Assembly (NCBI RefSeq): GCF_965204125.1 | Contig: NZ_OZ241968.1 | Location: 1,048,840-1,112,839, forward strand | Origin: Candidatus Poriferisodalis sp. | Lineage (GTDB): Bacteria; Actinomycetota; Acidimicrobiia; Acidimicrobiales; Poriferisodalaceae | Length of the DNA stretch: 64,000 bases | Direction of reading: 5' to 3' | Shown here: positions 1-64,000 of the stretch, piece after piece | Position numbering within the stretch: the first letter of the stretch is position 1 | Layout: each line of letters begins with the position of its first letter | Notes under the pieces: model-generated | Databases searched by the model: none | What the model was told of the DNA's origin: nothing | What the model saw: the letters and a program-made list of their open reading frames with translations, nothing else | Program-made: the position numbers and the translations under genes

Positions 1-815
1 GCGAGGAAGGCGCGGCGGGCGATGAGTGCGGCCGTCTCGTAGCGATCGGCGCCGGCGATGCGATCGGTGTCGATGCCGAGCTCATTGATCTCTGCTTCGA
101 CTTCGGCCGAGATGGCCGCCTTGCCGCCCAGGATCGTGACCGAGGAAACTTCGCGGTCTTCAGCGGTCAGGAAGCGGCGCGCTTGGTCATGCAGCTCGTC
201 GGGCGTGGTCAGGATGAGCGGGTTGTCGCTGGTGACGTTCGGGGCCGCGGCCACCGCATCGGCGAAGTTGACGCCCGAGGCCAGATAGACGGTGTCGATC
301 TCGTCGGGGGCGAAGGTGCGTGCGACCCGGCGGGCGGTCTCGTAGCGGTCGTCGCCGGCAAACCGATCCACCCGGTAGCCCATGCCGCGCAGGGTCTCGG
401 CCACGTTCTCCGACACCGCAGCGGGACCGCCCAGGATGATCACCTTGGCCTTGGGATGGTCTGCGCAGGGTGTGAGATACAGCCGGGTGACGGCCGGCAG
501 GAAGTCTCTCTTGGTGAGCAGCAGCGGCCGGTCGAGCGCGGCGCCCGCAAGTGCATCGGGCCAGTTCTCGCCTGATGCGAGCGCGACGCTGTGCGAGCCC
601 GTCTCGGTGCTGCACAGGACGCCGGCGACATTGGCGGCCAGCTCGTACACGTTCGATGCGTTGATGCGCTGGGCGGCGATGTTCGACGCCTGTGCTGCGG
701 CCGGCAGCGGCGCAAACAGCACAGAGCCTGCCAGCGCGAGGCTGAGCAGGGCGATGAGCAGGCGGCGCAGACTGCGGCGCGGGCTATGGCGCGGGCTGCC
801 TCTTGCGGGACTCAT
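1..815 (-). CDS. Secreted CWB2 (cell wall binding repeat 2) protein, 3'-partial; runs off the left edge
   Basis: Absent from the ORF track because there is no stop codon in the window. Reverse translation from ATG 815-813 gives MSPARGSPRHSPRRSLRRLLIALLSLALAGSV (signal peptide). At ~599 it reads GSHSVALASGENWPDALAGAALDRPLLLT. At 59-1 it reads IAGADRYETAALIARRAFL. These are CWB2 signatures. Confidence 0.75.
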   Translation of the reverse strand, partial: MSPARGSPRHSPRRSLRRLLIALLSLALAGSVLFAPLPAAAQASNIAAQRINASNVYELAANVAGVLCSTETGSHSVALASGENWPDALAGAALDRPLLLTKRDFLPAVTRLYLTPCADHPKAKVIILGGPAAVSENVAETLRGMGYRVDRFAGDDRYETARRVARTFAPDEIDTVYLASGVNFADAVAAAPNVTSDNPLILTTPDELHDQARRFLTAEDREVSSVTILGGKAAISAEVEAEINELGIDTDRIAGADRYETAALIARRAFL

Positions 816-939
816 GCCGATCTCACACTCCACGCCTGGCCGTCGGCGGAACGCTACGCCACGACGGTGATGAACAAGCGGCAGGCTAGATAGTTCTCGT
901 GACGATTCTGCGTCGAAGGGCGGCGATGGTTATCAGCGA

Positions 940-3687
940 CTATGGGGCAGCGTTGATGTAGGCATCGACTCGCCAGACGATCGTGTCGTCGTCGCTGCCG
1001 ATGTCGTTCACGGCGACAGTGGCCATGAATCCGCCGGCGCCGTAGCCGTCGTCGGCCAGACCGGCCACGGCAGCCCCTGACTCCAGTCCGGACGGCTCAG
1101 ACGGCCGCGATCCGTACAGCGCGCGCAGCCACGATCCCGACCGCAGGGCGCTCATGCCCCGCAGCTCCCAGCGGCTGTCCACAAAGCGGGCCTCGCCCTC
1201 GGCAATGCCCGACACCGTGCCCGCTGCAGTTTCCAACGACCACAGGGCACTGAACACATCGGGGGCGCCGGCGCCGAATCCCCGAACGATCTCCACCGAC
1301 ACGAACGCCTCACGCACCTGCTGGCGCCGGGGCGGCAGCTGTGAGAAGACCCCGGGGTCGCGGCTGCGGAATGCCAGCCGGGTCGTGCCGCCGGTGGGCG
1401 GGTGCTCGCCGCTGGGCACGCCGCTCGACACCGGATCGGCTGCTTCCACCACATCGGTCAGCCGGAATTGCCGGTTGGCGTTGGCCGCCACGGCCACTGC
1501 CCGTGACGTGCGCCCGTAGGGGCCCACAGCCCGGACGTAGTTGGAATCGGCCTCCGACAGCTCAACCGCCACGCATCCCGGACTCGCCGGCCGCGGCCTG
1601 CGCCGCACCCCGTCGGCGTCGCCCGTGTACCAGCCCAAGGCGGTGAGATCGGCCTCGAGCACGGGGGCCTTGTCGGGCGAGGTCTCGACCACCAGCCAGC
1701 GGGCGCCGTCGTAGGTGCCGCGCGGGAAGCACAGCCAGTCCTGGCCCGAGCCGAGCGATCCGCGGCCGCCATCGGTGATCGCGCCATCGGCATTGGCCTG
1801 ATGGAACACGGTGCCGTCGAAGCGGAGCTTGCTCGCGAACGCACCCACTCCTCGCTTGGCGGCGGGCGCCTTCTCGATCCGATCGGGGTCGTCGTGATGG
1901 GGTGCATAGGCCCCCACCAGCACCGGCACCTCGGGCTCGGCGTCGGGTGTCAAGCGCCCGCTCACCAGCGCCGACGCCTGTGCGAGCACCTCGGCAGTGA
2001 TCACGGCCTCGCCGCCGAATGCCAGCACCATGCCCGGTGCGAAGCACTGCCCGGAGTTCACTGCGGCCGCGTACGCCCCGCCGTCGCCTGCCCCTGAGCC
2101 GTCTGTCTCGATGCCGCCGACCGCTTGGGAGCACTGCCGGCCCACCACGAAGGTGTCGCGCAGGAACTTCTCCACCGGTGCCGGCAGCTCGTCGGCGCCC
2201 GCGGGCACGAGGAGCATGGGCACCGCCGCATGCGACGGCCTGGGCACCGCCGTGGAGTGGGCAGCCGACGACGGCCGCCGTGCCAGCGCTACCAGGCCCG
2301 GCTCGGCGGCATCGAGCGGACCCACCAGGCGCTCGGTGGCGTAGGGGACAGTGGCGGGCGATGGCGCCGTGGCAGCGCCGCAGAACGCACCGGCCCCCAG
2401 CGCATCGGGCCAGCCCTGGGCGCGCTGGCTCTCGTCGCTCAACGCGGCCAGGCACACCGATGAGCGGGCGAAGTGATCGCCGGTGCGGGTGGGCCACCAG
2501 CCGCCGAAGATCTTGGCCATCTCCACGCTGGTCTCGTAGCGGTCGGCGCCCGCTACCCGGCGCATCTCGGCGCCGGCGATCTGCGCAGCCAGACCCGCCA
2601 CCGCTTCGGGCACCTGCGAGGTGTCGCCCAGCACGATCAGGTTCTCCACGTCGAGCAGGCTCAGCGCCACGGCGGTTTCTTCGGGCAGCACGTCGCTGCC
2701 GTCGTGCAGCAGCACGGGCACCTGCCAGTAGCTGGTCCACCAGCCGGCCGCCAGTGCATCGAGCGAAGTGGCGAGCACGACGGTGCGGCCCAGCAGCTCG
2801 CACTTGCTGGCCCGTTCCCGCCACTCCACCACCGAGTTGGCGTAGAAGGCCGGCACGGCGTTGCCGTCGGATGCGGTGACGTCTTTGCACCTGGCGGCGC
2901 TGCGGGGGATCGACCGGGTGCCCAGCGACTGGGCCACCGCTGCCGCCGTGCCGAAACGGGTCTCGCCGCTCACCCGGAACACCTCGCCGTAGCCGATCGA
3001 GACCAGTTCCTGCTCGATCTCGACGGGCACTGCTGCGGGGCCGCCCACGATGATGGCCTGGCGGGCGGCGTTGCAGCCGCCGGTGCGCAGGTCTTGTGCG
3101 GCGAGCCGGGCGGCGTGGTTCAGCGAATCGGCGTCGTCACGGGTGGACTCGGTGAGCAGGATGGGCGCTGCGAACGTGTCGACCCGGGCGAAGCCGCCGA
3201 TGGGGTCGAACAGGGGGTCGCTGGCGGCGACGCGCCGCAAGTACGGCTCGCTGGAGCGCCCGGTGGAGTCCGACAGCGAGGCGGCGGTGACTGCATCGGC
3301 TGGCACGTCGGAGGCCACCACGATGATGGACCGGGGGCACAGCTCCAGCCCCCACCAGCCGTCGGCCGAGCCCAGGCTGCGGCCGCCGCCGGAGGTGGCA
3401 TCGGCGGTGTCGAACGGGTAGCCGCCCGAACCCCGCAAGGTCAGCGACACGGCCAGTGCGGTCTGGTGCCGGTCGGGGCCCCACATGCGCACCGCGTTCG
3501 GCCAGGCCTCGAGCTCGGGCTGGGCCAGGAACGACTCGGGCCATTGCCGCGGCGAGGCCGGGCCCTCGCCCTCTTCGGCGACGCTCTGCCCGCCGGCGCC
3601 GGGCACTGCCAGCAGCGATGCCGCCGTCAAGACGGCGGCCAGTGCGGCCACCCATCGAGCCCGGCGGGGCGGTCGCTTCATCGTCAC
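940..3687 (-). CDS. Secreted CWB2-repeat surface protein (915 aa) with a large uncharacterised C-terminal domain
   Basis: N-terminal signal peptide MTMKRPPRRARWVAALAAVLTAASLLAVPGAGG. CWB2-like motifs GPDRHQTALAVS, GETRFGTAAAVA and GADRYETSVEMA. Long ORF with coherent composition. Confidence 0.8.
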   Translation of the reverse strand: MTMKRPPRRARWVAALAAVLTAASLLAVPGAGGQSVAEEGEGPASPRQWPESFLAQPELEAWPNAVRMWGPDRHQTALAVSLTLRGSGGYPFDTADATSGGGRSLGSADGWWGLELCPRSIIVVASDVPADAVTAASLSDSTGRSSEPYLRRVAASDPLFDPIGGFARVDTFAAPILLTESTRDDADSLNHAARLAAQDLRTGGCNAARQAIIVGGPAAVPVEIEQELVSIGYGEVFRVSGETRFGTAAAVAQSLGTRSIPRSAARCKDVTASDGNAVPAFYANSVVEWRERASKCELLGRTVVLATSLDALAAGWWTSYWQVPVLLHDGSDVLPEETAVALSLLDVENLIVLGDTSQVPEAVAGLAAQIAGAEMRRVAGADRYETSVEMAKIFGGWWPTRTGDHFARSSVCLAALSDESQRAQGWPDALGAGAFCGAATAPSPATVPYATERLVGPLDAAEPGLVALARRPSSAAHSTAVPRPSHAAVPMLLVPAGADELPAPVEKFLRDTFVVGRQCSQAVGGIETDGSGAGDGGAYAAAVNSGQCFAPGMVLAFGGEAVITAEVLAQASALVSGRLTPDAEPEVPVLVGAYAPHHDDPDRIEKAPAAKRGVGAFASKLRFDGTVFHQANADGAITDGGRGSLGSGQDWLCFPRGTYDGARWLVVETSPDKAPVLEADLTALGWYTGDADGVRRRPRPASPGCVAVELSEADSNYVRAVGPYGRTSRAVAVAANANRQFRLTDVVEAADPVSSGVPSGEHPPTGGTTRLAFRSRDPGVFSQLPPRRQQVREAFVSVEIVRGFGAGAPDVFSALWSLETAAGTVSGIAEGEARFVDSRWELRGMSALRSGSWLRALYGSRPSEPSGLESGAAVAGLADDGYGAGGFMATVAVNDIGSDDDTIVWRVDAYINAAP

Positions 3688-3818
3688 CGCTCGACAGTCT
3701 GTCGCAACGGGCTGCCGCAGCGATGCCGGGGCGTCGGTGCTGTTTGTCGGCGCTGTTCGTCGGCGCTGTTCATCGGCGCTGTTCGTCGGCGCTGTTCGTC
3801 GGTGCTGTTCGCCGGTGC

Positions 3819-6491
3819 CTAGCGGCAGACGGCGGCATCGGCGTTCCAGTCACAGCGCGGGGTGGTGCCTTCGAGATCGATGATCGGCCCGAGCGCTCGC
3901 CAGGCATCGGCTGCGGCGACGTACCGGGAGAAGCCGCTGGCTTCGATGGCGAAGGCGTCGTTGTCGCCGTTGAGCCGCAGCCGGACCCCGTCTTCCAGCA
4001 TTGGATGGGTGATGTCGAGCGATCGCACCGCCAGGATCAGGTTGGTGCGGGTGAGCCCGCCAGGCAGCTCGGCTGCGATGCGCAGCGCCTCGACGTAGGG
4101 ATAGGCGAGCTGGAACGCCGCTGAGTACAGCGGGTGGTCGGGGTCGCGCCTCGTCAGGGCGAGACGCTCGTTGACGAACTCGATGAATGCGTCGTTGGCA
4201 CGGGCTTCGTCGTGGGTAGCTGTCAGGCTGCCCCGGGCGGTGTACCAGCCGTCGGCCGAGGGGCCTGCGAGGTGCATGGTGTTGGGGGTCGCGCACGCCG
4301 ACGACATGAGCAAGAGGCCGTTGCGGGACCGGATGCCGTCGGCCACGCTCCGCCAGCCCGGCGACTGCATCACCTGCCAGCACGGGTTTCCCGACGTCAT
4401 CGAGATGTACACGTCGGGTTCGTACGCGCCGATGGCGGCGACCTCGGCGTCGAACGCCTCGTCATCGACCGTCTCGTCGTCGACCACCTCGGCATCGACC
4501 GCTTCGGCACCGGGGTCGATCCGGACAGCGAGGGTGCCCGAGATCACGTCGGGGTGCGAGCGCGCCCACGCTGCGAAGCCGTCCAGGTAGGCGGTGCCGA
4601 GCTCGTCGTCGCTCACGACGGCCGCGACCGTCACTGGCAGCCTGCCGGCGAACCGCCGCTCGATCCATTCGCCCCACAGCATCGCTTCAGTCGTGAACGA
4701 CAGCTGCATGCCGGTGGTCCACGGGTGGTTGAGGGGATCGCCCCAGGCCGGGTGGCCCGACATCACGAACGGGTGCGGGACACAGGCGTCGTTGATCCGG
4801 TCGTACACGGCGAGCGAGGTCGGTGTGCCCACGGTCAGCACCGAGAACACGTTCTCGTCGTCGATCAGGCTGTCGACTTGGGTTGCCGTGCGGCTGGGGT
4901 CGAACCCGTCGTCTCTGCCCACCAGCTCGATGCGCCTGCCGGCGACGGGATCGGTGCGGTTGACCCAGTCGAAATAGACCTGCATCCCCCACTGGAGTTT
5001 GCCCTGGGTCACGTACTGCCCCGATTTCGGGAGCGTGAGCCCGATGCGGATCTCGTCGCTGGTGATTCCGGCGGTGTCGGACCAGCCGTCGGGGCAGTCG
5101 CTGAGGTCGATGCTGAAGCCGGCGGGGCCGCCGAGCACGTTGCCGTCGTCGACGCCGTAGGTGCCAGCGTCGATGGCCCGCGTGAGGCTCCTTGCTGCGC
5201 GTTCGCGCTCGGCGGCGGCGGTGTCGAAGACTCCCTGGAGCGCGGCGCCCTCGATGATCCTGCCGAGCGCCTGGGACGACACCGAGGTCTCGGGGCCGAA
5301 CACGAGCAGCGATCTGGCATCGTGCCGGAGCACCTGGGAGACAGCGGGCGAGAGCACCGATGTGCTGGTCAGCAGCAGGGTGGTGCACCGCTGGCCCAGC
5401 AGCGGGGCGGCGCTGAGCGCGTGGATCGGATCCCATGCATCTGCGAGGCCGTACCTGGTCTCATGGAAGCACTTGCGGCCGTCGGGACCTCTGGGGAAGT
5501 TGTTGTTGAGGTATCTCGCCAGCCCCACCGATGTCTGCGTGCGGTCTGTGCCGCCCTTGCCGAGGTAGCCCACGCCCGGCTGGGGAACTTCGATCCTCAC
5601 CTGCTCGGACAGCGCTTCGGCGCCGCCCAGGACGAGTATTTCCTCGACGTCGCTGGTTCTCAGGTACCTCACCACGCTGGGGTGGACCTCATGCGGGGGG
5701 CTGAGCAGCACCGGGTGGCGGCCCCGGAACGACGCTGGGCCGGCCACGAGCGCATCGGCCACCTTCTCGGAGCTGGCCAGGAACGCCGTGGTGCCCTGGT
5801 AGGCCAGCACCCCGGGGGTGCCCATGCGGCGGGCGACAACCACCGAGGTGGCCTCGGGGGACGATCCCCAGATGCGCTCGACGCTGCCGAAGCGCGCCAG
5901 CCTTCCCAGGACGGTGTGCGACACCTCTTGGGGGCTGCCGATGACGAAGGTTCGGGAAACGCCGGCCTCGGCCAGGAACTCGGCTGTGATGGTGAGCAGG
6001 CGGTCTGGAGGTGTCAGCAGGACGGGGGCGTTGAGCTTGCCGGCCAGGCCCGGGGCGACGACGGCGTCGTGCCACGACTCGCCCGACACGATGACGGCTG
6101 CGTCGATGCTGCCGCCGACTTCTTCGAGGAACTGACGAGCGACCTTGACCGATGTCACATAGCGGCTGTGGCTCTGGATGCGGGTGATCTCGACCTCGCG
6201 CAGGTCTTGCGCCCCGGCGGGCGCGGTGGCGACCGGTAGGGCTGCTGCCAGGGTGGCGAGGGCAGCCAGGGCGCTCAGGACGATCCGTGTGGTCCGTGCG
6301 GTCAGCGCGGTCCGTCTGGTCAGCGCGGTCCGTCTGGTCAGCGCGGTCCGTCTGGTCAGCGCGGTCCGTGCGGTCCGTGCGGTCCGTGCGGTCAGTCTGG
6401 TCAGGTTGGCCAAGGCGAGCGGCGTGCACCGTACGAGTTGCTTGGCGGGCGCTGGACGTGATGCGCGGCGACGGCCGCCGGGTCGGGTCAT
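3819..6491 (-). CDS. CWB2-repeat protein fused to a LivK-like (type 1 periplasmic-binding fold) solute-binding domain
   Basis: Hydrophobic signal region IVLSALAALATLAAALPVATAPAGAQD. CWB2-like SHSRYVTSVKVARQF and GGTDRTQTSVGLARYL. C-terminal half reads IRIGLTLPKSGQYVTQGKLQWGMQVYFDWVNRTDPVAGRRIELVGRDDGFDPSRTATQVDSLIDDENVFSVL, typical of branched-chain amino acid binding proteins. An alternative TTG start lies at 6413. Confidence 0.8.
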   Translation of the reverse strand: MTRPGGRRRASRPAPAKQLVRCTPLALANLTRLTARTARTARTALTRRTALTRRTALTRRTALTARTTRIVLSALAALATLAAALPVATAPAGAQDLREVEITRIQSHSRYVTSVKVARQFLEEVGGSIDAAVIVSGESWHDAVVAPGLAGKLNAPVLLTPPDRLLTITAEFLAEAGVSRTFVIGSPQEVSHTVLGRLARFGSVERIWGSSPEATSVVVARRMGTPGVLAYQGTTAFLASSEKVADALVAGPASFRGRHPVLLSPPHEVHPSVVRYLRTSDVEEILVLGGAEALSEQVRIEVPQPGVGYLGKGGTDRTQTSVGLARYLNNNFPRGPDGRKCFHETRYGLADAWDPIHALSAAPLLGQRCTTLLLTSTSVLSPAVSQVLRHDARSLLVFGPETSVSSQALGRIIEGAALQGVFDTAAAERERAARSLTRAIDAGTYGVDDGNVLGGPAGFSIDLSDCPDGWSDTAGITSDEIRIGLTLPKSGQYVTQGKLQWGMQVYFDWVNRTDPVAGRRIELVGRDDGFDPSRTATQVDSLIDDENVFSVLTVGTPTSLAVYDRINDACVPHPFVMSGHPAWGDPLNHPWTTGMQLSFTTEAMLWGEWIERRFAGRLPVTVAAVVSDDELGTAYLDGFAAWARSHPDVISGTLAVRIDPGAEAVDAEVVDDETVDDEAFDAEVAAIGAYEPDVYISMTSGNPCWQVMQSPGWRSVADGIRSRNGLLLMSSACATPNTMHLAGPSADGWYTARGSLTATHDEARANDAFIEFVNERLALTRRDPDHPLYSAAFQLAYPYVEALRIAAELPGGLTRTNLILAVRSLDITHPMLEDGVRLRLNGDNDAFAIEASGFSRYVAAADAWRALGPIIDLEGTTPRCDWNADAAVCR
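6290..6405 (-). repeat. Tandem 18-bp (gtcagcgcggtccgtctg, about 3 copies) and 9-bp (gtccgtgcg, 3 copies) repeats in the N-terminal coding region of 3819..6491
   Basis: Read directly from the sequence. On the minus strand it encodes TARTARTAR and three copies of TRRTAL, just before the hydrophobic signal segment. Confidence 0.9.
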
Positions 6492-6506
6492 CGTGGAGCC
6501 TTGAAT

Positions 6507-9233
<2,727 letters not shown>

Positions 9234-9489
9234 GGGACCTCGGACCTCTTGCTATCAAAGGCCGGCCGCCGCCAAGGACCGGCTCGCAACTCGAGGCTGG
9301 CTGCCATCAGAGGCCAAGGCCAACCTGAGTCGCGCCCCACGTTGACGAGCTGTGTTGTCACCGGCTCAGCGCAGCGCTGACCGATCCGGCCGCAGTACAC
9401 ACGAGCCCAACCAGGCAACCCCAGCACGCAACAGCCCGACCAGCAAACCGTCTCGCCGCCGCCGGACCACCCCAGCCACGCCGCGACGA

Positions 9490-11349
9490 TCACTCGGGCG
9501 GGTCGCGCCCTGTCGCAGGGCTGGTTCCCCGCCGGGTTCGATCTGATCGTTTGGACCGGGCGTCTGATTGCATGGACGGCCCGCCTGATCGCATAGACGG
9601 CCCACGTGATCGCTTGGACTGCCCGTCCGATCTCGTGGCTCGTTTGCGGGTGACCCAATGGCCGCTGCGTGGGTCTCGTGCGAGGCGCTGGCCACCCTTG
9701 TGCAGGCTGTTGTGGCAGTCGCCGCACATCGCAGCCAGATTCGGGATGTCGGTAGTGCCTTCGTCTGCCTCCCATTCCTCGATGTGGTGGTACTTGCATC
9801 TGTGCATCGGAGCACCGCACAGCACGCAACCCCGATCGCGGATGGCAACCACCAGTTGCTGGGGGATGCTCGCGAGCCGGCGTCCGCGGCCCAGCCACAG
9901 TGGATGTCCTGGGCCTGTGAATAGGGCACCTGCAATGCGAGTGTCGGGGGAGAGATTGTCGAGAATCGACTTGGGTACCGGTCCGGCCCCGAGGATGTCG
10001 CACCTGCCGTCGGGTGCGGTGCCGTCGATGACGCCGATGTCGGCCACGATCACGAGCTGGTTGGGCGCGCCAGCCGGCGTCCACCGAGCAATTGACCGCC
10101 CGCCGTCGGCCCCGTGATGAGCCCAATCGTCAGCCCCGCTGTCAGCTCCGCACCCGGCCCTGCCGCCGGCAGCCCTGGCATCGCCAGATTCACGGTCACC
10201 GACACCGGCATCGCTAGGTTCGTCGGCATCGTCAGCTTCGTCGGCACCGCCGCCGGCAGCTCTGGTAAAGCCAGACTCACCGACATCGACACCACAAGAT
10301 TCACTGACATCGGCGTCGCCACACGCGGACCCGCTGGCTGAGCCGCCCACCGAGACCGTGGCGCGCTGCTGTATCGCCAGCGCGTTGCGGCCGGTGAGCA
10401 TCTCGAACACGCTGTCGGCAAGGCGCTGGCGGTTGTCGCGGACCGCACCCGGAGTGCCGTCACGACCGCCGTCGAGGCGCCACAAGGCGTCGTTGTAGTT
10501 CTCAACCGCCTGGGCCACCGCAGCGAAGCTGACCGGGTCGAAGCGGGCATTGAGCACGCCCATGCCGGTCTCATCGTCCAAGAACAAGGCCGCACTGCGA
10601 TCACGCCGCTGCCGACGGATCTCGCTCTCCGCAGCCATCGGATCGTGCTCGGCCACGAACGTACGAGCATCGCGGCGCAACACATCGGGCGACGCCGTCG
10701 CCGCGGTCTCGAGCAGGTCGTGAGCAATGTCGACGACATGCGGGCTGCTGCGACGGGCGGCGTCCGCGAGCACCTCAGCGTGCTCGGGGGTCAGCTCGCC
10801 GCCCGCCAGACCATACGCCACCCGAGGCATCTGGGCGATCTGCTCGCTGACGGCTGCGACCCGGGCGGCTTTGCGGGCGCTCAACCGGCCATTGCCGCGC
10901 AGTGCGGCTCGGCCGGACCCGGCTTGAATGGTTTCCAGCGCGGCAGTCGATGCGAGCAGCAACGCCTCTGCGGCCGAGCGCAGCCGGCTGCCGACGGCGA
11001 TCACCTGCGCAAGATCCTCGACATCGGCACCGTCGAACGGCGCCTGAGATGCCAGAGCCACCAGCTCCCGCGCCCGGCCCAGCCCACACAGAACATCAGC
11101 AAACGTGCCGACGCCCCCCTCAGGTGCCGTTTCCACCGCCCCCGGCGCTACAGCGGACGGCACGTCGGCGGTGTGCACCCCGGCATCCGGAACGCCCAGC
11201 GCTACAACGCCCGGCACCGAAGCGGCCGGCACCACGGCGTCCACAACGCCCGACACGCCAGCCGTGGGCTCGCTACGAACAAGTGTGCGATTCACGCCAC
11301 GAAACCTAAACAAGGGCTGTGACATCAACCGGCTTGCCGACCGCACCAC
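9490..11349 (-). CDS. DUF222 / HNH endonuclease family protein (REP13E12-like)
   Basis: C-terminal HNH motif IRDRGCVLCGAPMHRCKYHHIEEWEADEGTTDIPNLAAMCGDCHNSLH. The long N-terminal helical region matches the actinobacterial DUF222 architecture. The 3' end carries degenerate 21-bp repeats (about 9545-9630). Confidence 0.8.
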   Translation of the reverse strand: MVRSASRLMSQPLFRFRGVNRTLVRSEPTAGVSGVVDAVVPAASVPGVVALGVPDAGVHTADVPSAVAPGAVETAPEGGVGTFADVLCGLGRARELVALASQAPFDGADVEDLAQVIAVGSRLRSAAEALLLASTAALETIQAGSGRAALRGNGRLSARKAARVAAVSEQIAQMPRVAYGLAGGELTPEHAEVLADAARRSSPHVVDIAHDLLETAATASPDVLRRDARTFVAEHDPMAAESEIRRQRRDRSAALFLDDETGMGVLNARFDPVSFAAVAQAVENYNDALWRLDGGRDGTPGAVRDNRQRLADSVFEMLTGRNALAIQQRATVSVGGSASGSACGDADVSESCGVDVGESGFTRAAGGGADEADDADEPSDAGVGDRESGDARAAGGRAGCGADSGADDWAHHGADGGRSIARWTPAGAPNQLVIVADIGVIDGTAPDGRCDILGAGPVPKSILDNLSPDTRIAGALFTGPGHPLWLGRGRRLASIPQQLVVAIRDRGCVLCGAPMHRCKYHHIEEWEADEGTTDIPNLAAMCGDCHNSLHKGGQRLARDPRSGHWVTRKRATRSDGQSKRSRGPSMRSGGPSMQSDARSKRSDRTRRGTSPATGRDPPE

Positions 11350-11501
11350 ACGTCGCTGCGAGCTCGATTTTCTCAGGCCGTCGGACCCAAGAAGCTGAGG
11401 TCGACAACCCGTCCCGTCACCGGGCCGACGGGCCCGAAAGGCCGAGGTCAGCAGCCCGTCATCAAGAGGCGACGCAGCGAGTCAATCGGCGGCGCCATCC
11501 C

Positions 11502-14448
11502 CTAACAGCCACCGTCCTTGAACGGGTTGCTCCCCGCAGCAGGGAACTGCTCGGGGTCGAGCCGGGTCGTGATCCAGTCGGTCTCGCAGAACCCGCCGAA
11601 CTCGCCGGCCAGGTTCGCCAGCGCCGCCTGCGACTGACGCTCGAGCCATGCGGCCCACAGCTTCGCCCCGTCGGTGATGTTCTCCGCATACCAGTCGGGC
11701 ACCCGACCGGCCAGACCGTCCCGCACAACCTGCTCGGCCTCATCTGACGGCGAATCGGGAAGCTCGTCACACCCAGAGAACTCGTAGTAGTGCAACCGCG
11801 CATCCGGCAGCACGAGATGGGTCAGCGTGTCGGCCAGGATCTCCAGATCCCGGTACGTCCCCTTCTCGCACTCGGGGTAGGCCGACGCGAAGTAGAGCTG
11901 CACGGCACCCCATTCCTTCCTCGGCGCCAAGCCGGTGTGCAGGTCATAGACGTGCGCCAACTCGTGCACGATGACGCGCAGGCTCATCTCGGTGATGGTC
12001 ACGCTGTCTGCTTCGCAGCGGAACACGCCGTCCACGCCGAAGCAGCTCGTGCTGACCAGGCCGCCTGCACGCGACGGCGTCACCCAGATTCGATCACGGG
12101 CGTGATCCCAGGCGATCCGCAGCCAACCGAACTCCGCCTCGCGATCGGCAACCTCCTGATCGACCCACGCCAGCAGCAGGTTCCGGTCGAAGCGCGGCGC
12201 TTCGTCGGCGGGAATCACCTTGGGGGTCTTGACACGCGTCGGCGACGACCGATCCCTGGTGGTGCCGTCGCCGATCTGGCCGAAGTCGTTGCCTCCCCAG
12301 CACGAGACCCTGCCGTCACGATGCAGGACGCATGCGTGCGCCTTCACCTTCACCACATGACTGCCGTCCTCGAACTCGGTCGTGTGCCGGGCGACGCTCA
12401 CGTCGATGGCGTCCGAGATTCCCGCCACGCGCCTGGGTGTCGTTCGAGCCGTCGTGGTGCCGTCGCCGAGCTGGCCCCACTTGTTGTTCTGCCCCCAGCA
12501 CGACACGCCGCCGTCTCGGTGGACAGCGCAGCCCGTGCCGTCGCCCATCGCCACGTCGACGACGCCACGCAGGCCCGCGATCTTCCTGAGCGTGATGGGC
12601 TTGCCGTAGGTGTACCAGCACGTCACCTCGCCGCCTGCAACAACCGCGCAGGTGTACTGGCGGCCGACAGAGATGGCGGTCACGTCCCGCAGCCCGTCGA
12701 CTTGCTGCGGCAGACCGCGGAACGGCCATCCCCAGCACGTCACCCGGCCGTTGCTGTGTACCGCACAGGTCGAGCTGTATCCGACGGAGATGGCGACCAC
12801 ATCGGTCACGCCCGCAACCCGTCTGGGGAAGTAGAAGTGCGGCAGATCGCCGCCGTCGCCCAGTTCGCTGCCGTTGTTGGCCCCCCAGCACGACACGCCG
12901 CTGTCGCGGTGCAGCGCGCAGGCAGACTCCCGCCCCACAGCGATGGCCACGGCGTCGGTGAGGCCCTCCACCTTCACCGGCACGTAGTGGGTCACGGTGT
13001 CGCCCTGGCCGAGCTGGCCCCAGCCTCCCGAGCCCCAGCACGAGACGGTGCCGTCGGCGTGCAGGGCACACACGGGCAGTTGGCGATGGCTGTTGCCGAG
13101 CTCCTCGCCGCTGCTGATCGCAACGACGTCGGTCAGGCTTGACGCGCTGAGCTGCTCCCGCAGGCCGTCGCGGCCCCAGCAGGTCACCGTGCGGTCGAGA
13201 CGGACCATGCAGGTACGACCGCTGGAGGCGGCCAGGAGCAGGTCGTCGCTGCGCGGCCCCTCGATCGCCGCGTACTCGCTGGACCCTGCAGGTGCTGAAT
13301 CCCGGGCATCGCCGTCATCGCCGTCGCCGTCGTCATCGGCCGCCTCGGCCGAGTCGCCCGACACCGCTTCCTCGCCGCTGAGGTACGCATCGAGACCGGC
13401 TTGCGACACCGCTGCGTCGCCCCCGAACACGCGCAGGTCCACCGAGTCGTTGGCCGCCCGGGCACGGTCGAAGTAGGCGGCCGTGTCGGCGGGAATGGAA
13501 CCTGGATCGGCCAGCACCAGCGGTGCGCACAGCCGGCCCAGCAGCGGCGCCGCACTGAACGAGTCGAACGGCACCCGCGCCCGTGCCAGCCCGATCGTGC
13601 TGGTGACGAAGCAGTCCTTCCCCGCCGTGTCGCTGTACCGGCCGTCGACCAGCTCGGCCGCCTTCACGGCGGTGTCGTACCGGGTGGTGCCCGCCAGCCG
13701 GGTCACCGACACTCCGAGGGCCCGAATGGAAGCCTCCACGCCGGGGGCGAGCGCTGCGGTGCCGCCCATCAGCACCACATGTTCGATATCTGCTTCGGAC
13801 AGGTAGCCGGCCACGCCGTCGTTCAGCCCGTCAGGTGCGGTGAGCAGCACCGGGTGGCGGCCGTGCGCCGCGAACGGCCCGGCAACGAGCGCGTCAGCGA
13901 AGACGTCGCCGCTCGCCACGATCGCCGTGCGACCGTGCCCCGGCATCACCCCGGCGCTCACCCGGCGGGCCGCCGCCACCGACGTGCCGAACCGGTCCGA
14001 GCCCGCGACACGTTCGACAGCAATGCCAGCGCCCTCGAGAGCATCGCCCACCGCCGCACTCACCCCGCGGCCAGGCCCGTCACCCGCCCCGGCCTCCTCC
14101 GGGCCGACAATCAGCGCCTTCGATACCCCAACCCGCTGCAAGAACGCCAGCGCGTCGGCTCGCAGCTCGCCCGGCGGGGTCATCAGCACCGGCGCTCCGA
14201 GATCGCCAGCGATCGGCGCGGCCACCACGGCGTCGGTCCAGCGCTCTCCCGACACCACCACCGCCCGCTTCGGCGGCCACACCCTCGGCGACACGCAGCG
14301 ACGTGGCATAGCGGTCGGCGCCGCCGTATCGAGTGACGGAGACGTCGTCTCCCGCAGCCGCACTGGCCGGCCCAGACGGCAGAACGGCACCGCTCAGCGC
14401 AACCACCGCGGCGAGCACCGATAGCACCACTGCCCTCGCCCACCGCAC
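11502..14448 (-). pseudogene. CWB2 - RCC1-repeat - HExxH (zincin-like) surface protein with the reading frame broken near 14255-14270
   Basis: ORF 14080..14448 encodes the signal peptide and the first CWB2 motif (MRWARAVVLSVLAAVVALSGAVLPSGPASA...GGADRYATSLRVAEGVAAEAGG). ORF 11502..14390 continues in another frame with AVVVSGERWTDAVVAAPIAGDLGAPVLMTPPG. It then has two more CWB2 repeats, seven xxCA(V/L)HxxGxVxCWG blades and VIVHELAHVYD. Confidence 0.7.
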
Positions 14449-14649
14449 GCCGTGGACCCTAGCTACCTGCCTCAGTGCCAGCCGTTGCGGCCTGCAGCCA
14501 CGGGAATCGAGGATGTCAAGTTCCTGTCGAGGAGTGATGAGGAACGTAGGCGTCGAAGCACTCGCTCTCGGGGTCAGATGCCAACGCCGCCCGCGGAGCG
14601 TGGTCGCGGTCGTCCCAGAACCGCCTCGCCGGTGCGGGGGTCGGCGCGG

Positions 14650-15900
14650 TCAGGTTGCGCTGGTGGAGGCGGGGTTGAGGAATTGGCGCTGCCACAGTTG
14701 GTCTCGCTCTGGGGCGGTGAGCTGGGCCAGGTCGCACACGTCGTTCCATTCGCTGCGGATGGTTTCTGTGTGGTGCTCGACGATGTCGGCGGCGTCCTCT
14801 CGGTCGAGGTGGTAGTGGCCTGCGTGCTCGACGCAGCCGTCGACCTGGCTGATGCGCTCGCCGCCGGGGCCGTAGGCCATGGCCTGGAACGCTTCGCCGC
14901 CGGTGCGCAGCTGCGGGCAGATGTCATACGCGGGCGTGAGCGTGAGCATCTCGCCGTCCCAGAAGGCGGCGTGGTTCTTGGGGTGGTCGTCGGTGTTGCT
15001 CACCAGGATGTTGAACACGATGCGCGAGAACAGCTCGCGCAGCGTCGCGTCGGCTGAGATGAATCGGGCCCGGATCTGGTCTGCGAGGTCGACATAGGTG
15101 CCGTATCGGCCTGCGATGCCGCCCGCGGCGTGCAGGTTCAGCACCGTGAGCGCCGACACCGTCAGGCGACGTCCGCCGTCGGGCGTGCGGTCGAACCGGT
15201 CCACCACCAGCACGTCGCGGCCCGCGGCGGAGCTCAGCGTGACCGGGGCGGCGTCGATGCCGGCTCGGCGCGCCAGTTCCATCGCGACGAACTCGGCCTT
15301 GACCACCGGGAAGCTGTCGGCTGCGGAGCTGAACTTCGCGATCATGTGACGCGACCCCTCCACGAGAGTCGCCTTGGGGCGTGCGCCGCCCATCGAGGTG
15401 CCTCCCAGCAGCGCCCGCTCCAACGCCGGCGGCAGCGCACGGCCCTCCTCGATGCTGGCGGCCGCCTCGGCCAGCTCGGCCAGCGACGACTGCTCGGCGA
15501 CCCTCGGCACATAGTCGGCAGGCGAGGCCTGGAAGTCGAGCGCCCCGGCGCGGTCGGAGCCCGAGCAGAGCAGGTAGCCGAGCTCGGAGAGGTCCCGGTC
15601 CGCGAGGCGGTTCCGGTGCTCGATCACCCTGCGGCCCCACGCATCGGGCGCACTGTCGGCGATGCAGCCCGGCAGGGACCCCGACGCGGGCGGCACCTCC
15701 CCGGGCACCAGCGGCAGGTCGGGCAAGTACAGCGGCACGGCATCGGGATTGTCGAGGTAGCTGCGGCCGTAGGTGAATGTCGCCACAGGCCCTCGGTCAT
15801 CGAGGCGCCCCGCCACCACCGGCTCCACGGCGCCCGCAAGCCACACCCACACGTACACCGTGGGCGGGTTCAGCAGCGATTCAGAAGTCGTCATCGACAT
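14650..15900 (-). CDS. hipA: HipA-family serine/threonine kinase toxin
   Basis: Motifs GGARPKATL, VVDRFDR and NTDDHPKNHAAFWDG. The likely start, ATG 15900 or 15894 (MSMTTSES), overlaps the 3' end of the upstream HTH gene. The ORF is open from 15933. Confidence 0.85.
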   Translation of the reverse strand: MSMTTSESLLNPPTVYVWVWLAGAVEPVVAGRLDDRGPVATFTYGRSYLDNPDAVPLYLPDLPLVPGEVPPASGSLPGCIADSAPDAWGRRVIEHRNRLADRDLSELGYLLCSGSDRAGALDFQASPADYVPRVAEQSSLAELAEAAASIEEGRALPPALERALLGGTSMGGARPKATLVEGSRHMIAKFSSAADSFPVVKAEFVAMELARRAGIDAAPVTLSSAAGRDVLVVDRFDRTPDGGRRLTVSALTVLNLHAAGGIAGRYGTYVDLADQIRARFISADATLRELFSRIVFNILVSNTDDHPKNHAAFWDGEMLTLTPAYDICPQLRTGGEAFQAMAYGPGGERISQVDGCVEHAGHYHLDREDAADIVEHHTETIRSEWNDVCDLAQLTAPERDQLWQRQFLNPASTSAT

Positions 15901-16216
15901 GACGCCGCCGCACCCGCTGAGGCAGAACGGCAAGGCGGGCCTCGACGAGATCCGCCTCGCGCGCCAGCGTCACCGCGTCGTCGGTGAACAGCGGAACGCC
16001 GACCAGCGCTGCTGCCTCGAACACGGTGCCCAACGCCACCGACGGGTCGCCTCGCTCCACCTTGCCCATCGTGGCCGCGCTGCAGCCCACCCGCTCCGCG
16101 AGCTCCGCGATGGTCCACCGGCGCTCTCGCCGCGCGAGCGCGATACGCCGCCCGAGCAGCCGAGCTGCCTCCACAGTCGAGCGACTCAACGGCCGGCCCG
16201 TTCCCATGACACCCAA
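15881..16216 (-). CDS. hipB: XRE-family helix-turn-helix antitoxin (HipB-like)
   Basis: HTH segment RRWTIAELAERVGCSAATMGKVERGDPSVALGTVFEAAALVGVPLF. Its stop overlaps the hipA start. Confidence 0.8.
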   Translation of the reverse strand: MGVMGTGRPLSRSTVEAARLLGRRIALARRERRWTIAELAERVGCSAATMGKVERGDPSVALGTVFEAAALVGVPLFTDDAVTLAREADLVEARLAVLPQRVRRRHVDDDF

Positions 16217-16335
16217 TATATTGTGTTTTAAGAGCTTTAAAACAAATATTTTGATGATACGGCGGAAACTCCTGCCGATGCGTCGGGCGGCGCGTCATCG
16301 GACGAGGACAGCGACTCGCCGGCTCCAGCAGACGC

Positions 16336-16369
16336 GAGGAGCCCCGGGGCCGAAACCCCGGGGCTCCTC
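16336..16369 (-). terminator. Conserved GC-rich hairpin terminator (copy T1) downstream of S1
   Basis: gaggagccccgggg-ccgaaa-ccccggggctcctc, a perfect 14-bp stem. It is preceded by a ~70-nt conserved 3' UTR (16370-16439) shared with the S3, S2 and right-edge copies. Confidence 0.8.
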
Positions 16370-16439
16370 TCAGTTTTGCTGTACCGATCAGGCGGGCAAG
16401 CCGCCCGAGCGGTTTAGGTCAACTGTGCAGCTGACTCCT

Positions 16440-19394
16440 TTAGGGAGTCGGGCTGCTGCCGCTGATACGGGTCTTCCCGCCGTAGTTGAAGTCGTTCTCA
16501 CCAGCGGCCGTGTCGCCGTAGCCATTGGCCACCGAGTCGGTGTCGGTGGTGTCCTGCCGGTCGACAACGGTGGTGGTGGTGTCACTGTCGATCGCTTTGC
16601 CGTTGGCGTCCTTGTCGAAGCCGTCGGGAATGTCGACGATGTCACGCAGCTTCGGCAGCGCGAGCGCAGCCGTGTTGTCCGTCACAACCGTTGCGATGTT
16701 GAACGACCTAGTCCTCTTCGGACCAACGGTTGTCCCCGTCATGGCGAGACCGGTGCCGTCAGTGATGCCGAGGGCTGTCAGCGTGGTCGCCAGCACCGGC
16801 GACTCAACGCCTGGCTGGTGACGACCCATGGCGCCAGCCAGCACATGCGTCATCAGTCGGGTCGACTGATCATCGCTGATGTCCTCGACCCAGCCGTTGA
16901 ACGTGATCGTGACGGTCGCCGTGGTCTGACCACCGGTCAGCGTCGTGATGTCGTCACCGTCGTCACCTGACTCAGGTGTGGTAGTGCCCGACACCGGGAG
17001 GTCCATGTGACGCAGCTCCAGGTTGGCCGACTTGCAGGTGTCAACCGGTGTGCCGCCCGGATCGCTGTAGGCGTTGTCAACGAGGACGTTGAACAGACTG
17101 CTCACCGTCGCGTTGCCCTCCAGCGCTGCCTTCAGGTCAGCGAACTTCGGCTTGCCGTTGACGATCCGCACCACGATCCGGCGGTCCTTGGTGCTGACGA
17201 AGACGTCGATATCAGCGTCCTTGTCACCGTCCCAAGTACTCGCCCGGTCGGCCCGGATGGTCCAGCCGTTGCCGACCGTTCCGGCCGCCTTGCCGTCCGC
17301 CTTGGCCTGCAGCCACACGCCCGGATTGGTGGGCGTGTTGCGGGCAGTCGGAGCGGTGCCTGTCTGATTGGCCGCCGGGATGGCTGCTATGGCCTGGGCC
17401 GGGTGCTTCACGCTGCCGATCGACACGTTGGTCACCTGAAGCTTCTGCACCGGGCTGACCGGCACGCCAGTAGTGACCTGGCTCTCGTTGCCAGCCGTGT
17501 CCTCAATCGCACCACGGTTGGCCCGGAAGCGGTCGTTGGCGTCGATGACATCGGACTCAGTGGCATCGGTGCCGGTGACGTCGCCGAGGGCGAATGTCAG
17601 CAGCGCACTCTTGCGGTCTGAACCAGCCGTGTCGAAGTCGATCTGACTCGCGGTCACGCCCGTGATGCCGACATCGCCGGCAGTCACCTGGAACAGCTTT
17701 GCCAGTTCAGCGCCCGTCGGTGCTGTCTCTGCCAACAGTCCTGTCCGGGCCAGTGCCGTGTTGTCCGACACCAAGCCGTAGAGCGCCGTGTGGCCCCGGA
17801 TGGCGACGATCCGAATCGACGGACGCTGCCTGTCAGGGGTCGGCGCGGGCACGGTGGCCGATGCGGGCTGCACGGTCCGGCGGTCGTCACCGGCGCCCAC
17901 CAGCACAGTGCCAGCCACGATCGAGACCTTGTCGCCGGCCTCCAGGCCGCCTACACGCTCGATAGTCACGGTCACCGAATCCGGGTCGCAAACGGCCGCT
18001 GTGGAAGCGTCCGTCGCGATGTCCACGGGTACACCGTTGACCTGGAGGATGTCCTCCAGCCGGTTCCGCAGGTCAACCGCGGTGGACGGCGCAACATCAT
18101 CGCTGAAGTACAGCGTCACCCGATTGTCGCCCGGAACCAAGATCGGCGTCTTGCCATCCGCCGCAAAGCGGTTCTCGTTGGTTGTGGCGTCGCTGTCGTC
18201 GGCTGCTGCAGTACCGATCGTGACGGTCAGTGCGTCGGCCGAGGCAGCAGCGTCCTTCGCCGCTGACATGACTGCGTCGCTCACCGCGGCGGTGCCGCCG
18301 ATGGCCAGGATCCGCAGGTGCAGCTTGTTGCCGCCGACCTCTTCAGGCGTGCCAGCCAGGTAGTCGCGCACCGAAGCAGGCAGGGTGTCGCCGACCGCGA
18401 GGATCGGGATCAGACCGCTGCCGAGCTGGTCGGTGTCGTCAGCGAGCACCGGAGCGGCCGGAATGCCGTCGATCACGCTGTCGCTGTTGATCAGCGCCAC
18501 GGTGTTGGTGGACACCGGCGACAGGTCATCAGCGCACGCGTCGCCCATCACTTTGGCGATGTTCACCGACACCTCACCGGCAGAATCGCCGCCGATGCGC
18601 TCGACCGTGTCGACGCCAGCGTTCTCCAGTGCGGTCATGACGTCGGCAGACACGCTGCCCTCGCCGCCGACCACTACTGCATGCTCCACGTTCTCGGTTT
18701 CGATATAGCTCACGACCGCGTCGACGAGATCGTCGCCGGCAGTCAGCAGCACCGGCAGCTCGAGCCGGTTCGCCACCGGGCCGATCGCCACAGCGTTGAA
18801 CAGCGAGTCATCAGAACCGTTCACCACGATCGCGGAGTTCTCATTGGTGCCGCACCACGACTCACCCGACAGGTTCGACGCAATCGCAGCCGAAGTGTCA
18901 TAACGGGTGTCGCCCGAGATACGGGTCACCTTCGGGCTGTTGGCCAGCCCCTTGAGGGCATCTTCCACGGCACTGCTGACGGCTGCCTCGCCGCCGAGCA
19001 CGTACAGATTGCCGATGCCGTAGTCCTCGATGTAGTCGGCCACTGCACCATGCAGGGCGCCCGACTGCGTCAACAGAACTGGGGCGTCCATGAAGCCCGC
19101 CAGACCGGACACAGAAACAGCGTCGACCAACGACTCGCCCGATGCGACGAACGCATTCGAGACCGAGCCGATGCCGCCGCGGTCATTCGCGAAGCGGGTG
19201 GCGAGCTTCAGCGCCGTCTGGTAGCGGTCGCTACCGGCGAACTCGCGTGCGCCTGCGGCGGTGAGGTACTCACCAGATGTGTTTGCGGCTTGGGCTGGGT
19301 TTCCCGCTACGACTGCCAGCACCGATGCCATCAGCATCGCCGCCAGGATCGCAGCGAGGGAACGCCTGCCTCGCCGCTTCGAGTAGGTAGTCAA
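16440..19394 (-). CDS. Large CWB2-anchored surface protein, putative S-layer-type paralog S1 (984 aa)
   Basis: TTG start. N-terminus MTTYSKRRGRRSLAAILAAMLMASVLAVVAGNPAQAANT. Three CWB2 units (GSDRYQTALKLATRF, SGDTRYDTSAAIASNL, GGDSAGEVSVNIAKVM). About 90% identical to S3 over the first ~400 aa by eye. C-terminal tail NDFNYGGKTRISGSSPTP. Confidence 0.85.
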   Translation of the reverse strand: MTTYSKRRGRRSLAAILAAMLMASVLAVVAGNPAQAANTSGEYLTAAGAREFAGSDRYQTALKLATRFANDRGGIGSVSNAFVASGESLVDAVSVSGLAGFMDAPVLLTQSGALHGAVADYIEDYGIGNLYVLGGEAAVSSAVEDALKGLANSPKVTRISGDTRYDTSAAIASNLSGESWCGTNENSAIVVNGSDDSLFNAVAIGPVANRLELPVLLTAGDDLVDAVVSYIETENVEHAVVVGGEGSVSADVMTALENAGVDTVERIGGDSAGEVSVNIAKVMGDACADDLSPVSTNTVALINSDSVIDGIPAAPVLADDTDQLGSGLIPILAVGDTLPASVRDYLAGTPEEVGGNKLHLRILAIGGTAAVSDAVMSAAKDAAASADALTVTIGTAAADDSDATTNENRFAADGKTPILVPGDNRVTLYFSDDVAPSTAVDLRNRLEDILQVNGVPVDIATDASTAAVCDPDSVTVTIERVGGLEAGDKVSIVAGTVLVGAGDDRRTVQPASATVPAPTPDRQRPSIRIVAIRGHTALYGLVSDNTALARTGLLAETAPTGAELAKLFQVTAGDVGITGVTASQIDFDTAGSDRKSALLTFALGDVTGTDATESDVIDANDRFRANRGAIEDTAGNESQVTTGVPVSPVQKLQVTNVSIGSVKHPAQAIAAIPAANQTGTAPTARNTPTNPGVWLQAKADGKAAGTVGNGWTIRADRASTWDGDKDADIDVFVSTKDRRIVVRIVNGKPKFADLKAALEGNATVSSLFNVLVDNAYSDPGGTPVDTCKSANLELRHMDLPVSGTTTPESGDDGDDITTLTGGQTTATVTITFNGWVEDISDDQSTRLMTHVLAGAMGRHQPGVESPVLATTLTALGITDGTGLAMTGTTVGPKRTRSFNIATVVTDNTAALALPKLRDIVDIPDGFDKDANGKAIDSDTTTTVVDRQDTTDTDSVANGYGDTAAGENDFNYGGKTRISGSSPTP

Positions 19395-19447
19395 GGTTAT
19401 GTTTCTCCTTGTTCGGCTCCTTTCCGTGTGATTTCGAGCGCTGATAA
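19395..19447 (-). promoter_or_regulatory. Full surface-gene 5' leader (copy A) with two SD-like purine tracts
   Basis: Minus strand reads ttatcagcgctcgaaatcacacGGAAAGGAGccgaacAAGGAGAaacataacc followed by TTG. Nearly identical to the leader at 56362..56418. Confidence 0.7.
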
Positions 19448-19596
19448 CTCACTCGGCGGCGGCCCGTGAAGCACCCCGGCTGCACCGGTCAGCGCATCGG
19501 CGCCGGTCATGACTGGTCGGGCGACACTTCTGCCTGAACGATGCCGCAGTACTGAATGGAGCCCCGCGGCGCCCTCAAAGGAGAAGTCATATAGAT

Positions 19597-20205
19597 ATGG
19601 ACAAGATCACGTACTACGACGAGCTGCAGAAGGGCTCGCAGGCGTACGGCGAACACTTGGATCGCCTGCTCATCGCATCGATGGGCATCATCTTGGCAAC
19701 CCTCGGGTACGGCGCTGCGTTCTACGCGAGCTCACTCGCCGAGCGAGCATTCAGGCCATTTGTGGGGATTGGGGGCCTGCTGCTCGTGTTAGCACTGCTG
19801 CCGAGCTGCGTGCTGTACCTCAGCCGTTCGAACGTCACGCCGAGCCCGGACCGGCGAGCGCTCAACCCAGGCCTGCACAGGTACTGCGCCGAGAATTCTG
19901 CTCGATGGAATCGGCTGCGGCTGCACATGCTGGGCGCAGCGTGGTTCACGATCTTCGCGATCGGCGCCCTCGTAGTTGCCGCGCTGTCGATCGGCACCTC
20001 GGCGTCGGCGATCTCATGGCAGCGCTCGCATGTGCTCGGCGTCGTGACGGCACTTCTCGCCGCGGGCTTCACGCTGTATGGCCACGTACAGGTCGGGCGA
20101 TGGATCATGGGCCGCAGGCAGAGGGAGTTGCGCCAACGGCTCGCCGCGGGCGATGTCTTCGACCTCGGCGGTTACGGCCTGACGCGCAAGCGCGAACAGT
20201 CCTAG
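19597..20205 (+). CDS. Hypothetical integral membrane protein (about 4 TM segments)
   Basis: ATG preceded by aaggagaagtcatataga (strong SD). Hydrophobic stretches LLIASMGIILATLGYGAAFY, FVGIGGLLLVLALLPSCVLYL, LGAAWFTIFAIGALVVAALSI and VLGVVTALLAAGFTLYG. Confidence 0.65.
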   Translation: MDKITYYDELQKGSQAYGEHLDRLLIASMGIILATLGYGAAFYASSLAERAFRPFVGIGGLLLVLALLPSCVLYLSRSNVTPSPDRRALNPGLHRYCAENSARWNRLRLHMLGAAWFTIFAIGALVVAALSIGTSASAISWQRSHVLGVVTALLAAGFTLYGHVQVGRWIMGRRQRELRQRLAAGDVFDLGGYGLTRKREQS

Positions 20206-20416
20206 TTGAGACGCAGGCTTCGAAAGCTGTGGCGCTCGTGACGCAACTGAGGCTCCGCCTACAGACTCCGCGCGTCGCATCGACGGCAAGTGGCCGGAGA
20301 ACGCCACGCTCGTCGCTGACGCCATGCAGGGGGCTGTCGCTGAGCCGGACCATGGCGAACCGCGGTAACCGCTCATCCGCGATCCACACACAGGTGTTCG
20401 GTACTCTCGAATAGCG

Positions 20417-20444
20417 CTGCCCCCCAGCCGAAGCCGGGGGGCAG
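20417..20444. terminator. GC hairpin ctgcccccc...ggggggcag
   Basis: Inverted repeat read from the sequence, about 210 bp downstream of 19597..20205. The owning gene is uncertain. Confidence 0.35.
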
Positions 20445-20980
20445 ATGGTACGTCCACCTGACATGAGCAGGTGGCGCTGAGCACAGCCCTGCCGGAGAAA
20501 CCGGTGGGGCTGTGTCTCGTATCAGCGTAGCACGTCCATACACCCGCGCGCGGACAGTCCACGAATCACGCTCAGTGCGCGATTCAGATCCCGAGTTGGC
20601 GCCGGGCGATGCGCAGTTCAGCCAGACAAGTGCCTATGTCGGTCGCGACGCCACGAACCACAGCCCAGTCGTCGTCGGACAGGATCACCGAGCAGCCTGA
20701 GCAGGGCGGCTAGGCCCTACACACAGCGCTGAAGCGGTGCCGCTGGCCGGTGGGCCGGACACTGCGACGATTGAGGTATGGCAGCACAGGATCAGCCCAA
20801 ACCGCGTGAGAAACCGCAGCGTCGAGAGACAGCGGAACCGATCCCCGACAGCATGGAGAACGTCGCGGCTGCGGCCCTGGACACGCCACCGAAGAAGAAC
20901 TGGCGCTACCTCAACAAGCGCTAGAGCGACCGTCTCTGCTGAGACGGTGCCCGTGGAAACTCGACAGGTACCGTTGCGCT

Positions 20981-21319
20981 ATGGGCGAACCATTCGACAT
21001 CGGCCAAGAGTGGGCGCTGCGCTGGCTCAACAAGAATCATCCCGTGGAAGCGCCACGCAACCAGAGCCCGATTGACGCCGTGGACTACTGCCAAGACGTA
21101 GCGAACGCGGTGAACGCGCACGCAGTGAAGAAGCTGGCTGAGTTCGAGGCTGTGCTGCGACGCACGCTGATGGACGCGCTCGAAGGTGAGACTGAGCCGA
21201 AGTGTGTGCGGGTGTCGGCAGCGGACCTGTTGGAGTCCGATCGCATGACGTTCCTCGGGAGGAAGATCACGCACGGTGTTGAGCGGCCACGCCGGTTCCC
21301 TGTGAACTTGCACTCCTAG
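20981..21319 (+). CDS. Hypothetical protein (112 aa)
   Basis: ORF with ordinary amino-acid composition in a locally lower-GC segment. No recognisable motif. Confidence 0.4.
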   Translation: MGEPFDIGQEWALRWLNKNHPVEAPRNQSPIDAVDYCQDVANAVNAHAVKKLAEFEAVLRRTLMDALEGETEPKCVRVSAADLLESDRMTFLGRKITHGVERPRRFPVNLHS

Positions 21320-21495
21320 CCGCTTGGGGGAACAGCCCTATAGCCCCCCTCTCGATCAATGGGCCGCCGAGACCGCCAATTGCAGAACCGAGTTGCCGTC
21401 AGTTCAACGGCAGAGACCTCGGGTCACCCCGCATGAATGCACGACAGCCAAAAAATGAGGGCGAGGGTCAAACGATGCAGGGATAGTGTCCGCGC

Positions 21496-22938
21496 GTGGA
21501 CACTGAGGCGTTCATCGAAAGCTATTGCGGCGCAATTGAGGCTGGCCAAGCCAGCGTGCTGATCGGTGCGGGTCTCTCACTCGGGGCCGGCTACCCGACA
21601 TGGGAGGAGTTGCTCGAGCCTGTCGCTGCTCAATTCGAGATCCCTGCAGTCGCTGACCTGCCCCTTCGCGCTCAGTACATCGAGAATCAGCCCGGAGGTC
21701 GCGATCGTCTTGGCCGGCACGTCGCAAAGACCGTCGGCGCGGTTGAGCCGAAGCCCCTTGAGAACCACATTCTGTTGGCGCAACTGGGTATCGCTGACAG
21801 TTGGACTACCAACTTCGATTCACTCGTCGAGACCGCCGACGAACATCTCACGGTCATCGCTCACGACGAAGATCTGGTCGAACGTGCTGTCAGACAACGG
21901 CGCCTCTGCAAGATGCACGGCTCGATTCCTCGCGATGCGATCGAGCCAGATGGTGGTCGCGATCAACTAGTGCTGAGTCGCAGCGACTACGAGCGATACG
22001 AGTGGACCCATCCCCGGCTCTGGCGCCTCTTGCAGGCACAGTTCCTGACGTCGAGCTTCCTGTTCCTCGGATTCTCCATGACCGACCCGAACTTCGAGGC
22101 AGTCTTCAAGATCGCGCGCCTCGTCACCGCGGACAAACCCATGACGCACTACGCGATCATGAAACGGCCCGACAGTGACGACGGCATGTTCGATTTGCGC
22201 GCTGCTGATCTCAGCCGAGCTGGGATAAGGCTCATTGAGATTGCCGACTACAGCGAGATCACGACGATCTTGCGAAAGCTCGTCGTCAGGACGCGGCCGG
22301 CTGGGCTCTTTGTGTCGGGTTCTGCTCGCGACCCTGGTGACACCGAATCGACGGGTTCGGACACCTACCCGACTGCGGAGAGCAACGAACAACTCAACCG
22401 ATTCGCCGAGGCTCTGGGGAACCGTCTTGCGGACGAAGATGTCCCGTCGATTGTCGCGGCTGGTGATATCGGAGCCAGGGTCGGCTATAGCTTCTTGGCT
22501 CGGCTCGAGAACTACGACTCCAGCCGTTTCCTCCTAGTCCGACGGCGTTCCGACAAGGATGTCGATCCTCCATCACGGCGGCAGGGCCAGATCTGGTTCA
22601 GCGGCGAGAAACCCAGCACGATGAGATCCGCAGCATTTGAGCACGTCCGTGCGGTTGTATTACTCGGTGGTGGTTCCGGCACCGAGTCGGAGGCCGAGAC
22701 GGCGCTCGCGTTGGGCATGACTGTCGTACCGGTCGCCCACACGGGAGGTGCGGCGCGCAAGGTTTGGCAGTCCATGTCAGGCGACTTGGAGCGCCATGGC
22801 GGTCATGGCGTTGGTCAGCGAGAGATAGATCCGCAGCAGTTCTCCGACCTCAACTCCCCCGACATCGATACGGCGATGCAGGCCGCAACCGGACTCATCC
22901 GCGATGGCCTCTTCCTCCCGCCCATGGACGACATCTGA
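21496..22938 (+). CDS. ThsA-like protein: N-terminal SIR2 (SIR2_2-type) domain fused to a C-terminal SLOG-like domain
   Basis: SIR2 motifs VLIGAGLSLGAGYPTWEELL, TTNFDSLVE, LCKMHGS and FLFLGFSMTDPNF. C-terminal Rossmann/SLOG-like LFVSGSARD and VVLLGGGSGTESEAETALALGMTVVPVAHTGGAARK. At 480 aa it is the size of Thoeris ThsA. Confidence 0.75.
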   Translation: MDTEAFIESYCGAIEAGQASVLIGAGLSLGAGYPTWEELLEPVAAQFEIPAVADLPLRAQYIENQPGGRDRLGRHVAKTVGAVEPKPLENHILLAQLGIADSWTTNFDSLVETADEHLTVIAHDEDLVERAVRQRRLCKMHGSIPRDAIEPDGGRDQLVLSRSDYERYEWTHPRLWRLLQAQFLTSSFLFLGFSMTDPNFEAVFKIARLVTADKPMTHYAIMKRPDSDDGMFDLRAADLSRAGIRLIEIADYSEITTILRKLVVRTRPAGLFVSGSARDPGDTESTGSDTYPTAESNEQLNRFAEALGNRLADEDVPSIVAAGDIGARVGYSFLARLENYDSSRFLLVRRRSDKDVDPPSRRQGQIWFSGEKPSTMRSAAFEHVRAVVLLGGGSGTESEAETALALGMTVVPVAHTGGAARKVWQSMSGDLERHGGHGVGQREIDPQQFSDLNSPDIDTAMQAATGLIRDGLFLPPMDDI

Positions 22939-22961
22939 GTGTGTCTCACGCCATTCCTACA

Positions 22962-23753
22962 ATGAGCCGCATGGCCGATGTCTCGCTCCTTGAGCATTCC
23001 GAATCGCTGTCGGCGACGATCACTCAAGCATCGCTTGCCAATGACGAATGGGTCGACGCAGATGCGCCGCTCCGCGGGGGACAGTCGACCACCGCTCAAG
23101 AGCGCGTCAGGTTGATCTCGCTCGAGAGCGCCGAGTATCCGGACCGACTTCGTGCGATCGAATTTCCGCCTCGCTATCTGTGCATCATCGGAGATTTTGC
23201 GAAGTCCACGCGCTGCCCGATCGCCATCGTCGGCAGCCGTTCAGCGAGCGACGACGGCGTTACCGCAGCATTCAAGTCCGCTGCAGCGCTGGCCCAACGG
23301 GGTCACAGCATTGTCTCGGGCCTCGCCAGCGGAATCGATGCCGCTGCACATCGTGGCGCACTCGCGGTGAGCGGCCACACCATTGCCGTCGTCGGCACCG
23401 GGGCAGACTGTGTGTACCCGACGGAGAACCTCAAACTGCGAGACGAGATCGCCAAGAGTGGAGCCATCGTCTCGCAGTTTCCGCTCGGCCATGGGCCCAG
23501 CAAGACCACGTTCCCCGCCCGCAATGCGGTCATCGCGGGCCTCAGCGCAGCCAGTCTTGTGATCGAATCGAGCGGCCAGAGCGGTACACGCATCGAAGCC
23601 GAACTGACGCTCGAGCAGGCCAAACCAGTGCTGCTGTGGGCGCCCGTCCTCGGTGATGAGGCATGGGCTCGGGAATTTACGAAGCACCCGCTCGTGGCCT
23701 TCGTCGAGTGCGTTGACGATGTCGCCGCTGTTCTTGACCGCTGCGCAAAGTGA
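22962..23753 (+). CDS. DprA/Smf-like (SLOG superfamily Rossmann) protein
   Basis: IAIVGSRSASDDG, SGLASGIDAAAHRGAL, IAVVGTGADCVYPTEN, SQFPLGHGPSKTTFPARNAVIAGLS and LVIESSGQSGTRIEA. Possible starts are GTG 22941, ATG 22962 and ATG 22971, 3-33 nt after the upstream stop (22936-22938). Confidence 0.8.
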   Translation: MSRMADVSLLEHSESLSATITQASLANDEWVDADAPLRGGQSTTAQERVRLISLESAEYPDRLRAIEFPPRYLCIIGDFAKSTRCPIAIVGSRSASDDGVTAAFKSAAALAQRGHSIVSGLASGIDAAAHRGALAVSGHTIAVVGTGADCVYPTENLKLRDEIAKSGAIVSQFPLGHGPSKTTFPARNAVIAGLSAASLVIESSGQSGTRIEAELTLEQAKPVLLWAPVLGDEAWAREFTKHPLVAFVECVDDVAAVLDRCAK

Positions 23754-24493
23754 CAGCCGACCTCATCGCCATTTCGGACGCACTCGCGGACGAGCTTGTC
23801 CCGATGCCCGGCGATGCGCCAGATGTCTGTCCGATGTGCCGCTCCGGTCGCACATCGCCTCCCGCGCTGTGCAATAGCTGCACCAACACCTCCGGCCAAG
23901 TCGCCCATCCATGTCCGATGGTCATTCCGATCAGCTTCTACGCCAAGCCCTCGCCGCTGCGCGAGCGGATGCACGACTTCAAGGAGCACAGCGACGAGAC
24001 CGTTCGTGCAAGAGAGTCAAGAAACGTCGCGGCGATCGCTGCCCGGTACATCACCGAGCACGGCGGAGCGCTCGCCGCAAAGTTCGGGACTTGGGACGAA
24101 ACTGTCGCAGTGCCGTCGACTCATCACAGCGACCGGCCCGCGCTTCAGTCGGCCATCGAGGACAACTTTCCCGGCATCTTCGCTCCGTTCGCCCGGCCGC
24201 TGATTCAAGGTCCCGGCAACATGGATTTCAATCAGGCAAGCGAATCTGGATTCCTCCCGGCCGGAGTAGTCGACGGCAAGAGGTATCTGCTCATCGACGA
24301 TACGTTCACCACGGGCGCCCGGCTGCACTCGGCACATCACGCGCTCGTGGCAGGCGGGGCCATTGTCCCCGCAGCCATCATCGTCACACGCAAGATCAAT
24401 CCGTCCCCGCTCTACGGCAGTCTTGCTATGTGGAACCGACAGACTCAGGTCGCGTTCCGATTTGATGCGCCTCCATGGTGGAGCGCAAGGTAG
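23750..24493 (+). CDS. ComF-like phosphoribosyltransferase (PRTase) with an N-terminal Cys4 zinc ribbon
   Basis: CPMCRSG...CNSC zinc ribbon. PRPP-binding loop RYLLIDDTFTTGARLHSAHHALVAGGA. The GTG start overlaps the DprA-like stop (GTGA at 23750-23753). Confidence 0.8.
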   Translation: MTADLIAISDALADELVPMPGDAPDVCPMCRSGRTSPPALCNSCTNTSGQVAHPCPMVIPISFYAKPSPLRERMHDFKEHSDETVRARESRNVAAIAARYITEHGGALAAKFGTWDETVAVPSTHHSDRPALQSAIEDNFPGIFAPFARPLIQGPGNMDFNQASESGFLPAGVVDGKRYLLIDDTFTTGARLHSAHHALVAGGAIVPAAIIVTRKINPSPLYGSLAMWNRQTQVAFRFDAPPWWSAR

Positions 24494-24742
24494 GACAGTG
24501 CTTGAGGATTCCAGTCGCGAGAGTCGGGCGGCAGCTGGGTACTGGTGCCAGCGCCTGCCGCAGATTGGCGCCAGTGCTGGAGTCGCCAAGACGAAGTGAC
24601 GGCAACTGTTGATGCTCGCTGAGGAGACGGCTGTTGCCCTGCGGGTCTCGAGTACCAGCCGGGTTTTCTGTCCGCAGATGAGGAGACTGAGCTGCTCGCG
24701 AAGATCGACGGCTGCGGGTGGCTCGGCGATCTCGCGAGGCGC

Positions 24743-25225
24743 GTGCAGCACTACGGGTACAAGTACGACTACGCGAATCGTCAGCTCGACGAGTCCGCCC
24801 GCATCGGGCCGCTGCCGGAGTGGCTGACGCAGCTCACGCACAGGGTTCGTGCCGCCGCGTCTGAGGACTCGAAGCACCTGCTCGACGCGCATCAGCCATT
24901 CGAGCAGGCGATCGTCAACGAGTACGAGCCCGGCCAAGGCATTGCGCCGCACATCGACAGGGATTGCTTCGGACCGGTCGTTGCAACCGTGAGCTTGGGC
25001 TCAGCGGTCGACATGGATTTCCGCTGCGACGCCACCGGCGAGGGGTTCGTGCAGCGGCTGGAGCCCCGCAGTCTCGTTCTCATGCACGGCGATGCGCGCT
25101 GGCGGTGGCGTCATGGCATCGCCAAGCGGCGCACCGACGCCTGGGGTGGGCAGAAGGTCGCCCGCCTGCGACGCGTGTCGATCACCTTCCGCACCATCGC
25201 GGACACAGAGTCGGACGCTCCTTGA
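24743..25225 (+). CDS. AlkB-like 2OG-Fe(II) dioxygenase; the conserved N-terminal segment lies upstream without an in-frame start
   Basis: Iron and 2OG ligand motifs APHIDRD, RWRHGI and RVSITFR. In-frame upstream codons 24644-24742 read GLEYQPGFLSADEETELLAKIDGCGW (AlkB N-terminus), but the only ATG (24612) is in another frame. Confidence 0.7.
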   Translation: MQHYGYKYDYANRQLDESARIGPLPEWLTQLTHRVRAAASEDSKHLLDAHQPFEQAIVNEYEPGQGIAPHIDRDCFGPVVATVSLGSAVDMDFRCDATGEGFVQRLEPRSLVLMHGDARWRWRHGIAKRRTDAWGGQKVARLRRVSITFRTIADTESDAP

Positions 25226-25744
25226 CGCACGCCCGGCCGTGACCTCACGGCGCTGCGCGAGGCAGGTGAGACTCGACCGGCCGGCAGCGGGGCGCAGCGC
25301 GCTGCGCAGTGCATCGTCGGCCGCCAAGTCGGCACGAATGCCGGGCAAGCCCTCAAAGCAAAAGTGCGCGGCGAATTGTCGCCTCAAATCAGGTGGCGCG
25401 ATTTACCGGGACGCTATGACCAACGGCGTGCGGCTTGAGCTCGACAGCCACTGGTGACAGTGCTCGCATATCCACCCTGTGATTCTCACGAGGTTGTCGT
25501 GGTCTGCGGTCAGGTTGCGCCGGTGGATCGGTTCGTGGTGGGCGATTCGGTTGCGAAGGAAGTTCAGGCGTTGACATGTCACTCGCCAGGGGTAAGCTCT
25601 CGATCGAAGACCCCGGAACCGTCAATGCTTCGGCAAACGGCCGGGGTTACGCCTTTGCGGACAGCAAACACGAGGCCCCTGCAGGAGTCCAACGATCTAC
25701 GTCCGCCCGGCCCGAAGCCGGCCGAAGCTGAAATGAGCCCGCGG

Positions 25745-25935
25745 CGGTGCGCGGAACTGCCTGCCCCGCAGCTCCGCCCAGACAGACACGATCCTGTTTC
25801 TCCTTGTTCGGCTCCTTTCCGTGCGATCTCGAGCCCCGACAGTCCCCAGATGGGTCCGTATGTGCGGTGCCTGGGCCGCCGCAGTCGGCCTCGGCCGCAG
25901 CGTTGCTCGACGGGGCTGACCGTTACGATTCGGTC
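25745..25935 (-). repeat. Orphan surface-gene leader copy B: ~95-nt upstream extension, leader and decayed 5' coding remnant
   Basis: Minus strand reads atcgtaacggtcagccccgtcgagcaacgctgcggccgaggccgac...ctgtcggggctcgagatcgcacggaaaggagccgaacaaggagaaacaggatcGTGtctgtctgggcggagctgcggggcaggcagttccgcgca. Near-identical to the inverted copy at 51637..51825. Confidence 0.85.
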
Positions 25936-26397
25936 ATGAGCGCGAGCGCAGCTGCGACGTCGGTGGACGTCCCTGATGTGTTGCTGCGCGCCTGTGATCT
26001 GCCTGGGTTGATCGCGGACGACGACGGGAGGGGCCGTGTGGTGGCCATCCGGCAGTTCGTCAAGGACTGGGCGGCCGCTGACCCGCTGCGCCGGCGCCGC
26101 ATGATCGCCGACCCGCCGCGGCATCGCCGCCTTCGCCACCGTTTCGGGGCGCGTCGTTTTGATCTCGCCCGCATAGCGGCCGTGGTCGATGCGCTGTGCG
26201 AACGCGACGGCGTGCAGGCCCCGTCGTGGGTCGCGGCGTCGCGGGCGCGCCGGCCTGTGTCGCTGACGAAGTCACGCTTGGACCAGTCGCCGTGGAATGA
26301 CTGGGTGCGCTCGGTGGCGCCGCCTGCATGCGGCCGGCACAACGTGTGGTTCGTGCCCGCAACCCTTGACGACCACCGGGTGCATGGCTTCCGCTGA
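25936..26397 (+). CDS. Hypothetical protein, upstream partner of a nucleotidyltransferase-fold protein
   Basis: ATG 25936 inside ORF 25747..26397. Its stop (26395-26397) overlaps the next gene's ATG at 26384, as in bicistronic TA-type modules. Confidence 0.5.
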   Translation: MSASAAATSVDVPDVLLRACDLPGLIADDDGRGRVVAIRQFVKDWAAADPLRRRRMIADPPRHRRLRHRFGARRFDLARIAAVVDALCERDGVQAPSWVAASRARRPVSLTKSRLDQSPWNDWVRSVAPPACGRHNVWFVPATLDDHRVHGFR

Positions 26398-26809
26398 GCG
26401 CGGTTCAGGACCAGCGGAGACTCTGTTCACCGCAGAACGAATGCTCGGCTACTTGGCCGAGCTGGACGATGTGCTCGCCGACGAGGGCGTAGCCGAAGTG
26501 CTGCACCTGCACGTGGCAGGTGGCGCGGTCATCGCCACCAAGACCGACGCCCGGCTCACCTCAGATGTCGATGTCGTCTCTGAGGCGATGACCGAGCAGC
26601 TGCGACGTGCCGTTGTGGTGGTGAGCGAGCGTCACCCAGGACTTCGCCGTGATTGGCTCAACGACGGCGCCAAGCTCCAGCGCGTCAACCTGCCCATGGA
26701 ACCCGAGCGCATCTACACCGGCAGTTGCCTGGTGGTGGACTCAGCGGGCGACCGCTACGTGCTGGCGATGAAGCTCGCCAGCGGACGACCGATCGACGAA
26801 GCCGAATGA
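26384..26809 (+). CDS. Minimal nucleotidyltransferase-fold protein (DUF6036/AbiEii-like)
   Basis: NTase signature G[GS]-x(n)-DxD in HLHVAGGAVIATKTDARLTSDVDVV. About 140 aa. Confidence 0.5.
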   Translation: MASAERGSGPAETLFTAERMLGYLAELDDVLADEGVAEVLHLHVAGGAVIATKTDARLTSDVDVVSEAMTEQLRRAVVVVSERHPGLRRDWLNDGAKLQRVNLPMEPERIYTGSCLVVDSAGDRYVLAMKLASGRPIDEAE

Positions 26810-26883
26810 GGATCCGCCGCCCAAAGTGAGCCCCGGCTGCAGCGGAGCCAGACAAGACCTTGTCGCGGGCCCCGAGCATGTCC

Positions 26884-27070
26884 CGCACAGACGCGAGGAG
26901 CCCCAGGGGCGGGACCCCTGCGACTGCAGATGCACCGCCGTGCCCAGCCTTGGCGGCCACAGTGTCGACCGCCTGCCCGCCGCTCCGCCCAGACAGCCAA
27001 GGTCCTGTTTCTCCTTGTTCGGCTCCTTTCCGTGCGATCTCGGGCCCTGACAGTCTCAAGACGGCCGTTC
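26884..27070 (-). repeat. Orphan copy C: leader, ~65-nt 5' coding remnant and terminator-like hairpin (a collapsed surface-gene cassette)
   Basis: Minus strand reads gaacggccgtcttgagactgtcagggcccgagatcgcacggaaaggagccgaacaaggagaaacaggaccTTGgctgtctgggcggagcggcgggcaggcggtcgac...cagggg-tcccg-cccctg-gggctcctcgcgtctgtgc. The last part matches the conserved terminator module gacgcgaggagcccc. Confidence 0.75.
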
Positions 27071-27284
27071 GCGAGATGTTCGGGCTGCATCGACGGCATG
27101 GCGTCAACTGTCGACCAGAGATTCACAAATCTGTCGGCTGCAAACATCAGAAATTGTCGGCTGGAGCCTCCTGAAGTTGTCGGTTGCACGAGGAGCGCCC
27201 GTGTCCGACGGTGACGCAGCCACCGACTGCCACGACCGCGCGGAGGATCGTCACACCGCTCCCGCCCGCCCGGCAGAGACTTGG

Positions 27285-28565
27285 TCAGGTCGTCCAGAGT
27301 GAGGAGATGGGCCGCATGCTGATGCGGTCCCCGAGGCTGAGGTCGTGCTCGCCCATGTGCAGCACGATCCCGCCGGCGAACGCTCCGGGGGCCACGGTGT
27401 CGAGCCGGTCGCGCAGCCAGCGAAGGTGATCTGCGGCGCGGGGCGAGGGAGAGCTGCTGGCCTTGACCTCGATGGCGGTCACCGAGCCGTCGGGCGTCTC
27501 GAGGATGATGTCTGCCTCATGGTGCGCGTCGCGGTAGTGCCACAGGCTGATGCGAACAGCGCTGCTGGTGGCTTGACGGGCGATCTCGTTGACGACGAAC
27601 GACTCCGCCAGCATGCCGAATGCCTGTGACGTCGGCGCCAGCAGCGCCTGTGGCCCGGTGCCGAGCAGGTGCGCGGCGAGGCCGGTGTCGGCAATGTGCA
27701 GCTTGGGGCGCCGGATCGCTCGCGCCGACAGGTTGCGCGACCAGGCCGGGAGCTCCTGTGTCAAGAACACGGCCCGGAGCCAATCGAGGTAGCTGACGAC
27801 GGTCGGCTGGCTGATGGCGAGCCGCCTCGACGCCGCGGTGAGGTTCAGTTCCTGGGATGTCTGGGCGGCGGTCCAGCGCAGCAGCGGCGCCAGGGCGGTG
27901 GATCGCCGGATGTCCGCAAGCGCAGTGATGTCGCGCCCCACGACGGTCTCGATATAGCTCTCGAACCAGCCCGCACGCAGGTCCTCGGGCAGCCGCAGCA
28001 CCTCGGGATACCCGCCAATGCAGATCAGCTCGGCATAGTCGCGCCGGCTCAGCGGCGGCGAGCTGCCAGGGCGCGGGGCACCGGGCGGGCTGTCGCCGCT
28101 CATCCACCTCTCGATCGGCGGGCTCTCGGCGCCGGCGATCTCGGCTTGAGACAGGGGGGTCAGGCGCATCAGCCTGGCTCGCCCGGCCAGCGACTCGCTG
28201 ATAGTCGGCACCGACAAGAAATCGGTGGAACCGGTCAGCAGGAACCGGCCCGGCGTCTGCTCTTCGTCTGCCAGGCGCTTGACCGCCCTGATCAGCCGGT
28301 CGCCGGCCAACTGCACCTCATCGACAGCCAGCGGCGTCGGCCACGCACTCAGCAGCGCGGCGGGATCGTCAAGCGCAGCCTGCAGCATCGGCTCGTCTTC
28401 GAGGGTGACATAGGTGCCGCCTGCGCGCTCGGCCACCCTGCGCGCCAGGGTCGTCTTCCCCGACTGGCGCGCACCGTGCAGCACCACGACGCGAAAGCCG
28501 CCAAGCGCACGGCTGACGCGGGGACTGAGGTGCCGGGCGATGTGCCCCTCGATGCGTGCGACCAC
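27285..28565 (-). CDS. AAA ATPase with a C-terminal DUF4143 (restriction-endonuclease-like) domain
   Basis: Walker A VVVLHGARQSGKTTLAR. C-terminal SLWHYRDAHHEADIILETPDGSVTAIEVKAS, typical of the AAA_14 + DUF4143 family. Confidence 0.8.
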   Translation of the reverse strand: MVARIEGHIARHLSPRVSRALGGFRVVVLHGARQSGKTTLARRVAERAGGTYVTLEDEPMLQAALDDPAALLSAWPTPLAVDEVQLAGDRLIRAVKRLADEEQTPGRFLLTGSTDFLSVPTISESLAGRARLMRLTPLSQAEIAGAESPPIERWMSGDSPPGAPRPGSSPPLSRRDYAELICIGGYPEVLRLPEDLRAGWFESYIETVVGRDITALADIRRSTALAPLLRWTAAQTSQELNLTAASRRLAISQPTVVSYLDWLRAVFLTQELPAWSRNLSARAIRRPKLHIADTGLAAHLLGTGPQALLAPTSQAFGMLAESFVVNEIARQATSSAVRISLWHYRDAHHEADIILETPDGSVTAIEVKASSSPSPRAADHLRWLRDRLDTVAPGAFAGGIVLHMGEHDLSLGDRISMRPISSLWTT

Positions 28566-28904
28566 ACTTCCACACTAGCCCAAATGATAGTTTCGCACGG
28601 ACGCTAATGAGAGAACTGCACCATCACTGCTTGCTGTATTGCACAGCGGCGACGCCCGAAGCTGTACCGGGCCGTTGCGGGTCGTCGGTGAGAGCCGAGA
28701 TGAGCTGCGGCAGCTCGGGCAGGCGGGCAGCGCTAGTCTCGCGCGCCTCCGAAGAGGCAGAGCGTGTGGAGAATCTGGCACAGCGGCGAGCCGCATCACG
28801 ACAGGCACAGATGTGCCGGTGCTTCTGCCGCCCCGGGAGACGAACCTGCCGTCCGGTCTGGTGCACCTTCCGTCAGGTTTGGCGGCACTGTGGGCCGCCG
28901 TCGC

Positions 28905-31028
28905 ATGCGGCGCGGTGCCGTGGCGGTTGCTGTGGTTGCGCTGGTCGCCGCCGCCACCGTTGCGTTCCCGGTGGGTGCGCAGGCGCTCGACAGAGGCTCG
29001 CCCATGCAGACGGTGCGGATATCGAACGGCCTGTACCTGTTCTGGTACGAGGTGGCAGGAGCAACGGGCTACGACGTGCAGATGCGCTCCCTGGGCAGCG
29101 ACAACACCTGGCAGCAGTGGAACAGCGTCGACTACAGCGGCACGTACCAGCCGCTCATCGTCACCGGTCTGGTGTCGGGCACCAAGTACCAATGGCGGGT
29201 CCGAGCGAAGAACGGCACGCAGACGGGCCCGTGGTCGCCCACCGATGACGACACCGACCCTGCGTACAACCAGACAGTGACGGCGTTCGGCAGCGGCGTG
29301 CCCAACGCGCCGATCATCACGGCGGTCTCGGGCACCGCGCAGTCGATCACGGTCGGGTGGATCCCCGGGGAGTCGCGCAGCGGTGTGGCAGCGGACGGCT
29401 GGGTCGTCAGCTATTTCTGGTACGACGAGAACGACCAGTACCACATCCGCCGTTCCGAGCGTCTTGCAGCGTCGGCGAGGACGCACACGTTCAACGTAGC
29501 CACAGGCGTCGATGTCGAGTACGAGGTGTTCGTGCGGTCCTACGCCGGGACGCGTGCAGCCGGTGCGTCATCGAACGTCGTGTGCGTCATCCCGAACCGG
29601 GTGCATGCGGCGCCGCATACACGGCTGCCGCCGCCTCGCACCCCTACGCAGAACCCGACGCCGCAACCGACGCCGACGACCCCGACGACGCAACCGCCAC
29701 CCGACAACGACAACCCACCGCCCGACAACAACGAGGATCCGCCACCCGACAACAACGAGGATCCGCCACCCGACAACGACAACCCACCGCCCGACAACAA
29801 CGACAACCCACCGCCGAACAACGACAACCCACCGCCGAACAACGACAACCCACCGCCGAACAACGAGAACCCACCGCCGAACAACGAGAACCCACCGCCG
29901 GGCAACGAGAACCCACCGCCGGGCAACGACAGCCCGCCGCCGGGCGATGCCGACGTACCGCAGTCAGACGACCCGGGCGATCCGCCGTCTCGCACCCCGA
30001 GGGGGAAGTGGCGCGACGTGGACGTGGAACGCGTGGGAGGCCCAGACCGGATCACCACCGGCGTCACCGTCGCCGAGACCTACGCCGAGCGGCGGAGAAA
30101 CGCCGGCGACGACATCGACAGCGTGATCGTGGCGACCTCGCTGCGCTTCCCCGACGCGTTGTCGGCGTCGTCGTTGGCGGGGCTGATCGACGCGCCGATC
30201 CTGCTGACCGAGCTCGATCGGCTGTCGAAGCCCACGGCCGAGTTCATCGAGGCCCACGGCATCGAGCGGGTGTTCATCATGGGCGAGCACGAGGCCGTGT
30301 CGTACAAGGTCCAGCGGGCCATCGAAGCCCTCGAGCCCGTGCGCGAGGTGATCCGCCTCGGCGGTGCCGACCGCTACGAGACGTCGGTCAAGATCGCCGA
30401 GTACGTGGGCACACCGGGCAGCTTCTGCGGCACCAACCGGCGAACCGTGCTGCTGGCCACCGGCACCAAGTTTCCCGATGCGCTCGCGGCAGCGCCGGTC
30501 GCGGCGGTCGGCAAGCACAGCCTGCTGCTCAGCTATCCCGACCGCCTGCCGCCGCTGGTGCGCACGCACCTGCACCAAGGCGCGCTGGAGGGCTCCATCG
30601 ACCGTGTGGTGATCGTGGGCGAGACCAGCGCCGTCTCGCGCAGTGTGGAGCAGATGCTCGCACGCCTCGGCCTGATCACGGTGCGCGTCGGCGGCGCCGA
30701 CCGCTACGACACCGCCGCCCTGCTCGCCAAGTACGCGGTAGACGACACCTCGCCCACGCCGGCGGGCTGCCTCGGCAACAAGGCTGCGGCCATCGTCACC
30801 GGCCGCACTTTTGCCGACGCGCTGGTGGCCGGGCCGCTCATCGCCTACGCACAGGGTCCCACGCTGCTGCTGAACCCGCCCAGCTTCATCCCCGCCCCCG
30901 TCGTGCGCGTGCTGCGCGCCGGCATCTTCGACCGCGAGGCGGTGGAGCTGGTGGTGGTGGGCGGTCGCCGTGCACTGCCCGATCAGCAGGTGAAATGGGT
31001 GCGCGACATCTTGCGGCGCGCCGACTAG
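28905..31028 (+). CDS. Secreted FN3-domain protein with a Pro/Asn/Asp repeat linker and three C-terminal CWB2 repeats
   Basis: Likely start ATG 28905 (MRRGAVAVAVVALVAAATVAFPVGAQALD) inside ORF 28764..31028. FN3-like YDVQMRSLG...GLVSGTKYQWRVRAKN. CWB2 motifs GGPDRITTGVTVAETY, GGADRYETSVKIAEYV and GGADRYDTAALLAKYA. Confidence 0.8.
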   Translation: MRRGAVAVAVVALVAAATVAFPVGAQALDRGSPMQTVRISNGLYLFWYEVAGATGYDVQMRSLGSDNTWQQWNSVDYSGTYQPLIVTGLVSGTKYQWRVRAKNGTQTGPWSPTDDDTDPAYNQTVTAFGSGVPNAPIITAVSGTAQSITVGWIPGESRSGVAADGWVVSYFWYDENDQYHIRRSERLAASARTHTFNVATGVDVEYEVFVRSYAGTRAAGASSNVVCVIPNRVHAAPHTRLPPPRTPTQNPTPQPTPTTPTTQPPPDNDNPPPDNNEDPPPDNNEDPPPDNDNPPPDNNDNPPPNNDNPPPNNDNPPPNNENPPPNNENPPPGNENPPPGNDSPPPGDADVPQSDDPGDPPSRTPRGKWRDVDVERVGGPDRITTGVTVAETYAERRRNAGDDIDSVIVATSLRFPDALSASSLAGLIDAPILLTELDRLSKPTAEFIEAHGIERVFIMGEHEAVSYKVQRAIEALEPVREVIRLGGADRYETSVKIAEYVGTPGSFCGTNRRTVLLATGTKFPDALAAAPVAAVGKHSLLLSYPDRLPPLVRTHLHQGALEGSIDRVVIVGETSAVSRSVEQMLARLGLITVRVGGADRYDTAALLAKYAVDDTSPTPAGCLGNKAAAIVTGRTFADALVAGPLIAYAQGPTLLLNPPSFIPAPVVRVLRAGIFDREAVELVVVGGRRALPDQQVKWVRDILRRAD
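29695..29950 (+). repeat. About 11 tandem 24-bp in-frame repeats encoding PPP(D/N/G)N(D/N/E)(N/E)(N/D)
   Basis: Reads PPPDNDNPPPDNNEDPPPDNNEDPPPDNDNPPPDNNDNPPPNNDNPPPNNDNPPPNNENPPPNNENPPPGNENPPPGNDSPPPGD. Confidence 0.9.
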
Positions 31029-32896
31029 CGACCCTTGCGGATCCAGCGTGCGGTGTTCACCGAGGTCTCGATGCGCGACTCGCCGGTGAGGCGCCGGATG
31101 ATGACGTCGCGCGGCGATGCGCTGGCGATGGCTTGGTGAATCTCCTCGCTCACCACTGCGGTGCCGCCGACCAGGTAGATCCGCATCGGCTTGAAGTCGC
31201 GCAGGAGCTGCTCGGTGGCTGCGGGCAGCGACCCGGTCTCGGTGAACGCGACCGCAGAGTGGGGAAGGTCCGCAGCGAGGCCGGCGGCGATGGCGACATC
31301 GGGCGGGCACCCGCCGTTGACGATCACCAGCGTGATGTCGCGCGAACCCGTGCCCGGCGTGGGCAGCACATTGCGCGCCGCCAGCGCAGCGGTCTCTGCG
31401 AGGTCTGCGCCCGCGAGCCGGGTGACCATGCCCGGCTCGACGCCGGCCGCGATGATCGCGTCGCGCACTGCGGGGCCGACCGATTCGGGTCCGCCGATCA
31501 GCCGCGCCCGCTTGACGTCGTAGTCGTTCAGCAGCGCGGCGGACGCCTCGGGCAGCGCATCGGCCGCGGTGTAGACGATGACGGATCGCTGCATCCGTGC
31601 GGCGACGGCCGCAGCCACGCCGATCTCGCCCGGCGACTCGCCGTTCACCACCACCAGTGCAATCGGCTCTGCCGCCGCGGGCCTGCCCAGCAGGTGCCGC
31701 GCCGCGTTGGCCGCGATGGCGGCGCGATCGGTGCCCGAGACGCGCCAGACGGTCGGCGACGAGCGCAGCGAGCGCACCCGGTCGAGCAGGGCAGGCGGCA
31801 CGGCGTCGGTGTCGCCCACGAAGATCACCTCGTTGGGCTTCGTCTCGTTGAGGAACTCTTCGGTCTCGTCGGGCACCTCGGTGTCTGAGGTGTAGGCCAT
31901 CACCCCGCTGCGCAGGCGTGACGCGAGATGAGAGGCCACGGCGGCGTCATCGGCGTTCCAGCCGTTGACGAGCACCACGGTGCCGCCCGTGGCGACCGGG
32001 TTGGCAGACCGGTCCTCCCCGTCGTCGTCGCTGCCGGGTCCGTCACCGCCACCAGAACCGCCGCCGCCGTCACCGGGGCCGCCACTACCGCCGGGTCCGC
32101 CGCCGCCCGGTACGCCGCCACCGCCACCGATTCCGCCACCGGTTCCGCCGCCGCAGCTGCTGGCAGGCATGGCGGCGACCCAGTCGCCGGCCTCGTCGCC
32201 GACCGCTCGCACTCGCACGTTGTACTCAGTGATCAAGGGCCCCACGTCGATGGTCTGCTGCGGCACCGTGAACGACGCGCTGGTCGCTCGGTAGTCGTGG
32301 CGGGGGCCGTTCACCCACCATCCGCCGCTCGGGTGCTGGTACTGGGTCTCGAAACCGGTCAGCTTGCCGCCGGGTCTGGTCCACGACACCGTCACCACGT
32401 TGCCGCTGACCGTGTAGCAGACATTGGTCGGCTGGCCAGGACGGAATGACCTCGGCGTGAGGCCGACGTTGAGAGTTGCCCAAGCGCCGCCGTTGGCCCG
32501 TACTCGCACGTGGTAACAGGTGCCATTGTTCAGCCCGGTGAACAGGTGGAATCCGTTCCCGCTCGCGGAAGTACGCGTGCTCCAGTTGCCCGAGCAACCC
32601 GTCTGGTAACCGACTTCGTAGCCGCTAGCGGTTGGGGAGATGAGCCACTGCAGCCAGATGGACGCGTCGCGGGCCTCGGCCCTGACGTACTGGGGCGCGG
32701 GCTCCGTCTGAGCGGAGGCCGGCGACGCACTGGCGACCACGGCCAGCATCGACCCGATGACCGCAGCGGCCAGCAGCGGTGCCAGCCTCCTGGCGAAGCG
32801 CCGGCTGTGGGGCGGCCGGGTGCCCCGGCTTGGGCTGCTATCTTGCTGGCCGCGTTCAGCGGCCGGGACCGGCGCATTGCTGCTCATCGTCTGCAT
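31025..32896 (-). CDS. Secreted FN3-domain protein with a Gly-rich linker and three CWB2 repeats
   Basis: Signal region LAPLLAAAVIGSMLAVVASASPASA. FN3-like YEVGYQTG...GLNNGTCYHVRVRA. Linker GGGTGGGIGGGGGVPGGGGPGGSGGPGDGGGGSGGG. CWB2-like SGTDRAAIAANAARHL, AGADLAETAALAARNV and TGESRIETSVNTARWI. Its stop overlaps the stop of 28905..31028. Confidence 0.8.
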   Translation of the reverse strand: MQTMSSNAPVPAAERGQQDSSPSRGTRPPHSRRFARRLAPLLAAAVIGSMLAVVASASPASAQTEPAPQYVRAEARDASIWLQWLISPTASGYEVGYQTGCSGNWSTRTSASGNGFHLFTGLNNGTCYHVRVRANGGAWATLNVGLTPRSFRPGQPTNVCYTVSGNVVTVSWTRPGGKLTGFETQYQHPSGGWWVNGPRHDYRATSASFTVPQQTIDVGPLITEYNVRVRAVGDEAGDWVAAMPASSCGGGTGGGIGGGGGVPGGGGPGGSGGPGDGGGGSGGGDGPGSDDDGEDRSANPVATGGTVVLVNGWNADDAAVASHLASRLRSGVMAYTSDTEVPDETEEFLNETKPNEVIFVGDTDAVPPALLDRVRSLRSSPTVWRVSGTDRAAIAANAARHLLGRPAAAEPIALVVVNGESPGEIGVAAAVAARMQRSVIVYTAADALPEASAALLNDYDVKRARLIGGPESVGPAVRDAIIAAGVEPGMVTRLAGADLAETAALAARNVLPTPGTGSRDITLVIVNGGCPPDVAIAAGLAADLPHSAVAFTETGSLPAATEQLLRDFKPMRIYLVGGTAVVSEEIHQAIASASPRDVIIRRLTGESRIETSVNTARWIRKGR

Positions 32897-33229
32897 CCTC
32901 AGCCCATCTCAAAACCTGCCGCGGAATCCGGCAGCCCGAAGCGTCGGGCGCCACAGAATTCGCGGTCAGCGTTGATCGGAAATCATGAATGCTGCACATG
33001 AGTACCACACATGTAAAAAAACATGCAATAGCGGGTTTTTGGGCAGTCGGCCCCGGAACCATTCGGTAAATCGCTCAGTGCGGGCGGCGTCCCGCGTTCT
33101 CACAGCGCGATGTATGGCCTAGCTTGCCCTCATGCATGTATGCGCGGAGCAAGTGATCTTCAGCCCAGCGGCCAGCACGTCACATCGCCGCAACTGCTCA
33201 TGCCGACATGAAACGGGATCCGCTCGGCG

Positions 33230-35200
33230 GTGAGAAGAGTTCGCTTGGCGGCCGCTGCAGCCGCCCTTGCCATTGCAGCCACCGCGCTCTCGCCGGCATT
33301 CGTGGTGCCCGCGAACGCCCAGGAAGCCGATCCGGTCGCGGCGCGGCCTGCCGTGCAGAGCCCGACGCGGTCGCCCACCGCGTTCAGGCTCGGCGAAGTG
33401 GTCTACGTCCTGCTGCACTTCTATGACGGCGTGACCGTCCAGGGGTCACCGGGACTGCCCGCCACAATCGGCAGTCGAACTGTCACCTTCAAGCATCAGT
33501 CGTACGTGTCGGCGTCTCGCCAGGCGCTGTTCAGCTACCGGGTGGCCGAGGGCGACTTCGCCAGCGGCGGCGTCACCTTCAGCACCGGCACGGTGACGCT
33601 GTCGGGCGGCACGTTCACGCCGACGTCGGGCGGCGCCGCCACCAACCGCATCACGCTGGGCGCGTTCGGGGCTGATCACGTGAACTACCTCATCGACGGC
33701 GTGAGGCCGAGCGTGCGGGAGGCCCGTGTGGCGGCGGTGCCGGCGGGCGGCGTCTACCGGCCCGGCGATGTCGTCGAGGTAGAGCTGCGCTGGAGCGAGC
33801 CGGTGTCGGTTCCGCAGCAGCACGTGAGCGCCACGTCGGTGATCGTCGGCATTGCCCCGCCCAGCGGGCCGATCAGCCGGCGTTCTGCTGTGCTGTCGGC
33901 CGGCAACGGCACCGACCTGTGGCGCTTCCGCTACGTGGTGCGTGCCGGCGACGGCACCGGTGTGCTGGGCCTCTTCGGGTCTTCTCTGGCTCTTCCCGCG
34001 GGGGTGATGGTCCGCGACACCGCGGGCAACCCGGCGATCATCCGCTGGGACACCGTCGAGACGCGCCTGTCGTTCGACGCGCCGGGGTCCGACCAGTGCC
34101 CCGAATGCGAGGAACCGCCCCTGACGCCGACCGTCGAGCAGCCGGCCGGCGACGACCGACCCGACGGCGGGGGCGCGGTGACAACCACGCGCGTGTCGGG
34201 CGGCGACCGCACGGCGACTGCCGTCGAGGTGGCCGAGGAGTACGTCAGGCGGGTCGCGGCGGCTGGCGGCGACGTCGACACGGTGATCGTGGCGACCAAC
34301 AGGCGGTTCGCCGACGGGCTCGCGGCATCGTCGTTGGCCGGCAAGGTGCAGGCGCCGATCCTGCTCACCGATCCCGACCGGCTCTCGGGCACGGTCGCGG
34401 GCTTCATCGAGCGCCACGAGATTTCGCATGTGTACGTCATGGGCGGCACCGAGGCCGTGTCGCTCGAGGTGGAGCGCTCGTTGGAGACGCTCGACGCGGT
34501 GCAGGCGCTCACCCGTCTCGGCGGCGCCGATCGCTACGAGACCTCGGTGCTGATTGCGCGCGAGGTCGGCATTCCAGAGGCGTTCTGCAACCGCAACAAG
34601 CGCACCGTGCTGCTGGCGACGGGCACCGAGTTCGCCGACGCCCTGGCTGCGGCGCCGGTGGCGGCGGTGGGCCCGCACCCGCTGCTGCTGACCGAGCCCG
34701 ATGCGCTGCCGCCGAAGGTCCGCAGCCACCTGCGCAACAGCAGCGACTACGGCTGGGTGCACAACGTGGTGGTCATCGGCGGCGAGAACGCCGTGTCGGC
34801 CCGTGTGGCCCGCGACATTGCCGGCATGGGCCTGCGCGTGGTGCGGGTAGGCGGTGCCGATCGCTACGAGACGGCAGTGCGGCTGGCCGAGCATGCGGCG
34901 TTTGCGGCGACGTCGCCTCCGGACCGCTGTCTGGGCAACCGCCGCGTCGGCGTGGCCGACGGCACGAGGTTCGCCGACGCCCTGGTGGCCGGGCCGCTGC
35001 TCGCGTACGTGCGAGGCACGACCCTGCTCGTGCAGCCCCCCGACGTCGTGCCCCCCTCGGTGGCTGCGTTCCTGCAAGGGCCGGTGCTCGACGCCGAGTC
35101 GGTCGAGCTGATTGCGGTCGGGGGTCGAGAAGTTCTCGCCGACCCCCTCCTCGAACGTCTGAGAGCTCACGCAGCCAGGCGGCCGCCCCCGCCGAGCTGA
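33230..35200 (+). CDS. Secreted protein with an uncharacterised N-terminal beta-rich region and three CWB2 repeats
   Basis: Signal peptide MRRVRLAAAAAALAIAATALSPAFVVPANAQEA. CWB2 motifs SGGDRTATAVEVAEEY, GGADRYETSVLIAREV and GGADRYETAVRLAEHA. Confidence 0.8.
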   Translation: MRRVRLAAAAAALAIAATALSPAFVVPANAQEADPVAARPAVQSPTRSPTAFRLGEVVYVLLHFYDGVTVQGSPGLPATIGSRTVTFKHQSYVSASRQALFSYRVAEGDFASGGVTFSTGTVTLSGGTFTPTSGGAATNRITLGAFGADHVNYLIDGVRPSVREARVAAVPAGGVYRPGDVVEVELRWSEPVSVPQQHVSATSVIVGIAPPSGPISRRSAVLSAGNGTDLWRFRYVVRAGDGTGVLGLFGSSLALPAGVMVRDTAGNPAIIRWDTVETRLSFDAPGSDQCPECEEPPLTPTVEQPAGDDRPDGGGAVTTTRVSGGDRTATAVEVAEEYVRRVAAAGGDVDTVIVATNRRFADGLAASSLAGKVQAPILLTDPDRLSGTVAGFIERHEISHVYVMGGTEAVSLEVERSLETLDAVQALTRLGGADRYETSVLIAREVGIPEAFCNRNKRTVLLATGTEFADALAAAPVAAVGPHPLLLTEPDALPPKVRSHLRNSSDYGWVHNVVVIGGENAVSARVARDIAGMGLRVVRVGGADRYETAVRLAEHAAFAATSPPDRCLGNRRVGVADGTRFADALVAGPLLAYVRGTTLLVQPPDVVPPSVAAFLQGPVLDAESVELIAVGGREVLADPLLERLRAHAARRPPPPS

Positions 35201-35601
35201 GCCCGGACCGGACGCGGCCACCCCGGGCCCGCTGGCTTCCTGCGCCGGCGCTGCTCCCTACGGCTCGATCCCGACCGTCTGTTCCTCCCGTTCCAGAAAC
35301 GGGTACTGCCCACGGATGACGAAGCCGTGGCTGAGAGTATGCGGCAGACCTCTCGTCCCGGATGTCGTGCTGACCGACGCCGAGGACGGGGCAGTCGAGG
35401 CCATGCGGCTGATCGAGCCCCGCGTGGAGCGGATAGCGGTGCTCGCGTCGAAGCGGGGGCCGCTTGGCAGCAGTGCGCGCGGCGGAATATTGCTGGCTCT
35501 TCGCGTTTTAGCGTGGAGTGAGTGTGCGGCAGTTGTGTCGCCCGGTGTGGTCATGGCGGCGGTCGTCCATCGCCCGCGGTGTCGGCGCCAACTTCCGCCG
35601 G

Positions 35602-37299
35602 TCAGCTCTGCGTATTGACGACTGGGAAGTAGCGGCGTGCACGTGTTTTGCCAACCGGGCGAGCTTTGCCCGCCGCGGCCAGGTTGTTGAGGATCTTGCG
35701 GGCCACTGCCCGGTCGACGTCGAGCAGGCTCGCCGCTTCTGCGGTGGAGATGCTGCCGAGGCGTTCGATTTCCCGTAGCAGCCTGACGGTGCGCTCGTGC
35801 GCCTTGTCTCGGGCCGGCACCCCGGCGCGTCTGATGAGTTCGTCCGACAGCCGGTACTGCGTGCCGCCGGCGCGACCCACGCGTTCGATGAGTCCGTGTA
35901 AGCGCATCTCGTCGAGCAGGGCGTCCACGTCGATGCTGGGGAGCACGTCGGCGAGGTGCCGTTTGGCGGCTTCGCCGCGGCGTCGTAGCTCGACGAGCAC
36001 GCGGCGCTGCGCAGCTGAGCCCGCCCATGGATCCAGCGCGAGCAGCCATGCCTGCTCGTCGAGATCGATCAGGAACTGGTTGCGCAATGTCACGGTGAGC
36101 GAATCGGATTCGGCGGCGAATTCGGGAGGACGCATCAAGCGCGATTCCATCTCTTGGAACATGCGGTCGACTCCCTCGCCGTACTCCTCCACGAAGCCCA
36201 TGCTGCGCAGCGTCCTCATCAGACGGCGGTTGCGGCTGAAGTGCTCGAGTCGCATGTTGTCGACCGTGATGTGGCCGGCGAGCGGGCCGGGGCTGCGAAT
36301 CTCGATTCGGTCGTCCCACACGGTGACGTCGATCGTGGTTCCCACCCGGCCGTAGTCGCGGTGCGCGAGCGCGTTCAGCAGCGCCTCGCGCACCACAGCA
36401 TGGGGGTACTCCGGGATGGGCTCGCGAAACAGGCCCGACACCGCTTCGTAGGTGCGGGTGTGCCTGTCGATGAACTCGACGCAGCAGCCGAAGACGACCT
36501 CCAACGGCCCCCAGCACTCGTGATGGTCGGAGGTGGGGCCCGCAATCGGGCCGATCCCTGCTCGGCGCACGAGCTGCACCGCTGCACCAGGCACGAACTG
36601 GCGCGGGTCGCGTGCGAAGAGAACCGCTGCAGCGGTCGTCACCTCGATATCGCCGCCGGCCGCAGCGCTGGAGGCTCGCTCGGCGAGGTGCAGATCGACG
36701 AGTGCGCTGTCGAGATCTGCCCCGACCACAGCAGGGCGCCCGTTGCGCGCCAGCGCCGAGTTGACGAGCTCGACGTCGAAGTCGGCCGGGTCGAACCGGC
36801 GGTTCAACGGCTCCTCTTCTGCCGAGCGGCGAGATCGGTCCCGGACGAACGAAGCGAGCGCGTCACCCACCAGCGGTTGCGAGTCGCCGCCGACGCGGCG
36901 AAGCAGCCGTCCATCGGGCGTGGTGACGATGCGGTCGCTGACCTGGGGGACCATCACAGCAATGAGCTCCACACCGTCGACACGGAACGGCTTGAGCCCG
37001 ACGGGGACATCGCACTGGTTGGCATATCGGGTGATGCTGTCCTGCACACGCTGGCTCAGCGAGCAGCCGGTGATCTCGCGCACGCCGCCGGTATCGCTCA
37101 CGCCGAGGATCACCAACCCGCCGTCGGTCATGGCCATGGCGGGAAGCAACTCCTTGAAGCTGTCCCCGGGCCCGCCCTTGAAGTCAAGGGTTTCGTGTTC
37201 GACCTCGCCGAACAGGTCCCAGAACTGGCCGGCTGCGAGATCGTCGGCGATGTCTGCGAGCTGGGGTTGCGGCCGCGCCATGCTTGCCACTCTAGCCAA
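35602..37299 (-). CDS. AlbA_2 (Schlafen-type divergent AAA) + HATPase_c_4 + C-terminal winged-HTH protein; putative transcriptional regulator
   Basis: ETLDFKGGPGDSFKELLPAMAMTDGGLVILGV (AlbA_2). REALLNALAHRDYGRVGTTIDVTVWDDRIEIRSPGPL (HATPase_c_4). C-terminal ISTAEAASLLDVDRAVARKILNNLAAAGKARPVG. TTG at 37299; a more likely ATG at 37281. Confidence 0.75.
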   Translation of the reverse strand: MARVASMARPQPQLADIADDLAAGQFWDLFGEVEHETLDFKGGPGDSFKELLPAMAMTDGGLVILGVSDTGGVREITGCSLSQRVQDSITRYANQCDVPVGLKPFRVDGVELIAVMVPQVSDRIVTTPDGRLLRRVGGDSQPLVGDALASFVRDRSRRSAEEEPLNRRFDPADFDVELVNSALARNGRPAVVGADLDSALVDLHLAERASSAAAGGDIEVTTAAAVLFARDPRQFVPGAAVQLVRRAGIGPIAGPTSDHHECWGPLEVVFGCCVEFIDRHTRTYEAVSGLFREPIPEYPHAVVREALLNALAHRDYGRVGTTIDVTVWDDRIEIRSPGPLAGHITVDNMRLEHFSRNRRLMRTLRSMGFVEEYGEGVDRMFQEMESRLMRPPEFAAESDSLTVTLRNQFLIDLDEQAWLLALDPWAGSAAQRRVLVELRRRGEAAKRHLADVLPSIDVDALLDEMRLHGLIERVGRAGGTQYRLSDELIRRAGVPARDKAHERTVRLLREIERLGSISTAEAASLLDVDRAVARKILNNLAAAGKARPVGKTRARRYFPVVNTQS

Positions 37300-37304
37300 T
37301 GAGC

Positions 37305-37426
37305 AGAAGATTCTATAATCTTCTGCCCATAACTCGCATTTTCGGGGGTTCTTGGAGAAGATTTCAATATCTTCTCATCGAATACAGCATTTTTTCTATT
37401 GCGGATAGAAGATTTTATAATCTTCT
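37305..37426. promoter_or_regulatory. Three palindromic operator-like sites AGAAGAT-N6-ATCTTCT spaced exactly 51 bp apart
   Basis: Sites at 37305-37324 (agaagattctataatcttct), 37356-37375 (agaagatttcaatatcttct) and 37407-37426 (agaagattttataatcttct). They lie in an AT-rich tract immediately upstream of 35602..37299. Confidence 0.7.
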
Positions 37427-37700
37427 CCTCGCGCGGGAACACGTGCCCTCACGGCCGAGCGCGCTGGCGACGATGCGTTGGGTGGCTCTCGAAGCGAAGC
37501 TCGGCAGCACTCAAAGCATCGACAGCACAGCGACATCACTGCAGCGACTCGCCGCCAAGACCGACACCGACCGCGTCGGACCACCCTCCGACCTGATCGT
37601 GATCACCGCCTCGGGCTACAACCACCAACGACCCCACGGCACCGCCGTTGCCTCCGCGACCACCATCACCCCCTAGTCCAAACAACACCTCGCAGACGCG

Positions 37701-37732
37701 AAGAGCCCCGGGGCGGGTGCCCCGGGGCTCTT
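37701..37732 (-). terminator. Conserved hairpin terminator (copy T2) downstream of S2
   Basis: aagagccccgggg-cgggtg-ccccggggctctt. Conserved 3' UTR at 37733-37802. Confidence 0.8.
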
Positions 37733-37802
37733 TCGCTGTTGGTCTTTGCCGGTCAGGCGGGCGGGCCGCTTGGCCGGTTCAGGTCAACTGTGGGTCTGAC
37801 TC

Positions 37803-40700
37803 CTAGGGAGTCTTGACGCTGCTCGAGACAGCGATCCGCACCTGCGAGGAAGCGTTGAAGTTCTCATCAACCTTGTCCTGTGCGCCGGTGTTGTCGGCCC
37901 CTGTCACAGCGTCAACGGCGTAGCCGGTAGCGACTGCTGGCACCGCCGGGAACGCTGCGATCGCCGGAGGACCGGTGACCGCGGTGCCGCCGCCGGTGCC
38001 TGCCGCGGTCTGCACGAGATCGCGTGCCATCGGCAGGTTCTTCACCAGCGCTGTCTCCATCTCATACCGCACCTTGCGCGTCGGAGGCGTGGCCGTGACC
38101 ACTGTCTCGGTCAGCGCCGGGGTGTCGGCGGAGAGGTCGTCGACGATCCTGAGACCGCCGTCGGCTGTATCGGCGGTCGGTGCCGTGCGGATCCGGGTGA
38201 TGCCCGCTGCGAGCGTCTCGGCCGCAGTCGGCCGGGTGCGCACCGCAGCCGGCGCCAGGATGTCGGCCAGCAGTTCGTCGTTGGTGACGACGTCGACGAA
38301 GGCGTTGAAGTTCACCTCGATGGCGAACTGCGTACGCCCGGTACCGCTGGCGGCAACCGACTGGTTCCGAACCGTGAGCAAGCCCAGTCGCACCTTGGGG
38401 TCGCCGTTCTCGCAGTCTCCGAAGCCTGCGGTGAACCGTGCGTCGAAGGCGGCGTTCGCCTTCAACGCGGCGAGCAGGTCGCCCAGGGTGGCCGTGACGG
38501 GACCGTTGTTGAACCGCACCGTGACCCGCTGGCCCTTGGTGTCGACGCGCACGTCGATGTCCAGCGGCTTCTGGGCGCTGTAGGTGCTGGCCCGGTCGAA
38601 CACCATCGTCCAGCCGTTGCCCGCAGCGCCGTCGGCGTCGCCGCCGGGCTTCGCGGTGATCACGATCTCGTCGTCGTTGACCTCGGCTGCGCCTGCCACG
38701 AGTGTCTCGGGCACTGTCCACGAGGCTCTCGCGGAGTGCTTGAGATTGCTCATCAGGATCGAGCTGATCTTCGGGCTGGCCTGCGCCTTGATCGCCGTGC
38801 CGGAAGTCCCGGCGCTCACGTTGCCCGACGTGTCAGCAACAGCACCCGGGCTGATGACCAGCCGGTCACCGGGCTCCAAGGGGCGGTTGATGGTGACCGT
38901 CGCAGTGGCCGCACCGGCAGTGTGATCCACCGCCGGAGCCGGGTCCGCAGCAGCACCAGGCCCCGGAACGAGCCTCACCTCATTGGTGGCGAGCACCGCG
39001 GTGCCCGCAATCATGACGTTGTCGGAGAAGCTGACGTTGAACAGGCTCCTGGGCTCCCTCGCACCCGCGATGCCGACGATCGAGATCGTCGGACGTGCAC
39101 GGTCCGGCGGGGCAGCCATCACGGTCTCCGAGGTCGGCGCAACAGTGCGCTGGTCCTTGCCGGTGCCGAACTTGGCGGTCGACGAAACGACCGAGATCGT
39201 GTCGCCGCCCTTGAGCGGCTGGCCGAGCGTGACGTCGATCCGGCGCTTGTCGCACGCGCCGCCGGTGTTGCTCGACGCCACGTGGGAGACGACAGCGGGC
39301 ACGCCGTTGATCTCGATGAGATCCTGCAGCTTCGCCAGGTCAGGCTCGACGTCGTCGCTGAAGTACAGCGTGAACACCGGACCAGTCGAACTCGCCGGTG
39401 TCGTGGCATCGACGAGGATCGTCGTAGTGGTGTCGGGCCGCACCGGGTCGTCCTGGTTGATGGCCTTGTCCTTGTTGGTGTCGCTGTTGGCGCCGATCGC
39501 CACGGTGAGCGCACCCGACGAAGCAGCCGCTTCGATGGCGGCGTCCATGGTGGCCTGGCTGACCGCAGCGGTGCCGCCGATGGCGACGATGCCCAGGTTC
39601 AGCTTGTCGGCGCCGATGTTCTTGGGCGTCGCAGCGAGGTAGTCGCGCACCGACGCGGGCAGGCTGTTGGCGTCGCCCATCGGCTCGTTGACCACCAGCG
39701 GGGTCACCATGAACCCGCCGGTCAGGCTCGTGGCCAGCACCGGGGCGGCGACCACGCCGTCGGGATTGCCGCGCACGAGCGCGACCCGATCGGCGGACAC
39801 CAGTCCCAATGTGTCCTTGCAGCCGTCGTTGGCCATCTTGGCCAGCTCCACCGACACCGCCGAAGCCGACGCGCCGTCGACACGGGCCACCGTGTCCACG
39901 CCCAATGTGGTCAAAGCCGAGGCAACCCCAGCAGACACGATGTCGGTGCTGCCGATGATCTGCACATGCTCGATGTCGTTCTCAGAGATGAACTCAGCCG
40001 TCGCGTCAGGCAGCTCATCAGCAGCGGTCATCAGCAGCGGAAGCTGCATCCGGTACACGGCGGTCTGCACCGCCACGCCGTAGGCGAGCATGTCGGTGCC
40101 GCCGTTGATCAGCACAGCAGACGCCGCGTCGGTGCCGCACCACGACGACACCGAATCGATCTTGCCCGCAAGGTTCGCGGCCGTCTCATAGCGGTCAGTG
40201 CCCCCGATGCGCGTCACCATGGGCTTGTTGTTCAGGCCCTCGATCGCAGTGAGCGTCGCGTCGTCCACCGCAGCCGTGCCGCCCAGCACGTAGACCGTGT
40301 CGACGCCGTAGTCCTCGATGAAATCAGCGACGCCGCCGTGCAGGCTGCCCGTGGGGGTCAGCAGGATCGGAGCGTCGGCATAGCCGGCGAAACCGGCAAC
40401 CGAGATCGAATCGACCAACGTGTTGCCCGACGCCACGAACGCCACCGGAACAGCGCCCAGACCGCCCTTGGAGGTAGCGAAGTTCTTCGCCACCCGCAAA
40501 GCCGTGTCATAACGATCCTGACCAGCGAACTCACGTGCATCAGGCACGTTGTCGTTGTCCGTGTCGACCTTCACCTCGAAGGCCGTGTTTGCGGCCTGAG
40601 CAGGGCTTCCTGCTACGACCGCCAGCACCGACGCCATCAGCATCGCCGCCACGATCGCAGCCAGGGAACGCCTGCCACGCCGCTTCGAATAGGTAGTCAA
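37803..40700 (-). CDS. Large CWB2-anchored surface protein, putative S-layer-type paralog S2 (subfamily with S5)
   Basis: Conserved TTG start at 40700 (LTTYSKRRGRRSLAAIVAAMLMASVLAVVAGSPAQAANT); the ORF is open from 40727. CWB2 motifs GQDRYDTALRVAKNF, GGTDRYETAANLAGKI and DGASASAVSVELAKMA. C-terminal tail ENFNASSQVRIAVSSSVKTP. Confidence 0.85.
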   Translation of the reverse strand: MTTYSKRRGRRSLAAIVAAMLMASVLAVVAGSPAQAANTAFEVKVDTDNDNVPDAREFAGQDRYDTALRVAKNFATSKGGLGAVPVAFVASGNTLVDSISVAGFAGYADAPILLTPTGSLHGGVADFIEDYGVDTVYVLGGTAAVDDATLTAIEGLNNKPMVTRIGGTDRYETAANLAGKIDSVSSWCGTDAASAVLINGGTDMLAYGVAVQTAVYRMQLPLLMTAADELPDATAEFISENDIEHVQIIGSTDIVSAGVASALTTLGVDTVARVDGASASAVSVELAKMANDGCKDTLGLVSADRVALVRGNPDGVVAAPVLATSLTGGFMVTPLVVNEPMGDANSLPASVRDYLAATPKNIGADKLNLGIVAIGGTAAVSQATMDAAIEAAASSGALTVAIGANSDTNKDKAINQDDPVRPDTTTTILVDATTPASSTGPVFTLYFSDDVEPDLAKLQDLIEINGVPAVVSHVASSNTGGACDKRRIDVTLGQPLKGGDTISVVSSTAKFGTGKDQRTVAPTSETVMAAPPDRARPTISIVGIAGAREPRSLFNVSFSDNVMIAGTAVLATNEVRLVPGPGAAADPAPAVDHTAGAATATVTINRPLEPGDRLVISPGAVADTSGNVSAGTSGTAIKAQASPKISSILMSNLKHSARASWTVPETLVAGAAEVNDDEIVITAKPGGDADGAAGNGWTMVFDRASTYSAQKPLDIDVRVDTKGQRVTVRFNNGPVTATLGDLLAALKANAAFDARFTAGFGDCENGDPKVRLGLLTVRNQSVAASGTGRTQFAIEVNFNAFVDVVTNDELLADILAPAAVRTRPTAAETLAAGITRIRTAPTADTADGGLRIVDDLSADTPALTETVVTATPPTRKVRYEMETALVKNLPMARDLVQTAAGTGGGTAVTGPPAIAAFPAVPAVATGYAVDAVTGADNTGAQDKVDENFNASSQVRIAVSSSVKTP

Positions 40701-40720
40701 GGTTATGTTTCTCCTTGTTC
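40701..40720 (-). promoter_or_regulatory. Truncated leader of S2 (only the gaacaaggagaaacataacc part is shared with full leaders)
   Basis: Minus strand reads ccgttgcaca|gaacaaggagaaacataacc|TTG. Homology to the full leader begins exactly at gaacaaggag. Confidence 0.7.
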
Positions 40721-41088
40721 TGTGCAACGGGAGATGCTCCCGCTCTGCATTGTCAAACCCCGCGTCGTCGCGGTTTGTGACAGCGCCGACCGGTTGAAGG
40801 GCTCACCTCGGCACATTCGCACCCGGTGAGCCCCACCTGGTGTCCCGCCTACGCGAGGTACACGGAACAGGTCCAGTGTAACGACCTTCGCTGCCGCGTC
40901 ATAGGGGAAATTTCGGCCGATTTTCGAGCCGCCGCGACCGGTGCTTCCAGCGGTGTCGACCGGGCGCTCGGCGGCGAAGATCGCGAATGCTGTGGACCCT
41001 GCGGAGCGCTCAGCCGATCACGCCGAGGGCGTCGAGCGTCGATGGGCCGTGTGGCTGCGCGCTGGAGTCGGGGCTGTGCCGACGAGCG

Positions 41089-41379
41089 CTACGAGAAAAT
41101 GCCGAGCCCTACCACGACGCCGAGGATCGACACGCCGATTCCGGCCAGCCAGCGGAACTGGTGCCGCGCTTCCTTGCGGTCGGCCTCGCGGGCATCGACG
41201 AGCCGCTCGAACTTGGTATCGAGACGCTCGAACGCGGTATCGAGACGCGCGATGTCGCTCTTGGTGGCGAGATCGGGCAGCGGCACAGGGCTCAGACAGG
41301 ACATGACGTATTCGGCGAGCGACTCGTCGGCCTGCTCGCACCACCAAGCGTAGAGGCGGGAACGATCTTGTTCAGACAC
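41089..41379 (-). CDS. Small coiled-coil, C-terminally membrane-anchored protein (96 aa)
   Basis: GTG 41379 preceded by gaaaggaatccgct (SD). Sequence VSEQDRSRLYAWWCEQADESLAEYVMSCLSPVPLPDLATKSDIARLDTAFERLDTKFERLVDAREADRKEARHQFRWLAGIGVSILGVVVGLGIFS. Homologous relics lie at 63475-63890 and 61745-61840. Confidence 0.6.
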   Translation of the reverse strand: MSEQDRSRLYAWWCEQADESLAEYVMSCLSPVPLPDLATKSDIARLDTAFERLDTKFERLVDAREADRKEARHQFRWLAGIGVSILGVVVGLGIFS

Positions 41380-41513
41380 AGCGGATTCCTTTCTGCAGCG
41401 ATCCGCTGTGGACAGTAGGGAGCCTCTCTCAATTCGAAAAATGAATTTCATGTTGTTTTGTTGATTGCTGCAATTGGCGTCGGCTTGGCTGGCCGGCGTC
41501 GCCGTTGGCAGTC

Positions 41514-42713
41514 TCAGGAGGATCGGGGGCGGGGGGCTACGAAGTTGGCCCAGGCGGCCATGAGCTTGCGGCGTTGTTCGAACAGGTCGCCGCGGACGTA
41601 GGCGGCTTCGGTGCTGTTGCCCACCACGTGGGCGAGCGCCGCCTCGCCTACTGCCCACGGCGTGGTGGTGGCCTCGATGGTCCACGTCTTGAACGACGAG
41701 CGGAACCCGTGCACGGTGCAGTCGAGCTCGTTGGTGCGCAGCAGCTTCAGCAAGGTCTGCCAGCTCAGCGGATGGCCGGGCTTGAGCGGCGAGGGGAACA
41801 CCAGGCCCGAGTCGTCATTGAGCTCGCGGGCGGCGTCGAGCACCTCGAGCGCTTGCTGGCTGAGGGGAACACGGTGCTCGGTGCCCGACTTCATGCGCTC
41901 GCCGGGGATGCGCCAGGCGGCATCGGCTTCCTCTATCTCGCTCCAGCGGGCGCCGCGGGCCTCGGCAGAGCGCACGGCGGTGAGCACCAGGAACCGCAGG
42001 CAGAGCCGGGCTGCCTCTGAGGAGTTGGAGGCAGCCACCTGCCGCAGCGCTTGGCGCACGTCTCGGTAGTGCAGTGCCCGCTGGTGGTTGCGGATGCGCG
42101 GCATGGGCGGCAGCGCGGCGTCGATGCCGTCGCCGGCCGCGTTCGACCCGATGTGCTCGTGCAGCGCCATCGCATAAGAGAGAACAGTGCGGATGCGCTG
42201 GCGCACCCGCCGGGCCGTCTCGGGCTTGTCGTGCCAGATGGGATGCAGCACCTCGAGCACATGGGCCCGTGTGATGTGGTCGACCGGGAGCTCCAGCAGC
42301 GACTCGGCGTGGCGGTGAAGCGAGTCGAGCCATTCACGGGAGTGGCGCTCGTTGCGCCAGCGGGGCGCGTTGAGCGCATGCACCGAGGCTGCGGCTTGGG
42401 CGAAGGTGGGCACGGCGACGACCTGGCTGCCGGGGTCGGGCACCGCACGGCCGTTGACGAGCTGGGCGCGGGCCCGCAGCTCGGCGGTGCGCCGGCGGGC
42501 CTCGTCGAGGCTGACTGCCGGGTAGGCGCCGAGCCCGATGTCGCGGCGCTTGCCGTCGGCGGTGACCCGGGCGACCCATGAGCGGCTGCCCGACGGCTTG
42601 ACCACGAGCGTGAGCCCGCCTCCGTCGGCGTGCTTGCCGGGAAGCGCGCGCCCGATCTCGGCTGGGCTGAGTCTGCCTGGCTGTGCCACGTGTGCGCCTC
42701 TCGGGTTCCCCAC
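41514..42713 (-). CDS. int: Tyrosine recombinase / P4-type integrase (N-terminal arm-binding DUF4102-like domain + catalytic domain)
   Basis: N-terminus GGLTLVVKPSGSRSWVARVTADGKRRDIGLGAYPAVSLDEARRRTAELRA. Catalytic signatures LVLTAVRSAEARGARWSEI (R), HGFRSSFKTW (HxxR) and AAYVRGD (Y). Confidence 0.85.
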   Translation of the reverse strand: MGNPRGAHVAQPGRLSPAEIGRALPGKHADGGGLTLVVKPSGSRSWVARVTADGKRRDIGLGAYPAVSLDEARRRTAELRARAQLVNGRAVPDPGSQVVAVPTFAQAAASVHALNAPRWRNERHSREWLDSLHRHAESLLELPVDHITRAHVLEVLHPIWHDKPETARRVRQRIRTVLSYAMALHEHIGSNAAGDGIDAALPPMPRIRNHQRALHYRDVRQALRQVAASNSSEAARLCLRFLVLTAVRSAEARGARWSEIEEADAAWRIPGERMKSGTEHRVPLSQQALEVLDAARELNDDSGLVFPSPLKPGHPLSWQTLLKLLRTNELDCTVHGFRSSFKTWTIEATTTPWAVGEAALAHVVGNSTEAAYVRGDLFEQRRKLMAAWANFVAPRPRSS

Positions 42714-42839
42714 TGTGCCCCTCGAATATGGGGAACAAGACGCCGTCTAGGGAACGAATCGGTTTTGGGCAATCGGTTAGGTGATTTGTTGACCTGCGAC
42801 ATTCGAAGTTCCTCATATCGACGGGCGCAGCGATGCGAG

Positions 42840-42859
42840 GAACAAGGAGAAAAGGAACC
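42840..42859 (+). promoter_or_regulatory. Truncated leader of S3 (gaacaaggagaaaaggaacc)
   Basis: Reads gcgatgcgag|gaacaaggagaaaaggaacc|TTG. Homology to the full leader starts at the same gaacaaggag as in S2. A candidate -35/-10 pair is TTGACC 42789-42794 and TCATAT 42813-42818 (weak). Confidence 0.6.
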
Positions 42860-45748
42860 TTGACTATCCGAACGAAGCGGCGGGGCAGGCGTTCCCTCGC
42901 AGCGATCCTGGCGGCGATGCTCATGGCGTCGGTGCTAGCGGTCGTAGCGGGATCCCCAGCCCAGGCCGCAAACACATCTGGCGAGTATCTCGTCGAAGGC
43001 GAGCGTGAGTTCGCCGGTAGCGACCGCTACCAGACGGCGCTGAAGCTCGCCACCCGCTTCGCGGACGACCGCGGCGGCATCGGCTCGGTCTCAGCTGCGT
43101 TCATCGCATCGGGCGAGTCGCTGGTAGACGCCGTGTCGGTCTCCGGTCTTGCGGGCTTCATGGACGCCCCAGTCCTGTTGACGCAGTCGGGCAGCCTGCA
43201 TGGCGGCGTTGCCGACTACCTCGAGGACTACGGCATCGGCAACCTCTACGTGCTCGGCGGCGAGGCAGCCGTCAGCGGCGCAGTGGAAGATGCCCTGAAG
43301 GGTCTGGCCCACAGCCCGACGGTGACCCGCATCTCGGGCGACACCCGTTATGACACTTCGGCTGCTATTGCGTCGAACCTGTCGGGTGAGTCGTGGTGCG
43401 GCACCAACGAGAACTCCGCGATCATCGTGAACGGCTCCGATGAGGATCTGTTCAACGCTGTGGCGATCGGCCCGGTGGCCAACCGGCTCGAGCTTCCGGT
43501 GCTGCTGACTGCTGGCGACTCTCTCGTCGACGCAGTGGTCAGCTACATCGAGTCCGAAGATGTCGAGCATGCAGTTGTGGTCGGTGGCGAAGACAGCGTG
43601 TCTGCTGACGTCATGACCGCGCTGGGCAACGCCGGTGTGGACACGGTCGAGCGGATCGGTGGCGACTCTGCCGCTGCAGTCTCGGTCGCGATCGCTGGCG
43701 TGATCGGCGGCGACTGCGCCGACGACCTGTCGCCGGTGTCGGGCAACACGGTGGCGCTGATCAACAGCGACAGCGTGATCGACGGCATCCCGGCCGCTCC
43801 GGTGCTCGCTGACGACGGCGACCAGCTTGGCGGCGGTCTGATCCCGATCCTTGCGGTCGGCGACAGCCTGCCTGCTTCGGTGCGTGACTACCTGGCGGCG
43901 ACGCCTGAGGAAGACGGCGCTGGCAACAAGGTCCACCTGCGGGTGCTGGCCGTCGGCGGAACCGCTGCGGTAAGCGACGCGGTCATGTCAGCAGCGGTCG
44001 ACGCTGCTGCCTCGGCTGACGCGCTGACCGTCACGATCAGCGGTGCGGCCGACAAGGCCGACGCAGGTCTGGCAGCGTCCCGCGGTGGCACCATGATCCA
44101 CCTGCACTTCAGCGACGACATCTCGCGTGCTACGGATGCGAACCTTCGCAACAAGCTCGAGGATGTGCTGCAGATCAACGGCGTGCCTGCTGACGTGGCA
44201 GCCGATGCCCCCGGCACCGCTGCGCCGTGCGATCCCGACACCGTGACGGTGACGCTGGAGCGCACGCTGAAGGCTGGCGACGTGGTCTCCATCGTGGAGG
44301 GCGCGGTACTGGTGGGCGCCGACGGCGACCGCCGGCCCGTGCAGCCCACGTCGGCCACGGTGCCTGCGGCTGCGGTCGACAACCAGCGTCCGACGATCCG
44401 GATCGTGGCCATCATCGGCCACACCGAGCTGTACGGCCTGGTGTCCGACGATACGGCGCTGGCCGAGACAGCAATGTTGTCTTCAACAGCACTGACCGGT
44501 ACTGCTCTGTCGGACCTCTTCGAGGTGACCGCTGGCGATGTCGGCATCGTGAGCTATACCTCGAGTGCGACGTTCCCGACGGACGGAACTGCGGCTCCGA
44601 AGACTTCGCTGCTGACGTTCACCCTCGGCGACGACCCGAACAGGGACGGCACCCAGGTCGGCACGATCGACTCCAGCGATCGCTTCCGGGCCAACCGTGG
44701 AGCTATCGAGGACGCCTCCGAGAACGAGAGCCAGGTCACCACGGGCGTGCCCGTGTCGCCTGTCAGCCAGCTGCGAGTGAGCAGCGTGCAGATGAGCAAC
44801 CTGAAGCACAACGCTCAGGCCATCGCACCGATCCCGTCGGCGCATCAGGGCGCTACCGCTCCCGATCAGGCGACGGGGCGCAGTGTTACGCAGGCGCAGG
44901 GCAATGAGGCTGTGTGGCTGCAGGCCAAGGAGGACGGCGCCGCGGCTGGTGCGTTCGGCAACGGCTGGACCATCCGTGCAGACAGGGCGAGCACTTGGGA
45001 CATGAAGAAGGACGCCGACATCGACGTCTTCATCAGCACCAAGGACCGTCGGATCGTGGTGCGGATCGTCAACGGCGAGCCGACGTTCTCTGACCTGAAG
45101 GCTGCCCTGGAGGGCAACGCGACGGTTAACAGCCTGTTCAACGTCCTCGTGGACAACTCGTACCTCGACGACAACACGGACACCTGCAAGGCTGCGAACC
45201 ACAAGCTGATGCATGCGCTGCTGCCAGTGTCGACTGCAGAAGACGCAGGCGACGGTGACGACATCGCCACTCTTGACGGTGGCAACACCCAGGCGAACAT
45301 CAGGGTGACCTTCAACGGCTACGTCGAAGACATCACCGCTGCTCAGTCCACCCAGCTGATGACGCACGTGCTGGCCGACGCACTGAAGCGTGCGACGGCC
45401 GCTGGTGTCGCTGACCAGGCGGCCCTGCTGACGGCGCTCACTGCAACGACTGATGACTTCGTGAAGGCTGCTTCAGCCGGACCGACGCGGACTGGCATGT
45501 TCGACATCAGCACCGGCAACGCTGCGGCTCTGCCGAAGGCGCGGGACATCGTCGAGATTCCCGACGGCTTCGCCAAGAACGCCGACGGCACGCCGACTGA
45601 CAGTGACACCAGCACCACTGCCATTGACCGGACGGACTCCAACTCGGTGGCCAACGGCTACGGCGACACTGCCGCTGGCGATAACGACTGGAACTACGGT
45701 TCGAAGATCCGCATCGTCACCAGCAGCGCCGTTCCTGCACCCGAGTAG
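42860..45748 (+). CDS. Large CWB2-anchored surface protein, putative S-layer-type paralog S3
   Basis: TTG 42860 (LTIRTKRRGRRSLAAILAAMLMASVLAVVAGSPAQAANT); the ORF is open from 42833. CWB2 motifs as in S1. Shared internal blocks RFRANRGAIED..ESQVTTGVPVSPV and WLQAKEDGAAAGAFGNGWTIRADRASTWD. Tail NDWNYGSKIRIVTSSAVPAPE. Confidence 0.85.
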   Translation: MTIRTKRRGRRSLAAILAAMLMASVLAVVAGSPAQAANTSGEYLVEGEREFAGSDRYQTALKLATRFADDRGGIGSVSAAFIASGESLVDAVSVSGLAGFMDAPVLLTQSGSLHGGVADYLEDYGIGNLYVLGGEAAVSGAVEDALKGLAHSPTVTRISGDTRYDTSAAIASNLSGESWCGTNENSAIIVNGSDEDLFNAVAIGPVANRLELPVLLTAGDSLVDAVVSYIESEDVEHAVVVGGEDSVSADVMTALGNAGVDTVERIGGDSAAAVSVAIAGVIGGDCADDLSPVSGNTVALINSDSVIDGIPAAPVLADDGDQLGGGLIPILAVGDSLPASVRDYLAATPEEDGAGNKVHLRVLAVGGTAAVSDAVMSAAVDAAASADALTVTISGAADKADAGLAASRGGTMIHLHFSDDISRATDANLRNKLEDVLQINGVPADVAADAPGTAAPCDPDTVTVTLERTLKAGDVVSIVEGAVLVGADGDRRPVQPTSATVPAAAVDNQRPTIRIVAIIGHTELYGLVSDDTALAETAMLSSTALTGTALSDLFEVTAGDVGIVSYTSSATFPTDGTAAPKTSLLTFTLGDDPNRDGTQVGTIDSSDRFRANRGAIEDASENESQVTTGVPVSPVSQLRVSSVQMSNLKHNAQAIAPIPSAHQGATAPDQATGRSVTQAQGNEAVWLQAKEDGAAAGAFGNGWTIRADRASTWDMKKDADIDVFISTKDRRIVVRIVNGEPTFSDLKAALEGNATVNSLFNVLVDNSYLDDNTDTCKAANHKLMHALLPVSTAEDAGDGDDIATLDGGNTQANIRVTFNGYVEDITAAQSTQLMTHVLADALKRATAAGVADQAALLTALTATTDDFVKAASAGPTRTGMFDISTGNAAALPKARDIVEIPDGFAKNADGTPTDSDTSTTAIDRTDSNSVANGYGDTAAGDNDWNYGSKIRIVTSSAVPAPE

Positions 45749-45816
45749 GAGCTAGCTGCACAGTTGACCTAAACCGCTCGGGCGGCTTGCCCGCCTGATC
45801 GGAACAGCAAAACTGA

Positions 45817-45850
45817 GAAGAGCCCCGGGGCATCCGCCCCGGGGCTCTTC
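45817..45850 (+). terminator. Conserved hairpin terminator (copy T3) downstream of S3
   Basis: gaagagccccgggg-catccg-ccccggggctcttc. The 3' UTR at 45749-45816 is nearly identical to that of S1. Confidence 0.8.
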
Positions 45851-45917
45851 GCGTGTCCGCACGAGTTGTATTCGTTTCTGCTAGTTCGTACTACTAGAAC
45901 AACTAAGGTTCCTGTCG

Positions 45918-48900
45918 GTGCCGCATCACGGCGGCCCCAACCCATTGACGTCAGGCAGAGAACTCAGAACTGTGACCACGCGACCCCGTCCACGTGGCCG
46001 GCGCTCGCTTGCCGTGGCCCTTGCGACAATGCTCGTCGCGTCGGTGCTGGCGGTGACAGCGGGTACCCCAGCCCACGCCGCGAATACCGCTGGCGAGTAC
46101 CTCACCGCCGATGGCGAGCGTGAGTTCGCCGGCAGCGACCGCTACCAGACGGCGCTGAGGCTCGCAGAGCGCTTCGCCGATGACCGCGGCGGCATCGGCT
46201 CGGTGTCGAATGCGTTCATCGCATCGGGCGAAACGCTGGTGGATGCTGTGTCGGCAGCCGGCCTCGCCGGCTTCATGGACGCGCCGGTGCTGTTGACTCG
46301 CTCGGACCGCCTGCACAGCGCAGTGGCCGACTTCCTCGACGACTACGGCATCGGCACCATTCACGTGCTCGGCGGAACCGCTGCCGTCAGCGACGGCGTG
46401 ATCGACGAGCTCAAGGGGCTGGCCGGCGTCGGCTCAGTGGAGCGCATCGCCGGCGACACCCGCTACGACACGTCGGCGGCCATTGCGTCGCACCTGTCGG
46501 GCGAGTCGTGGTGCGGCACCAATGAGAACTCGGCGATCTTGGCGAACGGCGCCGATGAGCGGCTGTTCGATGCTGTGGCGATCGGCCCGGTGGCGAACCG
46601 GCTCGAGCTGCCGGTGCTGCTGACGGCCGGCGACGAGCTGGCGGACGCAGTGCTCGCCTACATCGAGTCGGACGACATCGAGCATGTGGTGATGGTGGGT
46701 GGCGAGGCCAGCGTGTCGGCTGCCGTCGAGCAGGCGCTGCGCGATGCCGGCGTGGACACGGTGGAGCGCATCGGCGGCGACTCTGCGGCCGCGACCTCGG
46801 TTGCGATTGCCGAGACCATCGGCGGCGACTGTGCCGACGACCTGTCGCCGGTCTCGGTGGACACGGTGGCATTGGTGAACCAGGACAGCCTGGCCGACGG
46901 CATCTCGGCCGTTCCGGTGCTGGCCGACGACACCGACCAGCTCGGCGGCGGCCTCGTGCCGATGCTCGCCGTGGGCGGCACGCTGCCCGCTTCGGTGCGC
47001 GACTACCTGGCTGCGACCCCTGAGGAGGACTCGGCCGGCAACAAGGTGCACCTGCGGGTGCTGGCTGTGGGCGGCACTGCGGCGGTGAGCGACTCGGTGA
47101 TGGCTGCTGCTGTTGCCGCGGCCGGCGCCGCCGACGCGCTCACGGTCACCATCAGCGCTTCGGCCGACAAGGCAGATGCCGGCCTGGGCGACGCCAGGGG
47201 TCAGAACACGGTGCACCTGCACTTCAGCGACGACATCTCCCGGGCCGACAACGCCAATCTGCGCAACAAGCTCGAGGACATCCTGCAGATCAACGGCGTG
47301 CCGGCCGACATCGCAAGCGATGCCCCCGGGATCGAGGCACCGTGCGATCCCGACACGGTCACCGTGACGCTGGAGCGCAATCTGAAGGCAGGCGACACCG
47401 TGTCGATCGTGTCCGGGGCAGTGCTGGTGGGCGCCGACGGCGACCGCCGCACGGTGCAGCCCGTCTCGGCCACCGTGCCCGCAGCGCCGGTCGACCGGCA
47501 GCGCCCGTCGCTTCGCATCATCGCCATCGTCGGCGACAACATTGTGTGGGGCCTGATCTCCGATGACACGGCCTTGAGCGAAGCGGGGCTGCTCGCTGAG
47601 AACCTGACCAATGCCGACGGCAAGCCGCTGTTCGAGCAGACATCGTCTTCGGGCACGGCAGGACTCTTCGAGTTGCACGCCGAAGGCATCGCCTTCGACA
47701 CCCCTGGCGCGCAGCGCACGACCGCCCGATTCCGCTATTTCCTCCAGGACGACCCCGCTACGCCGGACGTCAACGAGGGCATCGTGAGCGCCAACGACCG
47801 CTTCCGGGCGAATCGCGGCGCCATCGTGGACGCTGCGGGCAACGAGAGCCAGGTCACCACTGGGGTGCCGGTGCAGCCGGTCAGCAAGCTGCGGGTGAGC
47901 AGCGTGCTGATGAGCGAACTGAGCCACACGGCCCAGGCACGGGCACTCGTGCCCTCGGCGCACAGGTTCGAGACGCCGCCCGAGCTGCGCTTCGTGGACC
48001 CGAACATTCCGTCGCCGAGCGCGTCGGACAACCCGTCGAACCCGGCGGTGTGGCTGCAGGCCAAGGCCGACGGGGCTGCTGCTGGCGCCTACGGCAACCT
48101 GTGGACCGTTCGGGCCGACCGGTCGAGCTCGTGGGACGGCAGCAAGGATCCCGAGGTGGAGGTGCTGGCCAGCGTCTCGGCACGGCAGGTGTTCGTGCGC
48201 GTCGTCAACGGCGAGCCGAGATTCTCCGACGTGAGCGCCGCTCTGGAGGCGCACCCGGTGGTCAGCAGCCTGTTCAACGTGATCGTCGACAACCTGTACG
48301 TCAACAACACCGACACCTGCGAGCTGGCGAACCCGAAGATCCAGCACCAGCTGCTGCCCGCCACCGGCGACGAGGCGGGCGCCGACGGCGACGACGTCCA
48401 GGCGCTCGTGGGGGGTGTCACCAAGGCCGGTTTCCGTGTGAACTTCAACGGCTGGATCGAGAGCATGAACGCCGACCAAGCCGCTCGGCTGCTGGCGGCC
48501 CTGCTCGATGACACGCTGGCGCGGTACAAGGCCGCGGTACCGGTGCAGGGCGACAACAGCGAGACCGATCTCGACGACCTGCGTGCGATTCTCGGCGAGT
48601 TCGACCCCGACGGCGTCACGCAGGGCACGCCGCTGGCGCTGTTCGTGAAGGTGACCGGGGACGGTCCGCGGACTGTCGTGGAGTTCAAGGTGGAGACGAA
48701 CCACGCTGTGGCGCTGCCGCAGCCGCGTGACATCGTGGACATTGCTGACGGCTTCGACACCGACGCCGACGGCGACCCGGTGGACGGCGACGACCAGACC
48801 GACGGGGTGCAGCGCACTGACACCGGCGGGCGGTCGGTGGTGGACGGCTACGGCGACAACCACTCCGACGGCACCACCGACAACGACTTCAACTACGGCT

Positions 48901-48947
48901 CACGGGTGCGGATAGCCCGCAGCAGCAGCGTCACCCCGCCCGACTAG
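45918..48947 (+). CDS. Large CWB2-anchored surface protein, putative S-layer-type paralog S4 (different upstream region)
   Basis: Signal peptide RGRRSLAVALATMLVASVLAVTAGTPAHAANT. By homology the start could be GTG 45972 (VTTRPRPRGRRS). GTG 45918 has an AAGG 11 nt upstream. CWB2 motifs GSDRYQTALRLAERF, AGDTRYDTSAAIASHL and GGDSAAATSVAIAETI. Tail NDFNYGSRVRIARSSSVTPPD. Confidence 0.85.
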   Translation: MPHHGGPNPLTSGRELRTVTTRPRPRGRRSLAVALATMLVASVLAVTAGTPAHAANTAGEYLTADGEREFAGSDRYQTALRLAERFADDRGGIGSVSNAFIASGETLVDAVSAAGLAGFMDAPVLLTRSDRLHSAVADFLDDYGIGTIHVLGGTAAVSDGVIDELKGLAGVGSVERIAGDTRYDTSAAIASHLSGESWCGTNENSAILANGADERLFDAVAIGPVANRLELPVLLTAGDELADAVLAYIESDDIEHVVMVGGEASVSAAVEQALRDAGVDTVERIGGDSAAATSVAIAETIGGDCADDLSPVSVDTVALVNQDSLADGISAVPVLADDTDQLGGGLVPMLAVGGTLPASVRDYLAATPEEDSAGNKVHLRVLAVGGTAAVSDSVMAAAVAAAGAADALTVTISASADKADAGLGDARGQNTVHLHFSDDISRADNANLRNKLEDILQINGVPADIASDAPGIEAPCDPDTVTVTLERNLKAGDTVSIVSGAVLVGADGDRRTVQPVSATVPAAPVDRQRPSLRIIAIVGDNIVWGLISDDTALSEAGLLAENLTNADGKPLFEQTSSSGTAGLFELHAEGIAFDTPGAQRTTARFRYFLQDDPATPDVNEGIVSANDRFRANRGAIVDAAGNESQVTTGVPVQPVSKLRVSSVLMSELSHTAQARALVPSAHRFETPPELRFVDPNIPSPSASDNPSNPAVWLQAKADGAAAGAYGNLWTVRADRSSSWDGSKDPEVEVLASVSARQVFVRVVNGEPRFSDVSAALEAHPVVSSLFNVIVDNLYVNNTDTCELANPKIQHQLLPATGDEAGADGDDVQALVGGVTKAGFRVNFNGWIESMNADQAARLLAALLDDTLARYKAAVPVQGDNSETDLDDLRAILGEFDPDGVTQGTPLALFVKVTGDGPRTVVEFKVETNHAVALPQPRDIVDIADGFDTDADGDPVDGDDQTDGVQRTDTGGRSVVDGYGDNHSDGTTDNDFNYGSRVRIARSSSVTPPD

Positions 48948-49366
48948 GCGCCGGCGTCGACCCATGGGTCGATCAGCCGGAGGTCGAGGCCTTCGAAGTG
49001 CGAGACGTTGCGCGTGGCCAAGGCCAGCCGTCGCACACCGGCAGTGGCTGCGATGAGCGCATCGCCCAAATCGAGGCTGCGGCCCGCACGCCGAGCCTGT
49101 ACCCGCAACTCGGCGGCGTGCTCTGCTTCGGCGGGGCCCACGGGCACCACCCGGCGCACCACCGAGGCGAGCTGGCGGACGGCACTGGCGATGGCATCGC
49201 GACGTCGGCCCGGAGCCATCAGCCCGATGCCGTACTCAAGCTCGTGCAGCACGATCGCAGACAGCCACAGGTTCGGTTCGCCCGACAGGAACGCCATGAC
49301 GTTGGCGTCGGGCTCTGGCCGAGCAGCCTCGGAGACGACGTTGGTGTCGAGCAGGATGCCGTTCAC
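48944..49366 (-). CDS. vapC: PIN-domain toxin VapC
   Basis: MNGILLDTNVVSEAARPEPDANVMAFL...LIAATAGVRRLALATRNVSHFEGL. Its stop codon overlaps the S4 stop codon (convergent overlap 48944-48947). Confidence 0.85.
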   Translation of the reverse strand: MNGILLDTNVVSEAARPEPDANVMAFLSGEPNLWLSAIVLHELEYGIGLMAPGRRRDAIASAVRQLASVVRRVVPVGPAEAEHAAELRVQARRAGRSLDLGDALIAATAGVRRLALATRNVSHFEGLDLRLIDPWVDAGA

Positions 49367-49704
49367 GAAGCGTGCCCCGTAGCGCCAGCGCTGGCACCGC
49401 CGTCGTCATCGTCGATGAACGGAGTGGGCCGGCTCGAATGGCGATCCGGCAGTTCCAGCTCGTAACCGCGGGGCAGTGTCTCGACGAGCCACCGCCCCAC
49501 GTGCACCTCAGGTTCGGCCCGTTCGCGCCAGACGTGCTCAGGAACGACCACGAACGTTCTGCGTGTGCCGATGCGCTGGGGACCGTCTTCTTCGGCGCAG
49601 CGGAGAATGTGTGACAGGCGCGCCTTCGCTTCGGACACCGTCCAGACCCGATCCGCTCCAGTCTCTCCAGCAGGCATCAGACCCCCGTCAGTACCATCGC
49701 TCAA
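49363..49704 (-). CDS. Phd/YefM-type antitoxin (VapB-like)
   Basis: VWTVSEAKARLSHILRCAEEDGPQRIGTRRTFVVVPEHVW. Its stop overlaps the vapC start. The start may be the internal ATG at 49677. Confidence 0.7.
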   Translation of the reverse strand: MSDGTDGGLMPAGETGADRVWTVSEAKARLSHILRCAEEDGPQRIGTRRTFVVVPEHVWRERAEPEVHVGRWLVETLPRGYELELPDRHSSRPTPFIDDDDGGASAGATGHAS

Positions 49705-49775
49705 CCCAAACTAGTCCATATTGGACTATTTCCCATCACGCTGTGGCGCTGCCGCAGCAGCGTCGCACCGCCCTC

Positions 49776-50207
49776 CTAGGAGCCGGCGTCGACCCATGGG
49801 TTGATGACGTTCAGCCCGTCGAATCGGCTGAAGCCGCTGGCGTCGCGTGTCACCACGCTCATCGAGTGGACCAGGGCTGTGGCCGCGATGAGGGCGTCGC
49901 TGACTGGAGCTGGGTCGGGAACGTGCAAGGCTGCTGCGGTGCGGGCGACCTCGACGTCGACCGCCAGGATGCGGCCCTCGAACGCCGCATGAACGTCGTT
50001 GTCGAGCCATCGGCGCAGCACCATGCCCGATGAGCGATCGCGACGCTCGACCAGCTGCACGCCGATCTCAAGCTCCATGTCGGTCACTGCCGAGATGTAC
50101 GCCAGCGCCGGCTCGATCCGCGACGCCCAGCTCACAACCTGCTCGTCGGCCTTTCCGGATGGGGCACGGCGCAGCTCGGACACCACGTTGGTGTCGAGCA
50201 CGTACAT
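49776..50207 (-). CDS. vapC: PIN-domain toxin VapC (second copy)
   Basis: MYVLDTNVVSELRRAPSGKADEQVVSWA...LIAATALVHSMSVVTRDASGFSRF. ATG 50207 overlaps the antitoxin stop by 1 nt. Confidence 0.85.
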   Translation of the reverse strand: MYVLDTNVVSELRRAPSGKADEQVVSWASRIEPALAYISAVTDMELEIGVQLVERRDRSSGMVLRRWLDNDVHAAFEGRILAVDVEVARTAAALHVPDPAPVSDALIAATALVHSMSVVTRDASGFSRFDGLNVINPWVDAGS

Positions 50208-50449
50208 CAACCGAGCTCTGCCGGCTGTGCGAGCTCGTCGCGCGCCGGCAGGGGCAGATCGACCTCGCTTGCGCCGGGGGTGGCGCCGAGCAGGTCCACC
50301 AGCGACAGGCTGCCGCCGACAAGAAGCCGGTAGTTCTCATAGGTGAGCAGCACGTGAGTCGGCTGGCCCCGGTTCGTCACGAAGACCGGTCCGCGGCGGG
50401 CAGCTGTCTTGGCGTCGCCGGTCGCCTGGTTGAACTCCCGGCTCGTCAT
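50207..50449 (-). CDS. Phd/YefM-type antitoxin
   Basis: MTSREFNQATGDAKTAARRGPVFVTNRGQPTHVLLTYENYRLL. ATG 50449 has a GGAG upstream. The ORF is open from 50503. Confidence 0.75.
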   Translation of the reverse strand: MTSREFNQATGDAKTAARRGPVFVTNRGQPTHVLLTYENYRLLVGGSLSLVDLLGATPGASEVDLPLPARDELAQPAELG

Positions 50450-50574
50450 CTGCGTTCCCGCTCCAGTCGATGCCTTCATATGTAGCAATATTACTACTTC
50501 CAAGGGAGAAGCCCGCCACAGCTCGTTGCGCAGTGACGACAGGCGTGTGCGATCGGCACGCCCGAAGTGCTTCG

Positions 50575-50629
50575 TGAACGGCCGCTGAGAAGGCTGTCAG
50601 GGCTCGGAATCTCACGGCAAGGAGCCGAT
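50575..50629 (+). repeat. Degenerate, truncated surface-gene leader copy E'
   Basis: gtgaacggccgctgagaaggctgtcagggctcggaatctcacggcaaggagccga aligns with gaacggccgtctagcgagctgtcagggctcgagatcgcacggaaaggagccga of copy G, then diverges. Confidence 0.65.
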
Positions 50630-50740
50630 TGCGCCTACTAACCGAACCGTTCGACGACCCGAGGATAATCCAACGCCCTCGTTATCGGATCAGCCGTCTC
50701 TTCAGCCAGCGGCAGCAAACGCAGGCTGGACATCAGCAGA

Positions 50741-51349
50741 TCATTGGTCGCGCATCAGTCTCGGGATGAGTGAATCCATCTGGAATGAGGCCCAGCAGGC
50801 CTGTGCAAGCTCGTTCCCGTGGTTGCGCCACGTTGCGTTCACAACCTTGAGTCCCTTTTCTTGGATTCGCTCGACGGCAGGCACGAAGTCCGAGTCTCCC
50901 GAGACGAGCACCGCTACCTGAAGCGCGCCTTCCCAGGCCAACGACAGAAGATCCGTCGCGATTGCGGCGTCGACGCCCTTCTCGGGAGCTCGTCGGAACG
51001 GCGTCCCGCACGTGGGGCACGCGCTGGTCTGGGTCTTGCACGAGTTGCACCAGATGCCGCCCGTTCGCACGCGACGCTCACGCAGCTTGACGCGAAAGCT
51101 GGGTTGGCGGTCAATGAAGCTGGTGAGCCACTGGCTGAGGTTGCCTTCACTCGACGAGACGCTCGCGTAGACGAGTGTCTCGTCGAGCGCAAGGGAGTCA
51201 GAGATTCCAGCTACTTCGAGACTCTTGCCAGCCTCTTGCACCAAGACGCGTGGAAGAGCCTTCCAGTCACAGTTGGCCCGACTTGAGCGCTCGTTCCAAT
51301 TGAGCTGAAAGTTCCAGTAATCGACGAACAGACGAGTTCCGAGTCGCAT
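50741..51349 (-). CDS. NYN/LabA-like (PIN-like) domain protein with an inserted Cys4 zinc ribbon
   Basis: Likely start ATG 51349 (MRLGTRLFVDYWNF). CNSCKTQTSACPTCGTPF. GVDAAIATDLLSLAWEGALQVAVLVSGDSDFVPAVERIQEKGLKV. Confidence 0.75.
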   Translation of the reverse strand: MRLGTRLFVDYWNFQLNWNERSSRANCDWKALPRVLVQEAGKSLEVAGISDSLALDETLVYASVSSSEGNLSQWLTSFIDRQPSFRVKLRERRVRTGGIWCNSCKTQTSACPTCGTPFRRAPEKGVDAAIATDLLSLAWEGALQVAVLVSGDSDFVPAVERIQEKGLKVVNATWRNHGNELAQACWASFQMDSLIPRLMRDQ

Positions 51350-51636
51350 CTTGGCTCCCAGGGGTAGGCGCGGGGACGTCAGGAGAACGGCCCCTTGAAG
51401 CACTAGCGCTCAGGCTGCCCCGTGGCCAAACGAAATACGGGGAGCGGCAATTGCCGCTCCCCGGGGGTTTCATACAGGCGGCGCAGCGATGGCCGACCGC
51501 CTGGGGATCTAATGGCTGCTAACCCTACCATTGCCCGCCGCATGGTCGACAGCAGATTTGAGCATCCGGCTAGGTCCCGACGTGCGAGGAATCGAGTGGA
51601 GCGGGGGCTAGCGACGGGCGATGCGGGCCAGAAGGC

Positions 51637-51825
51637 GACGATCGTAACGGTCAGCCCCGTCGAGCAACGCTGCGGCCGAGGCCGACCGCGGCGGCCCAGG
51701 CACCGCACATACAGACCCATCTGGGGACTGTCAGCACCCGAGATCGCACGGAAAGGAGCCGAGCAAGGAGAGAAGGAACCGTGGCTGCTCGGGCGAAGCG
51801 GCGGCGCGAGCCTTGTGCGTGAGCT
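51637..51825 (+). repeat. Orphan leader copy F (long form with ~95-nt upstream extension; inverted twin of copy B)
   Basis: gacgatcgtaacggtcagccccgtcgagcaacgctgcggccgaggccgaccgcggcggcccaggcaccgcacatacagacccatctggggactgtcagcacccgagatcgcacggaaaggagccgagcaaggagagaaggaaccGTGgctgctcgggcgaagcggcggcgcgag. Confidence 0.85.
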
Positions 51826-51955
51826 GGGTCAACCTGGGTTGCCCTCCATCTGACGTTGTGTGCATACTGTTGGCGGTCGGCGGCTAGCCCATAGGCCCCC
51901 GCCGAAAGTACGCCCCGGATCGGCTGCCGGCTGGCAGCTCCGGGGCCTCTGCGTG

Positions 51956-52405
51956 TCAGGACGCGATGTCAGGCCACCGTGTCACCGCTCGAACCCGGCC
52001 GGCGATCAAGGCGAACGCAGTCCTGTTCACCCCACACAGGTGATCGGTACGAGCTCCTGCCAGCAAGTCAGGCAAGCTCAGCATGATTTCGCTCTTGTTG
52101 TCATGTCGCAGTCGAACCGCGCTGATCAGTCCTTGACCCCGCAACCTCCTGAGAACCTGGTGGTCCTTCTGATCTAGCTGGCCAGGACCTAACTGCAGTC
52201 TCGAACGGCTCTCGATCACAATCTCGGCCACGCCGAACTCATTCGAGAGCGACGCCAAGGCTCGCTGCAGCAGTCTCGCCCGGACGTGATGTTCAGAATG
52301 GTGCTGCCGATGAACTGCTTGGGACGTCTCCACGAGCTTGGCATCGTCACCGTGAGATCGTGTCGCACCCGGTGCAAGAGACTCGTCCAGTTGGGTCTCG
52401 AGCAT
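51956..52405 (-). CDS. Hypothetical protein (149 aa), second gene of a two-gene module
   Basis: ATG 52405 preceded by ctAGGAGccgcagcta (SD, 9-nt spacing). The sequence SEIMLSLPDLLAGA faintly recalls the C-terminal motif of DUF3800-type proteins; this is unconfirmed. Confidence 0.5.
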   Translation of the reverse strand: MLETQLDESLAPGATRSHGDDAKLVETSQAVHRQHHSEHHVRARLLQRALASLSNEFGVAEIVIESRSRLQLGPGQLDQKDHQVLRRLRGQGLISAVRLRHDNKSEIMLSLPDLLAGARTDHLCGVNRTAFALIAGRVRAVTRWPDIAS

Positions 52406-52425
52406 TAGCTGCGGCTCCTAGAGAA

Positions 52426-52659
52426 TCACGGCAGGCTCCTGGTACAGCGATTCTCGAACGACTCAGGATCGACCTGTGGCGAGAAGATCCCGACGGGTCC
52501 AATCGCGGTCCTCGCAGCATGCAAGGCCAACAGCTCAGGCAGCCTTGCATCATCGGCTTGATCGGCAAAACCAATTTGACTGAATGTCGCCGAGAGCCGG
52601 ATTTGCCGTGGAACTGCCGCAGAAGCACGGCCTAGACGCAAGGTCTGCGCAACCGACAC
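52426..52659 (-). CDS. Hypothetical small protein (77 aa), first gene of the two-gene module
   Basis: GTG start. It ends 20 nt before the downstream gene's ATG. No recognised motif. Confidence 0.4.
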   Translation of the reverse strand: MSVAQTLRLGRASAAVPRQIRLSATFSQIGFADQADDARLPELLALHAARTAIGPVGIFSPQVDPESFENRCTRSLP

Positions 52660-52675
52660 GATCCGCGCTGCGCAT

Positions 52676-52815
52676 GAACGGCCGTCTAGCGAGCTGTCAG
52701 GGCTCGAGATCGCACGGAAAGGAGCCGAACAAGGAGAAACAGGATCGTGTCTGTTCGTTCGAACCCACGAGGCGGGTGGTTCTTCGCGCCCGCTTCGATC
52801 GTTGGGTTGTATCTG
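52676..52815 (+). repeat. Orphan leader copy G with a decayed 5' coding remnant
   Basis: gaacggccgtctagcgagctgtcagggctcgagatcgcacggaaaggagccgaacaaggagaaacaggatcGTGtctgttcgttcgaacccacgaggcgggtggttcttcgcg. The remnant aligns with ttgactacctactcgaagcggcgaggcaggcgttccctcgc. Confidence 0.85.
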
Positions 52816-52827
52816 GGGCGCCGCGAG

Positions 52828-53580
52828 CTAGGGCCTGCGGGTGAGGAGTCGGTAGGTCGCCAGTCCGCGGTCGGCTTCAGTCTGGTCGAGCGTGTCCCAC
52901 GCGGGGTGTTGTCGATCGTTCATTTCTGATCGTCTGGCGAGCCGCTGGCGGTCTTTGCGGTCCAGTTCGTCGGCCGTCGCCAGTGGGTGTTCGACCAGGC
53001 TGAGCAGCAGCGCGAGATCTGAGCGCTGGGCGAGTGGAACGTCGTCATCGTCGACCGCGCATGCCTTGCAGATGATGGCCCCCAGCAGGGACGGCCGAGG
53101 CACGAGCCCCACCTGTCCTTCAAACGTGACCGGCACCATTTCGGTTCGGTTGAGTGCCTGAGTGCCGCCGGTCACGGCCAGCGTCCGCCCTGGTGGAGTG
53201 GTTGTGAGGTCGGTGCGTTCGCCGAGCCCTTCGGGTGCCAGGACATCCACGCTGACGCCGTCGCGCCCGTAGCGATGAGCGATTCCGTCAGGCGAATGCC
53301 CGGCTAGTTCGTAGCCGCTTTCTTCGAGAGCGGCTACGAACTCTCGCACTGCCCCGGAGGCGACGCGAGCGTTGACAACTATGTCGAGGTCTGTTGAGAC
53401 TCGCGAGGGTTGTGCACCGTGCTCTAGGGCGTGCAGCAGCACCATCTGTCCGCCGATGAGCGTCCAGGTGGTCTGCTGAACTTCGGCCAGCTCGATGAGT
53501 GCTGGCCACAGCTGGTCATCGATGCCGGGCAGGACGGGCAGCGCGACGGGCTCCCGGTCGATGATCTTGCGGCCGTTCAT
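52828..53580 (-). CDS. Nucleotidyltransferase-fold protein (AbiEii-like toxin candidate)
   Basis: ATG 53580 (MNGRKIID) overlaps the upstream stop (ATGA). NTase signature TLIGGQMVLLHALEHGAQPSRVSTDLDIVV. The longer ORF extending to 54132 is Arg/Pro-rich and overlaps the partner gene. Confidence 0.6.
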   Translation of the reverse strand: MNGRKIIDREPVALPVLPGIDDQLWPALIELAEVQQTTWTLIGGQMVLLHALEHGAQPSRVSTDLDIVVNARVASGAVREFVAALEESGYELAGHSPDGIAHRYGRDGVSVDVLAPEGLGERTDLTTTPPGRTLAVTGGTQALNRTEMVPVTFEGQVGLVPRPSLLGAIICKACAVDDDDVPLAQRSDLALLLSLVEHPLATADELDRKDRQRLARRSEMNDRQHPAWDTLDQTEADRGLATYRLLTRRP

Positions 53581-54242
53581 GCTCTGGCCAGCAGCTCGCG
53601 TGCGGCGCGCTGGGTGCGTTGGTCGTGTGAGTCCAGCAGATCGACGGCCACGACGGGCGCTGAAGCCACGCGCTGGCCAGCCTCGAAGGGCCAGTCGTGG
53701 TCGCTGACGACTCGCAGTCGGACGTTGGGCCTGTCTGAGTGGGCGTCGAGGGCGAAGCGCTCGGCCAGTTCGGCGACCCGCGATTGGGGCACGTATGCCT
53801 CGGACTGGTCGCTCACCACCAAGTCGACGCGGTGATCGCCGAGCGCGCTGATGCCGCTGGCGACCACGCTCGGGTGCGAGAGCATCTCTGAGTGCACTGC
53901 TGGGTGCGCGTAGAACCAGCGGCTTCGGGCGCGGCTCGACAGGCGCCTGGCGAGCGGCTCGAGCCCGACTTGCAGCCGCTGCTTCGCCCGCGACCGGTCG
54001 ACCGGCGAGCCCCGCACGGCGTCCCCGTTCGCCAGCGCCAGCACGTTCCAGGCCGACGACGGGCTCCACGGCCGGCCGGCCTCGGGCCGGGCGGACGCAA
54101 ATCGTTGGACATCGGCACGGTCGAGCACCCATGATCGCCCGATCCGGCGGCCACTCAGCCGACCTGCGGCGACCAGCTGGTGGACGCGACGAGGGCTGAT
54201 GCTCAATTGCTTGGCGGCGTCCGCTATCCCGACCGGCTCCAT
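53577..54242 (-). CDS. HTH + AbiEi-like antitoxin/transcriptional regulator candidate
   Basis: N-terminal HTH MEPVGIADAAKQLSISPRRVHQLVAAGRLSGRRIGRSWVLDRADVQRF. Translationally coupled to the NTase gene. Confidence 0.6.
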   Translation of the reverse strand: MEPVGIADAAKQLSISPRRVHQLVAAGRLSGRRIGRSWVLDRADVQRFASARPEAGRPWSPSSAWNVLALANGDAVRGSPVDRSRAKQRLQVGLEPLARRLSSRARSRWFYAHPAVHSEMLSHPSVVASGISALGDHRVDLVVSDQSEAYVPQSRVAELAERFALDAHSDRPNVRLRVVSDHDWPFEAGQRVASAPVVAVDLLDSHDQRTQRAARELLARA

Positions 54243-54596
54243 ATCAATACTATACTTATTAGCGAAGTAATCTGTAATTCAGACTGCAGACCGAATTCGT
54301 AGTTGAAATCACTACGAGCCCTACGCACAAAGCAATACGCAAGAAATCAACAAGTCCGAAGCTCAAACACCGCGGACCGCAAGCCTTCTGAGAGGCTTCT
54401 GCGGTACGCGCGACACGTCCGGGATGTGCGTTTGCGACACGGCCCGGTGACGCACTGCACAACACACTGAGAATCTCCGGGAACCGCCACGGTCCGACCT
54501 TGAGAGGGCCACCTCGCGTCTGTGCGGGTCGGCTCTAGGCCGGTTTGCCAGAGGGACGGAGCGCCTCGGCGAGAGCGGGGCCGCGTCGCTACGACC

Positions 54597-54858
54597 ATGA
54601 GAACCGGCGCAGAGACGTTGGCGCTGCTGCGGGAGCACAAGCGCGAGCTCGTCGACCGGTTCGGCGTCGCTGGTCTTGCGCTGTTCGGCTCGAGCGTGCG
54701 TGACGAGGTTCGCAGCGAGCTTCGCCCCTATGTGGAGGCCGAGGCCGTCGATGTCTGATCCCCGGCTGCGTCGTTGGGATCACTACGTGCGCGACGACAT
54801 CCCGGCGCTAGTGCAATTGCTGCGAGAACTGCTCGAAGAGGCAGAAGCCCAGGACTGA
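54597..54858 (+). pseudogene. Relic of an MNT (nucleotidyltransferase) - HEPN toxin-antitoxin pair with an internal deletion
   Basis: MRTGAETLALLREHKRELVDRFGVAGLALFGSSVRDE is a typical MNT N-terminus, but the DxD catalytic segment is missing. Frame-shifted ORF 54676..54858 ends WDHYVRDDIPALVQLLRELL, which resembles a HEPN/DUF86 C-terminus. Confidence 0.5.
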
Positions 54859-54973
54859 GCTCAGCCGCAACCGACCGGTCGAGCGGCGTTTGTCGTCGCG
54901 ATTCCGGTCTCGCGTAGACGAATCCTGAGGTTCGCACAGCAACGCCGCACTGGGCCGTATCCGGGCGGCACGT

Positions 54974-55095
54974 GAACGGCTGTCAGGGCTCGAGTTCGCA
55001 CGGAAAGGAGCCGAACAAGGAGAAACAGGATCGTGTCTGTTCGTTCGAACCAGACGGGGTGGGCGGTTCGTCGAGCCGCCGCGGGCTCTCGGTTT
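54974..55095 (+). repeat. Orphan leader copy H with a decayed 5' coding remnant
   Basis: gaacggctgtcagggctcgagttcgcacggaaaggagccgaacaaggagaaacaggatcGTGtctgttcgttcgaaccagacggggtgggcggttcgtcgag. Almost identical to copy G through gttcgaacc. Confidence 0.85.
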
Positions 55096-55101
55096 TGGGT
55101 T

Positions 55102-55674
55102 CTATTCCAGCGTCAGGGTCGGGAGCACTCGGATGCCGAATCGCTGTCCTTGTCGGACGAGGCTGTTGGGGATGGGTTGGGGGTCGTGCCAGTTCAGCGG
55201 CGAGGGCTGTCGGGCGAACACGGCGACGGCTTCGAGCTGCATCTGGGGGTCGTGTCTGACCCGGTAGACGATGCCGTCGTGTCCGGCGTCGTGCAATCGG
55301 CCGCTGAGCTGCTGTGACGGTGTGTAGTCGGTGCCGGTCGAATGCGCTGCGGTCACGCCGAAGCGGCCGAGGACGGAGCGGTGCGACAGATCGGCCAGTC
55401 GCAGGTCACGGGCACCGGTCGCCTCGCTGATCCTGCGGCTGTCGATCTCGGCGGTCCCCAGCGTGCCGATGCGCCCGAACACCTCGATGTATGCAGCGAT
55501 CGGTTCCGGCGCCAGGTAGCACACGCCGTATCGCTGGTGGCCAGGCGGGGCCCCGAATCTGTGCCGGTCGGTCGTGTCGTAGTGGTCGGCGGCACGGTCG
55601 GCACGGTGGATGCGGTGAAGCGAGGACCCTGCCCGCAGCGTTCGTGTGGGGAACTGCCGCCAGTCGGCGGTCAT
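55102..55674 (-). CDS. RES-domain toxin (NAD+-targeting family)
   Basis: ATG 55674 (MTADWRQFPTRTLRAGSSLHRIH). RFGAPPGHQRYGVCYLAPEPIAAYIE, DYTPSQQLSGRL and DGIVYRVRHD. Its start overlaps the antitoxin stop (55671-55674). Confidence 0.8.
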   Translation of the reverse strand: MTADWRQFPTRTLRAGSSLHRIHRADRAADHYDTTDRHRFGAPPGHQRYGVCYLAPEPIAAYIEVFGRIGTLGTAEIDSRRISEATGARDLRLADLSHRSVLGRFGVTAAHSTGTDYTPSQQLSGRLHDAGHDGIVYRVRHDPQMQLEAVAVFARQPSPLNWHDPQPIPNSLVRQGQRFGIRVLPTLTLE

Positions 55675-56270
55675 TGGGCGAGGCGAAGCGCTGCCTGCTC
55701 GGCCGAGCGGACGACTGCCCGGTTGTCGCGGCCCTGGGCGATCCACGCCGCCGGCGTGCTGCCGTCGAGGTCGTCGTGCTGGGCGGTGGTGGCCCACGCG
55801 GCGACGATCTGCGGGTCGGCGGCATCGAGATGGTCCCTGAACGCGGCGACGACCTCGGCGACCATCGGGCGAACCGATCGCGAGCCCGAGTCGAACTGCC
55901 ACGCTGGGAACCAGGTGGTGCTGCGCCCGCGCAGCCCGATCAGCGTTCCGCTGCGCTGCCGCTTGGACAGCGCCTGGCGGGAGACCCCGAGCATCGCGCA
56001 CACCTGGGCGGTGTCATAGCGCTCCCCCACAGCGGCTGACCACGCCGCTGAGGCAATGACCGACTCTGCCGCGGAGCCGCCGATGCGCTGCGCGGCGGTC
56101 TCGTCGAGATCCCCGAGGCTCTCCATGGAGGACCGCAGCTCCCGCAGGAAGCTCTCGGCCACGATGACCGCAGGCGACCCCGATGCCCCTTCGCCCGCGT
56201 TGGAGCGCAAGAACCGATCCAGAGCCTCGCGCAGCGAGCGCTCGCCGGTCGCCTCTGTCGCCATCGCCAT
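55671..56270 (-). CDS. Xre/MbcA/ParS-like antitoxin (HTH + DUF2384-type C-terminal domain)
   Basis: YDTAQVCAMLGVSRQALSKRQRSGTLIGL (HTH). C-terminal AAWATTAQHDDLDGSTPAAWIAQGRDNRAVVRSAEQAA, typical of RES-cognate antitoxins. Confidence 0.8.
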   Translation of the reverse strand: MAMATEATGERSLREALDRFLRSNAGEGASGSPAVIVAESFLRELRSSMESLGDLDETAAQRIGGSAAESVIASAAWSAAVGERYDTAQVCAMLGVSRQALSKRQRSGTLIGLRGRSTTWFPAWQFDSGSRSVRPMVAEVVAAFRDHLDAADPQIVAAWATTAQHDDLDGSTPAAWIAQGRDNRAVVRSAEQAALRLAQ

Positions 56271-56361
56271 GACCGCAGCCTACGCCGCGGCCCGTCAACC
56301 CGTCAACCCGTCAACCAACCGTCTCGGGCTGCTCAGCCGGCCGCTGACAAGCGCCCCTCTT

Positions 56362-56418
56362 GGGGCTGTCAAGACCCGAAATCACACGGAAAGGAGCCGA
56401 ACAAGGAGAAACATAACC
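56362..56418 (+). promoter_or_regulatory. Full surface-gene 5' leader (copy I) attached to S5
   Basis: ggggctgtcaagacccgaaatcacacGGAAAGGAGccgaacAAGGAGAaacataacc followed by TTG. Identical to copy A from cgaaatcacacgg onward. Confidence 0.7.
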
Positions 56419-59226
56419 TTGACTACCTACTCGAAGCGGCGAGGCAGGCGTTCCCTCGCTGCGATCCTGGCGGCGATGCTCATTGCATCGGTGCTCGCCG
56501 TGGTCGCCGGCTCACCGGCGCACGCGGCCAACACGGCCGGCGAAGTACTCGTCGACCATGACAACGACGCGAAGACTCCGAAGGTGCGCCAGTTCGCCGG
56601 CGACACCCGCTATGAGACTGCTCTGGCACTCGCGAAGGACTTTGCTGAGAACAACGGCAGCATCGGCGGAGTTCCCGTCGCTTTCGTCGCGTCGGGTGAG
56701 TCGCTGGTCGACGCCGTGACTGTCTCAGCTCTTGCAGGCGACCTGAACGCACCGGTGCTGCTCACCCCTGGCGGGGAACTGCACCGAGGCGTCGGCACAT
56801 TCCTCGAGGACTACGGCATTGGAACGATCCATGTGCTCGGCGGCACCGCCGCTGTCTCCGATGCGGTTGTCACCGCCATCGAGGGCCTGGTCCACGAGCC
56901 GACCGTGACGCGCATCGCTGGCGACGACCGGTATGCGACTGCTGCTGCGATCGCTTCGGCTCTGAATGGTTCTCGGTCGTGGTGCGATTCCGACAATGAG
57001 GCTGCGGTGCTGGTCAATGGTGGCAGCACGTCGCTGGCCGGTGCGACAGTCATCGGGCCGGTTGCGAACCGTCTCGCGGTGCCAGTGTTGCTTACCGCCG
57101 CTGACGAACTGCCTGACGCGACCCGCGACTGGATCGACGAGAACAGCATCGAGCATGTTGTGATTGTCGGCTCGACCGCCGACGTGTCCGCGGGCATCGA
57201 GAAGATGCTGGCGGCTGACGGTGTCGATGTCGTTGAGCGCATCGCTGGCGACAACGCCGGTGAGTTGTCGGTGAACGTCGCCAAGACCGTCACTGGCGAT
57301 TGCGCTGACGATCTGGCGCCGGTTGCGTTTGATCGGGCTGCGTTGGTGAACGGCTGGGGACGCGATGTCGCCCCTGACGCCATCACCGCTGCGCCGGTTC
57401 TGTCGGACGGCAATCTCGTGCCGATCCTGCTGGTCGGTGACACGCTGCCCGCATCGGTGCGTGATTACCTCGCCGCGACGCCGTCGCTGCGTAATGGCAA
57501 CAAGGTGCATTATCAGCTGCTCGCTATCGGCGGCACCGCTGCGGTGTCGGAGGCTGTGATGGCAGCGGCGATTGATGCTGCTGCTTCGGCTGATGCGCTC
57601 ACTGTGTCGATTACCAACAACGTTGATATGCCGACGCATGATGACTTCGGAAAGCCGCCCGTTGTCGATGCGACAAGCTTCACGCTGCGGTTCAACGACC
57701 GTGTCAACAGCACCGGCCTGCAAGCCAAGCTCAGTGACATTGTCGAGATCAACGGCGCTCCAGCTGTCTTCACCGTTGCTGACGCCGATACTGACGGCAC
57801 TGTGGAAGCCACAGAGTCGAGTTATCGCTGCGATTCCGCGATCGTGCGCATCACCGGTGTGCCGGCTCTCAAAGCTGGCGATGTCATCTCGGTCGCCGGT
57901 TCGACGCTGACGGTTGGTGCTGGCGATGACCAGCGCAATGTCGTGTCGACTTCGGTGACGGTGCCCGCGAACCCAGTCGACAAGATTGGCCCGAAGATCA
58001 CCATCGTCGGTGTTGAGGACCAGAACAGCGGCGACGTTGGCACCGTCTGGGTCACGGTTGCTTCCGACGATCTCGGCACGGGCACCGACACAGGGTTGAC
58101 GATCGACAACGCCGCGACCACCAATATCGCCAACGATGGTGAAGTGCGTGCAACCCGTGGCGGCAAGTCGCTCGTGCTCGCAGCCATCACTGATGTGTCG
58201 TTGGCAGCAGACGGCACGGCACGCTTCGAGTTGACGCTCGGCACTCAGACTGACACCACCCTCGTCGCTGAGTGGAAGGCCGGGGACCAGATCACGTTCA
58301 TGAGAGGCGCGCTTGTCGACGCTGAAGGCAACGACAGCCCACGTGCACATGGCAGGGTTGCCGCAGCCAAAGTTTCCCCGAAGCCGACAGCGATCCGCGT
58401 TAGCGACGAGAACCACACCAACCAAGCAACTGCAACGGTTCCGGTCGCTATCGCAGGAACAGGCGGAGTGGCGGACATCACGCTGACCGCTAAGAAGGAC
58501 GGCGCAGCGGCAGGTGTGCGCGGCAACGGCTGGACATTCCGGCTGCGCAACGCCAGCACCGTGCCCGCTGGTGACGCCGACATCGCTGTGTCAGTCGATA
58601 CCAAGGGCCGACGTGTAGTCGCGACAGTCCGTCGTGGCGCACCGACCTACGGGGATCTCAAAACGGCGCTCGACGGTCACAGGGCATTCGCAGCGCTGTT
58701 CGACGTTGCTATCGCCAAGACGGCCGACAATGCGGCAGCCGGCACCTGCGGGGCTCCCAAGAGCACCACGAAGCTCACTCTCACGGGAGACTCGCCACCG
58801 GCTGGTCTGGACACTCCCGTTGCCTTCGCTGAGGGCCGTACCACTATGGCTGTGGAAGTCATCTTCAACGGCTACCTCCAGACGGTGACCGACAACGCGC
58901 TGCGTGACGACGTGTTCGCGGACGCTGTCGCAGAGCGCGGCGTCGATCTGGCCAACCTGGCGACCGATAGCAGTGTGACACAGGTGTTCGTGGCACCATC
59001 TGACAGGGTCCGTTACAACATCGTCGCCACTGCGGGCGATGCCGGTCTGCTGTTGCAGCCCGGGCCCGGCAAGGACCGTGTGGTTGTCGCTGCTGGAGAT
59101 GTCGCCACCGGCTACGCCGACGACGGTCTCACCGGCACCGACGACACCGATGGTGACGAGACCACCAACGCCAAGAACGATGGTCTGTGGATGCACCGCA
59201 GCAGCTCTGTCAAGGCTCCCGCCTAG
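56419..59226 (+). CDS. Large CWB2-anchored surface protein, putative S-layer-type paralog S5 (subfamily with S2)
   Basis: TTG 56419 (LTTYSKRRGRRSLAAILAAMLIASVLAVVAGSPAHAANT). CWB2 motifs GDTRYETALALAKDF, AGDDRYATAAAIASAL and AGDNAGELSVNVAKTV. The first ~75 nt are identical to S1. The track ORF start at 56056 overlaps the antitoxin gene and is rejected. Confidence 0.85.
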   Translation: MTTYSKRRGRRSLAAILAAMLIASVLAVVAGSPAHAANTAGEVLVDHDNDAKTPKVRQFAGDTRYETALALAKDFAENNGSIGGVPVAFVASGESLVDAVTVSALAGDLNAPVLLTPGGELHRGVGTFLEDYGIGTIHVLGGTAAVSDAVVTAIEGLVHEPTVTRIAGDDRYATAAAIASALNGSRSWCDSDNEAAVLVNGGSTSLAGATVIGPVANRLAVPVLLTAADELPDATRDWIDENSIEHVVIVGSTADVSAGIEKMLAADGVDVVERIAGDNAGELSVNVAKTVTGDCADDLAPVAFDRAALVNGWGRDVAPDAITAAPVLSDGNLVPILLVGDTLPASVRDYLAATPSLRNGNKVHYQLLAIGGTAAVSEAVMAAAIDAAASADALTVSITNNVDMPTHDDFGKPPVVDATSFTLRFNDRVNSTGLQAKLSDIVEINGAPAVFTVADADTDGTVEATESSYRCDSAIVRITGVPALKAGDVISVAGSTLTVGAGDDQRNVVSTSVTVPANPVDKIGPKITIVGVEDQNSGDVGTVWVTVASDDLGTGTDTGLTIDNAATTNIANDGEVRATRGGKSLVLAAITDVSLAADGTARFELTLGTQTDTTLVAEWKAGDQITFMRGALVDAEGNDSPRAHGRVAAAKVSPKPTAIRVSDENHTNQATATVPVAIAGTGGVADITLTAKKDGAAAGVRGNGWTFRLRNASTVPAGDADIAVSVDTKGRRVVATVRRGAPTYGDLKTALDGHRAFAALFDVAIAKTADNAAAGTCGAPKSTTKLTLTGDSPPAGLDTPVAFAEGRTTMAVEVIFNGYLQTVTDNALRDDVFADAVAERGVDLANLATDSSVTQVFVAPSDRVRYNIVATAGDAGLLLQPGPGKDRVVVAAGDVATGYADDGLTGTDDTDGDETTNAKNDGLWMHRSSSVKAPA

Positions 59227-59349
59227 ACCGGTTGTCACATAGCTGAGGGCCTGAGGCCCCCGTCCGATGCAGGCATCACATTGCGTCCGGGCGGGGGCCT
59301 CTCCCTTGGCCAACACCACTTAGACCCGAGTCCCTCTTCGGGAGGGAAC

Positions 59350-59377
59350 GGACCCCCGACCACTAGGTCGGGGGTCC
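59350..59377 (+). terminator. Hairpin terminator downstream of S5 (not of the conserved T type)
   Basis: ggacccccgacc-acta-ggtcgggggtcc (12-bp stem) followed by ttcccgtttcc. A second small hairpin, tccctc-ttcg-ggaggga, lies at 59331-59347. Confidence 0.75.
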
Positions 59378-59435
59378 TTCCCGTTTCCGGGCTGGTTGAA
59401 CCTGCCCACGCGGGCGGCTGCGAACCGTGCGCCCG

Positions 59436-59620
59436 CTGCATGCAGCGCACCCGCGTACGCCACTAATTCGGTGCAGGTTCCTGTGCTGGTCGGCTTATGG
59501 TGCGTTCAGCCTCGCTGCCGGCTCATGCGGCAGTCGATTCCTAACCACGAGAGCGCTCTTCAGCGCCGCAAGGCTCAGCGAGGCCCGGTATCCGCCACGA
59601 ACGAATCGACCGCCGCCATG
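59436..59620 (+). repeat. About 185-bp conserved non-coding element, copy 1 (upstream of the ParA-like gene)
   Basis: Blocks shared with 61151..61335: ctgcatgcagc, taattcggtgcaggttcctg, ggctcatgcggc, cagcgccgca, gaggcccg and cgaccgccgc-atgacc. Confidence 0.75.
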
Positions 59621-60496
59621 ACCGCAGCAACACCCCCAAGAACTGAACCGAGCGCGAGAGTCGCGGTCTCCGTGATCAACATGAAGGGCGGCGTCGGCAA
59701 GACGACGATCGCAACGCTGCTCTGTCGGCACCTTGCGCGAACCCACAAGGTCCTAGCGATCGACTTGGACCCTCAGGCGAACATGTCCCAGGCGCTCATG
59801 GGTGAGGCTGGTTACCGGCGGTTCATGGATGACGAGTCGCCGTCGGTGGTTGAGGTGTTCAAGGGATATCAGCCTCCGCGCAGCGCGGCCTCGCCGACCC
59901 CGCTGGACCCGGCCGATGTAGCACGGACAATTCCGGGCCGCGGCGAGAAACTGCGCATCATTCCTTCTCGCTTCGATTTCTCCGACAACCTGTGTGAGGC
60001 GACGAGAACGGACGATCAGGCCCTAGCGCGCTTCATCGCAGATGGATTCGATGACATCGACATTGTCTTGATCGACTGTGCTCCAACGGAGTCGGTTCTC
60101 ACGCGGGCTGCCTATCACGCCTCGCGGTATGTGCTAGTTCCCGTTCGCCCCGAGTACTTCGCCACCATCGGATTCCCGCTACTGCACAGATCGTTGGAGG
60201 GGTTTAGGAAGCAGAACCCCGGTCACGAGCTCGATGTGCTCGGCATCGTGATCAACGATGCCGGGTACAAGGGCGGAAATGATGGTGGACCCGAAAAGGC
60301 ACAAGCCATGACCGACATCAGGGGCGAAGCCGCAAAGCACAGCTGGCGGATCTTCTCCAAGCAGCTCCCGTACTCCCGTGGGTTCCCAAAGATGATGCGA
60401 GGAAATTACAGCCGGCTCGGTAACGCCAGAAGGTCGTTCTACGCTCTTGAACGGGAACTGCGCCGCACGTTGTCTGAGGAGGGATACCTGCTGTGA
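59618..60496 (+). CDS. ParA/MinD-like deviant Walker ATPase
   Basis: VAVSVINMKGGVGKTTIATLLCRHLARTHKVLAIDLDPQANMSQAL and VLIDCAPTES. ATG 59618; the ORF is open from 59396, but that part overlaps the conserved non-coding element. Confidence 0.8.
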   Translation: MTAATPPRTEPSARVAVSVINMKGGVGKTTIATLLCRHLARTHKVLAIDLDPQANMSQALMGEAGYRRFMDDESPSVVEVFKGYQPPRSAASPTPLDPADVARTIPGRGEKLRIIPSRFDFSDNLCEATRTDDQALARFIADGFDDIDIVLIDCAPTESVLTRAAYHASRYVLVPVRPEYFATIGFPLLHRSLEGFRKQNPGHELDVLGIVINDAGYKGGNDGGPEKAQAMTDIRGEAAKHSWRIFSKQLPYSRGFPKMMRGNYSRLGNARRSFYALERELRRTLSEEGYLL

Positions 60497-60990
60497 CGGG
60501 AGACCGACTCGTTGCCTCGCTGCGAGAGCTCGTGCGAGAACACGGGCTCGAGCAGGTGAGCCGATCGCTTCACGAGATTGGCGGGCTCGACGGCCAGGCC
60601 CAGGACGCCGCGCCTAGTTCCGGCAGATCAGCACAGCGTGCTGTCGGTCCGAGAGTCAAGCGGAAGCGTGCAGCCACCGCCCTAGAGCGCGTCGAGAAGA
60701 TGGATCTTCCGAGCGAGACTGCCGACGATGTCGTGCAGCTCGCAAAGCGGTTCGACGAGAAATCCTTCATGCCGACCTTCGGCGACATCGCTCACTTCTG
60801 CAGTGTCTATGACATCGAGGTGCCGGCGTCGAGGTCCCGTGCCTCCGCGATAGCACGTGTCTTCAGCACCATCGCGGCCATGAGCGCCGAGGACATCCGG
60901 ATACTGGTCGACTACGGCGCGTTCTCCGGCCCGGCGCGTCTCGGCCCGATATCTGACGCAATCGCCCGCCGCAGCCGAACGCAAGCGTAA
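60493..60990 (+). CDS. Hypothetical protein coupled to the ParA-like gene
   Basis: GTG start overlapping the ParA-like stop (60493-60496). No recognised motif and no ParB-like HTH seen. Confidence 0.5.
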   Translation: MTGDRLVASLRELVREHGLEQVSRSLHEIGGLDGQAQDAAPSSGRSAQRAVGPRVKRKRAATALERVEKMDLPSETADDVVQLAKRFDEKSFMPTFGDIAHFCSVYDIEVPASRSRASAIARVFSTIAAMSAEDIRILVDYGAFSGPARLGPISDAIARRSRTQA

Positions 60991-61150
60991 GAACCCACTG
61001 CTGCGCTCCGCGACAGCGACCTCACCGTCATGGCGGCTCTCACGGTTGAGGCAACGGACAAGGCCCGCATAGGCACCTCCAAGCAAGCACGAACTGCGCT
61101 CAGGCGAGCGTCGACGTCGGCAGCGGTGTTCCGTGTGCGGCGGCACCGGA

Positions 61151-61335
61151 CTGCATGCAGCAGACTCGTCGATGCCATTAATTCGGTGCAGGTTCCTGAG
61201 CCTTTCGGGCTACGGTGTGACTGCCTCGTTGCCCGGCTCATGCGGCGACCTTCCTGGAACCAGATGTGCGCTGTCAGCGCCGCAGAGCCGAAGGAGGCCC
61301 GATGCCCGCACCCGTCGAGACGACCGCCGCGATGA
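61151..61335 (+). repeat. About 185-bp conserved non-coding element, copy 2 (upstream of 61302..61739)
   Basis: See copy 1. Direct orientation, 1.7 kb apart, bracketing the ParA-like two-gene module. Confidence 0.75.
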
Positions 61336-61739
61336 CCGAACCGGCCCCACAGCACACGCCCGCTGTCGGCAGCGAGGCGGCGCGGCAGGGCGTGTCGCCG
61401 AATGTGGTGATGGGCGTGTTCGGCGGGCTGCTGACCACGCTGCTGGGAGCGCTGATCGGTTTGATGATGTGGCAGTTCAGCTCGCTGGGCGGCCGCATCG
61501 ACGCTCAAGGCGCGCGCATCGACAGCCTCAGTACCGAGCTGCGCGCTGAGCTGCGCGCCGAGATCGGCGGCCTGCGGACCGAGCTGCGGAACGAGCTGCG
61601 CGCCGAGATCGGCGGCCTGCGGGCTGAGATGCAGGCGGGCTTCCGGGAGATCAACGCGATTCTGCTGGACCACACCGACCGTCTCGCTCGCCTCGAGGCC
61701 GCCGCAGGGCTGCCCCGCAGCGCCGACGCCCCCCAATAG
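61302..61739 (+). CDS. Small membrane protein with one N-proximal TM segment and a repetitive coiled-coil
   Basis: ATG 61302 preceded by gAAGGAGGcccg. VVMGVFGGLLTTLLGALIGLMMW followed by LRAELRAEIGGLRTELRNELRAEIGGLRAEMQ (45-bp repeat at about 61537-61630). Confidence 0.65.
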   Translation: MPAPVETTAAMTEPAPQHTPAVGSEAARQGVSPNVVMGVFGGLLTTLLGALIGLMMWQFSSLGGRIDAQGARIDSLSTELRAELRAEIGGLRTELRNELRAEIGGLRAEMQAGFREINAILLDHTDRLARLEAAAGLPRSADAPQ

Positions 61740-61931
61740 GGACCGGCTGCACGAACAGCGCGCTGAGGCTGAGCCCCGTGATGCTGCGCAGCAGATTGCC
61801 GAAGTTGGTTCGTTGCGGTTCGCTCGACGTCGAGGCGGCTGGTCGGGCTATGAGCCAGTCCGCTGGCTAGATTGTCTGTCTAGATTGTAGTGGCGTCGAT
61901 GCAGGGGGTCATTGTGGCGGATGCAGCGCAG

Positions 61932-62180
61932 ATGTGGCAATTGCAGGACGCCAAGAACCGGTTCAGCGCCGTTGTCGAGGCGGCGCTGGGCGGCGAGCCG
62001 CAGCATGTGACGCGGCGAGGCCAGCCCGTGGTCGTGGTGGTGGCGGTGGATGAGTTCGAGCGGCTCTGCCGGCTCGACAGTGCTGCCGCGCCCACGTTCG
62101 GCCGCCTGCTGGCCGCCATGCCGACCGACGGCGGCGAATTCGAGCGGCTCGATGTGTCACCCAGGGACATCGAGCTGTGA
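61932..62180 (+). CDS. Phd/YefM-type antitoxin
   Basis: MWQLQDAKNRFSAVVEAALGGEPQHVTRRGQPVVVVVAVDEFERL. The ORF is open from GTG 61890. The direct repeat ctagattgt at 61867-61875 and 61880-61888 lies upstream. Confidence 0.75.
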   Translation: MWQLQDAKNRFSAVVEAALGGEPQHVTRRGQPVVVVVAVDEFERLCRLDSAAAPTFGRLLAAMPTDGGEFERLDVSPRDIEL

Positions 62181-62590
62181 GCTTGCTGCTCGACACCGAT
62201 GTTCTCTCGGCGCTGCGCCGTCGCCACCGGAACCCGTCGGTCGTCGGGTGGCTGGAGAGCCAACGCACAGCCGACCTGCATCTCAGCGTGGTGACCATCG
62301 GCGAGATCGAGCGCGGCATTGCCCGCCAGCGCGATCGCGACCCCGCATTCGCCCTGGAACTCGCCGACTGGCTCGACAAGGTGCTCACCTGGTACGGCGA
62401 CCGCGTGCTCCCCGTCGATACCGGCACGGCTCGGCGGTGGGGCCGCCTCGTTGAGCTGCTCGGGCATGCGAATGCCGACCTCTTGATCGCCGCCACGGCA
62501 CTCGAGCACGGGCTCACCGTGGTCACCCGCAACACCCGCGACTTCGAGCCAACCGGAGCAAAGGTGCTCAACCCCTTCGGTGACGCATAG
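62177..62590 (+). CDS. vapC: PIN-domain toxin VapC (FitB-like)
   Basis: MSLLLDTDVLSALRRRHRNPSVVGWL...LLIAATALEHGLTVVTRNTRDFEPTGAKVLNPF. GTG start overlapping the antitoxin stop. Confidence 0.85.
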   Translation: MSLLLDTDVLSALRRRHRNPSVVGWLESQRTADLHLSVVTIGEIERGIARQRDRDPAFALELADWLDKVLTWYGDRVLPVDTGTARRWGRLVELLGHANADLLIAATALEHGLTVVTRNTRDFEPTGAKVLNPFGDA

Positions 62591-62632
62591 CCTGCGGCGC
62601 GGGCGGGCTGTCAGCTCGGCTCCGGGTTGGAT

Positions 62633-63349
62633 CTATTGAGACGGAGCCACTCGAACGACCAGGCGGTCCTTTCTCTGCTCCTCGGTCGGAGGCGGCTGGG
62701 TTTCCTGCTCGCCGTCGGACTCATCTGAGTCGTCTGGCGGCTCGTTGCTGGGCCCAGATGCGCTGGCCGTCGGCTGGCTCGGCGGGGTGCTGGCCGGCGG
62801 CGTCTCGTCATGACTCGAGCGTTGCCCGACCGACCCGTCGTCGGACTCCTTGTCGTCGCTGACCGGCAGCGACTGCTTGTCCCAATTGAGGCTCCCAGCC
62901 GGTGCCGCTGGGGTGTCGGCGCGCACATAGGCCGACCACCCGCTCAACCCGGCCGAGTTGCGTGCCTTGATGCGGTAGAAGTACGTCGACGACGGCGAGA
63001 CTCCGTAGTCGACAAACGACCTGACGCTGCTGCCGAGGAGATCCGCCACGACGGCATAGGTGCTGGCGGCGCCGTCGCTGTGGTCGCGTCGGAGCACCTG
63101 GTAGCCGGTCACGCTGCCGTCGTCCGACGCAGTCCACGAGAGCGTCACCGAGCTGTGCGTCGCCGCGGCCACCGAGAGCCCTTGTGGTGCGGGCGGGCGA
63201 TCAGATTCCTGCGCTGCAGCCGGCGTGCCCGGCACGATCAGAGTGAGCACGGCGAGCGCCGCCAGCGCGCTCACCGACGCACGGCGCCGCAGCGAGCCGC
63301 GTCGAGCGCTGGCCTCGTCGATCGTCTCTCGCAGTTCTCGCATACGCAT
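62633..63349 (-). CDS. Secreted FN3-domain protein with a low-complexity acidic C-terminus
   Basis: Signal region SVSALAALAVLTLIVPGTPAAAQE. FN3 segment PQGLSVAAATHSSVTLSWTASDDGSVTGYQVLRRD...YFYRIKARNSAGLSGWS. Confidence 0.75.
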   Translation of the reverse strand: MRMRELRETIDEASARRGSLRRRASVSALAALAVLTLIVPGTPAAAQESDRPPAPQGLSVAAATHSSVTLSWTASDDGSVTGYQVLRRDHSDGAASTYAVVADLLGSSVRSFVDYGVSPSSTYFYRIKARNSAGLSGWSAYVRADTPAAPAGSLNWDKQSLPVSDDKESDDGSVGQRSSHDETPPASTPPSQPTASASGPSNEPPDDSDESDGEQETQPPPTEEQRKDRLVVRVAPSQ

Positions 63350-63474
63350 CTCCTAGCAAGCAGAAAATAGTCTGTGCAACTACCAAAAGCCGGACGCGAA
63401 GAGCCCCGGGGTTTCGGCCCGTGGTCGCCCGCTTTCGGTCCCCGGTGTTGGCTAGTGCGGCGTCTCTGCGCTGG

Positions 63475-63890
63475 TCAGCCGCGCAGCCACTCGGTGATGG
63501 CAACGACTGCCGCAAGGGCACAGAGCATCTCGATCGGCACCCAGAACGCCAGCCGGCTGATCTGCTTGCTGAGGGAGGCAATGTCCTCGCGGCGTTCCTT
63601 GCGGTCGGCCTCGCATTGGGCGGCGTGTGCTCGGCGGTCGGCCTCGCATTGGGCGGCGTGTGCTCGGCGGTCGGCCTCGCATTGGGCGGCCAGTTCTTGG
63701 AGGTCGGCCTGGCGCTGGTTGGACATCATGAGCGAGAACTTCGAGAACTCTGCTGACAGGTGCCCTTGGCGACCAGGTCCGACAGCGGTGCCGGAGCGAG
63801 GCACGACATCACGAACTCCGCTGTCTGTTCGTCGGTCTGCTCACGCAGCAGATTGTAGAAGTTGGTGCGTTGCTGTTCCGGAGTCCCGGA
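63475..63890 (-). pseudogene. Frameshifted, start-less homolog of the small coiled-coil tail-anchored protein at 41089..41379
   Basis: Track ORF 63475..63804 contains GHLSAEFSKFSLMM...CEADRKERREDIASLSKQISRLAFWVPIEMLCALAAVVAITEWL. Bases 63805-63880 in another frame read PEQQRTNFYNLLREQTDEQTAEFVMSCLAPAPLSDLVAKG, which aligns with SEQDRSRLYAWWCEQADESLAEYVMSCLSPVPLPDLATKS. The frames differ by one missing C in aagggc(c)acctg. Confidence 0.6.
63601..63690 (-). repeat. Perfect 33-bp tandem repeat, about 2.7 copies (gcggtcggcctcgcattgggcggcgtgtgctcg)
   Basis: Units at 63601-63633 and 63634-63666, with a partial unit at 63667-63690. It encodes AAQCEADRRAH repeats. Confidence 0.9.
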
Positions 63891-63910
63891 AGTTGACGAC
63901 CGCAGACGCG

Positions 63911-63942
63911 AAGAGCCCCGGGGCCGAAACCCCGGGGCTCCT
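63911..63942 (-). terminator. Conserved hairpin terminator (copy T6) with 3' UTR of a further surface-gene paralog lying beyond the right edge
   Basis: aagagccccgggg-ccgaaa-ccccggggctcctt followed (63943-64000) by cgttgttggtctttgccgatcaggcgggcaatcccccgatcagttcaggtcaactgt. This matches the S2 3' UTR at 37733-37800. Confidence 0.7.
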
Positions 63943-64000
63943 TCGTTGTTGGTCTTTGCCGATCAGGCGGGCAATCCCCCGATCAGTTCAGGTCAACTGT

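Follow-up and report, generated by a model that had tools for sequence, protein, structure and literature searches.

The S genes of an uncultured sponge-symbiont actinobacterium, of the Candidatus Poriferisodalis type (Acidimicrobiia), have a modular anatomy, are mosaic within the window (the whole stretch of 64,000 nucleotides that was analysed), re-assort among genomes, and show recurrent reciprocal exchange at a short core sequence bordering a conserved tyrosine recombinase. We hold with about even confidence that this cluster serves to vary the cell surface through inversion and gene conversion. It has the look of a locus for surface variation of a kind so far undescribed in the sponge-symbiont Acidimicrobiia group.

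Anatomy of the S genes

The initial annotation had described a family of six large CWB2 surface genes. We confirmed five complete paralogues; of a sixth, the 3' end falls in the window. The complete open reading frames are as follows:

16440..19394, minus: S1 coding sequence, 984 aa; signal peptide, CWB2 triad, beta-rich ectodomain, conserved C-terminal tail
37803..40700, minus: S2 coding sequence, 965 aa
42860..45748, plus: S3 coding sequence, 962 aa
45972..48947 (alternative start 45918), plus: S4 coding sequence; own leader, without the shared 3' UTR
56419..59226, plus: S5 coding sequence, 935 aa; different terminator downstream

The stop of S4 overlaps a convergent PIN gene. At least 8 further CWB2 proteins of other architecture are encoded in the window and were absent from the first list. 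Pfam CW_binding_2 is the only family matched by all five S open reading frames (E 1e-24 to 1e-36). Their products consist of a signal peptide, present across S1 to S5 as had been proposed, an N-terminal CWB2 triad, the wall anchor, resembling that of C. difficile SlpA/Cwp, and a variable, beta-rich ectodomain of ~580 aa. Structure comparison of an AF2 model of S1 (pLDDT 86.4) matched residues ~40-400 to C. difficile SLP_H/Cwp6/Cwp8, and the CWB2 triad superposes on SLP_H, Cwp6, and Cwp8 with TM scores of 0.63-0.73, normalised on the target. The NCBIfam SlpA model, whose cut-off is 650 bits, scores 71, and the CWB2 triad is the sole basis of the putative S-layer role of these proteins.

The paralogues in the window are 55-88% identical. 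The proposed S2/S5 subfamily could not be retained, since these two proteins share 47% amino acid identity and are no closer to each other than either is to S1, S3, and S4 (41% to 46%). Most of the C-terminal tail described earlier is present, but its N(F/W)NYGS part is missing in S5. The internal islands of identity also exist; being invariant across the family, however, they are not evidence of exchange and reflect structural constraint. We found 661 homologues of the S proteins, and the named ones are all proteins of Poriferisodalis/Acidimicrobiia MAGs. Multi-copy S clusters occur in every related genome examined, often in both orientations, and an S4-type gene was found in L004 (~77% nucleotide identity). 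The genes are flanked by the following conserved elements:

19395..19470, minus: Type A leader of S1; core 19402-19414, Shine-Dalgarno sequence, TTG start
40701..40800, minus: Type B leader of S2; core 40708-40720
42765..42859, plus: Type C leader of S3; core 42840-42852; divergent from the integrase start
56354..56418, plus: Type A leader of S5; core 56399-56411
25763..25867, minus: solo Type A leader a; core and ~15 degenerate S codons, no S body
26887..27064, minus: solo Type A leader b; degenerate S-type terminator (26887-26927) ~100 nt later
50575..50628, plus: Type A leader c, truncated, without the core
51716..51814, plus: solo Type A leader d; variant core, P1-like patch (see below)
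52682..52780, plus: solo Type A leader e
54968..55066, plus: solo Type A leader f; directed into the 3' end of a RES toxin gene
16328..16439, minus: S1 3' UTR; in the order common to these UTRs, conserved single-stranded box GCACAGTTGACC, hairpin 1, linker, 13-bp GC hairpin 2 (16339-16366)
37692..37802, minus: S2 3' UTR; hairpin 2 at 37703-37730
45749..45860, plus: S3 3' UTR; hairpin 2 at 45820-45847
63902..64000, minus: 3' UTR of the sixth S gene; hairpin 2 at 63913-63940, body beyond the window

The invariant 13-nt leader core, GAACAAGGAGAAA, contains the Shine-Dalgarno sequence and precedes the TTG start codon and the Sec signal peptide. It occurs 8 times in the window, against 0.01 expected, and holds a weak dyad (CAAGG and CCTTG, 10 nt apart). 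The shared leader reported for the family is present in S1, S2, S3, and S5 but not in S4, and it is not tied to the six genes, as 6 more copies stand upstream of short open reading frames only. Solo leader b, with its degenerate terminator, looks like an internally collapsed S gene. Three conserved types of upstream region, A, B, and C, precede S genes and each is kept across genomes; the upstream 75 nt of the Type B leader of S2 are ~96-100% identical in other genomes. There are no apparent silent cassettes in the window: each complete S gene comes with a conserved upstream region and Shine-Dalgarno sequence of its own, which suggests that ON/OFF logic may be absent.

The hairpin GAGCCCCGGGG-N6-CCCCGGGGCTC was found exactly four times in the window (16339, 37703, 45820, and 63913), with 0 expected. 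The 3' UTR that contains it is shared by S1, S2, S3, and the sixth copy, which lies on the minus strand and runs off the end of the window as had been noted, but not by S4 and S5. Among the four 3' UTRs of the window, linker type and loop type are combined in all four possible ways. The hairpins of this UTR are covarying and invariant, as for functional RNA. Conservation is genus-wide for the leader core as well as for the two-hairpin 3' UTR, and it extends to species whose S proteins are only ~40% identical. Hence, we regard them as functional elements, and their conservation between species means that the conserved flanks cannot be read as a sign of recent exchange.

Mosaicism and re-assortment

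The mosaicism suspected in the initial annotation goes beyond shared ancestry: groupings switch along S1, S3, and S4, S1 contains a junction, and leaders are uncoupled from bodies. The informative sites of S1, S3, and S4 are heterogeneous along the gene (chi-square 134.6, p = 2e-4; permutation null with mean 42 and maximum 78), and the favoured grouping of the three differs along it. From -44 to +62, S1 agrees with S5 at 26 of 27 informative sites, whereas downstream of the junction it matches S3 at 113 sites and S5 at 9. S1 is thus a recombinant, S5-type up to +62 and S3-type from +76, with a sharp junction at ~+65. Accordingly, S1 and S5 are identical over 104 nt, covering the leader and the first 60 nt of the coding sequence, while their bodies are only ~55% identical. 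As described earlier, S1 and S3 form an inverted repeat, 23.7 kb apart, with 88% identity over 929 nt; across 108 nt of 3' UTR the two agree at 93%. This 929-nt stretch is the best long tract between paralogues and the 104-nt match is the sole long identical one. The paralogues are thus not homogenised at a high rate, unlike in high-frequency switching systems.

Comparisons with other genomes were all made between lineages, which are ~72-95% identical. Among 39 family members, upstream windows correlate with one another (r = 0.69-0.79), as do body windows (r = 0.51-0.87), whereas the correlation between upstream and body is only r = 0.05-0.24, with linkage lost between the core and +125. Types A, B, and C join different N-termini and bodies in different genomes, and orthologous S bodies stand behind different leaders. 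For example, orthologous genes are preceded by Type C and the integrase in L003 and by Type A in L002, and homology stops exactly at the edge of the core. L001 is colinear with window positions 40666-42840, then with the S1 body, and then with the genes downstream of S1; this is the arrangement that the window would have after inversion of ~19.4-42.8 kb with a crossover near +950. The L001 sequence is a short-read metagenome scaffold, possibly chimeric at the 1-kb repeat. Relative to their orthologues, S1 and S3 are patchy at a fine scale. Exact-sequence look-ups of S1 and S3 returned no match.

The recombinase module and exchange at its borders

The initial annotation had overlooked a tyrosine recombinase module between S2 and S3, which is the strongest mechanistic lead:

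40721..42839: recombinase module, between the divergent S2 and S3
41514..42713, minus: tyrosine recombinase, 399 aa; Arm-DNA-bind_3, Phage_int_M, and Phage_integrase domains
41089..41300, minus: small protein, coiled coil plus C-terminal membrane helix, encoded downstream of the integrase; start uncertain

On its two sides, the core and 5' coding sequence form inverted arms (40585-40729 and 42831-42975, 84% identical). Across loci the module measures 1.6-3 kb and consists of Type C, the recombinase gene, and Type B. The catalytic residues R248, K275, H335, R338, H362, and Y372 are conserved, from which the enzyme looks catalytically intact. It belongs to the P4/CP4 island type and has an arm-binding domain, a make-up associated more with integration than with inversion. 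The S-locus integrases form a clade (65-98% identical) separate from paralogues at roughly 60%, one of which has no CWB2 gene nearby and is part of an ordinary defence island. The clade was seen inside S clusters only, in constant orientation to Types B and C. In ~14 loci, four of them retrieved with the integrase itself as query, the integrase starts 100-230 nt from the start of an S gene, usually between divergent S genes. The same module, with Type C at the start and Type B at the end of the integrase, is present in L001, L003, L010, L080, L085, and L086. The divergent S-integrase-S layout is kept with diverged leaders in L007 and L088, and integrase-S units are in tandem in L005. The small coiled-coil protein, for which no Pfam family was found, is kept in some modules: equivalent genes of 100-133 aa occur in L084, L085, and L086, and the region of a 100-aa open reading frame in L002 matches window positions 41146-41423. 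The module showed no promoter of the sigma-70 type.

Two patches, P1 (LTIRTK type) and P2 (LTTxxK type), occur on the flanks of the module. All seven loci with both sides visible have P1 on one flank and P2 on the other, with P1 on the C side in four and on the B side in three. These states are interspersed on the integrase tree, requiring at least three switches among 9 taxa, and the sisters L001 and L010 (bootstrap 0.925) have opposite states. The flanks of the module have thus been exchanged reciprocally, with the junction inside the 13-nt core. There are also patch hybrids with a crossover inside the patch, e.g. L006 and L089. Crossovers are therefore spread (~+65, ~+950, and within the patch), a pattern typical of homologous recombination.

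Competing explanations and biological meaning

In a system of inversion and gene conversion, the conserved 5' block (core, signal peptide, and CWB2 region) and the 3' block would be substrates for recombination between copies in both orientations, and inversions and conversion tracts would re-sort leaders, anchors, and exposed parts. The recombinase would flip the module at the core, swapping the S genes behind leader B and leader C. The Mycoplasma vpma loci, whose 5' UTRs and signal peptides are conserved, which have a tyrosine recombinase next to them and which recombine at sites in the 5' UTR, are a precedent for the conserved 5' ends and neighbouring recombinase of the S locus (PMC2268961). 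A second precedent is the inversion that interchanges slpA and slpB in L. acidophilus (PMC3666127). We infer that the recombinase may catalyse the exchange, that A, B, and C may be promoters differing in activity, and that switching may take place within populations.

Variation of the C. fetus type, where sap inversion is RecA-dependent, is a possible but doubtful alternative: all re-assortment would come from RecA-dependent homologous recombination and gene conversion between oppositely oriented paralogues, across the 5' and 3' blocks, and the recombinase would be a bystander, the relic of an island integrase. The dispersal of crossovers over the 5' block, the patch hybrids, the fine-scale patches of S1 and S3, and the full combination of linker and loop types would all fit, and there are precedents in the interchange of L. 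acidophilus slpA and slpB through chromosomal inversion between oppositely oriented slp genes (PMC3666127) and in the multiple recombining sap copies of C. fetus (PMC4943207). However, the exchange between B/C and the patches requires crossovers within 13 identical bases at least three times in 9 taxa, an unlikely target for RecA with ~1 kb of 80-90% homology alongside. An integrase clade so conserved, with an intact active site, confined to S clusters and fixed in orientation to B and C, also argues against a bystander. Somewhat less probable is an ordinary expanded family, whose members are all expressed from their own promoters and whose mosaicism is slow and incidental, with no role in variation. 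Leader and 3' UTR would then be cis-regulatory, acting in translation initiation, mRNA stability, and termination, in line with their conservation at ~40% protein identity, the covarying and invariant hairpins, the upstream region owned by each complete gene, and the divergence of the paralogues, which share no long identical tract besides the 104 nt. C. difficile likewise has many CWB2 proteins, most of which are not known to be variation systems. Such a family accounts poorly for the nearly full uncoupling of adjacent leader and body, the reciprocal and recurrent exchange at the module, the dedicated recombinase clade kept in the locus, and the divergent genes around the module in many genomes.

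It is very improbable that the locus is a mobile, integron-like platform in which the integrase captures or moves S and toxin/defence cassettes at the core, leaving solo leaders as scars of attachment sites. In its favour, each of the 4-5 direct Type A leader copies at 50.6-56.4 kb has a small cassette after it, either toxin-antitoxin or unknown. In L003, a segment X leads directly into a Type A leader and its S gene; in the window, stub f and the RES cassette come between X and the Type A leader of S5. The tandem units of L005 and the palindromic element ending each S gene point the same way. Yet we found no tRNA gene, nor any direct-repeat att pair flanking the integrase, the chromosomal neighbours of the locus are unchanged in several genomes, the cassette genes are oriented against the leaders, the integrase is P4-like and not IntI-like, and no relatives were found on viral contigs. 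If the S locus is indeed a system of inversion and gene conversion, its benefit would be a varied exposed coat against phages or host cells.

CWB2 envelope proteins and their conserved flanks

An ORF check of the window (G+C ~68%) recovered all five S ORFs exactly where the initial annotation, whose observations were largely right, had placed them.

Genes of the S family and the recombinase module
16440-19394 (minus): S1
37803-40700 (minus): S2
40721..42839: module between the divergent S2 and S3
41514-42713 (minus): integrase (tyrosine recombinase), inside the module
42860-45748 (plus): S3
45918/45972-48947 (plus): S4
56419-59226 (plus): S5
window end: S6, 3' end only

The CWB2 repeat (PF04122) is the only Pfam family found in all five S proteins (E 1e-24 to 1e-36), with two to three stretches per protein, in keeping with three tandem repeats. 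A profile of the family, searched against the PDB, matched Cwp6, Cwp8, and SLP_H, and did so in the CWB2 part alone. The best relatives of S1 (661 matches) are "cell wall-binding repeat-containing proteins" of Candidatus Poriferisodalis and other Acidimicrobiia MAGs, and many of the contigs with these matches hold several copies each. An AlphaFold2 model of S1, built with 103 family members as input, reached a pLDDT of 86.4. Its residues ~40-400 superpose on the pseudo-threefold CWB2 triad of the C. difficile SlpA high-molecular-weight subunit, Cwp6, and Cwp8 (Foldseek targets 7acy_B, 7acz_D, and 5j72_A; E ~1e-18 to 1e-19, target TM 0.43-0.73), and the remaining 580 residues form beta-rich domains with weak matches to Ig-like folds, none of them convincing. 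A cleavable Sec-type signal peptide, KRRGRRSLAAILAAMLMASVLAVVAGSPAQA with cleavage before ANT, is predicted by reading the sequence. From the CWB2 matches and the modelled fold of S1, the S proteins are most probably Sec-secreted, wall-anchored, multi-domain envelope proteins. The family falls short of the curated SlpA model (NCBIfam S-layer_Clost), with 71.1 bits against a cut-off of 650 and a match that spans the CWB2 part alone.

S1, S3, and S4 form a clear group (62-75% amino acid identity). The second subfamily proposed at first, S2 and S5, was not supported on comparison: these two proteins are 47% identical and no closer to each other than either is to the other S proteins. The internal "islands of identity", listed at first among the shared elements, are invariant across the 103-member alignment, which points to structural constraint.

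The leader said to be shared by the family was found for four of the five genes: its 13-nt core, GAACAAGGAGAAA, which contains the Shine-Dalgarno (SD) sequence, lies 20 nt before the TTG start of S1, S2, S3, and S5, but is missing from S4. The terminator hairpin likewise follows S1, S2, S3, and the truncated sixth copy (exactly four occurrences, with 0 expected), whereas the sequence downstream of S4 and S5 is unrelated. We retrieved 32 loci from species-representative genomes, all of Poriferisodalis or other Acidimicrobiia, and among these the core precedes, and the hairpin follows, S genes whose proteins are only ~40% identical to those of the window. As the flanks are conserved genus-wide, we rejected them as proof of recent conversion. 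The leader core and the 3' UTR appear to be functional elements and not just conversion tracts.

S-gene 3' UTRs in the window (~100 nt each; 34 copies across loci)
16328-16439
37692-37802
45749-45860
63902-64000

Four parts can be told apart in the alignment of the 34 distinct copies: a single-stranded box that is conserved (GCACAGTTGACCTGAACC), a hairpin of 6 bp that shows compensatory changes from C:G to U:A, a linker that comes in two types, and a GC hairpin of 13 bp, nearly invariant in sequence and without a U tail. The four 3' UTRs of the window show all four combinations of linker type and loop type. An Rfam scan of the window matched no family, and the S 3' UTR has none. A candidate conserved stem in the 5' UTR of one leader class (Type A, below) was rejected, because direct reading showed the pairing to be lost in S5 and in the related locus L002.

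Re-assortment of leaders and bodies around a resident recombinase

Upstream of the core there are three sequences that are unrelated to each other and each conserved between genomes. They pair freely with different N-termini and bodies across genomes.

Leader types upstream of the core
Type A: contains ...CTGTCAGG.CCGAAATCACACGGAAAGGAGCC; precedes S1, S5, and all solo leaders (Type A copies lacking an S body)
Type B: contains ...GGGGTTTGACAATGCAGAGCGGGAGCATCTCCCG; precedes S2
Type C: contains ...TTGACCTGCG...TTCCTCATATCGACGGG; precedes S3

Genomes with 82-89% nucleotide identity between their integrase genes differ at only ~3 of 75 positions of Type B. The S3 body stands behind C in the window and behind B in the complete genome NZ_OZ242342.1 (locus L003, 86% nucleotide identity), and the S1 body stands behind A in the window and in L002, and behind C in L001. 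One orthologous gene carries C in L003 and A in L002: its first 140 nt are the same in both, and the homology breaks off precisely at the core edge. Over 39 genes, distance matrices correlate well among upstream windows (r = 0.69-0.79) and among body windows (r = 0.51-0.87), and are nearly uncorrelated between upstream and body (r = 0.05-0.24), with linkage being lost between the core and ~+125.

Mosaicism beyond shared ancestry was confirmed within the window. The sites supporting the alternative pairings of S1, S3, and S4 are unevenly spread along the gene (chi-square of 134.6, where permutations gave 42 on average and at most 78; p = 2e-4): alignment positions 1200-1650 group S3 with S4, and the flanks group S1 with S3. 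S1 also has a sharp recombinant junction. Between -44 and +62, 26 of 27 informative sites agree with S5 and 104 nt are identical; from +76 on, 113 sites match S3 and 9 match S5. When compared with their closest orthologues, both S1 and S3 have private patches of ~100 nt.

The integrase is a 399-aa tyrosine recombinase with the domains Arm-DNA-bind_3, Phage_int_M, and Phage_integrase, and its catalytic residues (R248, K275, H335, R338, H362, and Y372) are conserved. Its orthologues (65-98% identical) form a clade set apart from a large plateau of paralogues at 56-63%, and all clade members with readable context are inside S clusters. The integrase starts 100-230 nt from an S gene start, usually between two divergent S genes. 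Both of its sides are visible in the window, L001, L003, L007, L010, L080, L086, and L088, and one side or a contig end in L005 (twice), L008, L040, L084, L085, and L089; L084, L085, L086, and L088 were found by querying with the integrase and not with the S protein. The genome that contains L003 also encodes a 60% identical paralogue, whose surroundings are an ordinary defence island without CWB2 neighbours. Inverted copies of the core and 5' coding sequence flank the module. In the clade of close relatives (85-100% integrase identity), the start side is always Type C and the end side, where readable, always Type B. In several modules, though not in L003, the integrase gene is closely followed downstream by that of a small coiled-coil protein whose C-terminus forms a membrane helix; this small ORF matches no Pfam family.

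Small coiled-coil protein
41089-41300 (minus): window
1584-1910: L084
11335-11637: L086
2724-3026: L002

Just after the core lies a patch of ~25 nt with two alleles.

Patch alleles
P1: A(A/C)(A/G)GGAACCTTGACTAT(C/T)CGAACG; encodes LTIRTK
P2: ACATAACCTTGACTACC...; encodes LTTxxK

Each of the seven loci with both sides visible combines a P1 with a P2: the C side has the P1 in the window, L086, L001, and L080, and the B side has it in L085, L010, and L003. The two states are interspersed on the integrase-gene tree, where at least three switches are needed among nine taxa, and the sisters L001 and L010 (bootstrap 0.925) have opposite states. Such a change of linkage between leader and patch requires that the crossover fall inside the core, where 13 bases are identical; to us this is the strongest evidence that the resident recombinase may act there. 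The hybrid patches in L006 and L089 and the other junctions at +65 and ~+950 argue against a purely site-specific process; homologous recombination clearly contributes too.

The comparison of the window with L001 suggests an inversion. The S gene of L001, 86% identical to S1, belongs to a locus that is colinear in turn with the S2 5' end and Type B leader, with the integrase and Type C leader, and with an S1-type body. It then carries the genes downstream of S1 (the HNH protein and the genes at 6507-9233 and 940-3687), all reversed relative to the window. This is the layout that would be expected if ~19.4-42.8 kb of the window had inverted by a crossover between the inverted 5' regions of S1 and S3. 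The upstream region and first 100 nt of the L001 gene are S3-type (4 against 85 informative sites), followed by a mixed stretch to ~+900 and by S1-type sequence from ~+1000 (successive 100-nt bins, e.g., 30 against 1 and 31 against 3). The L001 scaffold was assembled from short reads and may be a chimera joined at the 1-kb repeat; L003, a closed long-read chromosome, supports the re-assortment independently.

We also searched for variants closer to the window. Exact-protein look-ups of S1 and S3 found no same-species variants, and a metagenome scan for leaders gave 49 stretches, six of them with S genes and none close to the window, hence no within-population evidence. A second genome of the L003 species, sought via P0037, turned out to be of another lineage, and no relatives were found in viral contigs.

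Solo leaders and neighbouring genes

A 29-nt leader is identical in S1, S5, and four sites with no S gene behind them. There are six solo Type A leaders in the window.

Solo Type A leaders (stubs a-f)
25763-25867 (minus): stub a
26887-27064 (minus): stub b
50575-50628 (plus): stub c, truncated, without core
51716-51814 (plus): stub d
52682-52780 (plus): stub e
54968-55066 (plus): stub f

The solo leaders consist of the core and 13-15 degenerate S codons, and the S body is missing. Most of them face a convergent gene and run into its 3' end (2OG oxygenase, NYN, a 434-aa protein, and RES toxin), and in stub b a degenerate S terminator follows, as in an internally deleted gene. They are conserved, since similar stubs are present in L012 (14346) and L033 (1330). 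Upstream of the 29-mer, at a distance of ~20-45 nt, the Type A copies have GAACGGCCG in common, followed after 8-10 nt by CTGTCAGG (e.g., 52682-52712, 54968-54998, and 27035-27064 on the minus strand). The spacing fits GAAC-N16-GTC, which we take to be reminiscent of ECF-sigma promoters. A sigma-70 promoter scan of the module and stub array was uninformative.

At least eight other CWB2 proteins are encoded in the window, with partners that include RCC1 propellers, a periplasmic-binding domain, and fn3 domains. The triad sits at the N-terminus of some of them and at the C-terminus of others; the S leader and S 3' UTR are missing from all. Three in-frame tandem repeats inside CWB2 genes are possible length-variable regions.

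CWB2 genes of other architecture (within 3-14390 and 28764-35200) and associated features
3-929, 940-3687, 33230-35200: further CWB2 genes of other architecture
3819-6491: CWB2 with periplasmic-binding domain
6507-9233: gene matching RCC1 alone
9490-11349 (minus): HNH endonuclease with long N-terminal region, between CWB2 genes and kept beside the S1-type gene in L001
11502-14390: CWB2-RCC1 propeller fusion
28764-31028, 31025-32896: CWB2 with fn3
6249-6426: tandem repeat, period 9 nt (RTALT-type N-terminal)
7612-7926: tandem repeat, periods 9/18/27 nt (GTGxT)
29670-29981: tandem repeat, periods 21/24 nt (PPPDNN-type linker)

The gaps between the S genes hold toxin-antitoxin and anti-phage genes. 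At equivalent places, the related loci L084, L086, and L089 have AbiE and PIN/PhdYeFM pairs.

Anti-phage genes (within 19500-28600 and 35600-37300) and toxin-antitoxin-type genes
21496-22938: ThsA-like SIR2-STALD protein
22764-23753, 23750-24493: Shosta-like pair, ShosA and ComF/PRTase-like gene
27285-28565: PDC-S01
35602-37299: AlbA_2/HATPase_c_4 protein
14650-15933, 48944-49405, 49776-50336, 50741-51403, 55102-56270: HipA, two PIN toxins, NYN protein, and RES toxin with upstream partner ORF

Public metagenome contigs stop exactly in the S leader or signal-peptide region, at both ends of L009 and of L010 and at the start of L084, L085, and L001. The locus is thus systematically fragmented in metagenome-assembled genomes. 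Repeats explain these breaks, and structural heterogeneity would give the same ones.

Known systems and possible readings of the locus

The anatomy of the locus is closest to that of M. agalactiae vpma, M. bovis vsp, and M. pulmonis vsa, the Xer1/Mbr/HvsR tyrosine-recombinase inversion systems of mycoplasmas. In vpma, 5' UTRs and signal peptides are conserved, a tyrosine recombinase is adjacent, and the recombination sites are in the 5' UTR (PMC2268961). The S locus likewise holds a clustered multigene family of surface proteins in both orientations: the 5' UTR and signal-peptide region are conserved, the mature parts vary, a tyrosine recombinase gene lies in or beside the locus, and putative exchange points fall in the 5' UTR just before the start codon. 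However, the mycoplasma loci have one promoter and otherwise silent genes. Every complete S gene of the window has a conserved upstream region (A, B, C, or that of S4 alone), an SD, and a start codon, and, the S locus has three upstream types and no obviously silent copy; judging by these upstream sequences, it would lack a single promoter. Furthermore, the mycoplasma proteins are lipoproteins of wall-less bacteria, whereas the S proteins have a CWB2 wall anchor and ~950-1000 aa; their recombinases are Xer-like and that of the S locus is P4/CP4-like with an arm-binding domain; and their switching was shown experimentally, while here we infer it.

In C. fetus, the sap homologues have in common a conserved 5' block that encodes the anchor and differ in the remainder; they are found in both orientations, and a promoter-bearing segment inverts between opposed copies. 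The system has a single promoter, RecA-dependent inversion with no known resident recombinase, type I secretion (sapCDEF), and an LPS anchor. Its several complete clustered homologues recombine into chimeras (PMC4943207). The S locus also comprises complete homologues in both orientations with a common 5' anchor-encoding block, inside which crossovers fall, but it encodes proteins with Sec signal peptides and a CWB2 anchor and has the recombinase inside the segment. We found Sec-type signal peptides and no transporter genes among the annotated genes of the window, hence no sap-type secretion. In L. acidophilus, inversion of the DNA between the oppositely oriented S-layer genes slpA and slpB lets them trade places at an expression site (PMC3666127). 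Two genes and one promoter are involved there, the segment holds no recombinase, and the anchor is another, in contrast to the at least six genes and three leader types of the S locus. The C. difficile SlpA/Cwp proteins resemble the S proteins in their CWB2 triad fold, many clustered paralogues, and variable functional domains; the latter differ by an N-terminal triad on a single uncleaved chain and by their phylum, Actinomycetota. Cassette diversity in C. difficile results from exchange between strains and is not known to involve a resident inversion module.

In shufflons (Rci), fimS (FimB/FimE), and Hin/Gin systems, a recombinase acts on short inverted repeats to change the surface variant made, as it may in the S locus, and in the Hin type its gene is inside the invertible segment. 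Yet shufflons swap the 3' exons of one gene, whereas the S locus exchanges whole genes behind leaders, and we rejected a shufflon as its identity. Hin and Gin are serine recombinases, unlike the tyrosine recombinase found here, and fimS switches one promoter ON/OFF, whereas the S module has two different leaders facing outward. An integron was rejected as well: the integrase is P4/CP4-like with an arm-binding domain and not IntI, the S genes occur in either orientation with leaders of their own, and direct reading of the 3' element found no attC core-site layout. So was an integrative island at a tRNA gene, as the window lacks both tRNA genes and direct att repeats. In the literature searched we found nothing on Poriferisodalis, nor anything joining Acidimicrobiia, sponge, and S-layer.

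The initial annotation attributed the mosaic pattern to gene conversion or cassette exchange. That recombination produced the pattern stands, and the account was incomplete. In our judgement, the chances are about even that this is a variation locus where recombinase-mediated inversion of the module and homologous recombination act together; the leader-patch switches at the core point to the former and the hybrid patches to the latter. Recombination without any role for the integrase would account for the +65 and ~+950 junctions but would have to place the recurrent crossovers within the 13-nt core, beside an integrase whose clade is found in S clusters; we regard it as unlikely. An ordinary paralogue family with incidental recombination would fit the cross-species conservation of the leader core and 3' UTR, has the loss of upstream-body linkage against it, and seems to us slightly less likely still.

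A more specific form of the variation locus would be an expression-site carousel. A domesticated P4-type integrase would flip a two-faced promoter module at a 13-nt site overlapping the ribosome-binding site, and swap the coat genes behind leaders B and C. Homologous recombination would feed in new ectodomains from the Type A copies, and the same leader site would be a landing pad that captures toxin-antitoxin and anti-phage cassettes, leaving solo leaders. We hold this scenario to be speculative, and less probable than any of the readings just weighed. If it were true, surface variation and the acquisition of defence genes would be coupled in one platform.

The broader variation locus, if borne out, would already matter. 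We know of no other inversion-type locus for surface variation in Actinomycetota, nor of one made up of CWB2 proteins, and the P4 family of integrases would gain a domesticated invertase role. Sponge symbionts live in an animal that feeds by phagocytosing bacteria, with dense phage populations around them. A genus-wide, recombination-driven re-assortment of the exposed coat parts would be a concrete and testable mechanism by which they stay unrecognised.

Follow-up and report, generated by a model that had tools for sequence, protein, structure and literature searches.

Leader copies of S-layer-type surface-protein genes in mirror-image arrays around a tyrosine integrase in a sponge-symbiont actinobacterium

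The 64,000-nucleotide stretch of DNA analysed here (the window) comes from a Candidatus Poriferisodalis-like member of the Acidimicrobiia, and its leader copies are the fronts, part of them gene-attached and part orphaned, of surface-protein genes of this sponge-symbiont actinobacterium. The repeat is the head of a family of CWB2 S-layer-type genes (S genes, about 1000 amino acids) and comprises the promoter-proximal 5′UTR, the RBS, the TTG start and about 15 signal-peptide codons. Judged from the aligned sequences, a 13-nt leader sequence overlapping the RBS, GAACAAGGAGAAA, is shown to be the junction for exchange of whole S genes among three upstream ends: R, the full leader, and P and Q, the two ends of a 1.6-3.7-kb integrase segment. 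The locus is probably an inversion shufflon for S-layer genes, similar to the vpma/vsp systems.

The leader family and its two arrays

The 28-nt leader core CACGGAAAGGAGCCGAACAAGGAGAAAC was matched in the window seven times (n = 7, against 0.00 expected from 100 shuffles), and the copies were delimited with an nhmmer profile of the leader. In a search of 185,579 species genomes the family was confined to Acidimicrobiia / Ca. Poriferisodalis genomes. Leaders A, B and C are minus-strand copies with plus-strand cargo enclosed between them, in the order C, two-gene module, B, 5.6-kb island, A and S1, which confirms the mirror-image array described in the initial annotation. S1, a gene paralogous to S2-S5, has A as its working leader; 104 nt here are 100% identical to leader I together with the first 25 codons of S5.

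Two other claims about B also held. B and C had been assigned a remnant subtype of their own (GTCTGGGCGGAGC.GCGG.GCAGG) and align over 104 nt at 87.5%, and the proposed inverted twins B and F align over 169 nt at 89.9% (25929-25763 against 51641-51807). The upstream extension common to B and F, for which about 95% identity had been estimated, is slightly better than that, with 2 mismatches in 92 nt (98%), and the longest perfect run of the pair is 46 nt. Given the degenerate 13-mer of F, any inversion between B and F would more likely use this 46-nt run for homologous recombination.

Table 1. Positions of the leader copies, S genes, integrase segment and cargo in the window.
Feature	Coordinates	Strand	Details
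S1, 984-aa CWB2 (S-layer-type) surface protein gene, TTG start	16440..19394	-	Pfam CW_binding_2 E=2.8e-31
Leader A, full R-type (5′UTR, RBS, start), heads S1	19385..19455	-	exact 28-mer core 19401-19428; 13-mer 19402-19414
Cargo: predicted membrane protein	19597..20205	+	without family match
Cargo: defence-type three-gene unit	21496..24493	+	Pfam; PADLOC
ThsA-like SIR2-STALD gene	21496-22938	+	Pfam SIR2_2+STALD; PADLOC ThsA 3.5e-68
ShosA-like DprA/SLOG gene	22962-23753	+	Pfam DNA_processg_A; PADLOC ShosA 1.2e-55
PRTase-like gene	23750-24493	+	weak ComF match; weak Pribosyltran matches in neighbours' paralogues
Cargo: 2OG-Fe(II) oxygenase (AlkB-like)	24623..25225	+	Pfam 2OG-FeII_Oxy_2 7.6e-24
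Leader B, orphan R-type	25745..25929	-	leader 25779-25853; exact core 25796-25823; 13-mer 25797-25809; upstream extension 25838-25929
Cargo: two-gene module	25936..26809	+	gene 1 25936-26397; gene 2 26387-26809
Degenerate S-gene terminator hairpin copy	26887..26927	-	repeat family D19; by-eye alignment to S-gene 3′ ends
Leader C, orphan R-type	26968..27070	-	profile 26990-27063; exact core 27007-27034; 13-mer 27008-27020
S2 (TTG 40700), half-leader	37803..40720	-	leader homology from GAACAAGGAGAAA 40708-40720; nhmmer profile positions 45-74 only
Integrase segment between inverted half-leaders	40721..42839	.	inverted repeat 40585-40729 / 42831-42975
Small ORF in integrase segment	41089-41400	-	
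P4-type tyrosine integrase	41514-42713	-	Pfam Arm-DNA-bind_3 + Phage_int_M + Phage_integrase
S3 (TTG 42860), half-leader at P end	42840..45748	+	leader from GAACAAGGAGAAA 42840-42852
E, 5′ half of R-type leader	50586..50628	+	nhmmer profile positions 4-46
F, orphan leader, inverted twin of B	51641..51807	+	28-mer 51747, 3 mismatches; degenerate 13-mer GAGCAAGGAGAGA 51761-51773
G, orphan leader	52685-52757	+	profile search; exact 28-mer 52713
H, orphan leader	54976-55043	+	profile search; exact 28-mer 54999
Leader I (56356-56428) heading S5 (TTG 56419)	56356..59226	+	exact 28-mer 56385

The integrase segment and the exchange of S genes

The centre of the mirror, absent from the initial annotation, is a P4-type tyrosine integrase between the divergent, half-leader genes S2 and S3. 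Its arm-binding, central and catalytic domains are present and the HxxR and Tyr motifs visible. Both half-leaders begin at the identical nucleotide and keep the leader only from GAACAAGGAGAAA on; upstream of this sequence in S2 is the Q end of the segment. On the plus-strand arm, half-leader E ends at the same GA dinucleotide as the P and Q ends, and in the relatives L005 and L010 a full leader with its tail lies ahead of the flank of E (TTGCGCCTACTAA).

The same arrangement, an integrase between two 13-mers with an S gene pointing outward from each, was found in L023, L024, L025, L026, L027 and L030, whose integrases are 85-98% identical, and with variations in L028 (73%). P is joined to the 'AAAA ggaacc' type of gene and Q to the 'AAAC (a/g)taacc' type in the window, L027, L030 and L025, and this pairing is reversed in L023/L024 and L026. 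S3, at the P end in the window, is 86% identical at the nucleotide level over 2.9 kb, its full length, to the Q-end gene of L026, and the R-end gene of L023 matches the Q-end gene of L027 equally well (86% over 2.9 kb). In these alignments the unit of exchange is the whole gene and not a patch. L025 (7x) and L026 (229x) are contigs from a single sample in which a 1608-nt integrase segment is 100% identical, and about 1.2 kb attached to P in L025 recur at 100% identity on the Q end of L026, with the switch exactly at GAAC. Their remaining flanks differ (63% identity), so that more than one event separates the contigs, and they may represent two strains instead of one switching population.

The mechanism may be depicted as follows: The integrase would catalyse conservative site-specific recombination at the 13-mer, the DNA between inverted sites would flip, and the S genes would thereby be re-paired with different upstream regions, giving S-layer antigenic or phase variation of the Mycoplasma vpma/vsp type. 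The sites on both sides of the integrase are mostly outward-facing, with an exception at position 580 (+) of L026, and as inversions would preserve this layout, the mirror image would follow from it. Direct repeats within one arm would lead to deletions, a plausible origin of the orphan leaders. The exact 13-mer is kept at 24 of the 25 distinct sites with intact genes and at only 8 of the 17 orphans. By eye, the dyad of the core (CAAGG-N10-CCTTG) is weak, and arm-type sites were not identified.

Homologous recombination and gene conversion between long paralogous stretches would be superimposed on these events; the patch shared by A and I has no boundary at the 13-mer, which argues that homologous exchange operates too. 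That such exchange acts alone, RecA-dependent and accompanied by gene conversion and illegitimate deletion among the S paralogues as in Campylobacter fetus sap, with the integrase as a passenger from an old island, is a doubtful explanation to which we give little weight. It would suit the long inverted paralogous stretches (S1/S3, 88% over 929 nt), the resemblance of the A/I patch to gene conversion and the mosaic of N-terminal types relative to the bodies of the S genes. However, P, Q and R are unrelated upstream of GAAC and so offer just 13 nt of homology on that side, and all junctions nevertheless fall at the 13-mer. The truncation of E at the identical dinucleotide, and the constant position of the integrase between inverted half-leaders in at least 7 assemblies (73-98% protein identity), also argue against it.

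Orphan leaders and the enclosed cargo

The lower GC content reported for the island between A and B was borne out (0.60-0.63 between 21 and 24 kb, with flanks at 0.65-0.70), and Pfam agreed with the SIR2-SLOG, DprA-like and AlkB-like calls made there. The PRTase call is retained tentatively, on the weak matches of Table 1 and no stronger ones. An NTase fold had been proposed for the two-gene module and was not confirmed: Pfam, NCBIfam and PADLOC gave no such match, and one distant homologue has DUF6036. Gene 2 of this module is C-terminally truncated, about 60 codons short of its homologues of about 200 amino acids, and the oxygenase ORF offers no standard start codon ahead of 24743. The tail of B is a decayed N-terminal stretch of about 50 nt reaching 25745. 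Between G and H (52685..55043) lie a minus-strand pair of an HTH_17 protein and an NTase-like protein, and MNT/HEPN-like gene fragments. In relatives, the ThsA-like/Shosta-like defence trio is found at an unrelated site in L017-L022 (77% nucleotide identity) and adjoins a leader remnant in L015 (89%).

The hairpin at 26887-26927, of a family with terminator copies also behind S1, S2 and S3, is the 3′ remnant of a deleted S gene once headed by C. In L029 an intact two-gene module is followed by a terminator and then by an intact convergent S gene. From these two observations at least C, and probably B, is the leftover of a complete S-gene unit after deletion of the ORF. E-H are orphan leaders of the same kind, left as the 5′ ends, and partly the terminators, of S-gene units from which the ORFs were deleted. 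The toxin-antitoxin (TA) and defence modules, normally convergent behind S genes, would have remained between the orphans after ORF loss. The initial annotation had proposed one insertion or duplication process at two surface-gene loci; a single process acting on surface-gene leaders stands, but repeated insertion or duplication of leaders before cargo fits poorly with the C terminator and L029, which point to ORF deletion. The synteny of relatives breaks at leader copies (L002/L010, L005 and L015), and leader copies are supported as recombination substrates.

Some features of the copies count against a shufflon. The orphan tails form a separate clade and the 5′ half of their core is better kept than the 13-mer, neither of which is predicted by simple decay, and the R ends in the window outnumber the S genes (8 against 5-6), unlike in single-promoter shufflons. 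The separate clade would be expected if the tails were element-borne, as in an integron-like serial capture, which we consider unlikely. An orphan leader and its adjacent cargo would then be a circular cassette, inserted by the integrase into an S-gene leader (attB/attI-like). As the cassette would bring its own promoter-leader copy the S gene would stay expressed, and older cassettes would be displaced outward, yielding leader-cargo-leader-cargo-leader-gene. The homology blocks shared with relatives do start within the leader core: F and its downstream cargo are 95% identical to L009 behind a different upstream end, and the G tail is 96% identical to L008, yet has an H-type upstream end. The outermost copy, C, has an upstream flank that is also conserved beside leaders of L003 and L009. 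Other genomes carry cargo modules at unrelated sites, and the integrase, being P4-type and equipped with an arm-binding domain, resembles those of integrative elements. Against capture, ORF deletion accounts for C without insertion, and the distal cassette edges are unclean, the F/L009 homology ending inside an ORF at 52337. Neither a circular or attP-type junction nor an empty site was found, the integrase is flanked at every locus by inverted and never by direct sites, and the cargo is decaying, with the truncated gene 2, the missing start codon of the oxygenase and the MNT/HEPN-like fragments.

Conservation in orphans is 94% for the 5′-most 14 nt of the core (CACGGAAAGGAGCC) and 32-45% for the flanks, and most orphans have a terminator-like hairpin downstream and point at the 3′ ends of cargo genes. 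They could on this account be retained as functional transcription units (promoter, GGA-rich 5′UTR, terminator) for antisense RNAs targeting the convergent TA/defence cargo, or for decoy RNAs of an S-gene translational regulator, but this is very improbable. Neither conserved RNA secondary structure or covariation nor an Rfam family was found, sigma-70 scans identified no promoter, the tail sequence is conserved only within subfamilies, and gene conversion from working leaders would explain the conservation equally well.

Comparison with known systems

The favoured reading, a shufflon, has its closest counterparts in vpma of Mycoplasma agalactiae and vsp of M. bovis (Xer1/Mbr). These are surface-protein multigene families with a highly conserved 5′UTR and signal-peptide region and an in-locus tyrosine recombinase, in which recombination sites with a short fully identical block lie in the 5′UTR just ahead of the start codon and whole genes move between upstream regions by inversion, the inter-site blocks unaltered (PMC2268961). 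The likeness lies in the surface family, the in-locus recombinase, the 5′UTR sites and the whole-gene inversions. Whereas those proteins are lipoproteins, the present ones are actinobacterial (Acidimicrobiia) CWB2 S-layer-type proteins; the recombinase is P4-type with an arm-binding domain instead of Xer-like, and lies between two divergent family members and not at the locus edge. Here, many promoter-like ends, orphans included, take the place of a unique promoter, the site and the RBS overlap, and switching is predicted from sequence.

Campylobacter fetus sap likewise has several S-layer homologues with conserved 5′ regions, and a segment between opposite homologues flips and changes the expressed gene, with bigger nested inversions recruiting further copies. 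According to work of Dworkin and Blaser in the 1990s, this inversion is reportedly RecA-dependent, with 5′ identity extending over several hundred bp, and the segment is said to contain a promoter and secretion genes. In the present locus, by contrast, the junction is within 13 nt and the segment codes for a tyrosine integrase.

Clostridioides difficile cwpV encodes a CWB2-family cell-wall protein under inversion by the tyrosine recombinase RecV in the leader, in the interval between promoter and ORF (PMC2784873). Protein family and leader-located inversion are thus alike, but cwpV involves only one gene, its invertible element measures 195 bp and acts by terminator formation, genes are not exchanged, and the recombinase is encoded elsewhere.

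P4-type integrase islands at tRNA genes have the same domain architecture (Arm-DNA-bind_3, Phage_int_M, Phage_integrase). In contrast, no tRNA was found in the window, the sites are inverted in the 5′UTRs of protein genes, and of the island only the integrase and, in some cases, one small ORF are left.

Finally, in chromosomal integrons with TA cassettes repeats also separate small TA-rich modules, and the arrays adjoin a tyrosine recombinase. The present locus differs in having no IntI-type integrase and no attC hairpins; its repeats are gene-leader copies to which the cargo, with regulators of its own, is mostly antisense, and at least one boundary, C, is a deleted gene. TA modules could stabilise arrays that are prone to direct-repeat deletion.

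The leader repeat and its distribution

The 28-mer CACGGAAAGGAGCCGAACAAGGAGAAAC was present in seven copies in the window, six exact and one with three mismatches, and none were expected from dinucleotide-preserving shuffles of the window. A profile built from these copies gave the leader positions listed in the table. Alignment of all copies revealed a conserved block of approximately 55 nt, CTGTCAGGGC(C/T)CGA(A/G)ATC(A/G)CACGGAAAGGAGCCGAACAAGGAGAAAC, which ends at a TTG start codon and is followed by the signal-peptide n-region M-T-T-x-S/T-K-R-R-G-R-R-S-L-A-A-I-L... This block is the head of genes encoding CWB2 (S-layer-type) surface proteins of about 1000 aa. The leader or half-leader and the N-terminus were common to the five CWB2 paralogues of the window (S1 to S5), and likewise in 10+ loci of relatives. 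The upstream ends in the window were eight of the full-leader type, R, plus P and Q, the two ends of the integrase segment.

Leaders, CWB2 genes and integrase segment in the window
Feature	Position	Strand	Description
Leader A	19385-19455	minus	Leader profile
Leader B	25779-25853	minus	Leader profile
Leader C	26990-27063	minus	Leader profile
Leader E	50586-50628	plus	Leader profile; 5' leader half only
Leaders F, G, H, I	51.7-56.4 kb	plus	Leader profile
S1	16440-19394	minus	Full leader
S2	37803-40700	minus	3' part of leader only
S3	42860-45748	plus	3' part of leader only
S4			Upstream region unlike other S genes
S5	56419-59226	plus	Full leader
P4-type tyrosine integrase	41514-42713	minus	Arm-DNA-bind_3 + Phage_int_M + Phage_integrase; catalytic motifs present
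P end	integrase-upstream		...CATATCGACGGGCGCAGCGATGCGAG / GAAC
Q end	integrase-downstream		...GCAGAGCGGGAGCATCTCCCGTYGYACA / GAAC

In a scan of one genome per species, the leader was confined to Acidimicrobiia/Candidatus Poriferisodalis MAGs, which are sponge symbionts, and was found there both ahead of intact genes and as orphans. The metagenome scan yielded only three genuine extra loci, all of the intact-leader type; a further hit, L014, was rejected as a chance match in a repetitive coding region. No known RNA family of Rfam was matched across the whole window. RNAalifold on 22 diverse leader copies returned two trivial pairs and zero covariation, and the leader is therefore conserved as primary sequence only. 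Scans of the arrays and the integrase segment for consensus sigma-70 promoters and intrinsic terminators gave nothing above the shuffled expectation. A semi-conserved motif, GTGAACGGCCG-N8-10-CTGTCAG (GAAC-N16-GTC), was seen upstream of R-type leaders, by eye in the alignment only; examples in the window are at 50565-50600 and 52670-52700, and it resembles an ECF-sigma promoter.

Orphan leaders and their cargo

The initial annotation described, along the minus strand, the order leader C, a two-gene module, leader B, a 5.6-kb island, leader A and S1, and this order was found as described. The remnant subtype claimed for B and C was recovered in their pairwise alignment (104 nt, 87.5% identity), and the inverted twin of B, leader F about 26 kb away, aligned with it over 169 nt at 89.9% (25929-25763 against 51641-51807). 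The distal upstream extension common to B and F contained only 2 mismatches in 92 nt, and their longest identical run was 46 nt.

Each of B, C, F, G and H consists of a leader, a start codon and approximately 45-60 nt resembling the S N-terminus, after which the sequences diverge. A degenerate copy of the hairpin terminator known behind S1, S2 and S3 (repeat family D19) lies after C at 26887-26927. In a relative's locus, L029, the same two-gene module (82% nt identity) precedes the D19 terminator, behind which stands a convergent S gene that is intact. From the terminator copy and this order, the window appears to hold an L029-like arrangement minus the S ORF. The five orphans thus look like ghosts of S-gene units, with C representing a deleted S gene, and the standing unit is leader, S gene, terminator and convergent accessory module. 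The unit survives intact in the window at S4, behind which lie two minus-strand VapBC pairs and, beyond them, E. At the right window edge (63902-63942), a fifth S-gene terminator copy was observed, 98% identical to that of S1, which implies a further minus-strand S gene just outside the window.

The 13-mer GAACAAGGAGAAA, which starts with GAAC, was exact in 24 of 25 distinct sites on intact genes versus only 8 of 17 orphans. The only hint that the orphans might function as antisense or decoy RNAs is the strong (94%) conservation of CACGGAAAGGAGCC among them, and this reading we regard as very improbable. Leader E is cut at the same GA as the 13-mer junction, and in the relatives' loci L005 and L010 a full leader with tail stands ahead of the same downstream flank. 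We rejected E and S2, or E and S3, as a simple attL/attR pair, since neither orientations nor order fitted a single insertion; comparison with these loci makes E better explained as a putative deletion derivative of such a full leader.

The cargo between the leader copies is accessory and partly decaying. GC content falls to 0.60-0.63 at 21-24 kb, and a trio of genes at 21496-24493 comprises a ThsA-like SIR2-STALD gene, a ShosA-like DprA/SLOG gene and a PRTase-like gene. PADLOC matched the first two (ThsA-like 3.5e-68, ShosA-like 1.2e-55) and left the third unmatched, and no ThsB was present. The trio occurred at 77% nt identity in other Acidimicrobiia genomes, at an unrelated chromosomal site beside a second PRTase and DprA pair, and at 89% in L015, where it adjoined a leader remnant. 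In the window and in L015-L022 it resembles a composite defence system, Thoeris-like/Shosta-like and lacking ThsB. Among the gene calls of the initial annotation, those of S1 as CWB2 and of SIR2_2+STALD, DprA-like and 2OG-Fe(II) oxygenase genes held. The PRTase call, for the third gene of the trio, obtained weak matches only (a ComF/PRTase signal), and the 'NTase fold' proposed for the two-gene module went unconfirmed in Pfam, NCBIfam and PADLOC, lenient thresholds included.

The two-gene module has a distant homologue with DUF6036. Its gene 2 (26387-26829 region) encodes 140 aa versus approximately 200 aa in homologues, about 60 C-terminal codons being gone by an internal deletion of approximately 180 nt, as a result of which the final codons (MRIRRPK*) now lie out of frame at 26806-26829. 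The frame of the AlkB-like 2OG-Fe(II) oxygenase is open from 24623, with no ATG, GTG or TTG before 24743, and in a different frame a short ORF begins at 24609; this suggests a frameshift or pseudogene. Of the MNT/HEPN-like genes only fragments were found. A short minus-strand ORF at 25403-25582 carries NRIAHHEPI, a motif typical of Abi_2-type abortive-infection proteins, and probably represents a fragment of a gene; in L010 this piece sits on the other arm. The right-arm cargo consists of a NYN-domain protein, an HTH and NTase-like pair and a RES/Xre pair. Cargo genes have their own regulators and lie mostly on the strand opposite to the repeats.

TA- and defence-type genes are dense around the S genes (14650-15933, 48944-50503, 50741-51403, 52828-54242, 55102-56270, 35602-37299 and 27285-28565) and include HipA, two VapBC pairs, NYN, the HTH and NTase-like pair, RES/Xre, Schlafen/AlbA_2-HATPase_c_4 and a DUF4143 ATPase. 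Taken as a whole, the 64 kb form an island of surface-protein plus defence genes. In-frame tandem repeats of 9, 27 and 21 nt were also noticed in large ORFs (6245-6422, 7612-7926 and 29703-29982), of which two belong to minus-strand ORFs within 3.8-9.2 kb and the third, with a Pro/Asn/Asp-rich 21-nt array, to a plus-strand ORF of 29.4-31.9 kb; these arrays are possible length-variable linkers.

Integron-like capture would explain why homology blocks begin in the leader core, why the orphan tails form a clade separate from the resident genes and why the cargo sits elsewhere in other genomes. It is contradicted at C by the terminator copy and by L029, neither an attP junction nor an empty site was found, and we consider it unlikely. 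Also quite unlikely is a chromosomal cassette-capture platform, an integron analogue in function, built on the P4-type integrase with the S-layer 5'UTR as dock. Each TA/defence cassette would bring a promoter-leader copy, the surface gene would stay expressed and the same enzyme would invert the locus to vary the S-layer; if this were true, a single recombination site would link variation of the phage receptor to the acquisition of defence genes. An integron proper was rejected: instead of an IntI enzyme there is a P4-type integrase that carries an arm-binding domain, the repeats are leader copies and lack a conserved fold, and the cargo is self-regulated.

Exchange at the 13-mer

The integrase gene sits between S2 and S3, adjoined by a 103-aa ORF, and the repeats flanking its segment are inverted. 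The leader homology of S2 and S3 has a common first nucleotide, at GAACAAGGAGAAA, which is profile position 45; upstream of it, neither end of the 2.1-kb segment is related to the other or to the full leader. A tRNA-targeting P4-type island was considered and rejected, since no tRNA gene was found within the 64-kb window and the flanking repeats are not direct.

Loci of relatives were found by tracing integrase homologues (85-98% identity) to their contigs. Divergent S genes again flanked the integrase segment (1.6-3.7 kb) in L023, L024, L025, L026, L027 and L030; their leaders likewise started at this 13-mer, and the same P and Q ends were present. L028, with an integrase of 73% identity, displayed a variant of the layout with two integrase copies. 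These tandem integrases (L028 5702-11203) each have their own P-like end resembling a diverged full leader, which suggests that P ends evolved from R-type leaders.

In the window, L027, L030 and L025, P was joined to 'AAAA-ggaacc' genes and Q to 'AAAC-(a/g)taacc' genes, whereas L023/L024 and L026 had the opposite pairing. S3 of the window, which is on P, was 86% identical over 2.9 kb to the Q-joined gene of L026, and the R-leader gene in L023 and L004 was 85-86% identical over 2.9 kb to the Q-joined gene of L027. As judged from these alignments, the exchanges between P, Q and R are of whole genes. L025 and L026 are contigs of one sample, with 7x and 229x coverage, and have opposite junctions. 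Their 1608-nt integrase segments were 100% identical, and the P-joined sequence of L025 matched the Q-joined sequence of L026 at 100% for approximately 1.2 kb, the change of partner falling exactly at GAAC. A Q end with an S2-type gene was also seen in L004 (4993-7345), with no integrase and with a full leader carrying a 30-nt F-type tail in place of the integrase/P end; this arrangement may be a deletion or recombination product.

On comparative evidence, all junctions of P, Q and R to genes were at GAACAAGGAGAAA. The three ends have nothing in common upstream of GAAC and gene-type-specific bases begin at position 14, so the crossover is confined to 13 nt. Thirteen nucleotides are much too few for recombination of the RecA type, and such confinement is the hallmark of conservative site-specific recombination. 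Homologous recombination alone is highly unlikely, as it cannot put every junction in a 13-mer bordered by unrelated DNA, but its contribution to the locus is clear from leaders A and I. These were 100% identical over 104 nt (19333-19436 versus 56377-56480), covering the leader and the first 25 codons of S1 and S5, two genes inverted and 37 kb apart that are otherwise approximately 66% identical. The patch looks like a recent gene conversion.

A probable shufflon and known systems

The locus is probably an S-layer gene shufflon of sponge-symbiont Acidimicrobiia, in which the site is a defined 13-nt sequence and the integrase a dedicated one; the mechanistic steps past the comparative junction evidence are what we infer. 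Sites left of the integrase were mostly on the minus strand and those to the right mostly on the plus strand, with one exception (L026 position 580). An inversion between a left and a right site would keep this outward-facing pattern, and two mirror arrays ending in intact S1 and S5 would therefore be the expected steady state. Recombination between direct repeats within one arm would delete the DNA between them, and TA modules located between sites would counter-select such deletion.

Leader copies had been proposed earlier to mediate inversions, and in general this is upheld by rearrangements in relatives that break at leader copies. The S1 flank (16.1-16.4 kb) was fused directly to the S4 flank (48.9 kb) in L002/L010, where the piece beside the tail of B (25561-25740) was on the 'right arm', and an RCC1/CWB2 gene (11.5-14.4 kb) was found in L005 and L015 in three orientations relative to the leader copies and the SIR2 island. 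As for B and F themselves, the 13-mer of F is degenerate, and an inversion between them would therefore need homologous recombination in the 46-nt identical run. The initial observation is confirmed, and its interpretation, a common insertion or duplication process at two surface-gene loci with potential for inversion, is partly supported.

The array, made up of orphan leaders that resemble pseudogenes and of cargo of the defence and TA kinds, is itself moderately interesting, and the lead to the probable shufflon came from it. If confirmed, the shufflon would mean that a symbiont, obligate or facultative, can vary the protein layer at its very surface, which bears on phage evasion and host recognition. 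The enzyme would be a P4-type integrase pared down to an invertase, and its crossover site would overlap the ribosome-binding site. Orphan leaders among TA/defence modules offer a concrete, testable case of a locus becoming a defence-island hotspot, and the 13-mer with the P, Q and R ends can serve directly as a source of primers and substrates in experimental work.

Mycoplasmas, Bacteroides and a few pathogens are well-known examples of programmed shuffling in which a recombinase encoded at the locus rearranges surface-protein genes. To our knowledge, based on a limited literature search, such shuffling is undescribed for S-layer-type genes of Actinobacteriota or for uncultured sponge symbionts; a search on the organism name found no papers. 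The sap locus of C. fetus has a layout similar to that of the window and is RecA-dependent. Inversion of the sap type was rejected here, as the junctions are fixed at the 13-mer, one flank of which is unrelated sequence, and the locus has a dedicated integrase.

The closest known systems are the vpma/vsp loci of Mycoplasma, in which a conserved 5'UTR and signal peptide are combined with a tyrosine recombinase within the locus, the recombination sites lie at most 72 nt upstream of the start codon and include 21 identical bases, and inverted blocks are unchanged apart from orientation (PMC2268961). Like the vpma/vsp/vsa shufflons, the window has surface-protein paralogues with a conserved 5'UTR and signal-peptide region, a recombinase gene inside the locus at a position kept in L023-L027 and L030, and short identical inverted sites in the 5' region to which, on comparative evidence only, the junctions are confined. 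It differs from vpma/vsp in phylum, in the CWB2 S-layer-type proteins, in the P4-type integrase with an arm-binding domain between two family members, in the many upstream ends, orphans included, and in the overlap of the site with the RBS. In C. difficile, the CWB2 protein gene cwpV is likewise subject to recombinase-driven inversion in its leader, but unlike the locus described here, it is a single-gene terminator switch (PMC2784873).

Follow-up and report, generated by a model that had tools for sequence, protein, structure and literature searches.

Two genes for CWB2 surface proteins, S2 and S3, diverge from a tyrosine recombinase gene in a 64-kb stretch of DNA (64,000 nt; hereafter the window) from 'Candidatus Poriferisodalis', and both lose homology to the leader of their gene family at the identical base, which raises the question of how they came to be joined to other upstream sequences at this one position. 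S2 (37803-40700, minus strand; 965 aa from a TTG codon) and S3 (42860-45748, plus strand; 962 aa from TTG) both carry CWB2 (PF04122) domains and signal peptides, and are paralogous over their full length, including common terminator hairpins at 37691-37732 and 45818-45859 (93%). Their 5' ends form an inverted repeat of 145 nt with 84% complementarity, the arms of which lie 2101 nt apart: the left arm (40585-40729, minus strand) comprises the core described below, the ribosome-binding site, the TTG start and the signal peptide of S2, and the right arm (42831-42975, plus strand) the same elements of S3. Identity tracts between the two arms reach at most 14 nt. An imperfect inverted repeat of about 130 nt around the recombinase had been proposed in an initial annotation of this DNA and is thus confirmed, as is the loss of leader homology at one and the same nucleotide, since comparison of the upstream sequences gives ...cccgttgcaca immediately before the core for S2 and ...gcgatgcgag for S3.

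The core, GAACAAGGAGAAA, is 13 nt long and occurs eight times in the window, with 0.01 occurrences expected and none of 100 shuffles reaching eight. The S2-side copy (40708-40720, minus strand) lies across the Shine-Dalgarno sequence of S2, where crossover is proposed to take place, and the S3-side copy (42840-42852, plus strand) is inverted relative to it. The family leader, U_L, a segment of about 50-70 nt that ends in cacggaaaggagcc followed directly by GAACAAGGAG, is common to six of the eight cores. Full U_L and core are joined to a CWB2 gene at 19402-19414 (minus strand; gene at 16440-19394) and at 56399-56411 (plus strand; gene ending at 59226). The copies at 25797-25809 and 27008-27020 (minus strand) and at 52727-52739 and 55013-55025 (plus strand) are orphans, suggested in the initial annotation to be possible reservoir expression sites; they are genuine copies of U_L and core joined to non-CWB2 DNA, and retain about 60 nt of a decayed gene 5' end, which at 25797-25809 is decayed signal-peptide sequence followed by unrelated DNA; the site at 55013-55025 is upstream of a gene for a RES-domain toxin, which is encoded on the other strand. 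Two further leader copies, both on the plus strand, were absent from the initial annotation, namely an orphan U_L at 51716-51807 with the variant core GAGCAAGGAGAGA (51761-51773) and a partial U_L at 50575-50628, the homology of which ends 2 nt into the core position; with these the window holds ten sites rather than the eight defined by the exact core. Direct repeats of U_L and core enclose toxin-antitoxin and defence cargo, and in a related locus (L099) a cargo block is situated between a P arm with its core and a U_L-core-gene unit, P arm being the name of one of the two other upstream classes. An integron-like cassette comparison found no pair of loci in which cargo is present in one and absent from the other with precise core boundaries.

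The sequence upstream of the core is unrelated between the U_L class and the two classes found at S3 and S2 (U_P and U_D). S3 is joined to the P arm (42714-42839, plus strand), a short divergent control region between the start of the integrase and the core, with conserved blocks that include TTGACC and clustered GGAAC motifs (six in 171 nt, 0.38 expected); this cluster beside the core resembles repeated protein-binding sites. S2 is joined to the D arm (40721-40935, minus strand), a conserved structured non-coding element of about 215 nt that ends at the core and reads toward the S2-side gene. The D arm is nearly invariant among loci whose integrases are 78-98% identical, it has no match in Rfam, and among the 66 pairs of its consensus fold 12 show compensatory changes (3.5 in shuffles), with 96.5% of cells paired and many G-U pairs. 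The earlier view that the spacer holds only the integrase and a small gene was correct with regard to both genes, but not with regard to the 'only', as it missed this element. The small ORF (41092-41379, minus strand; 96 aa) is conserved at its N-terminus, varies in a coiled-coil repeat region and carries a hydrophobic anchor at its C-terminus, and finds no match in Pfam. It is missing from the 1.6-kb segment of two loci (L004 and L005), and is therefore probably dispensable for inversion.

The recombinase gene itself (41514-42713, minus strand; 391-399 aa) likely starts at a GTG codon at 42689, which gives 391 aa. Its product is of the P4/CP4-57 integrase type, with Arm-DNA-bind_3 and Phage_int_M domains (E = 4e-16 and 3e-20) and the Phage_integrase domain PF00589 (E = 3.7e-15), and its arm and central domains match CP4-like integrases in the PDB (3jtz, an arm domain, and 2khv). 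Catalytic residues, picked by inspection of the translation rather than from a structure-based alignment, are R in AVRSAEA, K in ERMKSG, HGFR, H in LAHVVG and Y in AAYVRGD. With PF00589 and the R-K-H-R-H/W-Y residues, the predicted protein belongs to the tyrosine recombinase superfamily, and dN/dS values of 0.08-0.25 indicate purifying selection. The domain architecture is that of integrases of tRNA-linked islands, and the possibility that the gene belongs to a conventional island with att sites elsewhere had been raised as an objection to inversion. However, no tRNA is present in the window or in six related loci (L003, L005, L009, L010, L099 and L108), no direct-repeat attL/attR was found around the integrase segment, where the only direct repeats are palindromic terminators, the segment measures just 1.6-3.1 kb across loci, and the cores that flank it are inverted. 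A tRNA-Ala adjoins a more distant homologue (60%; L011) in a related MAG.

Comparison with relatives within 'Candidatus Poriferisodalis' (Acidimicrobiia), with integrases 73-98% identical to that of the window, shows that the architecture is kept while the genes joined to the arms differ. Every close relative examined has the same order, i.e. an outward-facing CWB2 gene, core, P arm, integrase, the small ORF where present, D arm, core and a second outward-facing CWB2 gene, and across the whole range of identity the integrase is always exactly bracketed by inverted cores. In favour of exchange between the two sites, both arms of the most divergent locus (L009) carry the same core substitution, GAACAGGGAGAAA; against it, the two cores differ by one base in L108. 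The genes attached to the arms, by contrast, vary. The P arm is joined to an R-type 5' end in seven lineages (the window, L003, L004, L053, L054, L105-107 and L108), whereas it is joined to a Y-type end, with the D arm on an R-type end, in five (L001/2, L005, L006, L007 and L109). The nearest relative, with 98% integrase identity, has the orientation opposite to that of the window. A single orientation among relatives, which had been named as an outcome that would speak against an invertible segment, is thus not what is seen. The two states are interleaved on the integrase tree, so that at least four switches are implied. Individual genes can also be followed from one upstream class to another: a T-type gene follows U_L in L001 and L108 but the D arm in L003 and L004, and S3, on the P arm in the window, has a full-length ortholog (86.4%) on the D arm in L005, where position 11437 aligns with window position 42840, the start of homology to the S3 body on the other arm. 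The S2 ortholog in L108 (91%) is also on the D arm, and an AbiEi/AbiEii block that L001 has on the D side is on the P side in L105. Judging from the locus orders, two inversions from core to core would convert L001 into L003.

The sample ERZ25069412 contains two contigs, a circular 3.6-Mb genome at 229x coverage and a 53-kb contig at 7x (L004 and L005), whose integrase segments are identical at 1608 of 1608 positions. Over the first 980 nt counted from the core, gene B shows no difference between them, yet one contig has it behind the D arm and the other behind the P arm. A flanking Fic/HATPase_c_4/AAA block (3.6 kb, 99.8%) is placed on different sides of the integrase in the two contigs. Gene B falls to 80-88% identity in its 3' half, however, and the neighbouring gene differs as well; the contigs are co-occurring haplotypes, separated by at least two inversions or by other events. 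As far as assembled sequences can tell, both orientations therefore occur in nature, among strains as well as between co-sampled haplotypes, and the segment appears invertible, as initially supposed. The full-length paralogy of S2 and S3 and their common hairpins make an inverted duplication plausible as the origin of the arrangement, and it could be imagined that one ancestral leader truncation was followed by such a duplication around an inserted integrase, with nothing ongoing since. This is highly improbable, being already contradicted by the occurrence of both orientations and of multiple partner genes per arm in close relatives, including the flipped 98% relative and the co-sampled haplotypes with their identical segment.

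In all cases, the upstream class switches between positions -1 and +13, i.e. inside GAACAAGGAGAAA, in line with the proposal that the core marks a site-specific crossover point, and exchange points appear confined to it. This bears on a second explanation, in which RecA-type recombination or gene conversion acts between paralog 5' ends, as in the sap locus of Campylobacter fetus, and the integrase is a bystander such as the remnant of an element. Mosaicism is indeed common: gene bodies such as that of gene B pass from 100% identity to 80-88%, the R/Y type of the 5' end is not tightly linked to the type of the mature N-terminus, with which it reassorts, the 5' ends in L105 are identical at 127 of 127 positions between a U_L site and a D-arm site, and both arms of L110 carry the same R-type end. 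The loose linkage and the L110 ends indicate that homologous recombination or gene conversion is also active here. As the source of the flank switches it is nevertheless unlikely, because independent switches all fall inside a 13-nt tract with complete heterology on one side, while longer identity tracts further downstream are unused. The repeat arms are just about 80% identical across loci, and their longest runs of identity measure 14-32 nt; as tracts longer than the core exist, RecA-type exchange would not target it. Nor does a bystander fit well with an integrase that is intact, under purifying selection and always bracketed by inverted cores.

The reading preferred here, to which we assign a probability of roughly 0.7, is that the segment at 40.7-42.85 kb serves as the hub for inversions among many sites, in the manner of a shufflon, by which a domesticated island integrase permutes the leaders of CWB2 genes. 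The resident P4/CP4-57-type integrase would recombine 13-bp cores that lie over the ribosome-binding sites of a CWB2 gene subfamily, each site having a right half that is conserved (core, start codon and signal peptide) and a left half of one of three unrelated types, i.e. the P arm, a short region that also serves as the integrase promoter, the structured leader of the D arm, or U_L. Sites left of the integrase face left and sites right of it face right (38 of 40 sites point away from it), so that any left-right pair is inverted and recombination between the two would flip the DNA in between. Each flip would swap the pairing of paralog and leader and leave the coding sequence untouched, and with S3 currently behind the P arm and S2 behind the D arm, both would be without U_L from the same nucleotide.

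That the resident integrase catalyses the exchange is suggested by its position, conservation and co-occurrence with the sites, and a link of this kind also leaves room for a core-specific recombinase encoded elsewhere, e.g. of the Xer type, with the local integrase mobilising, say, the segment or neighbouring cargo. Arm-type P4-like integrases normally integrate or excise islands, and to our knowledge no P4-type integrase with an arm-binding domain is a known invertase. Moreover, a survey of programmed inversions describes inversions that continued when the recombinase gene next to them had been deleted (PMC9881135), which counts in the same direction. On the other hand, no other recombinase was found in the 64-kb window, the integrase accompanies the two central sites in every relative without exception, the unit of gene, core, P arm and integrase is duplicated as one block in L010, and the GGAAC cluster in the P arm is what binding sites by the core would look like, so that a distant enzyme is improbable, even more so than homologous exchange.

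The hub reading shares features with several known systems. Inversion systems are recognised by a recombinase gene inside a segment bracketed by inverted sites and kept in close relatives, with both orientations joined at the sites, and this is the arrangement found here; shufflons, in turn, have more than two sites (8-10 here), asymmetric sites, exchange of partners (here between U_L and the arms) and permutations by nested inversion. As in the R64/IncI shufflon, one tyrosine recombinase would serve many inverse short sites, although we know of no Arm-DNA-bind_3 domain in Rci. Its sfx sites are asymmetric (PMC11852207) and, like those described here, combine one conserved arm and a crossover region with an arm that is not conserved. 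The R64 shufflon, however, swaps 3' segments of pilV, whereas here whole genes are re-paired with 5' leaders. In sap, a central invertible segment likewise lies between oppositely oriented S-layer paralogs with conserved 5' ends, all cassettes face outward, and nested inversions bring different paralogs to the expression site; but exchange is largely RecA-dependent and can occur anywhere in about 600 bp of 5' homology, there is a single promoter and no recombinase in the segment, in contrast to the 13-nt core, the arms of about 80% identity, the integrase inside and at least three leader classes of the present locus.

In Lactobacillus acidophilus, inversion of a chromosomal segment switches slpA and slpB, two opposed S-layer genes that trade an expression site, marked by a long structured leader, via a short stretch of conserved 5' sequence; just two genes and one active site are involved there and the segment carries no integrase, as opposed to many sites, three leaders and an integrase. 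The Mycoplasma vsa and vpma families, switched by the Xer-like recombinases HvsR and Xer1, also combine a locus-encoded tyrosine recombinase with short target sites at the conserved 5' ends of a multigene family, in that case of surface lipoproteins, but they use one expression site, silent promoter-less genes and sites within or just before the coding region, whereas at the present locus, which has several leaders, each gene keeps its own ribosome-binding site, start codon and signal peptide. Finally, cwpV of Clostridioides difficile is a CWB2-family gene phase-varied by a tyrosine recombinase in its 5' leader, through an ON/OFF switch of about 200 bp, but it is a single gene with its recombinase, RecV, encoded elsewhere, and not one of several paralogs between which a recombinase-bearing segment is exchanged.

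What the exchange would do to expression is conjecture, since a sigma-70 consensus scan found no promoter in the P arm or the D arm, and both the switching rate and the expression effects of the system are what we infer from these comparisons. The D arm may act as a long 5' leader or as an expression site, and since S-layer mRNAs have long structured leaders, it may by analogy be the main expression site; the arms may differ in strength. If the hub reading is correct, an uncultured sponge-associated actinobacterium would re-pair its surface genes with different upstream control regions, and the outcome may be variation of its surface, be it of an antigen or of a phage receptor.

The window (G+C ~67%) contains at least 11 genes for secreted proteins with CWB2 (PF04122) repeats, and between them lie toxin-antitoxin or defence-type genes (HipA, PIN, RES, SIR2-STALD, DprA-like SLOG, Schlafen-AlbA_2/HATPase_c_4 and AAA/DUF4143). 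The CWB2 genes S2 (37803-40700, minus strand) and S3 (42860-45748, plus strand), which diverge from the integrase segment, both start with TTG, and their products have signal peptides that are nearly identical, with three CWB2 repeats each in the N-terminal part. The paralogy of S2 and S3 extends from a 13-nt core, GAACAAGGAGAAA, to the terminator, since the two genes also have near-identical GC-rich terminator hairpins in common (37691-37732 and 45818-45859, 93% over 42 nt). S4 (45918-48947) is homologous to them, but has an unrelated upstream region of its own and no core, and was rejected as a member of the switching set. The core overlaps the ribosome-binding site and occurs eight times in the window, compared with 0.01 copies expected; in six of the eight it is preceded by the family leader (U_L), a stretch of 50-70 nt ending in ...cacggaaaggagcc. 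The initial annotation had noted that S2 and S3 lose the leader at the same base and that an imperfect inverted repeat surrounds the recombinase, and both observations hold: U_L homology is absent up to the first G of GAACAAGGAGAAA, and the repeat (145 nt, 84% identity, arms 2101 nt apart) starts at the core. Additional U_L copies are found at 51716-51807, with a variant core, and at 50575-50628, where the homology ends two bases into the core; at the junctions of orphans, which are copies of U_L and core without a CWB2 gene, it ends at +2, +10 or +11, counted from the first core base. In L001 (10857-11390), U_L and GAACAAGGAG are fused to an unrelated gene, whose secreted product is rich in Gly and Ser, while the orthologous U_L in L105 precedes a CWB2 gene with a Y-type 5' end (see below), the homology breaking at +10 of the core.

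The spacer integrase had been called P4-type, in agreement with its domain architecture (Arm-DNA-bind_3, Phage_int_M and Phage_integrase, as in P4/CP4-57) and with its matches in PDB, which are arm and central domains of CP4-like integrases. Exact-sequence look-ups of the window integrase with two start choices returned no match, and homologues with 73-98% identity are present in MAGs and metagenomes, the named sources being "Candidatus Poriferisodalis" or Acidimicrobiia/Acidimicrobiales. About 20 loci with such homologues were retrieved for comparison, of which a metagenome scan with the integrase contributed only L053 and L054 as close loci. All fetched loci have the same layout, namely a left-pointing CWB2 gene, core, P arm, integrase, D arm, core and a right-pointing CWB2 gene, where the P and D arms are the two flanks of the integrase segment. 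The layout is kept even in L009, the most divergent of the fetched loci (73%), which carries the core variant GAACAGGGAGAAA on both arms (9834-9846 and 11510-11522), a concerted change; L108 has a variant, GAACGAGGAG, on the P side only (6995-7015). The dN/dS of the integrase is 0.08-0.25. The small tail-anchored gene reported beside it was likewise recovered, as a 96-aa ORF with a hydrophobic C-terminal anchor, which is usually present between integrase and D arm, is conserved at its N-terminus among relatives and is absent from L004 and L005. A conventional genomic island was rejected, since no tRNA genes were found in the window, direct repeats are lacking and the cores are inverted; a 60% homologue (L011) adjoins tRNA-Ala, like a conventional island integrase. 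Extra genes inserted within or beside the segment, which are NTP_transf_2 pairs and RelA_SpoT on the P side (L099-L104), a DUF3800 gene on the D side (L108) and an NYN-domain gene inside it (L109), account for its length of 1.6 to ~3.2 kb. In L010 (6942-17730) the unit of CWB2 gene, core, P arm and integrase is tandemly duplicated, so that each integrase copy (10001-11167 and 14228-15502) has its own P-type site, with a single D arm at 17708.

The sequence upstream of the core belongs to one of three discrete classes, P arm, D arm or U_L, which are unrelated to one another and are each conserved across genomes, while downstream of it the genes have an R-type (...AAAAGGAACCTTGACTATCCGAACG), Y-type (...AAACATAACCTTGACTACCTACTCG) or T-type (...ACCACCAAAA) 5' end. 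The P arm is joined to R and the D arm to Y or T in the window, L003, L004, L053, L105-107 and L108, and the P arm is joined to R in L054, whose D side is outside the contig; the P arm is joined to Y and the D arm to R in L001/2, L005, L006 and L109, and the P arm to Y in L007, again with the D side outside the contig. Thus the integrase segment occurs in both orientations among relatives, each in several loci, as had been suspected for the window, and its nearest relative L109 (98% integrase identity) has P-Y with D-R, compared with P-R in the window. R-type ends are found on both arms in L110. The T-type gene follows U_L in L001 and L108, and in L003 and L004 it follows the D arm (86% identity over the full length between L001 and L003); L005 has a full-length S3 ortholog (86.4%) on its D arm. 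On the outer flanks, an AbiEi/AbiEii block is a D-side neighbour in L001 and a P-side neighbour in L105. In all cases the flank class switches between -1 and +13, within the core, and two core-to-core inversions suffice to turn the gene order of L001 into that of L003 or the reverse. Strict linkage of the R or Y type to the gene body was rejected, since the D-side gene of L001 combines an R-type 5' end with an S2-like body. Four sites of the window are on the minus strand on the left and four on the plus strand on the right, and across 11 loci 38 of 40 sites point away from the integrase. Inversion between a left and a right site keeps this outward pattern, which is therefore expected of a multiple-inversion system centred on a hub.

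Two haplotypes come from a single sample (ERZ25069412), in which a circular 3.6-Mb genome (L005, 229x) and a 53-kb contig (L004, 7x) encode the same integrase and are identical over the 1608 nt from core to core. Over the first 980 nt from the core outward, gene B is the same in both, and L005 has it on the D arm and L004 on the P arm. A Fic/HATPase_c_4/AAA block (3.6 kb, 99.8%) is on one side of the integrase in one haplotype and on the other side in the second. The two also differ in the 3' half of gene B and in its neighbouring gene, and on the far side they carry unrelated paralogs (~70%), so that one simple flip was rejected and at least two events separate them. An assembly artefact was rejected as well, because L004 and L005 are long-read contigs and a shared core of 13 nt, a length far below that of reads or assembly k-mers, cannot give rise to chimeric joins. 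Contigs L001, L002, L006, L105, L109 and L110 stop 24-127 nt past a core; ends inside the conserved 5' region are expected for a repeated, possibly heterogeneous site.

The two arms within each locus are only ~80% identical over 150 nt, with longest identity tracts of 14-32 nt, among which the tract of the 13-nt core is not the longest. Nevertheless, several independent switches are located in the core, and the orientation states are interleaved on the integrase tree, indicating at least four switches. The low arm identity, the position of the switches and the interleaved states together favour site-specific exchange. Near the core, homologous recombination and gene conversion are clearly at work too: 5' types are combined with different mature N-terminus types among loci, the ends in L110 are identical on both arms, and in L105 the 5' ends at a U_L site and the D-arm site are identical in 127/127 positions.

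The D arm (40721-40935, minus strand) is nearly invariant in relatives, and the element of ~180-215 nt directly upstream of the D-side core was observed in the window, L001, L003, L005, L006, L009, L010, L053, L099, L105 and L108. Its consensus fold has 66 pairs, 12 with compensatory changes compared to 3.5 in shuffles, and 96.5% of cells are paired compared to ~40% when the partners are slid. G-U pairs are numerous when the strand directed at the D-side gene is read, and together these features suggest a structured 5' leader RNA of ~180 nt. Rfam returned no match for the D arm and leaders (40600-41150 at E<=1) and no family in the whole window at gathering thresholds, and the element may represent an undescribed class of leader RNA. 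By eye, the conserved CCCTATGAC just upstream of it could be a -10 region; a consensus promoter scan of 40500-43000 found no promoter-like site in either arm, and a terminator scan of the same region gave one terminator-like match, inside the integrase gene. The P arm, a divergent region of 125 nt, contains a conserved TTGACC, and GGAAC, present six times in 171 nt compared with 0.38 expected, would be a candidate protein-binding repeat.

In the window, orphans flank cargo genes in direct orientation, and in L099 a cargo block lies between P arm and core on one side and U_L, core and gene on the other. Such a layout may, with low probability, reflect integrase-mediated capture or excision at the core; among the compared loci no clean presence/absence pair for cargo at the core was found. 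It seems unlikely, although conceivable, that the core, besides supporting inversion, is an integration/excision site at which the integrase captures or releases toxin-antitoxin and anti-phage genes, with orphans as scars or attL/attR-like junctions, so that a domesticated P4-type integrase would run a locus that is both a surface-variation shufflon and a cargo platform resembling an integron, and the ~215-nt D-arm RNA would be a new leader class marking the principal S-layer expression site. A defence-type pair (SIR2-STALD, then DprA-like/SLOG, 21496-23753) is located inside a 6-kb block bounded by U_L and core copies at 25809 and 19414. Elsewhere in the window, an AT-rich palindrome of 20 nt, AGAAGATTCTATAATCTTCT, is present three times at a spacing of 51 nt (37305-37426) directly upstream of the Schlafen-AlbA_2/HATPase_c_4 gene (35602-37299, minus strand), and the copies look like operator sites. 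An ORF of 619 aa (9490-11349), whose C-terminal part is an HNH endonuclease domain, lies among CWB2/RCC1-repeat surface genes.

The best-supported reading of the locus is multiple inversion in the manner of a shufflon. An island-type integrase, now domesticated, would recombine short asymmetric sites that overlap the ribosome-binding site, so that CWB2 surface-protein genes, themselves left intact, trade leaders of three kinds and the relative expression of the surface paralogs probably shifts; S2 and S3 would lack U_L because they are currently in the D-arm (S2) and P-arm (S3) positions. S-layer mRNAs carry long structured leaders, and by this likeness the main site of expression may be the D arm. 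Recombinase-driven shuffling of surface genes is well known from Mycoplasma, Campylobacter, Bacteroides and plasmid shufflons, and the locus would work like the sap inversion of C. fetus, the slpA/slpB inversion of L. acidophilus, the vsa/vpma switches of Mycoplasma and the R64 shufflon, the sfx sites of which are also asymmetric (PMC11852207). In contrast to these systems, the enzyme is an arm-domain P4-like integrase, the site is on the ribosome-binding site so that whole genes are exchanged between leaders, there are several leader classes instead of one expression site, and the host lineage is different. We know of no report of a P4/CP4-57 arm-type integrase acting as an invertase for surface-gene shuffling. 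The literature searched yielded no report of recombinase-driven surface-gene shuffling in Acidimicrobiia or sponge symbionts, and none on Poriferisodalis or the S-layer of sponge Acidimicrobiia; in a survey of programmed inversions, S-layer-homology proteins appear only as an enriched annotation (PMC9881135). Automatic annotation would overlook such a system, because several of the assemblies break at core sites. A short, defined site and a compact enzyme make the prediction directly testable, both in heterologous hosts and with long-read metagenomes that already exist. If confirmed, the locus would be an example of an island integrase domesticated as a chromosomal switch and of a crossover site that coincides with the ribosome-binding site, re-pairing intact genes with alternative leaders, and it would provide a handle on cell-surface variation in uncultured sponge symbionts under phage or host pressure.
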